A DNA stretch of 48,333 nucleotides from a bacterium (GTDB lineage: Bacteria; Patescibacteriota; Patescibacteriia; Patescibacteriales; UBA12075): positions 1 to 48,333 of the forward strand of contig JBDRDI010000028.1 of assembly GCA_043820875.1 (NCBI GenBank). The letters run 5' to 3'. This document shows, piece after piece, positions 1-48,333 of the stretch (positions are counted from its first letter, which is position 1; each line of letters begins with the position of its first letter). The position numbers and the translations under genes are program-made. A model generated the notes under the pieces. The model was not told where the DNA came from. It saw nothing but the letters and a program-made list of their open reading frames with translations, and made no database searches.

Positions 1-18
1 GAGCCAAATTGTATTTCA

Positions 19-43
19 AAAAGAGGGCTGTAAACCCTCTTTT
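19..43. terminator. Intrinsic terminator-like hairpin downstream of ftsX (possibly bidirectional)
   Basis: AAAAGAGGG-ctgtaaa-CCCTCTTTT inverted repeat about 20 nt past the ftsX stop. Confidence 0.7.
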
Positions 44-64
44 GTTATATTAAAATTATGTTTT

Positions 65-976
65 TTATTTCCTCGCATACTTCCTCACCGCTAAATAACT
101 GGCAATAATGTTAATGGTGGCGGCGCAAACAAATTGCAAGCCGAATATTTTGAACATACTGCTATAATAATAATCAAACAAATCTACGCTGTAGCCCACA
201 AAAAATGTTTCTAGATATGGTTGTAATAAACTTAAAAACGGATAAAAAATCGCCATGATGCCACAAACGCCGATCAGAGTGTAAGCCAAGCTGGAAAAAA
301 GATAAGGAGTTTGAATAAACCAATTTGAAGCGCCCACAAGGCGCATAATTATAATTTCCTTTCGGTGAGTATAAATGGCAACGCGCACAGAATTATAAAT
401 TACCAAGACCATAGTAAAAATAAATATAAAACTCAAACCAAAACCGGCTTCACTTACCTTGTTGGTAATGACGTTTATTTTTTCAATCATCGTCTTGTAA
501 TCCGCAAAATTACGCGATTCAATGATATTACTGTTTATGGCGCCCAATTGATTGATCAGGTCATCAAAAGTATCCAAATTTTTGGGCTTGATAACCAAAC
601 GTGGCGCAAGAGGATTTTTGCCGATTTCTTTCAGCGCCTCCATAATTTCTTGATTGTCTTTGTGCTTGACCGTGAATTCCTGTAACGCTTCTGTTCTGGA
701 AATATATTGGACTTCTTTTACTTCTTTCAAGTTTGATATATTTGCGCGCAAAGCTTGAATTTCATCTTCCCCGGCTTCACTCTTTAAAAATAAATTTATA
801 TCAATTTTTTCTTTCACGGCGTCAACTGCGGTTTGCCCCAAGATCTTCACCACCATCAACATATTAACTGTAAAAAGGGCTAATATTAAAATAATAATCG
901 TCACTAAAGACAACCAAATATTTCTAAAAATATCTTGCAAACTAAATTTTATTATTCTGGCCAAAGATAAAAACAT
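65..976 (-). CDS. ftsX: Cell division permease FtsX
   Basis: 303 aa; N-terminal TM, extracellular domain with NPL motif, 'RKEIIIMRLVGAS..FIQTPYL' FtsX signature; directly downstream of ftsE. Confidence 0.93.
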   Translation of the reverse strand: MFLSLARIIKFSLQDIFRNIWLSLVTIIILILALFTVNMLMVVKILGQTAVDAVKEKIDINLFLKSEAGEDEIQALRANISNLKEVKEVQYISRTEALQEFTVKHKDNQEIMEALKEIGKNPLAPRLVIKPKNLDTFDDLINQLGAINSNIIESRNFADYKTMIEKINVITNKVSEAGFGLSFIFIFTMVLVIYNSVRVAIYTHRKEIIIMRLVGASNWFIQTPYLFSSLAYTLIGVCGIMAIFYPFLSLLQPYLETFFVGYSVDLFDYYYSSMFKIFGLQFVCAATINIIASYLAVRKYARK

Positions 977-983
977 ACGCGTT

Positions 984-1096
984 GAGTCTAAAGTCTAAAG
1001 TCAAAAGTCTAAAGTCCGATAATAAATAAAATTATTTTTAAATCTAATTGTCGTTACGCTAACGACTTTCGACTTTGGACTTTCGATTTTGGACTA
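984..1096. repeat. Inverted pair of heptamer tandem arrays (AAGTC[TAC][AG] x5 / [CG]GACTTT x4-5)
   Basis: 984-1018 gagtcta aagtcta aagtcaa aagtcta aagtccg; 1063-1096 cgacttt cgacttt ggacttt cgatttt ggacta. Confidence 0.9.
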
Positions 1097-1774
1097 AAGA
1101 ATGTATTTGCCAACTTTTTGGTCGCCGATAATTCGTCCGGCGTCCATGGTGATTACTCGTTTTTTAAGTCTATTAACCACCTCTCTGTTGTGCGTCACTA
1201 AGACGACTGTGGTGCCGAATTTATTTATTCTTAATAATAATTCAATAATGTCATTGGCGTTCAATGAATCAAGATTTCCGGTGGGCTCGTCGGCCAAGAG
1301 AATTTTCGGACGATGAACCAAGGCGCGCGCGATTGCCACCCTCTGCTGTTCGCCTCCGGAGACTTCTTGTGGATAACGATCCATTTTTGATTCCAATCCC
1401 ACGATTTTCATAACGTGCGGAACTATCTTTTTGATTTTCTCTCGCCCGCTACCACAAACTTGCATGGCAAACGCCACGTTTTCAAACAAAGTTTTTTGAG
1501 ATAAGAGTTTAAAATCTTGAAAGATAACTCCGATTTGTCTTCTCAATTCCGGCACTTCGCTCAATCCAATTCGCGTAATATCCCAACCGCCAACCACAAT
1601 TTTGCCCTCAGTAATCCGCTCCTCACCGATTAATGTCTTTACAAAGGTGGTTTTGCCTGTTCCTGATTGTCCTACAATTGAAATAAATTCACCAGGCAAA
1701 ACGTGCAAATTCACTCCCTGCAGAGCCACGACGTTCTTGGGATAAATTTTGGAAACATTATAATACTTAATCAT
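1094..1774 (-). CDS. ftsE: Cell division ATP-binding protein FtsE
   Basis: Walker A GQSGTGKT, 'LRRQIGVIFQDFKLL', SGGEQQR signature, ADEPTGNLD; adjacent to ftsX. Confidence 0.93.
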   Translation of the reverse strand: MIKYYNVSKIYPKNVVALQGVNLHVLPGEFISIVGQSGTGKTTFVKTLIGEERITEGKIVVGGWDITRIGLSEVPELRRQIGVIFQDFKLLSQKTLFENVAFAMQVCGSGREKIKKIVPHVMKIVGLESKMDRYPQEVSGGEQQRVAIARALVHRPKILLADEPTGNLDSLNANDIIELLLRINKFGTTVVLVTHNREVVNRLKKRVITMDAGRIIGDQKVGKYIL

Positions 1775-1786
1775 AAAAATTTTAAA

Positions 1787-3397
1787 TTAAATCGCGGGCA
1801 ATATTTTTTTCAATCCGAATTCTATTAAATCTTTTGTTTGCGCGAAACTTGTGTCTTTGTCTTCAGCCCCCATGGTTACGACAATTAAATTACCAAACTG
1901 ATTCGCGACTCTGGTCATGAGACAATATCCGGCCTCAATCAAATATCCGGTTTTTGATCCGGTAATGTTTCCAACCAAATTATATCGCAATAAATTATTT
2001 GTATTTCTTATTGTATGGTCAATGTCGCTTCCGGTCTTGAATTTATACTCTTTTGTTATGCTCGCCGCCGCTATGGTTTGGTTTTGCAGAGCCTCTTTGG
2101 TTATTATAGCATAATCTCGGGCAGAACTCATATTTTTTGGAGACAATCCTGTCGGGTCAAAAAAGAAAGTGGAGCTCGCACCAATTTCTTGCGCAAAATT
2201 ATTCATGCGTGAAACAAATTCTTCTCGAGTTAATCCGCTTACTCTCACCAAGCTTTCCACAGTATTATTTGTTGAACCGATAATTGATGAATAGAACAAA
2301 TCTTTTACTTTAATTGTTTCCCCTTCTTCCATATTCAAACTAGAGATACTATATTTTCTATCACAATCTTCATAATTATATTCTTTGTCCTGTTCACTAT
2401 AAGCAACCACTCTTTCCATGTCCGGATTGGTTTCCATAAAAACTTTCATGGCCGCGAGCTTGGTCAAACTTGCCAGTGGCAAGGCTTCGTTTTCTTTTTT
2501 GGCCCAAATTATTTTGCCCGTACCCTCTTCCATTACAATTCCGGACTTCATGCTTATTTCAAATTCACTTTTTGCGCCTTGAGGAGCTATGCCCATTATT
2601 TTTCCGTCCGCATCCGGAAGGACAAGCAACGGCTCAAGTTTTATATCAACTGTACCGGCGGAAAGTGAAGCTATTTTGGCGAAAGCTTCTTTCTCCAAAT
2701 CAATGGCACGGTCCGGAAAAATCGATCGATCTGGTCCATAATCATTAATTTCAACATCAACGTATTTATTATTGTTTTTGTTATGTACTCTGATTATTGA
2801 TCCTTTTGGAAAATCCGGCGAAGCCGCATAATTTCCGGACTTGAATTTATACCAGCTGGCCTTGCCGTTTGTTAAAACTTTTGGATAAGAAAAAATCGCT
2901 ATGCGGGCGAATGGAAGATGAATCAGAGACCGCACAAAATTTTCTCCTGGATAATCTCTTGTTGGTAAAGGCCGCCAGGCGCCATAATTTTTGTCATAAA
3001 AAAATACCTGCTTGTAGTTGTCATCGTCTTTATCATACGACATTTGGATATAAAACGGCTTATGATCGTCATATGCCGCTTTATTTCTAAATTCAAACTG
3101 ATACACCTGACTGATTTTATCAACCTGCCACGGATAATTCATATCTTCGTTCAATATTACCACATCCACCCCTGTCGCCTCACTCAAAATACCCGGCACT
3201 AAAGATAATTTAATTTTATTCTCAAAGGCTGTCACTGTATAGCCTTTGGCAATCGTTGCCGCGTCCAAACGAATAAAAAATTCTTGATTTGCGCTTTCTT
3301 CCGCTGCTGTAAAATTTATATTTGGTAAAACAAAAATACTAATTATTAAAATTAGTTTCATCGCGCGCTTACATTGGACCATAATTTTTTTTGTCAT
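1787..3397 (-). CDS. Secreted fusion protein: RlpA-like double-psi beta-barrel plus D-alanyl-D-alanine carboxypeptidase (peptidase S11)
   Basis: Signal-like N-terminus; 'GKASWY...VEINDYGP...DRAIDLEKEAF' RlpA DPBB motif; PBP motifs SLTK (SxxK), STN (SxN) and KTG. Confidence 0.85.
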   Translation of the reverse strand: MTKKIMVQCKRAMKLILIISIFVLPNINFTAAEESANQEFFIRLDAATIAKGYTVTAFENKIKLSLVPGILSEATGVDVVILNEDMNYPWQVDKISQVYQFEFRNKAAYDDHKPFYIQMSYDKDDDNYKQVFFYDKNYGAWRPLPTRDYPGENFVRSLIHLPFARIAIFSYPKVLTNGKASWYKFKSGNYAASPDFPKGSIIRVHNKNNNKYVDVEINDYGPDRSIFPDRAIDLEKEAFAKIASLSAGTVDIKLEPLLVLPDADGKIMGIAPQGAKSEFEISMKSGIVMEEGTGKIIWAKKENEALPLASLTKLAAMKVFMETNPDMERVVAYSEQDKEYNYEDCDRKYSISSLNMEEGETIKVKDLFYSSIIGSTNNTVESLVRVSGLTREEFVSRMNNFAQEIGASSTFFFDPTGLSPKNMSSARDYAIITKEALQNQTIAAASITKEYKFKTGSDIDHTIRNTNNLLRYNLVGNITGSKTGYLIEAGYCLMTRVANQFGNLIVVTMGAEDKDTSFAQTKDLIEFGLKKILPAI

Positions 3398-3406
3398 CTA
3401 CTGTTA

Positions 3407-3416
3407 ATTATAACAT
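3407..3416 (-). promoter_or_regulatory. Extended -10 promoter (ATGTTATAAT) for the rlpA-dac/ftsE/ftsX unit
   Basis: TGnTATAAT ending 10 nt upstream of the ATG at 3397. Confidence 0.55.
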
Positions 3417-3463
3417 AGAAAAAAAGAAAATAAAAAGAAAAAAAGAAAAAAAAGAGACACCTC

Positions 3464-3492
3464 TTGAAAAAAATATAGTTTCCGCTTATTAT
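3464..3492 (+). promoter_or_regulatory. Sigma70-type promoter for tRNA-Thr
   Basis: TTGAAA-N17-TATTAT ending 8 nt before the tRNA, preceded by an A-rich tract (3417-3455). Confidence 0.55.
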
Positions 3493-3500
3493 AAATATAC

Positions 3501-3573
3501 GCCGAAGTAGCTCAGTTGGTAGAGCGATGCTCTCGTAAAGCATAGGTCACGGGTTCGACTCCCGTCTTCGGCT
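3501..3573 (+). tRNA. tRNA-Thr(CGT)
   Basis: Cloverleaf: acceptor GCCGAAG/CTTCGGC, D arm GCTC/GAGC, anticodon stem ATGCT/AGCAT with loop CTCGTAA, T arm ACGGG-TTCGACT-CCCGT; CCA not encoded. Confidence 0.96.
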
Positions 3574-3586
3574 CTGACAAACCCAT

Positions 3587-4909
3587 TTAATTCACAAAAC
3601 TCCAAATCTTATAATCCTGCGCCGTTTCTGCCAAATACTCGTCCAGCGTCAATCCGGCCACAAAAACATAGCTATATTCAAAAAAACTATATTCTTCTTT
3701 CCTCATTTTAAATATATAATATCCTTCTTTGGTAAAAACAACGGGACTCACTTCCCCGTTTTTTAAATCTTTTATTTTTTCTGTAAAATCAAACGAATTT
3801 TTATTTTCATTAGTCAAAGAAAATGTTCCGCTTTGATCTCCATATCTCAAGGCCACTCCCAAAAAATCTCCTGTGTCAGCTATTTCTTCCGCAATTTTTT
3901 TTATCCTATAAATCGCGATTTGATTGATATCTTCGTCAGATGCCACCTGATAAGCAAGATAGTCTTGCATGGATTCTTTATCATCTAAATCCTCTGATTT
4001 AATATTATACTTCTTTATTAAACTTCCGTAGATTATATCTTTAATTATTTCCAGCTTGGTTTCTTTGTCCAGTTCTGCTGAAGAAACATCGCCAATAAGC
4101 CCATCTTTCGTATCTTGATATTTATAATAATCCACAAAACAATCTTTCGTAATCATGGCCGGGACAGGAAAATATTCAGTTATTTTTCTAAAAAAATTAT
4201 TATCCACACCGGTTTTAATAATCAATGCGGCAGAAATTGAATAAATTAAAAAATAAAAAACCAATGCGAACAAGAAAAAAAGAAAAGTTTTGGAGCATGC
4301 CGATATTATCCGTGCCTGCCAAGATTTTTGATTTAATAAATTAATTTTCTTTTTTGAAAAATTAAAATCCTCTTTTTGTTTTGGCTTATTTAAATTATAT
4401 TTCTTCTCTTTCTTTTTCTTCTCTTTCTTTTTCTTCTCTTTCTTTTTCTTCTCTCTCTTTTTCTTCTCTTTTTCTTTCTTCTCTCTCTCTTTCTTCTTAT
4501 CTTCTGTAGTTTTATCTTTCCCATTGGCCCACGGGTATTTTATTAATGCTTCCAGGGCAGGTAAACTCTTCTCTTCGTTTTTCTCTTTTACCAAGGCAGG
4601 AACGGCCACCTTCTCCGGCAATATTATTTCTTGAACCGGCGGAGCAATGTCTCCAACGACCTCTCTCAAATCTTTTTTTGCCTCCGTCAAGTTTTCCGGA
4701 CGGACAAGCTTGTCCATTCTTTTTGCCCTGTTTGTTTCCGTACTTCGCGCCACAGCTCCGTCAATATTTTTTTTCACTATTTTTCCGGGATTAAATTTTT
4801 TATTATCTCTCGGGTCTTTTTCATTAAGCAATGTCAAAACAACTTTCCGCGAAACTTCCGCTTCGTTTTTATCTATTTTGTTTACTCCGTCCAATTTTTT
4901 ATTTTCCAT
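3587..4909 (-). CDS. Membrane-anchored protein with C-terminal degenerate parvulin/PrsA(SurA)-like domain and long charged N-terminal region
   Basis: One TM segment at about aa 205-235; C-terminal 'LKNGEVSPVVFTKEGYYIFK' resembles a PpiC-type motif; poly-KKKEK tract. Confidence 0.55.
   Translation of the reverse strand: MENKKLDGVNKIDKNEAEVSRKVVLTLLNEKDPRDNKKFNPGKIVKKNIDGAVARSTETNRAKRMDKLVRPENLTEAKKDLREVVGDIAPPVQEIILPEKVAVPALVKEKNEEKSLPALEALIKYPWANGKDKTTEDKKKEREKKEKEKKKREKKKKEKKKKEKKKKEKKYNLNKPKQKEDFNFSKKKINLLNQKSWQARIISACSKTFLFFLFALVFYFLIYSISAALIIKTGVDNNFFRKITEYFPVPAMITKDCFVDYYKYQDTKDGLIGDVSSAELDKETKLEIIKDIIYGSLIKKYNIKSEDLDDKESMQDYLAYQVASDEDINQIAIYRIKKIAEEIADTGDFLGVALRYGDQSGTFSLTNENKNSFDFTEKIKDLKNGEVSPVVFTKEGYYIFKMRKEEYSFFEYSYVFVAGLTLDEYLAETAQDYKIWSFVN
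4400..4498. repeat. 15-bp tandem repeat (TTCTTCTCTTTCTTT, about 6.5 copies) encoding KKKEK repeats
   Basis: Units start at 4401, 4416, 4431, 4446, 4461, 4476 and 4491; the + strand is purely pyrimidine. Confidence 0.9.
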
Positions 4910-4920
4910 AAAATAGATTA

Positions 4921-5334
4921 TTATTTAAAAAAATGTTTAAACCATTTTTGTGGATTACTGATACTGCCCTTTGCTTCGGAATCCTCTGCTTTTGTGTTAC
5001 TGTTTTTTAAACTATTTTCAGCATTTTCCAAACCTGTAATCACTGCCACTTCTTCGCCTGTTTTTTTATAATTCAAATTCAACCTGGCCTGCTCATCAAT
5101 ATATTGGTCCGAATCCAAATATTCTAAAAAAGTTTTAAGTTCTGAATTTTTTCCTTCCAGTTCTTTTATCTCCTCTTCCAATTCCCTGATTTCTTTATTA
5201 ACAGCGCGTTGTTTATTTACTTTTTTAACCAATGGCGCTCCGATGGCAACCGCGATAACCAAACAAACAATGGCCACGGAAGCTTGCTTCATAAATAATT
5301 TTCCAGTTTTTGTGTTTCTTTCTTTTATATACAT
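4921..5334 (-). CDS. Septum formation initiator family protein (FtsB/DivIC-like)
   Basis: TM, coiled coil and 'YIDEQARLNLNYKKTGEEV' motif typical of DivIC/FtsB. Confidence 0.8.
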   Translation of the reverse strand: MYIKERNTKTGKLFMKQASVAIVCLVIAVAIGAPLVKKVNKQRAVNKEIRELEEEIKELEGKNSELKTFLEYLDSDQYIDEQARLNLNYKKTGEEVAVITGLENAENSLKNSNTKAEDSEAKGSISNPQKWFKHFFK

Positions 5335-5335
5335 A

Positions 5336-8014
5336 TTATTTTTTCTCGCGAGCAGAGGAAAAATAATAATATTTTACCGCTTCGATCATTACAATTGAAA
5401 ACACGCCTGCGCCAAAAATCAACACCCAGGATCCGGCTCTTAATCCTGTTGTATGTAAAAAAGGCTGTAAAAATCGCGAATAAATTCCTAAAAACAAGAA
5501 AGAAAAAATCGCAACCGTTGCCCACATTAAATATTTATTGGAAAAAGGGTTTAGACGAAATATCGGTTTTCGCAAACTCCGAATGCTATACATGCCCGCC
5601 AAACTCGCCACTGCCAGCATGGCGAATATTAAAGTTCTGAGATACTCTATATTCTGAAAATCATATAAAAATAAAAATATCAAAAGAAAAGAAAAGCTCC
5701 TAATCAGTCCTACTGCAAAAATAATTATCTTCATTTCGGAATTAAGGAGCGGCTCACTTTTATTTACCGGCTTTTCGCCCATAACCGCGTCTTCTCCTTT
5801 CTCAAATGCCAACGAAAAATTCATCAATCCATCATTCAAAATATTAATCCACAAAATTTGCGCCGGAAGCAGAGCCAACTCCAAATTCAAAAAGATACAA
5901 CCGACTATTAATATAACTTCCGAAAAAACGTCTGACATCAAAAACACAATTGATTTTCTAATATTATCAAATATTACTCTCCCTTCTTTCACTGCGGAAA
6001 CTATTGTTTTAAAATTGTTATCAAGCAAAACCATATCGGAATTTTCTTTGGCAATATCGGTTCCCGTGCCAAGCGAAATACCGATGTCCGAGGCTCGAAG
6101 CGCCGGCGAGTCGTTTATACCGTCTCCTGTCATTGCCACAACTTCGCCTCTCTCTTTCAAGGCGCGAACTATGCGCAATTTATGATGCGGACTCACTCTG
6201 GCATAAATATCAATTTTTTTGGAGATTTTTAGGAGCTCATCATCGTCCAGTTTGTCCAGCTCTTCACCTGTCATAACTTTTTTATGGTCGCAATCCAGTC
6301 CTGCTTCACAAGCTATAGCCATTGCTGTCAATTTATGATCACCGGTAATAATCACCAACTTAATGCCTGCCTTGCGACATGTTTCTATTGTTTCTTTTAC
6401 TTCCGGCCGAAGCGGATCTTTTATGGCAATAAAACCGATGAAAGTTAAATCATTATCCAACTCATCCCAGTCAACGCTTCCTTTTAATGGAATTTTTTCT
6501 TTAGAAAAAGACATTTCTCTTCTTCCCAAACCAATCACCCTCAATCCTCTGTTGGACAAAGACTCACAAACTTTTTCCAACTTTTCTCTTTCTTCTTGGC
6601 CGATGGCTTTGACTTCTCCTCGGTGGAAAAAATTTACAGATTTTTTCAAAACTATTTCCGGCGCTCCCTTTTCATATAGTGTGTATTTACCACCATCTTT
6701 CTCACGCAAACTAAGCATAAACTTTCTTTTGCTATCAAATGGCAGTTGGTCAACTTCGGGTTCAATTTTTGATAATCTATCTTTTTCCAGACCGGATTGA
6801 ATCGCGGCGGATAACAACGCGGTTTCAGTTGGTGAACCGATAATCCGCCAATCAGCCAAATCGTCTTTCGGATTTTCCACAACAGCATCATTACACATCA
6901 TAGCCACTTCCAAGGCCATCATCACGGCTCTGGCCTCTTTTTCTTCTTGACGACTGCTAATATTTTCAATTTTAAATTCTTCTTCTCCGATTACAATCCG
7001 CGCCACAACCATTTTTCCTTCTGTTAATGTTCCTGTTTTATCCGTACAAATTGTTGTTACAGAACCCAGCGTTTCCGCCGCAGCCAAATTTCTGACCAAA
7101 GCTCTTCTTTTTAAAATTCGCATTGCCCCCAAGGCCAGTATAAATGTTACGGCCATAGTGAGACCTTCCGGCACTGAGGCTACAACCAAGGCGACTCCGG
7201 TTTCCATCATAATAATAAAATCACGTCCTTGCATCACGCCCGCGAATACCACAACAAAACTTATCACAGCGCATATTACACCTATTTGTTTACTTAGATA
7301 GACAAGTCTTTTTTGCAATGGTGTTTTTTCTTCTTTTATGTCCTTGACCATTTGGGCGATTTTTCCCATTTCTGTTTTTTCGCCCACGGCAGTGATAACC
7401 GCTTCGCCCACTCCGCTCACCATGATCGTACCGGCATAAATCATATTTTTTCGATCAGCAAGCGATGCTCCGGCAATAACTTTTTCAGCGTTTTTTTCCG
7501 CAGGGACTGATTCTCCGGTCAAAATTGATTCATCAGTAAAAAGCTCCGAACATTCTATTATCCGGCCGTCTGCCGGGATTCTATTCCCCGGTTTTAAAAT
7601 CAAACAATCTCCAACAGTTAAAGATTGGCTGTCAATTATCATCTCTTGCCCATCACGTCTGACAAGTGCTTGTTGCGGAGCCAATTTTCTTAATTTGGCC
7701 ATGGACTGGCTCGCCTTGTTTTCTTGAATATATCCGATGATAGAGTTGAATAGCGCGGCTCCAAAAATTACGCTTGCGTCAATATATTCTCTGACAAAAA
7801 GAGACAGGGTGCCGGCGATCAAAAGAATATATGCGAGCGGATTTTTAAACTGGGAAATAAAAATCGTCGTCCTTTTTGGCAAAGGCTCTTTTGGAAGCTC
7901 ATTATTCCCATTTTTTTTCAACCGCTGTTCCGCCTCGCGCGCTGTTAATCCTTCTCTTCTTGATTTTAATTCGCTCAAACAAGTTTTCGCTGATTTTGAA
8001 TGAAAGTCTGACAT
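5336..8014 (-). CDS. Cation-transporting P-type ATPase (type IIA, Ca2+-type)
   Basis: TGES, PEGL, DKTGTLT, KGAPE and TGDGIND motifs; 892 aa. Confidence 0.92.
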   Translation of the reverse strand: MSDFHSKSAKTCLSELKSRREGLTAREAEQRLKKNGNNELPKEPLPKRTTIFISQFKNPLAYILLIAGTLSLFVREYIDASVIFGAALFNSIIGYIQENKASQSMAKLRKLAPQQALVRRDGQEMIIDSQSLTVGDCLILKPGNRIPADGRIIECSELFTDESILTGESVPAEKNAEKVIAGASLADRKNMIYAGTIMVSGVGEAVITAVGEKTEMGKIAQMVKDIKEEKTPLQKRLVYLSKQIGVICAVISFVVVFAGVMQGRDFIIMMETGVALVVASVPEGLTMAVTFILALGAMRILKRRALVRNLAAAETLGSVTTICTDKTGTLTEGKMVVARIVIGEEEFKIENISSRQEEKEARAVMMALEVAMMCNDAVVENPKDDLADWRIIGSPTETALLSAAIQSGLEKDRLSKIEPEVDQLPFDSKRKFMLSLREKDGGKYTLYEKGAPEIVLKKSVNFFHRGEVKAIGQEEREKLEKVCESLSNRGLRVIGLGRREMSFSKEKIPLKGSVDWDELDNDLTFIGFIAIKDPLRPEVKETIETCRKAGIKLVIITGDHKLTAMAIACEAGLDCDHKKVMTGEELDKLDDDELLKISKKIDIYARVSPHHKLRIVRALKERGEVVAMTGDGINDSPALRASDIGISLGTGTDIAKENSDMVLLDNNFKTIVSAVKEGRVIFDNIRKSIVFLMSDVFSEVILIVGCIFLNLELALLPAQILWINILNDGLMNFSLAFEKGEDAVMGEKPVNKSEPLLNSEMKIIIFAVGLIRSFSFLLIFLFLYDFQNIEYLRTLIFAMLAVASLAGMYSIRSLRKPIFRLNPFSNKYLMWATVAIFSFLFLGIYSRFLQPFLHTTGLRAGSWVLIFGAGVFSIVMIEAVKYYYFSSAREKK

Positions 8015-8155
8015 TAAAAAATTATTATTTTTAAAAATTATCCACTCTCTATTATAACATATTTATTGCTTGTGGGTCTATAACAAAAAAATCACTCTTT
8101 TAAATTAAGTGATTTATTATAATAACGTTTACGACTTTCTACTTCATGCTAATCT

Positions 8156-9736
8156 CTATCTCTTCTTCGGCGTAACAAAAAATCCCATATATTTTCCAGC
8201 CATTAATCTGCTTTGCGCGTCCAAACCGGGAACGGAGCCGAATATAATAATACTTAATGGGAGAAGCGCCCATTGTGCTACCATGCCGAAGCTTTTCCAA
8301 AAACCGTATTTTGTCGGACGAGGAGGAAGAAGACACGTGGAAATAATCGCGGATATAACCAATCCGGACATGGCAATGGTCATTAAATTTCTGGTGATGA
8401 TCGGTAAGTTGGCAGAGAGCACGCTATTATTAAAATCATCTCCGCCAAGAAATATTGGCATCCAGCCGATCACCGCGATAATCAGAGCATTTGTGGCCCA
8501 AGAATGAAACCCGTAAATTTGTACCAAGATACGGCTGATGGTTTTTTTCTTTGGTAATAATTTCCATTTTTTTATAGTGTTAAAAAGAATATAAGGAACG
8601 TTTTCAACGCCCCAGCCCCATCTTCTTTGTTGTTTGTATAAATTTTTCGCAGTCGTAAACATTGTTTCATCCATGGTAACATCCATGGAAACCGGATAAT
8701 ACAACGGTTCAACTCGGTAATCGCCGTTATAATAAAAATAACAATGCCAAAAAATTCTTGAATCCTCACTCACCATGGACACGGACCAAAAATCAACATC
8801 AACCAAGGCGCGCCAAGTCATGGAATGCGAGGAATAAGTTGCCAACTTCTCTTGTCTGATTTGTTGCATCATCTGCCAAAAAGTATTTGAAGACGCGGCG
8901 ACCCTAGCAAAAAAAGGCGCCTGCCAAATATTATTATGATAAACCGGTATTGGCTGGTAGCTGGTCCTGTACGGTTTTTCCGCGTTTAAAAATCTATACG
9001 CGAGAACGTAATAATAATTCGGATAAATGACAGTATCAATATCAAAAACATTTACTAAAATTTTATCATAATCAATACCTTCTTTGTCTATTACTTCTTT
9101 TTTTATTATTCTTCCGGCCCAAGCCTGATTTGCACCCTTTCCTTTCAACTCGCCTTCTATGTTTTCCGGATGAATTGTTAAAATAAATTTTCTAAAACTT
9201 GACCCGAATTCTTTTTCAATCTCTTTTGCCCTAGAAAGCGCTTCTTGTCCTGCCCTTTCTTCAACCGACAAAATAATTATCATATTTTCAGTCGGATATC
9301 CACAATTTTTAATTGCTTCCAACGTTGTCGCAACGACTTCTTTACTTTCTTTATAAATCGGAAGGATAGTGAGCTGAACAATATCGCGCCAGTTTAAATT
9401 TATTTTTCTTTTTTCATGGGTCTGAAAATTTTCAATTTCCAAAACTCTCTCTCCCAATTCTTCGCACTTTTGACGCCAATCAACACTAATATTTTTTTTC
9501 ATTTTTCCGTAAGAAGATATAAGATGAATACTTAAAAACAGAACCAGCAAGAGCCAATAAATATCAAAGGCAATAATAAAATAGGCCACAAAAATCGGAT
9601 GAAAATATGAAAGCACTGCCAGAGTAATCAAAGTCCCCCATGATAAAAATCCGGGAAAAATTTCAAATAAGCGGTAAAAAATCTTGTTTTTTCCGCTTAA
9701 TTCAATTGCCTTGCCTATTTTGAGATAATCAGACAT
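8156..9736 (-). CDS. Membrane GT2 glycosyltransferase, processive (cellulose-synthase-like) type
   Basis: N- and C-terminal TM helices; DID, SED and QQRRW motifs (D,D,D,QxxRW). Confidence 0.8.
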   Translation of the reverse strand: MSDYLKIGKAIELSGKNKIFYRLFEIFPGFLSWGTLITLAVLSYFHPIFVAYFIIAFDIYWLLLVLFLSIHLISSYGKMKKNISVDWRQKCEELGERVLEIENFQTHEKRKINLNWRDIVQLTILPIYKESKEVVATTLEAIKNCGYPTENMIIILSVEERAGQEALSRAKEIEKEFGSSFRKFILTIHPENIEGELKGKGANQAWAGRIIKKEVIDKEGIDYDKILVNVFDIDTVIYPNYYYVLAYRFLNAEKPYRTSYQPIPVYHNNIWQAPFFARVAASSNTFWQMMQQIRQEKLATYSSHSMTWRALVDVDFWSVSMVSEDSRIFWHCYFYYNGDYRVEPLYYPVSMDVTMDETMFTTAKNLYKQQRRWGWGVENVPYILFNTIKKWKLLPKKKTISRILVQIYGFHSWATNALIIAVIGWMPIFLGGDDFNNSVLSANLPIITRNLMTIAMSGLVISAIISTCLLPPRPTKYGFWKSFGMVAQWALLPLSIIIFGSVPGLDAQSRLMAGKYMGFFVTPKKR

Positions 9737-10361
9737 AATTATTCTTACGCCGGCCGATTTTTAGTATTTTCTTTTTAAAAATAATATCCCCAGTATAATA
9801 CAAAATATAATAAAAAACAATAAAAGCAAAGAGGTTTTTAAAACGGGTAAAATCAGTAAAATATGTAGAAGCTTTTTGAATAATTTCCATCGGTTTCATG
9901 AAGACCTCCCAGCTGTTCAATCTATCAATAAGACCCAGCATGACTCCAAGCGAAATGACAGGTATTCCAAGCGGGGCAAAAAATAAAGCGGTTCTCTTGC
10001 CAAAAATTTTGGATATCAAGGTTTTCATTTGATTAAAAAGATAAACAAATCCCACCCAACCAATTACGGCATAGGTGAAAAAAAACATAATCATCCAGGC
10101 GTTCTCCACGCATATTCTGTTTTTGTTATCCGGGCAAAAGCCTGATAAATGTCTTGCGTCGGCCACAACATAGGCCGTGTTGGGAATGAAGAGAATCCAA
10201 AAAAACGCCAAAAAAATCGCTAGGACAATGTGAATCAGACGCCGAAATTTTGTTTTTTTCCATAGCTCCCCCAAACACAGAGATAAAAAAAATGGAATTA
10301 TTAATAAAAATAAGTTCCAAAATATATATACTATATAATAATCATTAATCGCAAAATTCAT
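9729..10361 (-). CDS. Integral membrane protein, DUF1361-like
   Basis: 'WNLFLLIIP', 'WILFIPNTAYVVAD' and 'RLNSWEVF' motifs; about 5 TMs; overlaps the GT2 gene by 8 nt. Confidence 0.7.
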   Translation of the reverse strand: MNFAINDYYIVYIFWNLFLLIIPFFLSLCLGELWKKTKFRRLIHIVLAIFLAFFWILFIPNTAYVVADARHLSGFCPDNKNRICVENAWMIMFFFTYAVIGWVGFVYLFNQMKTLISKIFGKRTALFFAPLGIPVISLGVMLGLIDRLNSWEVFMKPMEIIQKASTYFTDFTRFKNLFAFIVFYYILYYTGDIIFKKKILKIGRRKNNYV

Positions 10362-10373
10362 AAGTCCAAATAA

Positions 10374-12242
10374 TTAAAAAGATGTCTCATCCCCGTCTTT
10401 CGGAGCGACTTCTGTCCCCTGTTTTTCAGAATTTTTAAATTTGTTTTGAGAAGAATCATGATGAAAATTTGTTCCACGTTTTTTTCCGGAAAAATTTACC
10501 GGACCGCGTCGCAGGGCCTCGGACAAAGAAATTTCTTCTTCAGTTGCGACAAACTCCTTAACAAGCGCAACTTGTGGAAAACTCTCGCTTCTTACTTCTT
10601 TTTTTGAATCTTCTTTTTCTTTTAATTTTTTCAATTCTTCTTGCTTGTCTTTCAGACGACGTTCTGTTTCGTCTTGCTTTTCTTTTTTGGATTGTCTTAA
10701 ACATTCTTTGCAAAGAACAGGCCGTAAACCATCCGGCAAAAAAGAAGTTTTGGTCTCTTTGCCACATCGAGCGCAAATTGCCGAATATTTATAAATATCA
10801 TTATCCGAAAAATTACCTTCTTTTTTTTTCGTTCTTTCTCCGAAAGAAGACTGCGGAAAACTTTTCTTTTCCGCGACGGGTATTTTTTTATTTTTATTTA
10901 TTGGGGGTTGTTCATTTTCCGGGTCATGACCATTCTCATGCCAGAGATTAATTATATCTTCAACTTCTTTTTTATTTTTTGCATAACGCTCTCGACTGGT
11001 ATTGATTGCTTCTTCTGTATTGCCGGTCTTTTCTTCTTCGTTTAACGGTCTCAAACCTCGCGCAGAAAAAGGCTGAGAGGCTATGCCATCAATCATTAAT
11101 TTCAAATAAATTTCATATTTCGGCAGATTAACAATATCTTCATCCGTAAAAATCGGGGCGAATTCCGGCATCAAAACTTCCGCGTCGGCGGCACCAACTC
11201 GAAAAACAATCAAAGTGCCCACATTCCCGAAAACCGCGCTTTGCACCTCCTCGCTCAATTGTTCAATATATTGATGGGCCAATGTTATATTCAAACGATA
11301 TTTTCTGGCTTCAGATAAAATATTTGCAAAACTTTCTGTCGCAAAATTTTGAAATTCATCAACATATAAATAAAAATCTTTTCTTTCATTTTCCGGTACA
11401 TTAACCCGACTCATGGCGGCCAACTGTATTTTGGTAATTACCATCGCTCCCAATAAAGCTGAGTTGTCTTCACCGATGCGACCCTTACTTAAGTTAAGAA
11501 TCAAAATCTTTCCTTCGTCCATAATCTTCCGCATATCAATCGTGGATTTCGTCTGGCCAATGATATTACGAATTAATGAACTGGATAAAAATTGGCCGAC
11601 TTTATTTTGAATCGGAGAAACAGCTTCAGCGGCAAATTTGTCGTTGTATCCCGCGAACTCATTTACCCAAAAAGATTTCACCACCGGATCATGTATTTTC
11701 TCAATGACTTTTTTTCGAAAAGTTTTGTCAGACAACATACGCGTAATTGCCAAAAGCGTTGAACCGGGATATTCCAAAACCGCCAAAATTGAATTTCTTA
11801 AAATATATTCCAAACGAGGCCCCCACGAGTCAGCCCATAATTTTTGAAATACGCCAATCAAACCAGAGGCCACAAGGTGGCGTAAGTGCGGTTCAACTTG
11901 TTCCACCACATTGAACGCGATTGGATATTCCATGTCGGCCGGATTAAAATAGACAACATCTTTAATGCGATCGGAAGGAATATATTCTATCACTTTTTCC
12001 GACAAATCTCCGTGCGGGTCAACCACTGCCACACCGTGCCCGGCGCGAATATCTTCCACAATCATATTTTCCAATATGGTGGATTTTCCCATGCCGGTTT
12101 TACCAATTAAATACATATGGCGGCGGCGGTCGTCTTTTTTAATACCAAATTTTCTGATTTTATTTCGAAACGTAGTTTCGGCAAAAACTATTATATCATC
12201 GTTTTCCATAATATGCTTATTATAATTTTTATCTTTAAACAA
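10374..12242 (-). CDS. VirD4/TraD/HerA-like P-loop ATPase with C-terminal CxxC-x17-CxxC domain
   Basis: Walker A GKTGMGKS, DPHGD, Walker B LYVDEFQNF, 'SEARKY'; CARC-x17-CKEC near the C-terminus. Confidence 0.85.
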   Translation of the reverse strand: MFKDKNYNKHIMENDDIIVFAETTFRNKIRKFGIKKDDRRRHMYLIGKTGMGKSTILENMIVEDIRAGHGVAVVDPHGDLSEKVIEYIPSDRIKDVVYFNPADMEYPIAFNVVEQVEPHLRHLVASGLIGVFQKLWADSWGPRLEYILRNSILAVLEYPGSTLLAITRMLSDKTFRKKVIEKIHDPVVKSFWVNEFAGYNDKFAAEAVSPIQNKVGQFLSSSLIRNIIGQTKSTIDMRKIMDEGKILILNLSKGRIGEDNSALLGAMVITKIQLAAMSRVNVPENERKDFYLYVDEFQNFATESFANILSEARKYRLNITLAHQYIEQLSEEVQSAVFGNVGTLIVFRVGAADAEVLMPEFAPIFTDEDIVNLPKYEIYLKLMIDGIASQPFSARGLRPLNEEEKTGNTEEAINTSRERYAKNKKEVEDIINLWHENGHDPENEQPPINKNKKIPVAEKKSFPQSSFGERTKKKEGNFSDNDIYKYSAICARCGKETKTSFLPDGLRPVLCKECLRQSKKEKQDETERRLKDKQEELKKLKEKEDSKKEVRSESFPQVALVKEFVATEEEISLSEALRRGPVNFSGKKRGTNFHHDSSQNKFKNSEKQGTEVAPKDGDETSF

Positions 12243-13797
12243 AAGGCAAATCCGGCGGAGGAGAGCCCTTCACGCTATGCGACTCTTTTGGAGATGATGG
12301 GCTGGGAATATTTTTAAAAATTTCATCAATCTCGCCGCTTTCAACAGATTCGCGTGAATTATTAGCTACTCTTTCTTTTGCTTTTTCTTCCGGAACAATA
12401 TTATTTTTTTTATTTTCTCGAATTGGTTCTAAAAATATATTATCCAACTCGCTTGCGGATTCACTTTGTTCAAAAACAGATCTTTCATCGCTTCCTTCGC
12501 TGAATGATAATGACATAGGAGGCTGAGCTCTCTTGGTGCTGGTCTTTTGGATCAAAGGCGCTTTTACCACAGACTCAACCGGAAAATGCCAAATGGTCGC
12601 CAATTCTTGGATGGTCATCACGGCCGGTAAACGTCCACCCCAGTCGCTGCGCTTAACATAATTATTCATGATTCTATTTTTTTTCGCGTTTAATCTTTTT
12701 TCTTTAAAAAAATAATTCGCAGTGGTAGCGGTTCTTTGCATATCCGGCTTCAGATTGTTCAAACCCAAATCCATAAATTGTTTCATATATCCCACAAATC
12801 CATTGACTACTTTTGGAACATTTTTTACTTCCTTTTTCGCCATATAAACAATACGATATTTGAACTCAAAAGAAAGTTTGGACATTTTTTCTTGAATAGC
12901 CTCTACTTGTTTTTTTTCTATCGGCTTTAAATTAAACATTTTAAAAACATCATCTTTTTTTTCTTCTTTTTTATCCGCTGCCTCGCTGGAAAAAATTGTT
13001 TCCAAAATACTCGCGATAGCGTTAAAAATATGGTCAAGAATATTTGGTTTTGATTCAGTTTTTTCTTTTAATATTTTTTTTACTTCTTCATCACATTTTT
13101 CCACCCACTCATAGCCTGTCGGGATCACAATCATTTGCGACCAAAGCTGTTCTCCCTTACCCAAGCTGCTGCATAAATCCATTAAAGAAGCCATCGGATC
13201 TTTAAAATGCTCTTCTGGCGCGCCAAGCTGATACACGAATTCTTCATATATTTTAATCGGATAAGCCCAATGTTTGCCATGAATAAATTCTCCTCCCCAA
13301 ATATCATATTCCTTGTCCGGAAATTTGCGTGGCATGCCCTCGGTATAATCACCGACTTCCATAATTTCAGCGTCCGGATATTGCGAATAAATCGCCGATT
13401 CCACCAGATTTCGGAATTTTATAGGCGTATGAATCAAAAATTGTGTATATCCCTCGATACTCACGATTTCAAAACTGAAAGCTAACTGAAAAATCCCTTC
13501 CCAGTAAGTATCAATAAGATTTAAACTGCCATGCGCGCCGGCCAAATAAGTAAAGATATTTTCCACAGCTTTTGGCGACTGCTCGTTGCCGCGCGGTATA
13601 TCAATTGCCAAAAAAATAAATTCTTGAGTTTTATGCCATTGGCCTCTTATATAAAAAAGCCAGACTTCTTTCGCTCCCCATAAAAAAACAACGGCCATTG
13701 GAATCCAGCCAAAATTTATGAGCATGGACGCAAGCATTTGATCTGCGGGCAAATTCATAAAAGCTTGTATTCTTGATAAATCAATTTCTATATTCAC
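12235..13797 (-). CDS. Conserved hypothetical membrane-anchored protein, likely partner of the VirD4-like ATPase
   Basis: 520 aa, GTG start, N-terminal TM; 'FSFEIVS...AIYSQYPDAEI' and 'ELATIWHFP' motifs; ends PPPDLPFV; overlaps the ATPase gene by 8 nt. Confidence 0.75.
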   Translation of the reverse strand: MNIEIDLSRIQAFMNLPADQMLASMLINFGWIPMAVVFLWGAKEVWLFYIRGQWHKTQEFIFLAIDIPRGNEQSPKAVENIFTYLAGAHGSLNLIDTYWEGIFQLAFSFEIVSIEGYTQFLIHTPIKFRNLVESAIYSQYPDAEIMEVGDYTEGMPRKFPDKEYDIWGGEFIHGKHWAYPIKIYEEFVYQLGAPEEHFKDPMASLMDLCSSLGKGEQLWSQMIVIPTGYEWVEKCDEEVKKILKEKTESKPNILDHIFNAIASILETIFSSEAADKKEEKKDDVFKMFNLKPIEKKQVEAIQEKMSKLSFEFKYRIVYMAKKEVKNVPKVVNGFVGYMKQFMDLGLNNLKPDMQRTATTANYFFKEKRLNAKKNRIMNNYVKRSDWGGRLPAVMTIQELATIWHFPVESVVKAPLIQKTSTKRAQPPMSLSFSEGSDERSVFEQSESASELDNIFLEPIRENKKNNIVPEEKAKERVANNSRESVESGEIDEIFKNIPSPSSPKESHSVKGSPPPDLPFV

Positions 13798-13810
13798 AAT
13801 AAATATGATT

Positions 13811-13891
13811 CAAATTTACAAATAATATGCGAATCTACGAATATTTTAATAATTTTTGTATTTGTAGATTTGCATATCATTTGTAGATTTG
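13811..13891. repeat. 33-bp imperfect inverted repeat built from TAC[AG]AAT-like units
   Basis: caaatttacaaataatatgcgaatctacgaata / tatttgtagatttgcatatcatttgtagatttg; 4 mismatches, all transitions. Confidence 0.85.
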
Positions 13892-13932
13892 CATTATATA
13901 TTATATTATACCACATTCATCGCCGAAAACAC

Positions 13933-13966
13933 AAACCTCGCCCTTCAACAAGTTCAGGACGAGGTT
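13933..13966. terminator. Hairpin downstream of the sigma4-HTH gene, containing a REP-like core
   Basis: AACCTCG-cccttcaacaagttcagga-CGAGGTT inverted repeat. Confidence 0.5.
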
Positions 13967-13987
13967 CGCGTGTGATTATTTATTTCT

Positions 13988-15199
13988 TTAAATTGCTTCG
14001 GTTGAAATATATTTTCCTTCTTTTTTGGATTTATCTTTATTCATCAGCGCCAAAATTATGGTGGCTTTTTTTACCAAACGTTTTTCCAATACTCTTTTTA
14101 TGACTTCATCTCGAGTCAAAGAACCGCTGGCTTCTTTCAGAACTTCGTCAATGACATCTGAGACAGTTCCTTTTTTATAACCCCAATTTGACAATCCATA
14201 TAATCCTCTTCCAACCAAAATATATTTTTTATCAAGTATCAATTCATTATGTACTGTCGCGGCGTTGGCTTTCTTGTGGTCAAAAGCAATCTTATTAATA
14301 TGCTCGGCAATTTCGCTAAAATGCAACGGCTTATTAAGATTCTTTAATATCAAATATATTTTATCATTGATGGTTTTTGGCTTTATTTCCCGCGAATCTT
14401 TTGCTCCCCAATGACCGAACTTATTTTGTTCAATCTCTTTTGAAGCTTTCAATATCGCGTATAAAACTTTATTATCATTTATAACATCGCTTCTTTCTTC
14501 ATAAAAATCATTTTTCAAAGCTCTGGAAATATCTAGCACGCTGTCAATCTCAACTTTTTCTCGGTGCTTATTATAAGATTCCAAATTTTTTATTTTTTCA
14601 ATTAAATCTTTTGTGCCATGGATTGAATCAACTTCTAATATTTTTTTATGAATATCTTCCGCGATTTCTTCCAAGTGAGCCAAGTCTTGATATTTTAATC
14701 TGTATGAAGCTTTAAAAGGATTTGAGTTGGTCACTTCTTCAAACTCTTTGTTTAAGAGCTTTGTAATCATAAAATTTAAATAATTTTTGTGAATCAATTC
14801 GTCTTGCTCTTTTGACTTGAAACCATCAGCGGAAAATCCGGCCAAAATTTCAAGCATATATTCTCTTTCCATCAGCCCGCCGTGTTCTTCCAATAATTGA
14901 CAAATTACTTTCTTCAAGGTGTCTACATATCCTTCCAAATTTTTAAGCTGTTGTAATTTTTTGACGCTAGAAGTTTCAATCTGTCTTATTCTTTCCCTGG
15001 TCAATTTGTGGGCGTTGCCAATGCTTTCCAGCGTTTCTTTTTCGCCGCTATGCAATCCGTACCGACGAATCAAAACATCAACTTCCCTTTCGGCAAGCTC
15101 GCTGAATAAATTATTGATAATTTCAACAGCATCCAAATTATTGACTTCCTCGGCTTTTTTATTGTCCATTATCTGGTCTAGAATTGATACATTATCCAT
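13988..15199 (-). CDS. Sigma-70 region 4 domain plus C-terminal winged HTH (HARE-HTH/RNAP-delta-like) protein; start at 15199 or 15214
   Basis: 'LAEREVDVLIRRYGL..ETLESIG...LTRERIRQIE' is sigma region 4; 'DKIYLILKNLNKPLHFSEIAEHI...VHNELI..YILVGRGLYGLSNW' resembles a delta/HARE-HTH domain; no sigma region 2. Confidence 0.75.
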   Translation of the reverse strand: MDNVSILDQIMDNKKAEEVNNLDAVEIINNLFSELAEREVDVLIRRYGLHSGEKETLESIGNAHKLTRERIRQIETSSVKKLQQLKNLEGYVDTLKKVICQLLEEHGGLMEREYMLEILAGFSADGFKSKEQDELIHKNYLNFMITKLLNKEFEEVTNSNPFKASYRLKYQDLAHLEEIAEDIHKKILEVDSIHGTKDLIEKIKNLESYNKHREKVEIDSVLDISRALKNDFYEERSDVINDNKVLYAILKASKEIEQNKFGHWGAKDSREIKPKTINDKIYLILKNLNKPLHFSEIAEHINKIAFDHKKANAATVHNELILDKKYILVGRGLYGLSNWGYKKGTVSDVIDEVLKEASGSLTRDEVIKRVLEKRLVKKATIILALMNKDKSKKEGKYISTEAI

Positions 15200-15276
15200 A
15201 AAATTATTGTGCATCCAAAAGCATGGAATATTGACCGCACCTATTTGAATATTTAAGACTCTTGTAAATTATCCAT

Positions 15277-15305
15277 AATATAGCACAATTTTTTCTGTTA
15301 GTCAA
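15277..15305 (-). promoter_or_regulatory. Sigma70-type promoter for the sigma4-HTH gene
   Basis: TTGACT-N17-TATATT with an extended TG. Confidence 0.6.
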
Positions 15306-15416
15306 GTAATTTTAATAAACTACCTTAAATATTAAAATATTACTTAATATTAGACAAAAAACAACTAACATGTTATAAATGTTAGCTATACAAAAAATTT
15401 AAAAAATATTAAAATA

Positions 15417-16361
15417 TTAAAATCCCAAATACTCTATTTCTTCGTGAAGTTCTAAATTAAACATGGTTCGCGCTCGCTGTTTTATAAAAGAAATTAATAT
15501 GGCCACGTCTCCTGCTGTGGCATTGCCGGTGTTTACAATAAAATTAGTGTGTTCCAAACTTACTTTCGCCCCGCCTTGTTTTTTTCCTCCAAACCCAAGC
15601 TCTTTAATAATCCAACCGGCGCCCACTTTCCCGTTGCGGACTACTCCATTCTTTTCCGCCTCTTTTGCCAAATATTGACTGGCTTCTTTGATCACTGCTA
15701 TTTCCGGATTTTTAAAAATACATCCCGCTGATGGCAACTTCGGCTGACTTGATTGTCTTGCCATTAAATTTTCGCTTGCTTTTTCAATGACTTTTCTTCC
15801 GTCCATTTTTGAAAGACGCAATGTGGCCTGCCAAATTATTAATTTTTTATTTTGCTTAATGATGCTGTCCCGATAACCAAATTGACAATCGTTCTTGCTA
15901 AAAATCACAAATCTCTTTTTCGCAAGGTCATAGACTTCTATTGTTTCAACACTATCGGAAATACTTCCGCCATATGCGCCGGCATTCCCGCGAATCGCTC
16001 CTCCAACGGCTCCCGGAATTCCAACTGCCCATTCCAGACCCGAAAGAGCGGTCGAAGTTGCGGTATTAACTGCCTTGCCAAATTCCGCCCCTGCTCCGCA
16101 CTCCATTCTTTCGCCCAAAACTTTTATTTCTTTATTATTTAATTTAATCACCAAACCATCAACGCCATCGCTGTTTATTAAAACATTGCTTCCGCCGGCC
16201 AAAATAAAATAATCAATTTTGTTTTTTCTTGCCCATTCCATCGCCTCCTCCAATTCATTCTTTTCCGCAACATCAATAAAAAGCTTGGCCCGTCCGCCAA
16301 TCTTAAAAGTGGTCATCGGTTTCAAATCAACATCTTCTTGTATTTTTTGCTCTATAGGCAT
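15417..16361 (-). CDS. murB: UDP-N-acetylenolpyruvoylglucosamine reductase
   Basis: TTFKIGG, GGSNVL, GIPGAVGGAIRGNAGAYG, FGYRDS, SAGCIFKNP and HTNFIVN motifs. Confidence 0.96.
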   Translation of the reverse strand: MPIEQKIQEDVDLKPMTTFKIGGRAKLFIDVAEKNELEEAMEWARKNKIDYFILAGGSNVLINSDGVDGLVIKLNNKEIKVLGERMECGAGAEFGKAVNTATSTALSGLEWAVGIPGAVGGAIRGNAGAYGGSISDSVETIEVYDLAKKRFVIFSKNDCQFGYRDSIIKQNKKLIIWQATLRLSKMDGRKVIEKASENLMARQSSQPKLPSAGCIFKNPEIAVIKEASQYLAKEAEKNGVVRNGKVGAGWIIKELGFGGKKQGGAKVSLEHTNFIVNTGNATAGDVAILISFIKQRARTMFNLELHEEIEYLGF

Positions 16362-16384
16362 AATATAATAATATTTTATTTAGA

Positions 16385-17809
16385 TTATTCCACGAGTCCC
16401 TCTCCAATCCGAAAAACATCTCCAGCACCCATTAAAATTATCACATCCCCCTCGCCTGCCTTTCCTCTTAAATAATTTTCCGCCTCTTCAAGCGTTGGAA
16501 TATATTTTGCTTTCCCGTCTTCAGATTTTTCTTCTATTATTTTCTCTACCAAATCACTACTATGCGCTCCTCCTTGTTTTTCACGAGAAGAGCCATAAAT
16601 ATCCAAGACAATCACTTCGTCCGCGTCCGTGAAACTCTTGGAAAAATCCGAAAAAAATTCTTTTGTGCGGGTGAAAGTGTGCGGATGAAAAACAACAATT
16701 ATATTTTTGTCTTTATATAATTCTCGCGCTCCTGCGAGAGTTGCCTTTATTTCCGTCGGATGATGCGCGTAATCATCAACGATTATCGCGCCACGAAATT
16801 TTCCCATCACTTCCATGCGTCGCGCCGTTCCTGTAAATTCTTCCAAATATTTTCTAATCTCTGATAAATCAATATTCAATTCAATACAAAAAACGATCAC
16901 CGCGAGAGCGTTGGAAATATTATGCTTTCCGTGGAGTTGAATGCAAAAATCCCCCAAATCTTCATCTTTGAAATCTTTTTCACCCTCATCTTCGTCAAGA
17001 TCGGATACACCGAATTTCACTTTAAAATATTGCCTGCCGGCATCCGACTTGATATCATACGCAACATAATCCGCTGTTTCATTTATAGCATAAGTGATAA
17101 CGCGTCCGTGACAATTGACCCACGCGATTTTACGCGTATTCGCATCGTCAAAATTGGCAATCAAAAATCCCTTCTTCGGAATTTTTTTTATAAATTCAAT
17201 GAAGACGTCGCAATAACTTTTTTCGTCCGGAAAAAAATCCGGATGGTCATAGTCAATATTATTGAGAATAACGGCTTGCGGATGAAAAAATTGCAACTTG
17301 TTTTGGTATTCATCAACTTCGGAAATAAAATAGTCTGATTTCCCAACCAAACTGAGTCCCTCAAACTGTGGCACGCGCGCGCCAACCAACACGTTAGGCG
17401 ATATTCCGGCGCGATCCAAAACATACCCGAGCCACGCCGTTGTTGTTGTTTTACCGTGCGAACCAACGACCGCAATACCATATTGCGAATTAAAAATTTC
17501 CGCGAGAGCTTCGGCATAAGTCAAAACTTTAATTTTCTTTTTCAGCGCCACAGCAACTTCTTCATTTGTTTCCTTATTATATCCAGTAGAATAAATAATC
17601 AAATCCACGTTACCTGGAATATTATTTTTATCAAATTTTTCAATCACCTTAATCCCCACTTTTGCCAGAACCTCGTCAGTCATAAATTTTTCCTCCACAT
17701 CCGAACCACTTATCTCACACCCATTTTCAGCCAAAAACTGCGCCAACATTGTCATGCCCACGCCCTTAATCCCAATCATATAGATTTTCTTGTTTTTATA
17801 CAGTTCCAT
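16385..17809 (-). CDS. murC: UDP-N-acetylmuramate--L-alanine ligase (probable start ATG 17809)
   Basis: IGIKGVGM, GSHGKTTT, DYDHPD, DDYAHHPTEI and MGAGD motifs; homology starts at MELYKNKKIY. Confidence 0.93.
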   Translation of the reverse strand: MELYKNKKIYMIGIKGVGMTMLAQFLAENGCEISGSDVEEKFMTDEVLAKVGIKVIEKFDKNNIPGNVDLIIYSTGYNKETNEEVAVALKKKIKVLTYAEALAEIFNSQYGIAVVGSHGKTTTTAWLGYVLDRAGISPNVLVGARVPQFEGLSLVGKSDYFISEVDEYQNKLQFFHPQAVILNNIDYDHPDFFPDEKSYCDVFIEFIKKIPKKGFLIANFDDANTRKIAWVNCHGRVITYAINETADYVAYDIKSDAGRQYFKVKFGVSDLDEDEGEKDFKDEDLGDFCIQLHGKHNISNALAVIVFCIELNIDLSEIRKYLEEFTGTARRMEVMGKFRGAIIVDDYAHHPTEIKATLAGARELYKDKNIIVVFHPHTFTRTKEFFSDFSKSFTDADEVIVLDIYGSSREKQGGAHSSDLVEKIIEEKSEDGKAKYIPTLEEAENYLRGKAGEGDVIILMGAGDVFRIGEGLVE

Positions 17810-17816
17810 TGTTATA

Positions 17817-17845
17817 ATGATATTATATATATTTATATTGGTCAA
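17817..17845 (-). promoter_or_regulatory. Putative murC promoter
   Basis: TTGACC-N17-TATCAT; predicted TSS at about the ATG at 17809. Confidence 0.5.
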
Positions 17846-17875
17846 TTGAATTGCTCCTTTATAATTTATAGTATT

Positions 17876-17908
17876 AAAAAACCCCGCGCTGTTTTCACAA
17901 CGCGGAGT
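17876..17908 (-). terminator. Intrinsic terminator with GAAA tetraloop
   Basis: ACTCCGCGTTGT-GAAA-ACAGCGCGGGGT followed by a T-tract on the minus strand. Confidence 0.8.
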
Positions 17909-17946
17909 GGATAAATCTTCAACCATTTTACTTAGCCTTTTTGGGC

Positions 17947-18123
17947 TTATTTGCCCTTCTCTTCTCTGAACTTTTTCCAATCCCGCGGGCTTATTCCCAT
18001 GGGTGGCCTACCTTTCCCCACTTTATTTTTCTTTTCTATCATTTCAAAATGAGCACTTCTTGCTTATTCACTATCAAATACGATACCAGAATCAATAGAC
18101 GTTTTTTTCTTTTTGGTCGCCAT
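17947..18123 (-). pseudogene. Small basic ORF (58 codons) interrupted by one in-frame TAA at 18066-18064
   Basis: MATKKKKTSIDSGIVFDSE*ARSAHFEMIEKKNKVGKGRPPMGISPRDWKKFREEKGK*; strong SD-like AAGGGGAGCGAGGT upstream; terminator downstream. Confidence 0.5.
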
Positions 18124-18192
18124 TTTTTATTACCTCGCTCCCCTTGTTGTTAATGTTTTAATACTACAACTAATCACATTAAAATTAAAAAG

Positions 18193-19263
18193 TCAAATAA
18201 GCAACTTCTCTACAACTCTCCGCACCTCATCTTTCTCGGCGATTTTTATCACATCTTTAATTTTACTTTTAAAAGACTCTTGACGCGATTTATTTTCCAA
18301 TAAACTTTTAATATTGACTATAAAATCTTCTTTGTTTATTTTCTTTTGGTCTAAAACTATTCCAGCCTCTTTTTCTTCAAAAATTTTCGCGTTATCTTCT
18401 TGATGCGAATCAGGCATGGGGATAAGAATTGCGGGTTTGCCAAGGGCGGAGATTTCTGTCAAAGCGCCCATACCACAGCGGGTGACAACGATATCCGCAA
18501 CTGTGTAGGCTTTGAGCATTCCAAAAGTGTCCACGAACTCAAAGGCGCGATAATTTTCACTGTCCACTTTATTGGTATTTTTTCCTTTACCGGTAATATG
18601 AATGATTTGGCAGAATTTTTCCAGACTCTCCCTGCTTTCGTAAACCAAGTCGTTAATCTTTTGTGCGCCCGTACCTCCTCCCATAATCAACACGGCTGGA
18701 AGCGAATCGCTTAAACCAATTTTTTGCAAAGCTTCACGGCGCGATATTTTTATATCCAAAAATTTTGGCCTTATCGGATTACCAAGCCACGTCGCTTTAT
18801 TACTATAATCTTTTAATGACTTTTCAAACGTAACCGTAATAATCTTGGCGCAAGGCGCCATTAATCTATTGGCCAATCCAGCCATAGCGTCTTGTTGATG
18901 AATTAAAACCGGCACGCGACAAACCCAAGAAGCCCACACAACAGGGACGCTGACAAATCCTCCGGCGCTTATTGAAGCGAAGGGCCTTTCTTTTAAGATA
19001 ATAAAAATAGACTGAAAAAAACCAATGATAATAAAAAATAAATCAATAAAATTCAAAAATGAAAAATAGCGCCGCCACTTTCCGGAATAAATAGAAATAA
19101 ATTTAATCCCCTCTTCTTCCACCATTTCTTTTTCCACGCCTTTGTGAGTCCCAATCCAAATAGAATCTGACATCCCATCCGCGATTGCCAAAAGCGGAGT
19201 CACGGAGCCAGCCGTTCCACCACCGGAAAAAAGTATTTTAACAGATTGTTTTTTATTTAACAT
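18193..19263 (-). CDS. murG: Undecaprenyldiphospho-muramoylpentapeptide beta-N-acetylglucosaminyltransferase
   Basis: GGGTAGS, GGFVSVP, HQQD, GNPIR, GGGTGA and HQEDNA motifs. Confidence 0.95.
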   Translation of the reverse strand: MLNKKQSVKILFSGGGTAGSVTPLLAIADGMSDSIWIGTHKGVEKEMVEEEGIKFISIYSGKWRRYFSFLNFIDLFFIIIGFFQSIFIILKERPFASISAGGFVSVPVVWASWVCRVPVLIHQQDAMAGLANRLMAPCAKIITVTFEKSLKDYSNKATWLGNPIRPKFLDIKISRREALQKIGLSDSLPAVLIMGGGTGAQKINDLVYESRESLEKFCQIIHITGKGKNTNKVDSENYRAFEFVDTFGMLKAYTVADIVVTRCGMGALTEISALGKPAILIPMPDSHQEDNAKIFEEKEAGIVLDQKKINKEDFIVNIKSLLENKSRQESFKSKIKDVIKIAEKDEVRRVVEKLLI

Positions 19264-19269
19264 AAATTT

Positions 19270-19308
19270 ACTTTTGACTTTCGACTTTTGACTTTAGACT
19301 TCAAACTA
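19270..19308. repeat. Heptamer tandem array (ACTTT[TCA]G, about 5 copies) abutting the ftsW stop
   Basis: acttttg actttcg acttttg actttag acttcaa acta; same unit as the array at 1063-1096. Confidence 0.85.
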
Positions 19309-20415
19309 CCGTGTATATTTACTAATATTAACCAAAATTCCCAATGCGGCCAATGCGGATAAAATCGCGGACCCGCCATAACTCACCAAAGGCAACGGAA
19401 CACCTGTCATGGGCATAATGTTCACTATTCCGCCAATATTAACAAATGCCTGAACCGCAAGCCAGCTGACAATACCTATCGCTAAAATTCTACCAAAATC
19501 GTCTGGAGCTTTCAAGGCAATCTTATATCCTTTATAAAATAAAAATAAAAAACATCCGATAAAAAGCGTAGAAAAAACAAAGCCAACTTCTTCGGCCATA
19601 ATCGCAAAAATTGAATCGCTATAAACTTCTGGCAAATACATAAATTTTTGTCGACTTGCTCCGAGTCCTCGACCGAATATTCCTCCTGATCCAACGGCAA
19701 TCAATGACTGATTCACTTGATAACATCTGTCATTCGCACTATAGGCAGAATCAAACACGCACCTGAATCGATCCATTTGATACGGTTTGAATTGTGCCAA
19801 AACAGTAATACCCAAAACAGCGACAATAATAATAATTAATATATGTTTGGTACTGCCTCCACCCACAAAATAAACAATCAGAGATGTCGCGCCAAGAATG
19901 GACAAAGTACCGATGTCCGGTTGGAGAACCATAAGCGCTGCGATAACTCCGAGTATAAAAACGAATGGTCCGATACCCATTTCAAAATTATGTAAATCAT
20001 TTTTTCTCGCCTCCAACCATGCGGCCAAATAAAGAAGGAAAGACAATTTTACGAATTCCGAAGGCTGTAGAGAAAAACCGAAAATATTTATCCAACTTCT
20101 AGCAGTTCCATATCCGGCGCTTAATCCTGGGATAAAAACCAAAAACAATAAAAGAATTGAAAAAAATAAAAATCCAACAGCGTACTTTTTCCAAATATGA
20201 TAATCAATTTTGGAAAAATACCAAAAAGCGATGCCACCCAAAAAAGTCCAGACCAATTGACGTTTTAAATAATAATAAGCATCCCCAAATTTATTATAAG
20301 CCATAACCGAAGACGCACTGGACAAACAAATTAAGCCAAAAACGATTAAAACCCCAATAATAATAAGCAAATAAGCGTCAACTTCCCTCCTGGATTCATT
20401 GTTTTTATAAATCAT
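19306..20415 (-). CDS. ftsW: SEDS peptidoglycan glycosyltransferase FtsW
   Basis: QPSEFVK, QPDIGT, GSGGIFGRG and TGVPLPLVSYGGS motifs; located between mraY and murG. Confidence 0.93.
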   Translation of the reverse strand: MIYKNNESRREVDAYLLIIIGVLIVFGLICLSSASSVMAYNKFGDAYYYLKRQLVWTFLGGIAFWYFSKIDYHIWKKYAVGFLFFSILLLFLVFIPGLSAGYGTARSWINIFGFSLQPSEFVKLSFLLYLAAWLEARKNDLHNFEMGIGPFVFILGVIAALMVLQPDIGTLSILGATSLIVYFVGGGSTKHILIIIIVAVLGITVLAQFKPYQMDRFRCVFDSAYSANDRCYQVNQSLIAVGSGGIFGRGLGASRQKFMYLPEVYSDSIFAIMAEEVGFVFSTLFIGCFLFLFYKGYKIALKAPDDFGRILAIGIVSWLAVQAFVNIGGIVNIMPMTGVPLPLVSYGGSAILSALAALGILVNISKYTR

Positions 20416-20421
20416 AAAATA

Positions 20422-21474
20422 TTATATAGTTTTGTCCAATAAGAATACGGTCAAACCGATTGCGGCGGAAACTCCGGATATAACCCAAAATCTCATGACA
20501 ATTTTCGCTTCCGGCCAGCCTAGAGCTTCAAAATGATGATGGATTGGAGATGAAAGAAAAACTTTTTTGCCATGACGTAATTTTTTTGAAAGAACCTGAA
20601 TAATAACCGACAATGATTCTATAACAAAAACAAATCCTATAATCGGCAATATCAAAACACTTTGAGTAAGAAAAGCAATGACACCCAAGGTGATGCCCAT
20701 ACTCATCGCGCCAGTATCTCCCATATAAAAACGAGCCGGCACAATATTAAACCACAGAAAAGCCAACAAGGCTCCGGAAATCACAGCACAAAAAGTCGCC
20801 AAATCATATTTGCCAATGGCAAAAGCCATTAACCCGTAAGCAACAAATGAGGTAAGCAAAGTCCCGCCGGCCAATCCGTCCAGGCCATCTGTTTCGTTAA
20901 CTGAAAAAGCGGTGGCCACAATGACAAAAATAAAAATAATTATATATGACCACCCTAAAGTAATAAAACCAAAAAAAGGAATGTGAAATATATCCCATTC
21001 CAATTTGTAATAAAACCACAATGCGCCGACCAAGGCGATCAAGGCGTAAACAAGTAATCTATATCTGACAGTCAGCCCGCCTCCGCCGAATACTCCTCTA
21101 CCTCGCACATCAAGCCAATCATCAAAAAGGCCAACAAGAGCCGTGGCCACAAGCGCGCCCAATGGCAGAAGAGTTTCTTTTTGCGTTAAAAAATTCAGAT
21201 TTTTAAAGATGTCCCATGGCAAAATAATTGATAAATAATAAAATATCAAACTGAAAAAAAGTACTGTTACCCAAATCAACATTCCGCCCATGGTCGGCGT
21301 GCCGGACTTGTGAGCATGAAGCTTACTAAAAATCGGTGTCAGACCGTTACTTCTGATGCTCTTCCCCATTTTATATTTATACAAATAATGAGTAAGAAGC
21401 GGAGTCCATAATAAAGTAAAAATAAAAGCCAATGTCGCGAAGAATAATATGCGGATAATATAAAAATCAATCAT
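20422..21474 (-). CDS. mraY: Phospho-N-acetylmuramoyl-pentapeptide transferase
   Basis: KSGTPTMGG, NETDGLDGL, FYMGDTG and PIHHHFE motifs. Confidence 0.96.
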   Translation of the reverse strand: MIDFYIIRILFFATLAFIFTLLWTPLLTHYLYKYKMGKSIRSNGLTPIFSKLHAHKSGTPTMGGMLIWVTVLFFSLIFYYLSIILPWDIFKNLNFLTQKETLLPLGALVATALVGLFDDWLDVRGRGVFGGGGLTVRYRLLVYALIALVGALWFYYKLEWDIFHIPFFGFITLGWSYIIIFIFVIVATAFSVNETDGLDGLAGGTLLTSFVAYGLMAFAIGKYDLATFCAVISGALLAFLWFNIVPARFYMGDTGAMSMGITLGVIAFLTQSVLILPIIGFVFVIESLSVIIQVLSKKLRHGKKVFLSSPIHHHFEALGWPEAKIVMRFWVISGVSAAIGLTVFLLDKTI

Positions 21475-21475
21475 A

Positions 21476-21895
21476 CTATTTAAAATTTACTAAATAAATC
21501 AGCAAAATTGCTGTTAATAAAATATAATTGGAAACAATCGCGACTGAAAACAAAACATGAGAAAAAAATCTCCGCGCCTTATGACGGATACCAATGCCGG
21601 CATAAAGAACAAAATTAATCAAGAATATAATCAATCCAAGCAAGGGGATAATATATATATTCGAAGTGTTTCCATAATAATCTATTCCAAAATCCACGTT
21701 ATAATGCAAGGCTATTTGCTCTGCGTCAACAAGATGAATAATAGATTTAGCTAATATCCAAGAAACAATGTTGATTATTAAAAATAATGAAACATAAATT
21801 TTTATATCCAAATACGAAAAAACTTCCAAGACATATTCTTTATAGTTTTCTCGTGACAAATAGAAGGAATTTAATATTTTTGAAAAAAAATTCAT
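21476..21895 (-). CDS. Small 3-TM membrane protein (DUF1648-like)
   Basis: 'IALHYNVDFGIDYYG' loop after the first TM; 1 nt from mraY. Confidence 0.6.
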   Translation of the reverse strand: MNFFSKILNSFYLSRENYKEYVLEVFSYLDIKIYVSLFLIINIVSWILAKSIIHLVDAEQIALHYNVDFGIDYYGNTSNIYIIPLLGLIIFLINFVLYAGIGIRHKARRFFSHVLFSVAIVSNYILLTAILLIYLVNFK

Positions 21896-22003
21896 ATATG
21901 TTAATTTTCTCTTTTATGTCAATCTTCTCTTTTACTTTAACATATTTTATTGTCAAAAGACAACAAGGCGAGATCTGTTATTAAATTATATTATACTTTA
22001 TGT

Positions 22004-22033
22004 TTGCGCCTTAAGGCCGAATTATGTTATAAT
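22004..22033 (+). promoter_or_regulatory. Putative promoter of the pilus assembly cluster
   Basis: TTGCGC-N18-TATAAT with extended TG (ATGTTATAAT). Confidence 0.5.
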
Positions 22034-22067
22034 TAACATTAATAAGTTATCAACAATTTTTTATTTT

Positions 22068-23789
22068 ATGTTTTCAAGAAAACAACTTAAAAAAATTCTA
22101 GTCGGTCAAGAAATATTGAACGAAGATGAATTTGAAAAAATTGCCGAAGAGGCAAAATCAAAAAATAAATCAACCGAAAGGATGCTGTTTGAAAAAAAAG
22201 TCGTCACTTCCGCAAATTTATATGAAAATGCCGCGAGTTATTATAAAATACCATTCATAGATTTAAAAACTCAAAAAATACGCAAAGACGTCTTGCTTTC
22301 CATACCCGAACCAATCGCCACAACACACAAAGTAATCGCTTTTGACGCCACGGATAAAGAAATAAAAATAGCCACTACAGATCCGGGCGATATTGAAATT
22401 TTTGAATTTATTCAAAAAAAGACCGGATTTTCTCCGGCCATTTATTTAACCACGCCGGAAAGCTTATTAGACGCACTGAAGCAATATCACAAAAGCCTTA
22501 AGGCTGAATTTAATTATTTAACCGACGAAAAGGGCGAAACGCTAGAAAGAGACTTGAAAAAATTGGCTGAAGACATACCGATTGTGCGCATCGTTGATAC
22601 ATTACTGGAATATTCAATCATGGAAGGCGCTTCCGATATACACATTGAGCCGGAAGAAAAATCCGTATCCGTAAGATACAGAATTGATGGCGTTCTCCAC
22701 AATGTTATGGTATTGCCCAAAGCTGTGCATTCCGGCATCGTGGCTCGCGTAAAAATTCTTGCCAACTTAAAAGTTGACGAGCACCGTATGCCACAAGACG
22801 GGCGCTTTAAAATTTCCACGAAAGAAAATCAAGTCGCTTTCCGCGTTTCCATCTTGCCGGTTTATGACGGAGAAAAAATCGTTCTTCGCTTACTTAATGA
22901 ATCTGCACAAGTGCTCACTCTAGAGCAACTTGGATTTCAGCAAGAACCGTTGGAAGTATTAAAAAGAAACATAATAAAACCTCACGGAATTATTTTGGTC
23001 ACCGGTCCGACTGGTTCCGGAAAAACCACCACACTTTATACCGTATTGAATATTTTAAATACGCCGGAAGTTAACATCTCCACCATAGAAGACCCGATTG
23101 AATACCGCATGCCTCATGTCAACCAATCGCAAGTCAATGCCAAAATCGGATATACTTTTGCCAGTGGCTTACGAGCTTTTTTACGACAAGATCCGAATAT
23201 AATTATGGTGGGAGAAATCCGAGATAAAGAAACCGCGGAAATTGCCATACACGCTGCTATGACCGGACATACTGTTCTCTCTACAATCCACACCAACGAT
23301 GCCGCGACCACGATGCCGCGCCTTTCGGAAATGGGAGTACCTTCATTTCTTATTGCCTCCACAATAAATATCATTATTGCCCAACGCTTGGTCCGTAAAA
23401 TTTGTCCCGACTGTATTCAAAGTTACAATCTTGAAAAAGAAGCAATAGACGAATTGAAAAAACAAATGAATATTGAAAGTATTTTGAAAACAATGGAAAG
23501 AACAAAAACAATTTTGAATGCCAAACAAGGACTTAATTCCCTGCTCTTTTATCGCGGCAAAGGATGTTCAAGATGCAATAACACGGGATATAAGGGCCGA
23601 ATAGGCATCTATGAAATTTTGGAAAATACCGAAGAAATGTCCAGTTTGATATTAAAAAATCGTAGCGCCAATGAAATCAGCGAAGTAACCAAGACAGCCG
23701 GTATGCTTACTATCATTGAAGACGGATTTATCAAAGCCAAAAATGGCATCACCACTATAGAAGAAGTAATGAGAGTGACCAAAGAATAA
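22068..23789 (+). CDS. pilB: Type IV pilus/T2SS extension ATPase (PilB/GspE)
   Basis: ASDIHIEP, RMPQDGR, GPTGSGKTTT, LRQDPNIIMVGEIRD, and tetracysteine CPDC/CSRC motifs. Confidence 0.92.
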   Translation: MFSRKQLKKILVGQEILNEDEFEKIAEEAKSKNKSTERMLFEKKVVTSANLYENAASYYKIPFIDLKTQKIRKDVLLSIPEPIATTHKVIAFDATDKEIKIATTDPGDIEIFEFIQKKTGFSPAIYLTTPESLLDALKQYHKSLKAEFNYLTDEKGETLERDLKKLAEDIPIVRIVDTLLEYSIMEGASDIHIEPEEKSVSVRYRIDGVLHNVMVLPKAVHSGIVARVKILANLKVDEHRMPQDGRFKISTKENQVAFRVSILPVYDGEKIVLRLLNESAQVLTLEQLGFQQEPLEVLKRNIIKPHGIILVTGPTGSGKTTTLYTVLNILNTPEVNISTIEDPIEYRMPHVNQSQVNAKIGYTFASGLRAFLRQDPNIIMVGEIRDKETAEIAIHAAMTGHTVLSTIHTNDAATTMPRLSEMGVPSFLIASTINIIIAQRLVRKICPDCIQSYNLEKEAIDELKKQMNIESILKTMERTKTILNAKQGLNSLLFYRGKGCSRCNNTGYKGRIGIYEILENTEEMSSLILKNRSANEISEVTKTAGMLTIIEDGFIKAKNGITTIEEVMRVTKE

Positions 23790-23828
23790 ATTTAAATTTC
23801 ATATTCTAAATTCTAAATTCCAATTTAA
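23787..23828. repeat. Degenerate heptamer array (TAAATTC-like) between pilB and pilC
   Basis: taaatt taaattt catattc taaattc taaattc caatt, beginning at the pilB TAA. Confidence 0.6.
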
Positions 23829-24980
23829 ATGGCTATCCATTTTTCAGAAGAACAACTAAAAAATAAAGGGGGCGGTGAAAAAGAAACGGAAAAAGATATT
23901 AAATATTTTATTGCCAAGGCGGATAAATTTTTGGAAAAAATTTCTCGTGTACCGCTTAAGGAAAAACTTTTTTTTGTCCAACACCTCGGGCTGATGTTGA
24001 AAGCCGGAATTTCCTTATCTTCAGCTCTAAAAACTTTGGCCAAACAAAGTGGAAATAAATTTTTCGTAAAAGTATTGAATGACGTGGCAGACAGGGTCGA
24101 GAAGGGCAATTCTTTTGCTGATTCCTTAAATGTATATAACAAAGTATTCGGGGAGCTTTTTATCAACATGATTGAAGTGGGAGAGTCTTCCGGAAAATTG
24201 GAAGAAGTTTTAAACCAGCTCTTTATTCAAATGAAAAAAGAGCATGCTTTAATCTCAAAAGTGAAAGGCGCCTTGACTTATCCGACAGTCATAATTTTTG
24301 CCATGTTATTAATCGGTACTTTTATGATTACGGTTATCGTGCCAAAAATTACCTCTTCTTTTTTGGAAATGAATGTTGAACTTCCGCTGGCCACCAAAAT
24401 ACTTATAAAAATAAGCAGCTTGCTAGTACACAACGGATTGATTGTGGCCGTGGGTCTTGTTTTGTTTATTATAATATTGGTTCAAGTCATCAGAACCAAA
24501 AAGGGCAAGTCAGTTCTTGATACAATTCTTTTAAAGACACCAATCGTCGGACCAATTATTAAAAAAATAAATTTGGCCCGTTTTGCCAGAAATATTAGCG
24601 CTCTTTTAAAAACAGACATCATGATTATAAAAACTTTCCAAATTACTGCCAACATCTTGGGAAACGTTCATTATAAAAATTCTCTTTTGGATATGGCTCA
24701 AAAAATAAAAAAAGGTGAACGACTGAATGAAGCAATACAAACCTACCCAAAACTTTATCCTCCGATTGTTGTGCAAATGATAGCCGTCGGCGAAGAAACC
24801 GGCGAATTGGATGGTATTTTGGTTGAGTTGGCCGAATTTTACGAAGAAGAAGTTGACGCTATAATGGGAAATTTACCGGCAATTATTGAGCCTCTTCTGA
24901 TACTTTTGCTTGGACTTGGTGTTGGTGGAGTGGCTATAGCCATAATTATGCCTATGTATTCTCTGACAGATGCGATATAA
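23829..24980 (+). CDS. pilC: Type IV pilus platform protein PilC/GspF
   Basis: GESSGKLE, ALTYP, GEETGELD and IEPLLI motifs; two T2SSF repeats. Confidence 0.92.
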   Translation: MAIHFSEEQLKNKGGGEKETEKDIKYFIAKADKFLEKISRVPLKEKLFFVQHLGLMLKAGISLSSALKTLAKQSGNKFFVKVLNDVADRVEKGNSFADSLNVYNKVFGELFINMIEVGESSGKLEEVLNQLFIQMKKEHALISKVKGALTYPTVIIFAMLLIGTFMITVIVPKITSSFLEMNVELPLATKILIKISSLLVHNGLIVAVGLVLFIIILVQVIRTKKGKSVLDTILLKTPIVGPIIKKINLARFARNISALLKTDIMIIKTFQITANILGNVHYKNSLLDMAQKIKKGERLNEAIQTYPKLYPPIVVQMIAVGEETGELDGILVELAEFYEEEVDAIMGNLPAIIEPLLILLLGLGVGGVAIAIIMPMYSLTDAI

Positions 24981-25018
24981 AAAATAATTAAAATTGTGTT
25001 ATAATACAAATTTTTTAT

Positions 25019-26155
25019 ATGTTTTTTCCTTTAAGAAAAATAATTTCACCAATAGGTTTGGATATTTCCGACTTATCGCTTAAATTTGTCCAACTATCCA
25101 AACACGGAAACAAAATTAATGTCCAAAGTTTCGGCAAAGTGGATGTGCCTCCGAATTTTATTATTGGCGGAGAAATTAAAAAGGAAGAAGAAGTGGTTAA
25201 TTTGATTAATAAATTAATATCCAAACCTGATTATGGAACTGCCAATATAGACGAAACAGTAGTTTGCCTTCCTGAAATAAAAACATTCATCAAACTGCTT
25301 ACAATTAATAAATCGCCAAATAACATCGAGGACATGGTCGCCAACGAGATTGAAAAGCACATCCCGCTCTCGGCTGATAAAATTTATTATGATTGGCAAT
25401 TAATTAAAGAAAGTGAAGACAAAAAAATTGTTTTGGTCGGCGTGGCGCCAAAATATATTGTTGATCAATACGCGTCATTGATAGAAAAAACAAAACTTTC
25501 TCTCTCGGGACTGGAGGTTGAATCAACCGCGATTTGTCGTTGCCTCTTGAATGAAGAGTCACCACAATATTTGAAAAAATACGAAATTGATTACGGAATA
25601 ATTGATATTGGGGCCAAACGCGCAAGCATGATTATATATTCAAAAAATACCATTGCCACATCAGTAAGTATTCCCATATCAGGTTTGGAAACCACAACGC
25701 GCATTGCCAAAACCTTGGATATTACCATGGAACAAGCTGAAAAAGCAAAAATAATTTGTGGCATGGATGAACAAAAGGCCAAAGGGATTGTCAAAAAAAT
25801 ACTTTTGAATGTCATGGGCGACCTTGATAAAAGAATTAATGATGTTATTGATTATTATTCCAAAGAATATCCGAGCAGAGGTAAAATCAGTAAACTGATT
25901 CTTTGTGGCGGCGGTTCAAAAATAAACGATCTGGATAAATACATTGCCAAATCTACCTCCATTGAAACAATAACCGGAAATCCATTTATCAATTTCAATA
26001 ATACCAACAACAAATTATCTGAAATTTTTACAGAAACACATAAAATTGACGGTAAAATAATTAATGATTCCAGGGTTTCTTCAGTAAAACAAGATGCCAG
26101 CCTGTCATATGCGACAGCTATCGGCTTGGCGTTAAAAAATATTTTTCAAAACTAA
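25019..26155 (+). CDS. pilM: Type IV pilus assembly protein PilM
   Basis: IGLDISD, IIDIGA, ILCGGGS and C-terminal ATAIGLAL (actin-like fold). Confidence 0.9.
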   Translation: MFFPLRKIISPIGLDISDLSLKFVQLSKHGNKINVQSFGKVDVPPNFIIGGEIKKEEEVVNLINKLISKPDYGTANIDETVVCLPEIKTFIKLLTINKSPNNIEDMVANEIEKHIPLSADKIYYDWQLIKESEDKKIVLVGVAPKYIVDQYASLIEKTKLSLSGLEVESTAICRCLLNEESPQYLKKYEIDYGIIDIGAKRASMIIYSKNTIATSVSIPISGLETTTRIAKTLDITMEQAEKAKIICGMDEQKAKGIVKKILLNVMGDLDKRINDVIDYYSKEYPSRGKISKLILCGGGSKINDLDKYIAKSTSIETITGNPFINFNNTNNKLSEIFTETHKIDGKIINDSRVSSVKQDASLSYATAIGLALKNIFQN

Positions 26156-26157
26156 AT

Positions 26158-26706
26158 ATGCTATCCTTAAATATTATTTCCAAAAAATTAAAAAGAGACA
26201 TAGGACTAAGAGCCATTTATAAATCTTTGGTGAATATTTTTTCTTTAATTATAATATCACTTTTAATTTACGGCTTAATACTTGTCGTATCTAAATCATT
26301 TTTGTCAAATTATTACGATGACAGCATGGGCGAATTCAAAAATGTTGCCAGTGACACGGAAAACTATGATAAAAAAATAAAAGATATTAATGAACTTGTT
26401 TCTGAGGTCGAATTACTGCAAAGCAAAACAACGACTTGGTCATATTTAATAAAATATATATCCGACAACATCGGCACGGGCATGATAATAAATGAAATTT
26501 CCGCAAACAAAAACAATGGCTCGCTCATCATTACGGGGGTTGCAAAAACAAGAGAAGACTTATTTAGACTAAAAGATTTTATAAACGATTCTAAATATTT
26601 TGGCACTGTGGAATTGCCGATTGAAACTTTGTTAAAAAAAGAAGATATTAATTTCAATATCAATATAAAAATCGCATCCTATGAATTTGATAAAATCCAA
26701 AAATAA
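26158..26706 (+). CDS. pilN: PilN-like protein
   Basis: N-terminal 'LSLNII' PilM-binding-like motif, TM, coiled coil, 'LIITGVA'; follows pilM. Confidence 0.72.
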   Translation: MLSLNIISKKLKRDIGLRAIYKSLVNIFSLIIISLLIYGLILVVSKSFLSNYYDDSMGEFKNVASDTENYDKKIKDINELVSEVELLQSKTTTWSYLIKYISDNIGTGMIINEISANKNNGSLIITGVAKTREDLFRLKDFINDSKYFGTVELPIETLLKKEDINFNINIKIASYEFDKIQK

Positions 26707-27256
26707 TTATATCGAAAAAATATGTTTCTTGACTTCAGCATTTTTTATTTTGTCATGCTTAATTTTTTATTTTTTAATATATCTTCCGAAAACAAATATT
26801 GAAAAATTAAAAAACAATATTCTGTCCCAAAAAATTAATCATGAAAAAACAATTAATAAGCAATACAATATGGCTGGGCTACAAAGCAAATTACAAAAAA
26901 TGGAACCCGACATGGAAAGGCTCAACAACATATTTATTAACAAAAACATTAACAATGGGATTGATTTCATTGAAAAAATGGATAATCTGGAAAAACAAAA
27001 CTATGTTAATGTTATTTTGAACATCAATACCGGCGCAAGTAAATCAAACGAAATTTATAAGGCGATTCCCATGACCATAAGCGTCACAGGCGCTTATGAA
27101 AATATTATTGGATATTTAACAAGCTTGGAAAAATTAAATTATTATATTAGTATTAATTCTTTTTCAATTCGCCGGATGACGGAAAAAGATGGCGACGCGC
27201 CGAGCGGAACGCCGAATATTGTCTTGAACGTCAACGCCGACACTTATTGGAAATAA
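26681..27256 (+). CDS. pilO: PilO-like protein
   Basis: TM, coiled coil and 'ISVTGAYENIIGYLTSLEKL' motif. Confidence 0.75.
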   Translation: MNLIKSKNNYIEKICFLTSAFFILSCLIFYFLIYLPKTNIEKLKNNILSQKINHEKTINKQYNMAGLQSKLQKMEPDMERLNNIFINKNINNGIDFIEKMDNLEKQNYVNVILNINTGASKSNEIYKAIPMTISVTGAYENIIGYLTSLEKLNYYISINSFSIRRMTEKDGDAPSGTPNIVLNVNADTYWK

Positions 27257-27275
27257 GGCAAGCGTCAAAACATTT

Positions 27276-27542
27276 ATGAAAATAAAATTATCATCAAAAA
27301 ATATTTGCAATTATGTTTTTATATTAGTTGTCGTAATCGACTGTCTGGCTTTTCTGTATTTATATTCTTTTTTAAAAAATAATGTTTATGAGGCTTTCGC
27401 TCCGGACGAACAATGGATAAAAGAACAAAGCAAAAGCGCGATTCAGGATGTTAATGAAAAAAAAATCGACCAAGTTTTAAGCGCATTGGACGAGAAAGAA
27501 AAAGGAAACAAATCTGCTTTAAAAAATATATTTAGAGAATAG
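27276..27542 (+). CDS. Small single-TM hypothetical protein at the end of the pil cluster
   Basis: 88 aa, one TM, ends 'KNIFRE'; 19 nt after pilO. Confidence 0.65.
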   Translation: MKIKLSSKNICNYVFILVVVIDCLAFLYLYSFLKNNVYEAFAPDEQWIKEQSKSAIQDVNEKKIDQVLSALDEKEKGNKSALKNIFRE

Positions 27543-27551
27543 TAAATTGTA

Positions 27552-28715
27552 TTAACTGAAATAGCACGATAATTTTTTGGCGTACTCTTCTATCGCCATT
27601 TTTTTTATTTTGTGTATTTTTATTATTTTCTTAAGCAACTCCTGATTTGCCTTAGCCCATTGTATTTTTTTTATCAAATCGGGAGCGTCTCCCGGCACGA
27701 ATAAAATACCACCGATTTTGCGCACCAGCTCAGTTATTCCACCGATTCTCGCGGCAATAACGGGGAGATTGACGCTCGCTGCTTCATAAATTACAGTTGG
27801 CGAATTCTCATAACATAAAGACGGAACCATAAGGCAATCTGCCATGCACATCAACTCCTCCACCTCTGACGCGCTTTTTCGGCCATAAAAAAATATTTTA
27901 TTGTTTTGCGCCGCACGCGATTTTATTGATTCTATTTCTGAACCATCGCCGACGATATGCAAATTAAAATCGTCTCTGCTAAGACTATTAAAAGCATCGA
28001 CCAAAAAAGAAACCCCTTTATGGTTCTCAATCTGTCCGACATATAATAGATTAAATATTGTCTTATTCCCCTCTCTCTCTATAATCTCTTTTGTTTCTCT
28101 TAAAATAACCGGATTTGGTAAGACAATACAACCTGAGTTTTTGAAAAATCCCCTTTTTAAATGTTCATCCAAAAGCCACTGCGAAGGTGAAACTACGACA
28201 CGAGGAGAGTCAATCAATAAACTATTAACTTTTGAATATATTTTTGCCAACAAACTGTCAACTCTTTTTTCTTTACCATACATCATCAGTCCTGACGGAT
28301 AAAACAATTGAATATCGTGCAGGGTGTGGATATTTTTTATTTTATTTTTTCTTATAGCGTGTGTGGCCAGTAGGCCCACACCTTTTAAATTATGAGTCAA
28401 CACCAAATCGCATTTTTCTTTTTGCAAAATAGAATTGATTTTAAAATAATTTACGAAATTGAACATATCAAAAACATGCCAAAATAAACGCAAAAAAAGA
28501 GGAATTTTAACCAAATTATAATATTTTGAGTTCAAATAATAAACCTTATTTTTACTGTCAAAACTTTCAACACTCGACGCCCGGCAAGGCTTTGTGGTGA
28601 TAATAATAATCTCGTGCCCAAGTCGACGAAACTCGTCAACAATCAGCTCCACCACTCTCTCACCTCCGCCTCTTGCATAAGGTTTGTATAAATTATTTAT
28701 AATAAGTATTTTCAT
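27552..28715 (-). CDS. GT4 family glycosyltransferase
   Basis: GGGER, HKG and 'ENSPTVIYEA' (EX7E) motifs. Confidence 0.88.
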   Translation of the reverse strand: MKILIINNLYKPYARGGGERVVELIVDEFRRLGHEIIIITTKPCRASSVESFDSKNKVYYLNSKYYNLVKIPLFLRLFWHVFDMFNFVNYFKINSILQKEKCDLVLTHNLKGVGLLATHAIRKNKIKNIHTLHDIQLFYPSGLMMYGKEKRVDSLLAKIYSKVNSLLIDSPRVVVSPSQWLLDEHLKRGFFKNSGCIVLPNPVILRETKEIIEREGNKTIFNLLYVGQIENHKGVSFLVDAFNSLSRDDFNLHIVGDGSEIESIKSRAAQNNKIFFYGRKSASEVEELMCMADCLMVPSLCYENSPTVIYEAASVNLPVIAARIGGITELVRKIGGILFVPGDAPDLIKKIQWAKANQELLKKIIKIHKIKKMAIEEYAKKLSCYFS

Positions 28716-29842
28716 ATAATTTCTGTATATATTTTCTCAAGTTTTTTGCATGTCTTCTTCCAATCATATTTTTCTTCCGTATATTTAATTGCGCTCAGAC
28801 TCATACACTTTCTTAAATCGTCATCTTTCAAAATTGTTTCAATTTTTTCAGCAAGATCGTCAACGTTGCCAGGCTCAACAAACAACCCCTGCTCCCCTTC
28901 TTCAAAAACTTTTCGCACTCCTGGCAAACGGCTCGCGATTACCGGCGCTCCGCAAGACATTGCTTCAACCAAAACAAGACCGAAAGCTTCGCAACTATTG
29001 ATTGATGGCAAAACAAACAAGTCTGAATTCTGATAATATTCGGTAAGTTTTTCGTCGCTTATCCCGCCGACAAAATTTATTTTTTTCACAATCCCCAGCT
29101 TGTTGGCTTGTTTTTTATATTCGTTCTCCAAATCTCCTTTTCCGACGATATTCAATTGCCAATTTTCAATTTTAATTTTTGCCAAAGCTGAAAACAAAAT
29201 ATCCACGCCCTTAAAATAATGCGCCTGATCAAGTGCGCCCACAAATAGAATATTCAACAAAGCTCCCTCTTCAACTTCCATATTTTTCTTTGGAAAAAAT
29301 TTTTTATCATCCCGTCCATATGGCAATTCAACAAATTTTTCTTCATGATTTTCGTAAAATTTTGATATACTACTATGAGCTATGTAGTCAAAATTTGAAC
29401 AAATTATTTTGTCTGCGATTTTTAATAAAGAATTTTTTATTAATACAGACGGCAAGCTAAGCAAGGAAGCGAAAAAAGGAAGTCCCAATGCATCCATCGC
29501 GTATGTCACCACCAATTTCATTTTTCTTCTTTTTATTATCTTTGCCAACCAAACTATTTCCGCGGCGCCAAAAAAAGGATAGTGCAAATGCACAACATCA
29601 AACCCCTCCAGCCTTTTGTACAGGCCGGGTACAAAAGCGCCATTACCAAGTTTAAGCAAGGCATTAAGTCTTATCACCTTAAATCCGTCACTATCGATCT
29701 CTTTTATTTTTTTATCATAGTCGGCAGTAAAAACAACCACTTCGTGTCCAAACAACGACAATTCTCTTGAAAAATAATATGCCACGTTCCCCATACCTCC
29801 TTTATACGGTGGAAAAGCGCAAACAATATGTGCTATCTTCAT
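28712..29842 (-). CDS. GT4 family glycosyltransferase
   Basis: PPYKGGM, FKG and 'EAFGLVLVEAM' motifs; ATGA overlap with the next gene. Confidence 0.9.
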   Translation of the reverse strand: MKIAHIVCAFPPYKGGMGNVAYYFSRELSLFGHEVVVFTADYDKKIKEIDSDGFKVIRLNALLKLGNGAFVPGLYKRLEGFDVVHLHYPFFGAAEIVWLAKIIKRRKMKLVVTYAMDALGLPFFASLLSLPSVLIKNSLLKIADKIICSNFDYIAHSSISKFYENHEEKFVELPYGRDDKKFFPKKNMEVEEGALLNILFVGALDQAHYFKGVDILFSALAKIKIENWQLNIVGKGDLENEYKKQANKLGIVKKINFVGGISDEKLTEYYQNSDLFVLPSINSCEAFGLVLVEAMSCGAPVIASRLPGVRKVFEEGEQGLFVEPGNVDDLAEKIETILKDDDLRKCMSLSAIKYTEEKYDWKKTCKKLEKIYTEII

Positions 29843-29844
29843 AG

Positions 29845-30165
29845 TTATTCTTTTAAACTAATTTCTCTGGTAATTTTTGTAATATCTCTCTCAATTTTTT
29901 CTATATGAATTCTGAGGCGAAAAATAAAATAAAACATTATTACCATCCCAAAATAAAAAAGTACTTCGATGCCTCGAGCTGAAAAACCAAAGACAGCCAC
30001 TGTCCTGTCTATCCATTTAATAAACACAATGGCCAGCGCGGCAAAAATCCAAAACGCGAGCCAAAAAATAAATTCACTTAAAGAGATTTCTTTTTTCTTT
30101 TTTTGCAAAAACAATCTGGATAAGAAAAAAATAATCATTATTAAGGCTATAAATTGTTGAAACAT
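29845..30165 (-). CDS. DUF2304 family membrane protein
   Basis: 3 TMs and C-terminal 'IEKIERDITKITREISL' coiled coil; follows a GT2 gene. Confidence 0.8.
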   Translation of the reverse strand: MFQQFIALIMIIFFLSRLFLQKKKKEISLSEFIFWLAFWIFAALAIVFIKWIDRTVAVFGFSARGIEVLFYFGMVIMFYFIFRLRIHIEKIERDITKITREISLKE

Positions 30166-30213
30166 ATTTTTTCACGCGCAGAACTGTTAAAAAATGATTT
30201 TAACAGCTCGGCT

Positions 30214-30882
30214 TTACTGAATAATTTTTCCAAAAAATAAATCTTTGATAATTTTCGCGCCACCGCGGAAATTTTGTCCGAATTCTTTATATATTACAGT
30301 GACCGGTACTTCTTTTATTTTTAATTTATTTTTATTTGTTTTAAACAATATTTCACTCGCGTGCGCCATTCTGTCTTGATCTATTTTGATATTTTTCGCG
30401 GCCAAACGAGAAAATGCCCTGAACCCACACTGCGGATCCGTAAATTTTGAACCAATAATAATTCTATTAACCAAACGAGCAACGGGCATAATAATATTTT
30501 TTTTAAACCACGGCATGTTGCTTTTTCTGCCCAAAAATCTTGATCCGAAGACGGCGTTATAATCTTCTTCCGCTATCGGACGCACAAGATCTTTAATTTC
30601 TTCGGCTATAAATTGTCCGTCAGCGTCAAAATGCACAATAATATCCGCTCCGTGCCTCAGGGCATATTCATCACCTGTTTGCAATGCGGCTCCTTGTCCG
30701 CGATTAATAATGTGTCTTAAAACCACAACGTTTTGTTTTTTAGCCGATTCATAAGTTTGATCCGAAGAACAGTCATCAACCACAACCACTTTATTTACCA
30801 ACGGCCTCACTAAAACTATCACTTGCGAAATATTTTTTTCTTCATTATACGCCGGAATGACACAAAAAATTTTTTTCTCCAT
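30214..30882 (-). CDS. GT2 glycosyltransferase, polyprenol-phosphate (DPM1-like) type
   Basis: IPAYNEE, VDDCSSD, NRGQGAAL, DADGQF, GSRF and DPQCGFR motifs. Confidence 0.9.
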   Translation of the reverse strand: MEKKIFCVIPAYNEEKNISQVIVLVRPLVNKVVVVDDCSSDQTYESAKKQNVVVLRHIINRGQGAALQTGDEYALRHGADIIVHFDADGQFIAEEIKDLVRPIAEEDYNAVFGSRFLGRKSNMPWFKKNIIMPVARLVNRIIIGSKFTDPQCGFRAFSRLAAKNIKIDQDRMAHASEILFKTNKNKLKIKEVPVTVIYKEFGQNFRGGAKIIKDLFFGKIIQ

Positions 30883-30896
30883 AAAAATACCGCCAA

Positions 30897-31907
30897 CTAT
30901 AAATTAACCAATCCTTTACTCGCCCGTAAATCGTTAATGGTTCTTTCCAATCCTTTTTCCAGCGTCACAATTGGCAACCAGCCCAATTCATTGCGCGCTT
31001 TGGAAATATCGGGCAGACAAAGCGACGTCATAAAAAATTTTTCTTCTGTCTCGTTTATTTTTGATCTTGAACCTATGTATGATATTATTTTATTTGCCAA
31101 ATCTGTCAAGCCGATATCCACATCCGAACCGATGTTGATTGGGCCTGAAACGTCAGACTCCATCATTTTCAACGCGGCATCAACGCAATCACTCACATAA
31201 CAAAAAGAGGAAGAAAAACTCTCTCCGCCGTAAATTATAATATCTTTATTCTCCAACGCGCTGTCAATAAAATCAGGTATCATATGCCCATCGTTAAATT
31301 TCATCCTCGGACCGTAAATTCTAAACAAACGTAATATTTTTGCGTCCAAATTAAAAATATCTTTATAGTTTACAACCATTGTTTCCGCAAACCTCTTGCC
31401 TTCGTCATACGACGATCTGGATGATAAGACGTCAACTTTGCCGAGATCGTCTTCTTTTATTTTTTCATCTTGATTTTTTCTTGGACCATATACGACCGAA
31501 GAAGAAAAATGAATAACTTTTGATTGATATTTAACCGCCATATCTAATATATTTTTTAAACCGACAGAGTTTGCCAAAATCGTTGGAATTCTATTTTCCA
31601 TAAAATTATTCGGAGACGTTGGGCAAGCCAAATTATATATTTCCTGTATGCCCTGAAATTCTATTTTGAATTTTTGCAATTCAGGCAATTTATCAAGTTC
31701 AATCGGCTCCGCAATATCATGTTTTATAAATTCAAAATTCTGCTCAGCCAATAAATGATCTATGTTTTTTTCTTCTCCTGTGGAAAAATTATCAAGACAA
31801 ATTACTTTTGAATCTTTTATTAACTCATCACATAGGTGTGAGCCGATAAAACCGGCTCCACCAGTAACTAAAATATTTTTTTTATCAAAAATTACTTTGT
31901 GGTCCAT
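30897..31907 (-). CDS. NAD-dependent epimerase/dehydratase (UDP-glucuronate decarboxylase-like)
   Basis: TGGAGFIGSHL, LACPTSP, YDEGKR and YGPRM motifs. Confidence 0.85.
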   Translation of the reverse strand: MDHKVIFDKKNILVTGGAGFIGSHLCDELIKDSKVICLDNFSTGEEKNIDHLLAEQNFEFIKHDIAEPIELDKLPELQKFKIEFQGIQEIYNLACPTSPNNFMENRIPTILANSVGLKNILDMAVKYQSKVIHFSSSVVYGPRKNQDEKIKEDDLGKVDVLSSRSSYDEGKRFAETMVVNYKDIFNLDAKILRLFRIYGPRMKFNDGHMIPDFIDSALENKDIIIYGGESFSSSFCYVSDCVDAALKMMESDVSGPINIGSDVDIGLTDLANKIISYIGSRSKINETEEKFFMTSLCLPDISKARNELGWLPIVTLEKGLERTINDLRASKGLVNL

Positions 31908-31927
31908 ATGCTTGTATATTATATTAA

Positions 31928-34186
31928 TTAATAAACTATTCCGGCGACATTCACGCCTTTATTAAAACTTTCCTCATGTGCGTAAAATGAGCCGATCGCC
32001 TTGCCGTCATTTTCAAAAATCATAACGTGCGGTGCTCCGCCGGGACCGGCTCCGGTAATTATCTCATCATATCCATTGCGATTGATATCCGCCGAAGACA
32101 CGCTCACGCCTCCTTGAAATTTTTTATTATAGGCAAAAAAACTATTTTCCATATTGCTGTGGTTGTCAAATATTTTTACTTCAGGATTGGCGCCTTTGCC
32201 GGGCGCGGTAATTATTCTCTCTCTTCTATCTCGCGTACCGCCTCCAAAATTTGCCGTGGCCACGTTTACACCACCGCGAAAATTTTTGTCATAAGCAAAA
32301 AACTGTCCATCCAATTCGCCATTTACTTCAAAAATTCGAACCTGAGGACCGCCACCAAAACCAGCTCCGGTAATTATTTCGTCAACTCCGTCGCCGTCAA
32401 CATCACCGGCGGCCACGTTTACACCACCGCGAAAATTTTTGTCATAAACAAAAAACTCTCCAATCAATCTGCCATTTGCTTCAAAAATTCGAACCTGAGG
32501 ACTTCCTCCACGCCCGGCACCAGCTATTATTTCGTCAACTCCGTCGCCGTCAACATCACCGGCGGCCACGTTTACACCACCGCGAAAATTTTTGTCATAA
32601 GCAAAAAACTGATTCAATAATTCCCCGCTTCTATTAAAAATTCGGACATGCGGTCCGCCACCAAAGCCGGCTCCGGTAATTATTTCGCCTGCCTCGTCTC
32701 CGTCAATATCACCAGTTGCCACAGACGCTCCACCAAAAAAATTATTCCCATAAGCCATAAACTCATTATCGGTATTTCCATTCATCTCAAACGTTAAAAT
32801 TTGGCTTTTTCTTTCACTCATCGGCGCAGTAATTATCCGCGCGCTACGAAAAATTAAATTTTCTTCCGCACCGGACACGGCTTTGGATAAATTTAAACGA
32901 CCAGCGCCCAATTCTCCAACGAAAGAAGGATTAACACGTGAAATATCATCAACATTTTCTTGCAAATATTTTATCACGCCATTTCTGTCCAGACTTGGAT
33001 TTATTTCTGAAACAAGCGCAGCGGCCGCGCTTACCATCGGCACAGCCATTGACGTTCCTGACCAATAACCGTCATAATATCTGTTAAACATATAACCGCT
33101 AACAAATCTTTCAGGCGCGTAAACCGCGAGTCCAAAAATACTTACACCTGGCGCGGAAATATCAATACATTTTTTTCCATATCCGGAAAACACCGCTTTT
33201 TGGTCAAGAGTATCAGTCGCGGCAACGCCAATAATCATATTTTCTCCGTCATTTCCGTCATAGCAAACCGGATACATTGGCCTGTCATCAAGGTTATATC
33301 CACTTTCCATTCCTTGCTCATTGCCAGCAGCGGCAACAATAATTATACCGTTTTGATAAGCTCTCTTTATGGCCTCTTCCAGGCTTTTACTGTACCCCGA
33401 ACCAATAAAACTAAAATTTATAATATCCGCGCCGTTGGCAATCGCATAATCAATCGCCCTAATCACATTCCTTGTATCACCCTCACCTTTATCGTTGAGA
33501 ACTTTAAGGGCCATAATCTGAGCATGCCACGTTACGCCGACAACGCCTTTTTTGTTGTTGCCTTCCGCGGCCGCGACTCCGGCCACAATTGTACCGTGTA
33601 AAATTCCTTCCTGGGTAAATCCTTCTTCAAATTTTGGAGACGGGTCAGGAACATTATTCACAAAATCCCAACCATACGCATCATCAATAAAACCGTTCCT
33701 ATCGTCATCAAAAAAATTGCCCTCTATTTCTTTTTTATTTTTCCAAATATTATTCTGTAAATCCGGATGGGCAATGTCCACCCCAGAGTCAATAATCGCA
33801 ATAACAATATTTCGCGTGTCATTAATCTTATCCCAAGCACGAGCGGCTTTTATTTTTGTCAAATACCATTGATTATCATAAGAAATATCCGAAGGAATGA
33901 TTGTCGCTTTATAAGTATAATTCGGTTCAGCATATTCAACTTCTTGATTCTCTTTATATTTTTCTATCTCGTCAAATAAATTATAATTGCCTACTTCAAT
34001 ATGTTCAACTTCGAGGATATTCTTATATTTAACCAATATTCCATTCGAACTGGACATGACTTCGCCATTGGCGGATAAAATTTTTATTGGAAATAAAAAT
34101 AATATTAAAATTGCTATAACAAGCAAAAATTTTAATCTATATAATAACTTTATTCCAATAAAAAAAGATGCTATTTTTTCATTCAT
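31928..34186 (-). CDS. Secreted S8 subtilisin-like peptidase with C-terminal FG-GAP/VCBS-like repeats
   Basis: Catalytic triad motifs IIDSG, HGT and GTSMA; repeats 'FFAYDKNFRGGVNVAAGDVDGDGVDEII' with a 51-aa period. Confidence 0.9.
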   Translation of the reverse strand: MNEKIASFFIGIKLLYRLKFLLVIAILILFLFPIKILSANGEVMSSSNGILVKYKNILEVEHIEVGNYNLFDEIEKYKENQEVEYAEPNYTYKATIIPSDISYDNQWYLTKIKAARAWDKINDTRNIVIAIIDSGVDIAHPDLQNNIWKNKKEIEGNFFDDDRNGFIDDAYGWDFVNNVPDPSPKFEEGFTQEGILHGTIVAGVAAAEGNNKKGVVGVTWHAQIMALKVLNDKGEGDTRNVIRAIDYAIANGADIINFSFIGSGYSKSLEEAIKRAYQNGIIIVAAAGNEQGMESGYNLDDRPMYPVCYDGNDGENMIIGVAATDTLDQKAVFSGYGKKCIDISAPGVSIFGLAVYAPERFVSGYMFNRYYDGYWSGTSMAVPMVSAAAALVSEINPSLDRNGVIKYLQENVDDISRVNPSFVGELGAGRLNLSKAVSGAEENLIFRSARIITAPMSERKSQILTFEMNGNTDNEFMAYGNNFFGGASVATGDIDGDEAGEIITGAGFGGGPHVRIFNRSGELLNQFFAYDKNFRGGVNVAAGDVDGDGVDEIIAGAGRGGSPQVRIFEANGRLIGEFFVYDKNFRGGVNVAAGDVDGDGVDEIITGAGFGGGPQVRIFEVNGELDGQFFAYDKNFRGGVNVATANFGGGTRDRRERIITAPGKGANPEVKIFDNHSNMENSFFAYNKKFQGGVSVSSADINRNGYDEIITGAGPGGAPHVMIFENDGKAIGSFYAHEESFNKGVNVAGIVY

Positions 34187-34234
34187 AACACCTATATTAT
34201 AACATATCAGCTTTTTTATTGGAAATATCTATTT

Positions 34235-35518
34235 TTATAAACTTTCAATCTCTTTTAACGTTTCAGCGGCACATTTTTCCCAACTGAAATTTTTTACTCT
34301 TTTCCGACCGGCCTCAATGAGTCGTTCTCTCATTTTTTTGTTTAAGATTATTTCCTTTAAAGCATCTGCCATGGAATCTTTATCGCTCTGGTCAAAAAAC
34401 AGCGCAGCGTCCTCGGCCACCTCAACCAAGGAAGGGATATTTGAAGCAACAATAGGCGCTTCGCAAGCCATTGCCTGCAATAAAGGAATACCAAAACCTT
34501 CATAGTTTGAAGGAAATACAAAGGCGTCTGCGCCGGAAAAAAGAAACGACATATCTTCTTCTTCCACCCATCCAGGTATGATTACGTCTTCTTCTAAATC
34601 AAACTCGGCGAGAACGTAATTTACTTCGTCGTAACCAAAACTGGCGTCTCCTGCCAAAACAAGTTTATGAAAAATATTTTTATTATCCTCGCGAAGAAAG
34701 GCAAAAGATTCAATCAAACACGGAATATTTTTCTTTTTTTCAATCCGACCAACATAAAAAATATAAGGTGCCTCAATCCCGTATTTAATAAGTGTTTGGG
34801 ATATTTTATCGACATCATTTTGCTTTTTATACAAATCCTTATTGTATCCGTTATAAACAACTTTTATTTTGTCTTCTTCGGCGTGAAAAAATTCCACCAT
34901 TTCTTTTTTGGAAAAATTTGACACGGTTAAAACTTTACGCGCTTTTTTTAACGCATATTCTGTGGACCAACGCAAATAATCAATGGTGTTGGCTTTATAT
35001 TTTCCAAAAGTAAAAATTTTTACCAATAAATTTATTATAGCTCCGCTTTTTCGTCCCACAGAACCCATTTCCTCTTTTTCATATAGACTATAATCTTTTT
35101 CAAATCCAATATCATGTATGGTAACAATTGATTTTTTTGGATGTATAATCGGCAAAGTGTGCGACGGTACAAATAAAACGTCGGGCGGATGAAGAAGCAT
35201 TTCCAGCGACATCCTTCCCTGCGTCCAAAAAAAACGCCAAGGCCATTTTAAAACCTTGGCTTGAAAATTATTATGCGAACTTTTAATGGTCTGATATCCA
35301 TTCTTATCTACGACATTTTTATTATTAACATTCTTATGCTCAGATGGATCGATGTTCGTCAAATCCAACAAGCCGTCTTTCAACGGCTGGTCAACATATA
35401 AAATATATTTATTTTTTTTGTCCAGTTTTGCCAAGCTCTTAATCAAATAATATCCATACCATTCTGTCCCGGTTTTATGTTCTCTATTGGCCCGACTGGC
35501 ATCAATACCTATAAGCAT
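34235..35518 (-). CDS. GT4 family glycosyltransferase
   Basis: IGIDAS..TGTEWY, GRIEKKKN and 'YEGFGIPLLQAM' motifs. Confidence 0.88.
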   Translation of the reverse strand: MLIGIDASRANREHKTGTEWYGYYLIKSLAKLDKKNKYILYVDQPLKDGLLDLTNIDPSEHKNVNNKNVVDKNGYQTIKSSHNNFQAKVLKWPWRFFWTQGRMSLEMLLHPPDVLFVPSHTLPIIHPKKSIVTIHDIGFEKDYSLYEKEEMGSVGRKSGAIINLLVKIFTFGKYKANTIDYLRWSTEYALKKARKVLTVSNFSKKEMVEFFHAEEDKIKVVYNGYNKDLYKKQNDVDKISQTLIKYGIEAPYIFYVGRIEKKKNIPCLIESFAFLREDNKNIFHKLVLAGDASFGYDEVNYVLAEFDLEEDVIIPGWVEEEDMSFLFSGADAFVFPSNYEGFGIPLLQAMACEAPIVASNIPSLVEVAEDAALFFDQSDKDSMADALKEIILNKKMRERLIEAGRKRVKNFSWEKCAAETLKEIESL

Positions 35519-35529
35519 AAATAATTAAC

Positions 35530-36537
35530 TTATTTTGTTGCCAATATTGATCTTTTATAACTATCCAAATTATCCAATGCGATTCCTGTTCCTTTAGCAA
35601 CACACAAGATGGAATCGTCGGCGACATAGGCCGGCACGCCAGTAGTGCGAGAAAGCAGTTGATCGATATTGCGAAGAAGTGAGCTACCTCCGGAAAGTAC
35701 CATGCCTTTGTCCATAATATCCGCTGATAATTCCGGTGGAGTTTCGTGAAGCACTTTTTTTACGGCCGCAATGATCGCTTCCAATTCATTTTGCAAAGCC
35801 TCTGTCACATCGCTACTGGTAATGGTGATACTGCGTGGCAAACCGGTCAAAATATCACGTCCGCGTATTTCCATGGATAATTTATCTTCTAAATAAAGTG
35901 CTGAGCCGATATTTATTTTTATTTCTTCGGATGTGCGTTCGCCGATGGCTAAATTATATTTTTTTCGGATATATTCTAAAATAGCGGCATCAAATTTATT
36001 TCCGCCAACACGGACAGATGTAGAGGCAACAATTCCACCAAGAGAAATAACAGCCATCTCTGCTGTTCCGCCGCCAATATCAATAATCATATGTCCTGAA
36101 GCCGAACCAATTGGAATATCCGCGCCAATGGCGGCCGCTATAGGTTCTTTTATAATATAGGCTGCCTTTGCGCCGGCAGCGATTGTCGCGTCAATAACCG
36201 CGCGCCTTTCCGTGGAAGATATTCCCGCCGGCACGGCAACCATAACCTCTGGTCTAAAAAGACGCATGCCTCCAAGCGCCTTATTAATAAAATATCGGAG
36301 CATGGCCTCTGTGGTTCTGTAATCCGCGATCACTCCGTCTTTCAAAGGTTTAAGCGCAATAATGGTGTCAGGCGTACGGCCAAGCATATCTTTAGCTTCA
36401 TTGCCAACTGCTAAAACTTTTTTGTCAGTCAACGAAACCGCCACGACAGAAGGCTCATTAATCACAATTCCCCTCTTCGGCAAATGAACCAATGTATAGG
36501 CTGTTCCCAAATCAATTCCAATTCTTTTTATAAACAT
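35530..36537 (-). CDS. mreB: Rod shape-determining protein MreB (start ATG 36537)
   Basis: IGIDLGT, EPSVVA, DIGGGT and LSGGSSLL motifs. Confidence 0.95.
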   Translation of the reverse strand: MFIKRIGIDLGTAYTLVHLPKRGIVINEPSVVAVSLTDKKVLAVGNEAKDMLGRTPDTIIALKPLKDGVIADYRTTEAMLRYFINKALGGMRLFRPEVMVAVPAGISSTERRAVIDATIAAGAKAAYIIKEPIAAAIGADIPIGSASGHMIIDIGGGTAEMAVISLGGIVASTSVRVGGNKFDAAILEYIRKKYNLAIGERTSEEIKINIGSALYLEDKLSMEIRGRDILTGLPRSITITSSDVTEALQNELEAIIAAVKKVLHETPPELSADIMDKGMVLSGGSSLLRNIDQLLSRTTGVPAYVADDSILCVAKGTGIALDNLDSYKRSILATK

Positions 36538-36549
36538 ATGATAAAATAT

Positions 36550-36621
36550 TAAAATTATTTGTATTTTTTTGTTAGGCTGGGTTTTAAAACTCAGCCTAAC
36601 AAAAAAATACAAATAATTTTA
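36550..36621. repeat. 72-bp near-perfect palindrome (one G/T mismatch, no spacer)
   Basis: taaaattatttgtatttttttgttaggctgGgtttt|aaaacTcagcctaacaaaaaaatacaaataatttta. Confidence 0.92.
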
Positions 36622-38640
36622 TTTTCCTGCTTTCAATTCAAATTCCGCGTCGGCTTTTAGGTTTGTGCTCCAGACAACCCTTTTACTGCCGATTTTTTCC
36701 GCGTAAAATCCGGTCGGTTGATATGATTCTACATTATTTATTAATTTTAAGTCAACATTCAACGAACCTATGTCATTACCCGGTTGTTTTTGAACAAACA
36801 AATTATAATTTCCCTGCTTTGCATTATTTTCCACATTAGCAGGAAGCTGATAAAGAAAATGCAAATTACCAATCTTGCCAGGTTCAATTGAGAGAAATAC
36901 TGCAAAAACCGTTTTACCATTTTCGTCATATTGTTCAACTTCATCATCGGACATTCCGCCGGCTGAAATTAATTTTGAACCCAAAGGAACATAAACTCGC
37001 GTGTATGTTCTGTATCGCGTGGTTTTCCAATCAAACTTTCCAAAATGCGCGTAATTGACGGACAAATCCGCGAATAATCCGCTCGCGCCCTGTCTTACTT
37101 TATAATCAATACTTCTCTTAATAACCGCGTCTGTTTTCAGAGCGGCCATGTTGGCGTCCACCACCATAAGATAATCGCCGTCTGTTTCTTTTATTTCACC
37201 GGCGAATCCTTTTTCTTCGGCCAATTTTTGATATTCCGGATCATGAAAATAAATCAAAATATTTTTTCTTGCCAAATTACTGTCTATTATATCAAATATT
37301 TCAAAAAAATCTTCCACTTTTCTGTTTAGTATTTTTACTTTCAACTCATTCACTATCTCGCCGACCACTTCTTTTCTTTGCCAGGAAGAAACTCCCAATT
37401 GAACATAACCTCTTTCAACTTTGTATTGCAATAAATCAACAAAATTATCTTTATCATAAACTTGGCCGTCAATTGTAATCGGCCCGATATATGCCAAAAG
37501 TTCAGTCACCAACTGCGGAGTAATGGCAATCACTCCATCAAATTGGTCGGAAAAATTATTGATTTTGTTTTTCTCAGGCAATAAATCATCTTCTCCGTGA
37601 TAAAACCATTCGATTTTTTGTGCAGACTCGGGCCAGTCCGGAGACCAATTCGCGTCGCGCATATACCATTTTTTAATTCCCAAATATTTTTCCAAAGGCG
37701 CGGGAGGCGCGACAGAAAACACGTCTTTCACCGGCATATCCAAATGATAGACATCATGCGTTTCAAATCTGACAGTGTCGCCGTTAAATGTTTCCAATAT
37801 ACCATAAGTCCCGATAAATCCGCCAGTGGGCCGAAGCTCGTCGCTATTTTGAAGTATAACCAAAAAAGAAGATTTATCAGGATAGCCGAAGAGCGGTGAA
37901 GAAAGCTGACAAAGTGGTATGGCCTTGGACAAAAAATCTCTGGCTTTATAAACATACTGTTTCAATTCCTCCACTTTACTCTTGATGGGAAAAAGCAGTC
38001 CGCGGGAAGATACTTTTTCAATATTTTCGGCTGCCAAATCCATGTCTTCTTTAATGCTGTTTAATTCCGGACCGCTATCGTGCAAAGTCGCCAGTATATT
38101 TCTTTTTTCTTCCACTGTTAATTCGTTGTACCCCTTGTCTTTCAATTGCAGTGCTCCCTCCATTTTCGCACCAATCTCACTGCCACTTACAGCCGCTCGG
38201 CTCACCATTTCCGCTGTAAAAACAAGATGCGCCGCATCGTCAATCTGTTCGGACAAAAAACCGATTTTATTGATCAAGAAATTATTCTGCAAACTTTCCA
38301 GACCTTTGGCGGAAAAAGAAAAATTTTCTTCCGCTGATTTGGCATATTCGGCGGCATGAGCGAATTGCTTTTCCTGAACAAAGAAAACGGCCTGGTCGAT
38401 ATTTTTCTTCCCCGCAACCGCGTTGTCATAAATATTTTTTATTTGAGAAGAATAAATCAGCGCGACCAATAAAAAAACCGCGAACAACGCCACGATAATC
38501 GCGCAAAATAATTTTAAAAAATAATAAACAAAATACAAGTTTCTTTTCGCTTTTATAAACGGGATATTGTTTATTATATCTTTAATTTTCCGGCTCTGAC
38601 TTTTACGCCGAGCAATAAATTTTGGGATTAAAAAATTCAT
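36619..38640 (-). CDS. DUF4012 domain-containing membrane-anchored protein
   Basis: N-terminal TM; 'LVILQNSDELRPTGGFIGTYG' and 'RDANWSPDWPESA' motifs. Confidence 0.8.
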   Translation of the reverse strand: MNFLIPKFIARRKSQSRKIKDIINNIPFIKAKRNLYFVYYFLKLFCAIIVALFAVFLLVALIYSSQIKNIYDNAVAGKKNIDQAVFFVQEKQFAHAAEYAKSAEENFSFSAKGLESLQNNFLINKIGFLSEQIDDAAHLVFTAEMVSRAAVSGSEIGAKMEGALQLKDKGYNELTVEEKRNILATLHDSGPELNSIKEDMDLAAENIEKVSSRGLLFPIKSKVEELKQYVYKARDFLSKAIPLCQLSSPLFGYPDKSSFLVILQNSDELRPTGGFIGTYGILETFNGDTVRFETHDVYHLDMPVKDVFSVAPPAPLEKYLGIKKWYMRDANWSPDWPESAQKIEWFYHGEDDLLPEKNKINNFSDQFDGVIAITPQLVTELLAYIGPITIDGQVYDKDNFVDLLQYKVERGYVQLGVSSWQRKEVVGEIVNELKVKILNRKVEDFFEIFDIIDSNLARKNILIYFHDPEYQKLAEEKGFAGEIKETDGDYLMVVDANMAALKTDAVIKRSIDYKVRQGASGLFADLSVNYAHFGKFDWKTTRYRTYTRVYVPLGSKLISAGGMSDDEVEQYDENGKTVFAVFLSIEPGKIGNLHFLYQLPANVENNAKQGNYNLFVQKQPGNDIGSLNVDLKLINNVESYQPTGFYAEKIGSKRVVWSTNLKADAEFELKAGK

Positions 38641-38800
38641 ATTAAAATTCGCGAATTATTAGATATTTTCGCAAAATAAAAATAAACTTGATTTTAACAA
38701 ATAATGAATTTATTATACTAAAATTGATTAGATTAAGCAAGCTCAATTTTATATAGACCCCGCTGACAAAAAATGGGAGATGGGCGAGGGGTGAGGGCAA

Positions 38801-40090
38801 TTACTCCTTCCTCATTGCCTCAATCGGATTCAAACGGGCGGCTTGGCGGGCCGGATAAAGGCCAAAAACCAAACCAAAGAAGCAGGAGAAACCTATTGAG
38901 ACGACAAAAGAAATAAGTGGGATGCTGAAGCTCCAATCCAGTCCGGCGTATGAAGCCGAAACGGCGATTATGTAAGAAATTAAAATTCCAAGACTGACAC
39001 CAACCACGCCACCGATTAAGGTAATGAAGATTGATTCAACCAAAAATTGCCGCATGATGTCATTATAAGTTGCGCCAACAGCTTTGCGCAAACCAATTTC
39101 CGGGGAGCGCTCTCTGACAGCAACATACATAATATTCATAATACCGACTCCGCCAACAAGAAGCGAAACAGCCACGATGGCCAAAAGCAACAAGGTAATG
39201 GCGTTTGTTATTATACCCATCATATCCATCATCTCATCCATGGTGGTGACGCGAAAATCATCTTTGCCCAAATCCGGACGGCCAAGATCATCCACTCCAA
39301 GCGGAACAATGTCGTGATTTTCACGCAATATTGTGCGAATTTCTTCCGCGGTTTCTTCCGCGGTTTCCATGTCTTTAACTTTATGAACCATATAGGTGAC
39401 ATGGTCTATGCCCATCACTTCTTTCTGCAAAGTTCGAATGGGAACATAAACATAGTCGTCAAAACTCATAGTCATGACCGCTCCCCTTTCTTTCATAATT
39501 CCAATAACCTTAAATTTTGTTTTGCGCAGTTTTATTGTTTTGCCGATCGCTTCGTTATCTCCAAAAAGTTTTTCTTTCATTTTTGATCCCAGAACAACAA
39601 CCTTGGAAAGTGAACGATCTTCCGCGTCAGTAAAAAAACGTCCAAATTCAACTTCGCTCTTATCAATATCTACATAACCGGCATTTGTCCCAAAAATAAT
39701 CGCTATTCTGGTTTCATTGCCATAACTTACTTTTTCTTGCGACATGACACCCGCATAACTATCAATAATATTTGATAATTTATTAATATCTTTCATGTCT
39801 TCTGTTTTTAATGAGGTAACTTGCACCCCCATGGCTATCGCGGAAGCATTTTGTGTTTCTGACGCGCCGGTAGACTTTTTGCCGGTCGGAATTTTGATTT
39901 CTGTTTCAATAATATCCGTGCCGAACGTTTCAATCTCATTTAAAATCAAACTTTCAATGCCTGCGCCGGCGGAATAAACGATAATTACACTACTAATTCC
40001 AATTACCATACCCAGAATAGTCAAAACAGTCCTGAGTTTATTCACAGACATGGAAATTATCACAGATTTAATTATGGAAATAATATTCAT
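38801..40090 (-). CDS. MacB-like ABC transporter permease
   Basis: 'RTVLTILGMVIGI', 'SLLVGGVGIMNIMYVAVRERSPEIGLRKAVGA' and 'GLYPARQAA' motifs. Confidence 0.9.
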   Translation of the reverse strand: MNIISIIKSVIISMSVNKLRTVLTILGMVIGISSVIIVYSAGAGIESLILNEIETFGTDIIETEIKIPTGKKSTGASETQNASAIAMGVQVTSLKTEDMKDINKLSNIIDSYAGVMSQEKVSYGNETRIAIIFGTNAGYVDIDKSEVEFGRFFTDAEDRSLSKVVVLGSKMKEKLFGDNEAIGKTIKLRKTKFKVIGIMKERGAVMTMSFDDYVYVPIRTLQKEVMGIDHVTYMVHKVKDMETAEETAEEIRTILRENHDIVPLGVDDLGRPDLGKDDFRVTTMDEMMDMMGIITNAITLLLLAIVAVSLLVGGVGIMNIMYVAVRERSPEIGLRKAVGATYNDIMRQFLVESIFITLIGGVVGVSLGILISYIIAVSASYAGLDWSFSIPLISFVVSIGFSCFFGLVFGLYPARQAARLNPIEAMRKE

Positions 40091-40095
40091 ATTAT

Positions 40096-41340
40096 TTATT
40101 CATATCGGAGTGCCTCCACTGGCTCAAGTTGACTCGCCTTTTTGGCCGGATAGAGTCCAAATACCAATCCGACAGCGGTTGAAACCGCCACGGCCAAAAT
40201 TATGGAAGTAAGTGAAACAATAAGGTCCCAATCATATCCGAGAAAATTGGCTATGACCTTTATTAAAAAAGAAATAATAACGCCGAGAATTATTCCAAAA
40301 ACTCCTCCGATTGATGTCATGGACGCGGCCTCAATTAAAAACTGGCTTAAAATATTGGAGTTATTGGCGCCAACGGCTTTGCGCAGGCCAATCTCCCTGG
40401 TTCGTTCAGTCACATTCACGAGCATTATATTCATTATTCCGATGCCTCCAACCAAAAGCGACAACGCCGCCATGGCAGCCAAAAAATATTTCAGACCATC
40501 GGTAATGGTTGTAATCATGTCCAAAGCCTCAGCCGCGCTACGAACCGTAAAGTCGTCATCAGCTCCGCTTTGACTTGTGATATCGTGTCTTTCACGCAAG
40601 GTTGTTTTTATATCTGCAATAGCCTTATCGGCATTTTCTTCATTATTAATTTTTACTCTGGCCATTCCCACGTGATCCACGCCCGCAATAAGCTTTTGCA
40701 TGGTTTTAATCGGAATAAAAACTTGATCATCATAATTTTGAAAAGCAACCGTCCCTCTTTCTTTCATAATACCAATTACTTCAAAAGTATGCTTTTTTAT
40801 TTTTATTCTTTGACCAATGGCGTCCGAATCGCCGAATAATTCTTCTTTTACCGTATAACCCAAGACAGCGACTTTGGACATATTTTTTTCCTCTTCTGAT
40901 GTTAAAAATCTTCCTTCCGCAACTTCACCACCTTCCACGTTTTGATAGCTGGCCATACATCCGCTTATATTTGTGTCGTACGAATTTGCTCTCCAACTGA
41001 CATTTTCCACTCCTTTCGTGTATCCCACGGCATCCACCACGTCGGGTACATTCTTTTTTTCGCGCAACGCTAAAATATCTTCATATTTCAATGTGGTTAT
41101 TGTTATTCCCATTATTGAAGTCGGCGGTCCTTCCTCATCTGAATTACCTGGCAAAATACCAATCAAATCCGTGCCCAACGTTTTTACTTGCGACAAAATC
41201 AAGCTCTGCGCTCCGGCTCCGACCGCCATAATAACAATAACCGCGCTTACACCGATAATAATACCAAGCATAGTCAAAAAACTTCTCGTCTTGTTGGAGA
41301 GAAGCGCTTTCACGGAATTTTTTACGCATTGAACAAGCAT
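40096..41340 (-). CDS. MacB-like ABC transporter permease (paralog)
   Basis: 'RSFLTMLGIIIGV' and 'SLLVGGIGIMNIMLVNVTERTREIGLRKAVGA' motifs. Confidence 0.9.
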   Translation of the reverse strand: MLVQCVKNSVKALLSNKTRSFLTMLGIIIGVSAVIVIMAVGAGAQSLILSQVKTLGTDLIGILPGNSDEEGPPTSIMGITITTLKYEDILALREKKNVPDVVDAVGYTKGVENVSWRANSYDTNISGCMASYQNVEGGEVAEGRFLTSEEEKNMSKVAVLGYTVKEELFGDSDAIGQRIKIKKHTFEVIGIMKERGTVAFQNYDDQVFIPIKTMQKLIAGVDHVGMARVKINNEENADKAIADIKTTLRERHDITSQSGADDDFTVRSAAEALDMITTITDGLKYFLAAMAALSLLVGGIGIMNIMLVNVTERTREIGLRKAVGANNSNILSQFLIEAASMTSIGGVFGIILGVIISFLIKVIANFLGYDWDLIVSLTSIILAVAVSTAVGLVFGLYPAKKASQLEPVEALRYE

Positions 41341-41348
41341 ATTTAAAA

Positions 41349-42062
41349 TTATTTTATTTTTTCTCCATCGTGCGCGATTCTGCGATCTTTCAAGAGAAAA
41401 TCTTCTTTAATATGACCGTCTTTTAATTTGATAATTCTTTTGGCATGTTCGGCTGTGTATGTCTCGTGAGTGACGAGGATAATGGTGTTACCAGCACCAT
41501 TTAGTTTCTGTAAAATTTCCATAATCTGCACCCCTGATTTTGAATCCAAATTGCCGGTTGGCTCATCAGCAAAAATAACCGAGGGGCTGTTGACCAACGC
41601 TCGCGCGATTGCCACGCGCTGTTTTTCTCCACCGGATATTTGATTGGTGCGATAATCCAAACGATGCCCAAGCCCGACGCTTTCCAAAACCTTTTTGGCT
41701 GTTGTCTCTATGTTAACCTTTTTCCGCGCATATGTGAGCGGCAATTTAACATTGTCCAAAACGGTCGTACGTGGCAAAAGATTAAAAGCTTGAAAAACAA
41801 ATCCAATTTTTACATTTCTCAATTCCGCCAACTCATCATCTTCCAACGTGGTCGCGTCGCGCCCGTCAAGAAAATAATGTCCGCTCGTTGCCCGGTCCAA
41901 AAGACCCAAAATGTGCATAAGAGTTGATTTCCCCGAACCGGATGGCCCCATAATGGCCACAAATTCACCTTTTTCAATACTAAAAGAAAGGCCGTGCAAA
42001 ACCTTTGTCACGACCTCGTCTGTCTCAAAATTCTTTTTTAAATTTTTAACCTCAATAAGCAT
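41349..42062 (-). CDS. MacB/LolD-type ABC ATP-binding protein
   Basis: [26 protein letters not shown] and ADEPTGNLD motifs. Confidence 0.92.
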
Positions 42063-42077
42063 AACACTTCTACAAAA

Positions 42078-43985
42078 TTATTCCGTCTTTACATAAGTCA
42101 CAACATCTTCACCTTCATTCAATCCGCTTAAAATTTCCATCAGTCCATCATCTCCGTTTATACCGATGGTCACTTGTTTTTCCACAAGCTGGCCGTTTTC
42201 CAAGACTCTTGCGAATTTTCCTTGCCCATTTTTATCAATGATGGCTCGGTTCGGAATTATTAAAGCGTTTTCTTTCATGTCTGTGATAATTGTTATATTC
42301 GCGGTCATTCCCGATTTCACGTCTTTGTCCTCCTGATCAAACTCTATTTTTATTTTATAATAAATAACATCTTGCAATTCCGTTTCTGCCGGATCCACAA
42401 AATACACTTTGCCATAAAATTCCGTATCTTCTCCAAACGAATCAAGCGTTATTTTTGCTTTATCGTCCAGACTGATTTTTGATATATCAGCTTCAGAAAC
42501 AAGCACTTCAATTTCAAAATCATTTTCACCAAGCATGGCAAAAACCACTGCTCCCATACTTATTTGCTCTCCTTCTTTAAAATTATCTTTGGTTATCACG
42601 CCGTCAATCGGAGCGATAATTGCACTGTTTTCTATCTGTTTATTTAAAGAATCAACCGCGGCTCGCGCTTGTTTGATTCTGGCTTGCGCCAAAGAAATAT
42701 CATATCTTGAAGCTGAAGCCAATATTTTATTCAATTGCGCGCCTGATACTTGCCAAGATTCATAGGCCGCAGAAGCTTTGGATTCAGCCACTGTTATTTG
42801 CTGTTGACCTTGAGCGCGCGAAGTGGATAAATTATTTTCCGCCGTGATCTTCGCGTCGTCCAGCGCGACTTGCGCTTTTTTTAATGCCTCTTCGGCTTCC
42901 GATACTTTTATACTATAATTTAAGGTAGCATCATCCAAATTTTGACTGGCTGTTTGAACGGCTGATATGGCCGTTGCGATTGCGGTTTGTTGGGTACTAA
43001 TATTTGTTTTTAAAGTATCGAGTTCAGACTGTATAAAAGAAGTTGTTGTAACTGAATTTTCCAAAGCCGAATAACAATTTTGCAAGGATGTAAAAGTTTT
43101 GTTTAAAACGCTCAGAGTACTCGCTACCGCCTGCTTAATGCTTGAATCTGATTTATACAGCTCTGCCGTTTTTAAATCTATTCGAGCCGTATCTAATAAT
43201 TTTTTCGCGCTATTATACGCAATCAAGGTGGTAGAAAGATATGATTCGTTTTTAACGCTGATATAATCTTCGCCATCGGCATCATTTATGGTTCTATCAA
43301 TGGTATCCAAGGCAGTGTTGGCCGCAGCGATTTTATCACCTATTTTAACAACGGCATCATTTTTATAATTATCAATTTCTTGGCTATATGTTTTTTTGGT
43401 ATTTTGAAGGCTTGTTTCAGCAACGGTCACGGCTTGTTCATAGGAAGTAATATCGGCAGCCGTGCTCATTATCAAATCATTTAAAGCTTTCTCGTCTTGC
43501 ATAATATTTTCCGCGACAACTGTTTTTGTTCTGCCCAATTCCGACAACGCCGAATCGTATGATGATTTGGCTTGCGCGAGATTGGCGCGATAAATCGCGA
43601 CTTCTTCCGTGGTGGCGCCGGAAACAAGTTTTTTCAAGTCTTCTTCGGCCACCTCAAAATTCGCGGATGCTTCCTCTTTTTTTATTTCCAAATCCTCTTT
43701 GTCCAATTCCGCTATCAAATCTCCTTTTTTTACTTCGTCTCCTCCTCGCGCGTATTTGACTTTTAATTTCCCATTATTTAAAAAGCTCAAGTTAATTTCA
43801 CTGTCCGCCTTGACCGTGCCTGTTTCGCTTACTGTCTGAACAATTTTTCCTTTTTCGGCTTTTGCCACCGTATATGTTGTTTTTGTTTTATTTCCAAAGA
43901 TGGAAGAATATCCCAAAAATAACAAAACCATCAAAGCTATTGCGGCAATAATATTTCTTTTTCTAAAAATAATTCCCTTTTTCAT
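42078..43985 (-). CDS. Periplasmic adaptor/membrane fusion protein (MacA/HlyD-like) with very long helical insert
   Basis: N-terminal TM, lipoyl half-motifs ('GDEVKKGDLIAELD', 'IIAPIDGVIT'), 'KSGMTANITI' and 'ILSGLNEGEDV'. Confidence 0.85.
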   Translation of the reverse strand: MKKGIIFRKRNIIAAIALMVLLFLGYSSIFGNKTKTTYTVAKAEKGKIVQTVSETGTVKADSEINLSFLNNGKLKVKYARGGDEVKKGDLIAELDKEDLEIKKEEASANFEVAEEDLKKLVSGATTEEVAIYRANLAQAKSSYDSALSELGRTKTVVAENIMQDEKALNDLIMSTAADITSYEQAVTVAETSLQNTKKTYSQEIDNYKNDAVVKIGDKIAAANTALDTIDRTINDADGEDYISVKNESYLSTTLIAYNSAKKLLDTARIDLKTAELYKSDSSIKQAVASTLSVLNKTFTSLQNCYSALENSVTTTSFIQSELDTLKTNISTQQTAIATAISAVQTASQNLDDATLNYSIKVSEAEEALKKAQVALDDAKITAENNLSTSRAQGQQQITVAESKASAAYESWQVSGAQLNKILASASRYDISLAQARIKQARAAVDSLNKQIENSAIIAPIDGVITKDNFKEGEQISMGAVVFAMLGENDFEIEVLVSEADISKISLDDKAKITLDSFGEDTEFYGKVYFVDPAETELQDVIYYKIKIEFDQEDKDVKSGMTANITIITDMKENALIIPNRAIIDKNGQGKFARVLENGQLVEKQVTIGINGDDGLMEILSGLNEGEDVVTYVKTE

Positions 43986-43994
43986 ATTATTATA

Positions 43995-44387
43995 TTATTT
44001 TTTTATTTTACTTCTATTTTCTATAATTTTAATTACTTTTTCAGAAAATTGTTCCAAATTTAATTCTTTTTTGGAGAAAAAATATTCCGCTCCCAAGTCA
44101 GCGCATTTCTTTTTTGATTTATCGTCGCTTAATTTTGTATAAACAAATACCGGAATATTCATTGTCTCTTTATTGCTCTTAATCGCATGTAGAAGATCAA
44201 ATCCGTCCATATTTGGAAAGCGAAAACCATGAACAATATAATCGGGTTGAGCTTCAATAATTTGTTCTATTATTTCTTTAATGGATAAAAAAATGTTGCA
44301 ATTTACAACTTCTAAATTATTTACCTTAAATTTCGCCTGCAAGCTATGCGAAGTATTTATATCATTTTCAATAATAAATATCTTCAT
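43995..44387 (-). CDS. Stand-alone receiver (CheY-like) domain protein, atypical
   Basis: 'KIFIIEND', 'PNMDGFDLL', 'IPVFVYT' and 'LGAEYFFSK'; the phosphoacceptor Asp is replaced. Confidence 0.75.
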   Translation of the reverse strand: MKIFIIENDINTSHSLQAKFKVNNLEVVNCNIFLSIKEIIEQIIEAQPDYIVHGFRFPNMDGFDLLHAIKSNKETMNIPVFVYTKLSDDKSKKKCADLGAEYFFSKKELNLEQFSEKVIKIIENRSKIKK

Positions 44388-44497
44388 AAATAATATTATT
44401 ATATTTATAGTTTATTTTTTATTATAACATATTGTTTTGTCAAAAGCAAAAAAATTATAGTCTATCATTTAAGCAGACGAATCATGACTTAAGACAA

Positions 44498-45109
44498 CTA
44501 AGCAAACTTCCTAATCACGCCACGCACGACTCCTTGAATCAGCGGGTCTTTGGCATAAATCGGCGACATGCTGGAATTGGCCGGCTGAAGACGTATTCGG
44601 TTTGTTTCGCGATAAAACTTTTTTAAAGTCGCATAAGCATTATTAAGAAGCGCCACTACCACATCTCCGTTCTGCGGCGATGGATTGCGTTCCACAATTA
44701 CATAGTCTCCACTTAATATCCCTTCTTCAATCATGGATTCTCCGCGAACTTTCAGGACATAGCTATTTTCCCTGTCAGTCACAAAATCAGATGGCACCGC
44801 AATTGTTTCGCGTTCTTCAACCGCCTCAATCGGTTCTCCGGCAGTAATAAGACCAGCCAACGGCAACATCACAGCTTCAGCCCAGTTGATTTCTGCTTTT
44901 ACCAATTCAATTGAACGCGACTCGTTAAAAGAACTTTTTAAAAATCCTTTTCGCTTCAGATTGTCAATATGAACGTGAATTGTGGACGGACTATTGAGCC
45001 CAAAATGCGTTCCGATCTCCCGCATGCTTGGTGAATAGCCCTTTTTATGAACAAACTCTGTAATGTAGTCCAAAATTTCTCTTTGTCTTTTTGTTAAATT
45101 TTTACCCAT
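44498..45109 (-). CDS. lexA: SOS repressor LexA
   Basis: 'LTKRQREILDYI...GYSPSMREIG' wHTH, Ala-Gly cleavage site (TAG), catalytic Ser (GESM) and Lys (ATLKK). Confidence 0.96.
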   Translation of the reverse strand: MGKNLTKRQREILDYITEFVHKKGYSPSMREIGTHFGLNSPSTIHVHIDNLKRKGFLKSSFNESRSIELVKAEINWAEAVMLPLAGLITAGEPIEAVEERETIAVPSDFVTDRENSYVLKVRGESMIEEGILSGDYVIVERNPSPQNGDVVVALLNNAYATLKKFYRETNRIRLQPANSSMSPIYAKDPLIQGVVRGVIRKFA

Positions 45110-45207
45110 AAAAGAAGAAGGGAAAAGTAGAAGATAGAAAGTAGAAAGTCACACATTTTAAATTCCAAATTCCAACTTTATCCCCAATTAAATTATTATT
45201 TATCTTT

Positions 45208-45236
45208 ATTATACACGAACAAAAAACGAAAGTCAA
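45208..45236 (-). promoter_or_regulatory. lexA promoter with a candidate LexA operator in its spacer
   Basis: TTGACT-N17-TATAAT; the spacer holds the direct repeat CGAAC-aaaaaa-CGAAA (+ strand 45216-45231). Confidence 0.7.
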
Positions 45237-45296
45237 ATGTATTTTAATTTATCTTTAATATTGGCGAATAAATAATTATATTCTAACAAAATTCTC

Positions 45297-45325
45297 TTGC
45301 ATTATTCTTATTTTTTTGATAAAAT
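45297..45325 (+). promoter_or_regulatory. Putative gyrB promoter
   Basis: TTGCAT-N17-TAAAAT with extended TG. Confidence 0.55.
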
Positions 45326-45394
45326 GAATGTATATGAATACTCTTTTGAAGAAGGGTATTTTATTACTTTATTATTTAATATCCACATACTATT

Positions 45395-47449
45395 ATGCCA
45401 AGAAATTCGACTGATAAAATTAATAAAAAAACCAAATCCGCTGAATACGGAGCTGATTCAATTACTGTCTTGGAAGGTCTTGATCCTGTTCGAAAACGAC
45501 CGGGCATGTACATTGGCACAACATCTTCAGCCGGACTGCACCACTTGATTTGGGAAGTTGTAGACAACGGCATTGATGAAGCCATGGCAGGCTTTGCCAC
45601 GGAAATTTCCGTCACGCTCATGGATGATGGCATGGTGCAAGTAACTGATAATGGCCGAGGAATTCCGGTTGGCAAACATAAAGCTACCGGCGTATCCGCG
45701 CTGGAAACAGTGCTTACAAAATTGCATGCCGGCGGAAAATTCGGAGGTGATGCAAGCGGATATAAAGTATCCGGGGGATTGCACGGCGTCGGCGTCTCGG
45801 TTGTAAATGCCCTAAGCAGTTATTTAAAAGCGGAAGTTTACAGCAACGACGGAAAAATTTACATGCAAGAATATAAAATGGGCAAGCCCATAAAAAAAGT
45901 GCGCCCAGTCGGTACAACAAAAAAAACCGGCACCAACATCACATTCAAACCGGATGGAACAATATTTCCGGAAACGGAATTCAGCTGGGGAAAAATTCTT
46001 GATCATCTTCGCCAACAAGCCTATCTAAACAAAGGCGTAACAATAAAAATTTTTGATCGCCGCAACGGCCATCGAAATAAAGATTATATTTTTCATTTTG
46101 AAGGCGGTATTAAGTCATACATCAATATATTAAACAGAAATAAATCCATAAAAAATGAAACCATATTTTATATAGATAAAGAAATAAATGATTCACGAGT
46201 GGAAATCGCCTTGCAATACAATGATGAATTTAATGAGATGGTTCTCCCTTTTGCCAATAATATTCTAAATCAAGAAGGTGGAACTCATTTGGCCGGATTC
46301 AGAAGTGCCCTGACCAGAACTTTGAACACTTACGCCCGCAATCAAAAAATAATCAAAGAAAAAGAGGAAAATTTAACCGGTGAAGATATGCGAGAAGGGC
46401 TTGTGTCCATTGTCAGCGTCAAACTGCGCGAACCGCAATTTGAAGGACAAACCAAGGGCAAACTTGGAAACGCGGAAATAAAGACTTATGTTGAACAAGT
46501 TTTTGGTGAAACATTCATGACCTTTTTGGAAGAGCATCCAAAAGACGCTGAAGCCATATTAAGTAAATGTATCTTGTCCAGCCGAGCAAGAATCGCAGCG
46601 CGCACTGCCAGAGCGTCAATTTTGAGAAAGGGAGCCTTGGAAGGAATGACCTTGCCTGGAAAACTCGCGGATTGCTCCAGCCGTGAATCTGAAAAATGCG
46701 AATTATATATCGTTGAGGGAGATTCGGCCGGAGGCTCAGCCAAACAAGGCCGAGATAGAAATTTTCAAGCAATTTTACCTTTGCGCGGAAAAATTTTAAA
46801 TGTGGAAAGAGCGCGCTTGGATAAAATGCTCGCGAATAATGAAATAAAAAATTTGGTGATCGCCCTTGGAACCAATATTGACGACCAGTTTGATGTCACC
46901 AAATTACGATATAATAGAATCATAATTATGACTGATGCTGACGTTGACGGCGCGCATATCCGCACCCTCCTTCTCACTTTGTTTTTCCGCCACTTCAATC
47001 CCCTCGTCACCCAAGGTCACTTATACATTGCCCAACCCCCTCTTTATCAAGTCAAAAAAGGAGCAGTCGCCAAATACGCCTATTCAGATGAGGAAAAAGA
47101 TAAAATTATTAAAGAATTCGGAGGCTTGGCAGGATCAGAGCAGGAAGACTCGGAACAAGAGGAGGAAGAGAATAATGATGAAGAAAACGAATCAAACAAA
47201 GATAAAAAAGAGAAATCCAAATCTTCGGCAAGAATACATATTCAAAGATATAAAGGTCTTGGTGAAATGAATCCACGACAGTTGTGGGAAACAACCATGG
47301 ATCCGGCCAGTCGCATCATGGCACAAGTGACCGTGGAAGACGCGGCAGAAGCTGATAAGATTTTTGATATGCTTATGGGCGGAGATGTTGCGCCTCGCAA
47401 AAAATTCATCCAAACGCACGCGAAAAAGGTTAAGAATTTGGATATTTAA
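45395..47449 (+). CDS. gyrB: DNA gyrase subunit B
   Basis: VRKRPGMYIG, DNGRGIP, GGLHGVG, EGDSAGG, PLRGKILN, DADVDG and QRYKGLGEM motifs. Confidence 0.95.
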   Translation: MPRNSTDKINKKTKSAEYGADSITVLEGLDPVRKRPGMYIGTTSSAGLHHLIWEVVDNGIDEAMAGFATEISVTLMDDGMVQVTDNGRGIPVGKHKATGVSALETVLTKLHAGGKFGGDASGYKVSGGLHGVGVSVVNALSSYLKAEVYSNDGKIYMQEYKMGKPIKKVRPVGTTKKTGTNITFKPDGTIFPETEFSWGKILDHLRQQAYLNKGVTIKIFDRRNGHRNKDYIFHFEGGIKSYINILNRNKSIKNETIFYIDKEINDSRVEIALQYNDEFNEMVLPFANNILNQEGGTHLAGFRSALTRTLNTYARNQKIIKEKEENLTGEDMREGLVSIVSVKLREPQFEGQTKGKLGNAEIKTYVEQVFGETFMTFLEEHPKDAEAILSKCILSSRARIAARTARASILRKGALEGMTLPGKLADCSSRESEKCELYIVEGDSAGGSAKQGRDRNFQAILPLRGKILNVERARLDKMLANNEIKNLVIALGTNIDDQFDVTKLRYNRIIIMTDADVDGAHIRTLLLTLFFRHFNPLVTQGHLYIAQPPLYQVKKGAVAKYAYSDEEKDKIIKEFGGLAGSEQEDSEQEEEENNDEENESNKDKKEKSKSSARIHIQRYKGLGEMNPRQLWETTMDPASRIMAQVTVEDAAEADKIFDMLMGGDVAPRKKFIQTHAKKVKNLDI

Positions 47450-47463
47450 TATTGTTTTACAAT

Positions 47464-47494
47464 AAAAAACCCCGCTGGGAGGCGGGGTTTTTTT
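47464..47494. terminator. Bidirectional intrinsic terminator after gyrB
   Basis: AAAAAACCCCGC-tgggag-GCGGGGTTTTTTT between convergent genes. Confidence 0.88.
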
Positions 47495-47501
47495 GATGGG
47501 G

Positions 47502-47902
47502 TTATTTGTTTTTTAATTTTTTTATTCCCATTCCGATTCCATAGCCGACGGCGAGGAGGCAGAGCATTATTATTAGTGTTCCTAAATATTCTTTGCGTTC
47601 GTAACGATCTGAATCTAAAATCATACACACATATAACAACCAAAATAAAAAAGTTCCAATTAAATAAATTTTCCAAGCTTTTTTTTGTATAAATATCGCA
47701 AAAGAAAATATGGCTAATAAAAATAAATAAAGCCTTCTGTGACAGCTCCTTCGTCACACATTCCAATAAAAATGCTACATCCTCTAGATTCCCAAAACAA
47801 TCTATGTAACATTCCACCAACTGGTGCCAGTATCCATGCCAATAATATTGATCCACAATAAACGCCTGCAATTGTTAAAATGTTTTTTATTTTTTCACTC
47901 AT
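47502..47902 (-). pseudogene. Frameshifted small multi-TM membrane protein gene
   Basis: Frame 1 MSEKIKN...EGFIYFY* continues in another frame as ..YLFLLAIFSFAIFIQKKAWKIYLIGTFLFWLLYVCMILDSDRYERKEYLGTLIIMLCLLAVGYGIGMGIKKLKNK*; the span is 401 nt. Confidence 0.65.
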
Positions 47903-47973
47903 ACATTTTGTACTGCTTTGCAGCCCAATATGTGCCTGAACTTATTCACAACAAAATTATTCCCCCATCTGCG

Positions 47974-48285
47974 CTACCAACCTATTTTAAGATTGTTAAG
48001 CATGTAAAAAATAGATAGGTAGATGTATAGATAAGGCAATATTAGACCGAGCAAAACCAATATTATTTTTCCCCTTTTTGTTTGAAGCTCAATTAATTTA
48101 CATGGAAAGAAAAAGAGAAGGGGGGCAAAAAACAAAATGTAATACATAATATAGAGCGCGAAGTCAGATGAATATTTTTCAATTTTATAAATAGAAAAAT
48201 ACGGTAAAATAATAAATATCACCCAATACAACAAAACAAATAAAATTATTTTGCCGGCTTTATTAAAATTAAATTTTTTTTCCAT
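47974..48285 (-). CDS. Hypothetical 3-TM membrane protein
   Basis: 103 aa ORF with three hydrophobic segments and an ATG start. Confidence 0.65.
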   Translation of the reverse strand: MEKKFNFNKAGKIILFVLLYWVIFIILPYFSIYKIEKYSSDFALYIMYYILFFAPLLFFFPCKLIELQTKRGKIILVLLGLILPYLYIYLSIFYMLNNLKIGW

Positions 48286-48333
48286 AATTTTTTATTTATA
48301 ATTATTTATTAAATTATCTATATTATTTTTTAT

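Follow-up and report, generated by a model that had tools for sequence, protein, structure and literature searches.

Heptanucleotide repeat arrays at gene junctions of a Patescibacteria genome: probable gene-less members of a family of IVS-type hairpin elements

Repeat arrays at five gene junctions

The window analyzed here, a stretch of 48,333 nucleotides, carries short repeat stretches at the ftsE/ftsX, ftsW/murG, and pilB/pilC junctions, in the lexA leader, and ahead of one further gene. On inspection of the sequence all five are present as originally described, and Pfam agrees with the names of the junction genes. The original prediction gave the arrays a period of 7–8 nt, which is true of four of them (period 7), while the stretch at 13811–13891 has a unit of ~19 nt. 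It correctly noted that two arrays share the unit AAAGTCN (those at ftsE/ftsX and ftsW/murG) and that three arrays begin at the stop codon of the upstream gene. The three inverted pairs that it counted, however, reduce to one heptamer pair and one non-heptamer pair.

The only true inverted heptamer pair among the five lies at ftsE/ftsX (984–1096). Its left arm (984–1017) consists of 5 AAAGTCN units and starts 8 nt past the ftsX start codon (974–976), and its right arm (1064–1096) consists of 5 NGACTTT units and ends in the ftsE stop codon (1094–1096, minus strand). The arms enclose an AT-rich loop of 46 nt (1018–1063), and a mini-hairpin of 7 bp (1050–1066) is found within the loop region. The predicted fold of the sense RNA has an energy of −28.8 kcal/mol (z = −3.87), which none of 200 shuffled sequences matched. 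Positions 982–1095 are 94.7% identical over 114 nt, loop included, to positions 6450–6563 of another contig, C32. This near-identical copy of an intact hairpin with 5+5 units indicates a copied gene-less element rather than a footprint.

At ftsW/murG there is a single arm of 5 NGACTTT units (19267–19301; AAAGUCN in the sense RNA), which takes up the entire 42-nt gap between the ftsW stop codon (19306–19308) and the murG start codon (19261–19263) and has no inverted partner within 1.6 kb (best complementarity 54%). The single arm at pilB/pilC (23787–23828), with ~6 heptamers of the AAATTCY type, is exactly 42 nt long and runs from the pilB TAA through the base preceding the pilC ATG. The lexA leader (45124–45179), a divergent promoter region, holds a short single array of 4 units of the AAAGTNN family, AAAGTAG-like (45124–45151; lexA starts at 45109, minus strand), and a two-unit AAATTCC stretch (45160–45173) of the type seen at pilB/pilC, which alone is too short to call. 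Since the AAAGTAG-like and AAATTCC units are not complementary, the leader does not contain an inverted pair. The remaining inverted repeat (13801–13882) is not made of heptamers. Each of its arms (13801–13824 and 13859–13882, 79% complementary) is formed by two copies of the ~19-nt unit, with CAAAT cores 8–11 nt apart, and TRF assigns 13811–13891 a period of 8 with only a 70% match and a score of 30. The repeat is located between a GC-rich terminator-like hairpin and the start of the next gene and is possibly a longer-period relative of the heptamer arrays.

Genome-wide distribution of the heptamer arrays

A scan of the whole genome for period 7, as had been proposed with the original prediction, returned 105 arrays, compared with 4 and 5 in the two Markov-3 shuffled controls, which excludes chance. 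With the same detector, periods 8–12 gave 0–4 arrays; a stricter setting left 51 period-7 arrays and 0, 0, and 0 in shuffles. Three unit families account for 80 of the 92 non-trivial arrays, namely TCRGAT/ATCYGA (45), AAAGTN (27), and TTAAC (8). The arrays classify as heptanucleotide simple-sequence repeats (STRR/LSSR), being head-to-tail, non-coding, and over-represented relative to other periods; the cyanobacterial STRRs are further heptanucleotide repeats of like kind.

Could such arrays have arisen in place, by replication slippage, as neutral repeats unrelated to one another or to any protein? Heptamers are the commonest long simple repeats in many bacteria, for which slippage has been proposed (PMC4679880), unit numbers differ among Coxiella strains (PMC4990558), and many arrays here have a super-period of 14 nt, as would result if units had been duplicated in pairs. 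The sizes are nevertheless not geometrically distributed. ATCYGA arrays peak sharply at 5 units (n = 30), with 6 units in 8 cases, 4 in 5, and only 8 arrays of 2–3 units; five is also the modal size in cassette arms of other genera (24 of 78), and 5 units likewise make up two variants whose periods are 9 and 10 nt. The order of the arms is constant as well, with TCRGAT on the left and ATCYGA on the right, or AAAGTC on the left and GACTTT on the right, and was never reversed among the listed hairpins and cassette pairs. Furthermore, loops are conserved between copies, and a few families make up most of the arrays. The slippage explanation was thus already disfavored, and we regard it as most improbable.

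Dispersed copies with terminal inverted repeats are also the mark of MITEs. Copies here are 83–95% identical, loops included, with 83–89% identity among the hairpins of contigs C6, C18, and C20. Neither copy of the ftsE/ftsX element shows a target-site duplication, and no parent element with a transposase was found, the sole associated gene belonging to PF05635, a non-transposase family. On these grounds we rejected MITEs proper. Roughly one array in two is a single arm, unable to form a hairpin.

The arrays are strongly associated with stable RNA genes. Of the 92, 35 lie within 10 nt of a tRNA or tmRNA end, touching 28 of the 41 such genes (0–7 nt away), while random intergenic placement put 1.1 arrays there on average and never more than 5 (500 trials). 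The 23S rRNA gene measures 4104 nt against 2925 positions of the Rfam model and contains four heptamer hairpins in apical loops, at model positions ~583, ~690, ~1218, and ~1765, the first and third of which we take to be helices 25 and 45 (E. coli numbering). One of these hairpins is 83% identical to a hairpin in a tRNA spacer. The presence of heptamer elements inside the 23S rRNA identifies them as intervening sequences (IVSs). In classical IVSs an extended stem-loop with complementary ends takes the place of the apical loop of helix 9, 25, or 45 of the 23S rRNA, and RNase III excises it from the precursor without re-ligation. The window arrays, situated between protein genes, do not themselves occupy apical rRNA loops as IVSs do; the four elements that do have arms of the same unit families. 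At the remaining junctions, 31 arrays separate co-directional genes, 2 convergent, and 2 divergent ones, and a few arrays are in frame within ORFs (C12:1092–1133, C18:23455–23498).

This almost wholly transcribed, co-directional placement and the contact with 28 tRNA and tmRNA genes are what one would expect of stems that serve the host, either separating tRNAs and cistrons or blocking 3′ exonucleases in the manner of REP/BIME, with the cassettes described below being incidental. Where the arms in leader and trailer are of one family, they could enclose a tRNA by pairing, tRNA-Arg on contig C6 (4094–4245) being an example, and the RNase III gene (C58:7391–7786) shares a contig with the rRNA. 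We consider this explanation unlikely, though less so than the other alternatives to the interpretation favored below. Single arms cannot act as stems, and the true stem flanking the 23S rRNA is ordinary non-heptamer pairing. Hairpin stability is not biased toward the transcript, the sense strand giving the more stable fold in 7 hairpins, the antisense strand in 7, and neither in 3; selection on an RNA stem is therefore not visible, and a role at the DNA level is equally open. The original prediction placed the arrays in operons and had them fold into RNA hairpins, and both location and folding are seen, but folding on the sense strand is not favored.

Among DNA-level roles, the arrays might be operators or structural sites, such as regulator sites, G-quadruplexes, or terminators, controlling their neighbors. 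The array pair in the divergent promoter region of lexA is suggestive in this respect, and the G-rich heptamers of Xanthomonas and Nostoc have been interpreted as quadruplex-forming (PMC4692102). The units here, however, lack G-runs, and the sites are not conserved between genera. The flanking genes (cell division, pili, tRNAs, rRNA) are functionally unrelated. Intrinsic terminators were rejected, as the stems are AT-rich, 30–50 bp long, without a regular U-tract, and mostly inside operons, with just 2 of the 92 arrays at convergent ends. Such control of neighboring genes is accordingly very hard to credit.

PF05635 cassettes and related genera

The genome contains four strong matches (68–113 bits) to PF05635, the four-helix-bundle family of the 23S rRNA IVS protein S23p, and all four genes are located between inverted heptamer arms of the unit families found in the arrays. 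The element family thus has the optional S23p/PF05635 ORF in the loop, and the window copies are without it. A fifth, weak match (C21:17039–17344, 21.7 bits) adjoins a reverse transcriptase, resembling a DGR Avd gene, and has no heptamer arms. We rejected the DGR Avd locus as an identity for the four cassettes, since no reverse transcriptase lies beside any of them and the only RT-adjacent gene is armless. The sole GxxExxY (PF13366) gene has inverted arms of 44 nt with an irregular period of ~9 nt. The link to small cargo genes drawn in the original prediction is borne out, and the reading of the arrays as gene-less relatives of cargo cassettes is supported. Of 64 PF05635 genes examined across the bacterial family, 53 have arms and 11 have none. 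The proteins are basic (median pI 9.35; above 8 in 63 of 64), and the solved relatives 2gsc and 2rld contain 5 chains each; the literature describes S23p as a homopentamer of toroid shape (PMC4990558).

We compared the orthologous junctions in related genera. The ftsE/ftsX junction was resolved in 17 of 20 relatives: 9 are empty (3–31 nt), 3 carry heptamer hairpins, 1 a short array, and 4 other inserts. Two of the three hairpins have other units, and one (G017) has AAAGTCN. The ftsW/murG and pilB/pilC junctions give a similar empty-or-filled picture. Since roughly half of the related genera have no insert at the same junction and others have unrelated units there, no junction needs the element, which is a further point against stems that serve the host.

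The same comparison bears on the proposal that the arrays mark places from which cargo genes were excised (scars) or at which they may yet insert (landing pads). Cargo cassettes built from these unit families do occur in the genome, single arms could be half-deleted elements, and in the RNA contig of a close relative helix 45 has one unit pair where a 150-nt element is present here (joint 10936–11077). Yet no cargo gene was found at ftsE/ftsX, ftsW/murG, or pilB/pilC in the relatives examined, three of the junctions at which the original prediction had proposed to look for one. Single arms retain a full five units, unlike the products of random deletion, and the intact ftsE/ftsX hairpin, with its same-loop copy elsewhere, fits gene-less copying. 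The scar or landing-pad interpretation, which was that of the original prediction, is therefore improbable.

The relation between unit and protein was followed through pairs of cassettes. Between genomes, at least 6 of 7 unit positions are shared in 16 of 34 pairs with protein identity of at least 0.6, versus ~1% of 614 pairs with identity below 0.4. Cassettes in the same genome match at 3.9 of 7 positions, like unrelated pairs, so that the unit tracks the cassette protein and not the host, again in conflict with a host-serving stem. In the pairs of at least 0.6 identity, four-fold degenerate sites are saturated, 255 of 810 being identical (0.289 expected at saturation). At the level of sequence comparison, these results show that the unit follows the lineage of the IVS protein, not the host genome, beyond synonymous saturation. 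Conservation past that point argues for a constraint, with a partner that such data leave unnamed; linkage alone could explain the co-variation. For three of the four units tested, arrays occur only in genomes with a matching cassette; the test of the TTAAC unit was noisy, with controls as high as matches in G001, G003, and G036. Both this confinement and the persistence of the units speak against in-place slippage. For the AAAGTC family (16 arrays) no exactly matching cassette was found in the assembly, which is 92.55% complete, and the AAAGTW cassette on contig C32 comes closest.

Taken together, we favor, at a probability of roughly 0.6, the interpretation that the window arrays belong, as members without a gene, to a family of selfish IVS-type hairpins spread over the whole genome, the window containing one full hairpin and, besides, several single arms. 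That they belong to this element family at all is highly probable.

Known systems and a proposed mechanism

The 23S IVSs of Coxiella burnetii (helix 45), Leptospira, and Salmonella are likewise sporadic inverted-repeat stem-loops with an optional PF05635 gene (PMC4990558). Most copies here, in contrast, are outside rRNA, near tRNAs, at operon junctions, and in a few ORFs; their arms are built regularly from five heptamers, some arms occur singly, and RNase III cutting is postulated by analogy. Short non-intron insertions in CPR 23S rRNA (<200 bp, ORF-less, at stem-loop tops and classical IVS sites), with occasional 23S_rRNA_IVP ORFs, have been surveyed (PMC11270868). That survey covers rRNA genes only, and its text does not mention repeats or relate the insertions to tRNA or mRNA junctions, where the present elements also occur.

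Tandem 7-nt units with 1–2 free positions are known as GGGAATC in Xanthomonas and GGGGAYT in Nostoc (PMC4692102) and as TAACTGA in Beggiatoaceae, Cyanobacteria, and Bacteroidetes (PMC4679880). These long heptamer repeats are also intergenic, between co-directional genes and within 50 bp of a stop or start codon, mostly of ~4 units and mostly transcribed, with 70–75 convergent pairs in Xanthomonas (PMC4692102, PMC4679880). Both studies attribute the heptamers to quadruplexes or an undefined regulator, whereas the units here are AT-rich and without G-runs; term searches of the two papers yielded no connection of heptamer repeats with S23p or IVSs.

In layout the elements also resemble two kinds of mobile repeat, with scattered intergenic hairpins, a gene flanked by its own repeats, and gene-less copies far outnumbering genes in the case of REPIN-RAYT. 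REPs and REPINs are intergenic hairpin repeat doublets, and the single-copy RAYT gene, encoding an HUH tyrosine transposase (IS200/IS605-like), is flanked by its own repeats, each lineage having its own repeat family. The present protein, by comparison, is a four-helix bundle in which no catalytic motif is known, and the arms are tandem arrays rather than a single palindrome. Membership in REPIN-RAYT was rejected because the associated genes match PF05635 only, with no HUH transposase, leaving a likeness of layout alone. Rickettsia palindromic elements, which insert in frame within genes, and MITEs share small size, lack of a gene, inverted repeats, high copy number, and some copies in ORFs; MITEs differ in the target-site duplication and the parent noted above.

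A full element comprises a left arm of ~5 tandem 7-nt units, a loop or a small PF05635 gene, and, on the right, the reverse complement of the left arm. It would survive only at sites whose transcript tolerates a long stem, namely surface loops of rRNA, tRNA spacers, and the stop-to-start gaps of operons. RNase III cleavage of rRNA IVSs has been published, and the Coxiella cut site carries tandem heptamers GACAGAT (PMC4990558). By analogy, the stems of the present elements may be cut in RNA by the RNase III of this genome, for which we see even odds. Single arms form no hairpin, and hence RNase III cannot account for about half of the arrays. It is conceivable, and we propose it tentatively, that the S23p-type protein recognizes the arms. 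Each five-unit arm would then bind one homopentamer of the basic protein, with one unit per subunit, and gene-less hairpins and single arms would depend in trans on resident cassettes, as REPINs do on RAYT. A stricter form of this idea, that S23p is a sequence-specific repeat reader, a pentamer ring placed on a five-unit arm with one 7-nt unit per subunit and with lineage-specific units, is more doubtful still.

Relative to earlier work, the analysis adds the identity, within one genome, of rRNA IVSs and junction hairpins, the association with tRNAs, the five-unit peak, and the co-variation of unit and protein beyond synonymous saturation. It offers numbers to test, namely arms of five units, a basic protein that forms pentamers, and units specific to each protein lineage. 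In practical terms, such elements fragment assemblies, make rRNA genes longer, and can mimic regulatory sites or terminators in annotation. They also provide a lead on three decades-old puzzles: the dominance of heptamers among long repeats, the nature and spread of IVSs, and the function of the very common PF05635 proteins, which in this one small genome come together as aspects of one family of elements. If the repeat-reader proposal is true, the abundant heptamer repeats found across numerous bacterial phyla, rRNA IVSs, and the large orphan family PF05635 would be one selfish protein-plus-repeat system, which would spread to any transcribed spot that tolerates stems, whether rRNA loops, tRNA spacers, or operon junctions.

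Arrays at gene junctions in the window and in relatives

The original prediction had grouped five short-period arrays of the window as one kind, scars or landing pads of small cargo genes. All five stretches are present as described and the gene names agree with Pfam; the arrays, however, comprise one true heptamer hairpin, single arms and one inverted repeat that is not of heptamers. The hairpin (984-1096) lies between ftsX (65-976, minus strand) and ftsE (1094-1774, minus strand) and consists of five AAAGTCN units, a 46-nt loop and five NGACTTT units, the last of which ends in the ftsE stop codon. Its sense RNA has a predicted folding energy of -28.8 kcal/mol (z = -3.87), and every seventh position is a one-base mismatch. 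Between murG (18193-19263, minus strand) and ftsW (19306-20415, minus strand), five NGACTTT units (19267-19301) fill the stop-to-start gap exactly, with no partner arm within 1.6 kb. The gap between pilB (22068-23789, plus strand) and pilC (23829-24980, plus strand) is also filled exactly, by a single arm of about six AAATTCY-type units (23787-23828, 42 nt). The leader of lexA (44498-45109, minus strand), on the side of gyrB (45395-47449, plus strand), holds four AAAGTAG-like and two AAATTCC units, two sets that are not complementary to each other. The stretch at 13801-13882 is not an array of heptamers, being an inverted repeat with a unit of about 19 nt.

Repeats of other kinds also occur in the window. 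A near-perfect palindrome of 72 nt (36550-36621; 36-nt arms, 97% complementary, spacer-free and not of heptamers) spans the junction of the ORFs 35530-36612 and 36619-38640, both on the minus strand. A 153-nt unit repeated 3.0 times (32258-32713, 82% match) within a 752-aa ORF (31928-34186, minus strand) corresponds to a 51-residue protein repeat, and a 15-nt unit repeated 6.5 times (4400-4497, 92% match) is an in-frame low-complexity coding repeat in the ORF 3587-4909 (minus strand).

Of 20 relatives, all from other genera, 17 gave a resolved ftsE/ftsX junction; it is empty in nine (3-31 nt), and three carry heptamer hairpins, one a short array and four other inserts. The hairpin of genome G017 has AAAGTCN units and starts in a TAG stop codon, like the copy in the window; the unit is AATTTTG in G012, and the hairpin of G021 is nested, with two other units. 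The same mix is seen at ftsW/murG and pilB/pilC, where some gaps are empty (0-20 nt) and others hold single arrays or hairpins whose units vary. Small elements of several kinds can, it seems, settle in the ftsE/ftsX and pilB/pilC gaps. The cargo genes that had been predicted did not appear: when the larger gaps were translated, no ORF resembling PF05635 (S23p, the four-helix-bundle "23S rRNA IVS protein") was found at any of the three junctions. In two relatives (G010, stretch L013, and G011, stretch L111), inserts of a different type, GC-rich and with inverted repeats, occupy the ftsE/ftsX and pilB/pilC junctions.

Genome-wide placement and the 23S rRNA gene

The source genome (919,545 bases, 37% GC, 60 contigs, of which the window is contig C28) was scanned with a period-7 detector that disregards the worst phase. 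The search for a period-7 excess that the original prediction had proposed gave a clear answer, with 105 arrays as compared with 4 and 5 in two Markov-3 shuffles, and 0-4 arrays in the whole genome at periods 8-12. At a stricter setting the count was 51 against 0, 0 and 0. Plain A/T runs apart, there are 92 arrays: 45 TCRGAT/ATCYGA, 16 AAAGTC, 6 AAAGTW, 5 mixed AAAGTN, 8 TTAAC, 2 GTTATG, 1 AAATTCY and 9 other.

By context, 31 of these 92 arrays are at co-directional ORF junctions, 29 adjoin a tRNA or tmRNA, 8 are within the 23S rRNA gene, 7 are arms of protein cassettes, 8 are within long ORFs, 5 are at contig ends, and convergent and divergent ORF junctions have 2 each. When no context class is excluded first, a tRNA or tmRNA end lies at most 10 nt from 35 of the 92 arrays and 28 of 41 such genes are touched, while 500 trials of random intergenic placement put a mean of 1.1 and a maximum of 5 arrays near these ends. 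Roughly one array in two is paired with a complementary array at a distance of 1-140 nt; the others are single arms, and no degenerate partner is visible in those of their flanks that were read. In the listed hairpins and cassette pairs TCRGAT is always the left arm and ATCYGA the right, just as AAAGTC is left and GACTTT right, the order being reversed solely where a tRNA separates two neighbouring elements. Copies are alike at several sites. The ftsE/ftsX element and a copy at C32:6450-6563 are 94.7% identical over 114 nt, a stretch that takes in the loop; three TCRGAT hairpins are 83-89% identical to one another, and an element in 23S helix 25 is 83% identical to a tRNA-spacer hairpin.

Two AAAGTC-family arrays lie in frame within long ORFs (G000:C12:1092-1133, in a 509-aa protein, and G000:C18:23455-23498, in a 429-aa protein), where they contribute a (V)ESQKSK-type peptide and are reminiscent of the Rickettsia palindromic elements inside genes.

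The 23S rRNA gene of the same genome (9469-13572 of L021, a stretch of contig C58) is 4104 nt long, about 1180 nt longer than the 2925-position model. Its apical loops hold four heptamer hairpins, from the TTAAC and TCRGAT families, at model positions ~583, ~690, ~1218 and ~1765; ~583 and ~1218 we take to be in helices 25 and 45 (E. coli numbering). Both helices are among the classical sites of intervening sequences, or IVSs (PMC4990558), and many short ORF-less insertions at classical 23S IVS sites are described for CPR bacteria (PMC11270868). The window hairpin is thus made like true rRNA intervening sequences of this cell. A gene for RNase III (C58:7391-7786) is located upstream of the 23S gene, at a distance of 1.7 kb. 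Further insertions in that gene measure 344 nt (near model positions 1966-1987) and about 50 nt (GC-rich, near ~282). The idea that its flanking, or processing, stem is also built of heptamers was rejected, as the pairing there is ordinary.

On the 23S stretch, assembled contigs from RNA runs have a depth near zero over three of the four hairpins, and rRNA of other organisms fills the flanks. In one study the zero-mismatch contigs stop at 10323 and resume at 10428, that is, 4 nt before and 2 nt after the element at 10327-10426. These gaps are a weak hint only, because contigs cannot prove RNA ends. At 10936-11077 of L021, RNA contigs of a close relative (runs X1-X3; 2 differences per 100 nt) join across the helix-45 element, of which only some one unit pair remains, with a bridge of 10 nt; this form is either a shrunken or an ancestral hairpin. 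Among 17 hairpins with a known transcribed strand, 7 fold better in sense, 7 in antisense and 3 equally; the strands are thus balanced, and a G-U signature that would point to selection on the RNA is absent.

Protein cassettes and their units

Some arm pairs have a spacing of 340-420 nt, with one ORF between them. According to the original prediction, four-helix-bundle and GxxExxY genes are often flanked by short-period inverted arrays. For the former this was borne out by a whole-genome search, in which all four strong PF05635 genes are enclosed. For the latter inverted arms are present too: the single PF13366 gene of the genome (G000:C24:189-660) has 44-nt inverted arms with CATGATT cores and irregular units 8-10 nt apart (~9 nt). 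Two further arm pairs bracket the core genes smpB and frr. A fifth, weaker PF05635 match (21.7 bits), which has no heptamer arms, adjoins a reverse transcriptase (PF00078, 84 bits), and the two (G000:C21:16194-17344) are probably a diversity-generating retroelement (DGR) with its Avd. A dense mosaic at G000:C41:5306-7517 runs from a tRNA-Leu through a cassette with a truncated PF05635 gene, a tmRNA, smpB between AAAGTW arms and a tRNA-Gly to a further cassette, whose PF05635 gene is intact.

PF05635 genes were found in 21 of 25 genomes of the same family. Our set of 64 includes 4 cassettes of the source genome and 60 of 88 matches in relatives (the 66 best minus 6 close to contig ends, the 22 weakest being left out). 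Inverted arms flank 53 of the 64, with a best period of 7 in 41 and another period in 12; the remaining 11 are armless. Units were compared for 691 pairs of cassettes from different genomes, each cassette having a defined unit. At a protein identity of at least 0.6, at least 6 of 7 unit positions were shared in 16 of 34 pairs, as against about 1% of 614 pairs below 0.4, the mean unit match being 5.4/7 and 3.5/7, respectively. Cassettes of the same genome match at 3.9/7 and so are as different as random pairs. The observed rank correlation was equalled by 10 of 2000 label shuffles, but kin are not independent, and the co-variation of unit and protein is therefore indicative rather than firm. 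Linkage alone could account for part of it. At four-fold degenerate sites, related pairs are 31.5% identical (255/810) versus 28.9% expected at saturation, and the conservation of units despite this synonymous saturation argues for selection that keeps the unit, lineage by lineage.

Because units have free positions, a match of at least 6/7 between array consensus and cassette unit proved too harsh, and core-motif counts and three-unit pattern scans of five genomes were used instead. The TCRGAT pattern has 140 matches in the source genome and 0-1 in each of the other four. TAGGCNT is confined to two genomes with matching cassettes, and GATTTAN to two such genomes plus a single one-mismatch match in G001. 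The TTAAC scan was noisy, its reversed control being itself repeat-like.

Five-unit arms and the nature of the elements

Arm size was counted per family as runs of units in register. ATCYGA runs of one to four units number 782, 7, 1 and 5, followed by 30 of five, 8 of six and 2 of seven; for AAAGTC the counts are 524, 4, 4 and 13, then 8, 0 and 0, and TTAAC peaks at five units (9 arrays). Of eight scrambled cores, seven never ran beyond three units, and the eighth overlaps the real unit. In 78 arms of 39 cassettes from the source genome and other genera the mode is again five (24 arms), followed by four (19), with more than five in 10 only; low counts here are partly due to a strict one-mismatch rule. 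Five units are also present in two cassettes whose periods are 9 and 10 nt. Such a distribution is not expected from slippage alone.

The 64 PF05635 proteins are basic (median pI 9.35, above 8 in 63), and there are five chains in each of the solved relatives, 2gsc and 2rld. The Xanthomonas S23p is described as a homopentameric toroid, and the Coxiella IVS as carrying tandem GACAGAT heptamers with an RNase III site at the first repeat (PMC4990558). The pentameric protein may read the five-unit arm. Single arms, the lack of strand bias and lineage-specific units would be easier to reconcile with a site bound by a protein than with an RNA stem alone. We dropped the idea that the 7-nt period serves to place stop triplets in all three frames, as several units (e.g., NTCRGAT) lack TAA, TAG and TGA; the presence of these triplets in many units is taken as a side effect. 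DGR-like adenine mutagenesis behind the free seventh position was also dropped, since the adenines of the units are conserved.

Parts of this picture are in print: IVSs and S23p, with heptamers in one species (PMC4990558), heptamer repeats of Xanthomonas and Nostoc, near stop codons, often in convergent pairs and mostly of four units (PMC4692102), TAACTGA repeats (PMC4679880) and short CPR rRNA insertions (PMC11270868). Our literature search returned no account of heptamer-armed S23p cassettes outside rRNA, none uniting IVS/S23p, heptamer repeats and CPR insertions, and none of IVS-type elements at tRNA or operon junctions. What is added here is the in-genome link to rRNA, the tRNA association, the five-unit peak and the saturation-controlled co-variation. 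The element family to which the arrays of the window belong is dispersed and polymorphic, and it also makes up rRNA IVSs and the arms that enclose PF05635 genes; five units is the preferred arm size, and conservation of the unit goes with the protein lineage. We favor the view that these are selfish, IVS-type hairpin elements, whose stems RNase III would cut as it does in rRNA IVSs, and which would persist where a stem in the transcript does no harm.
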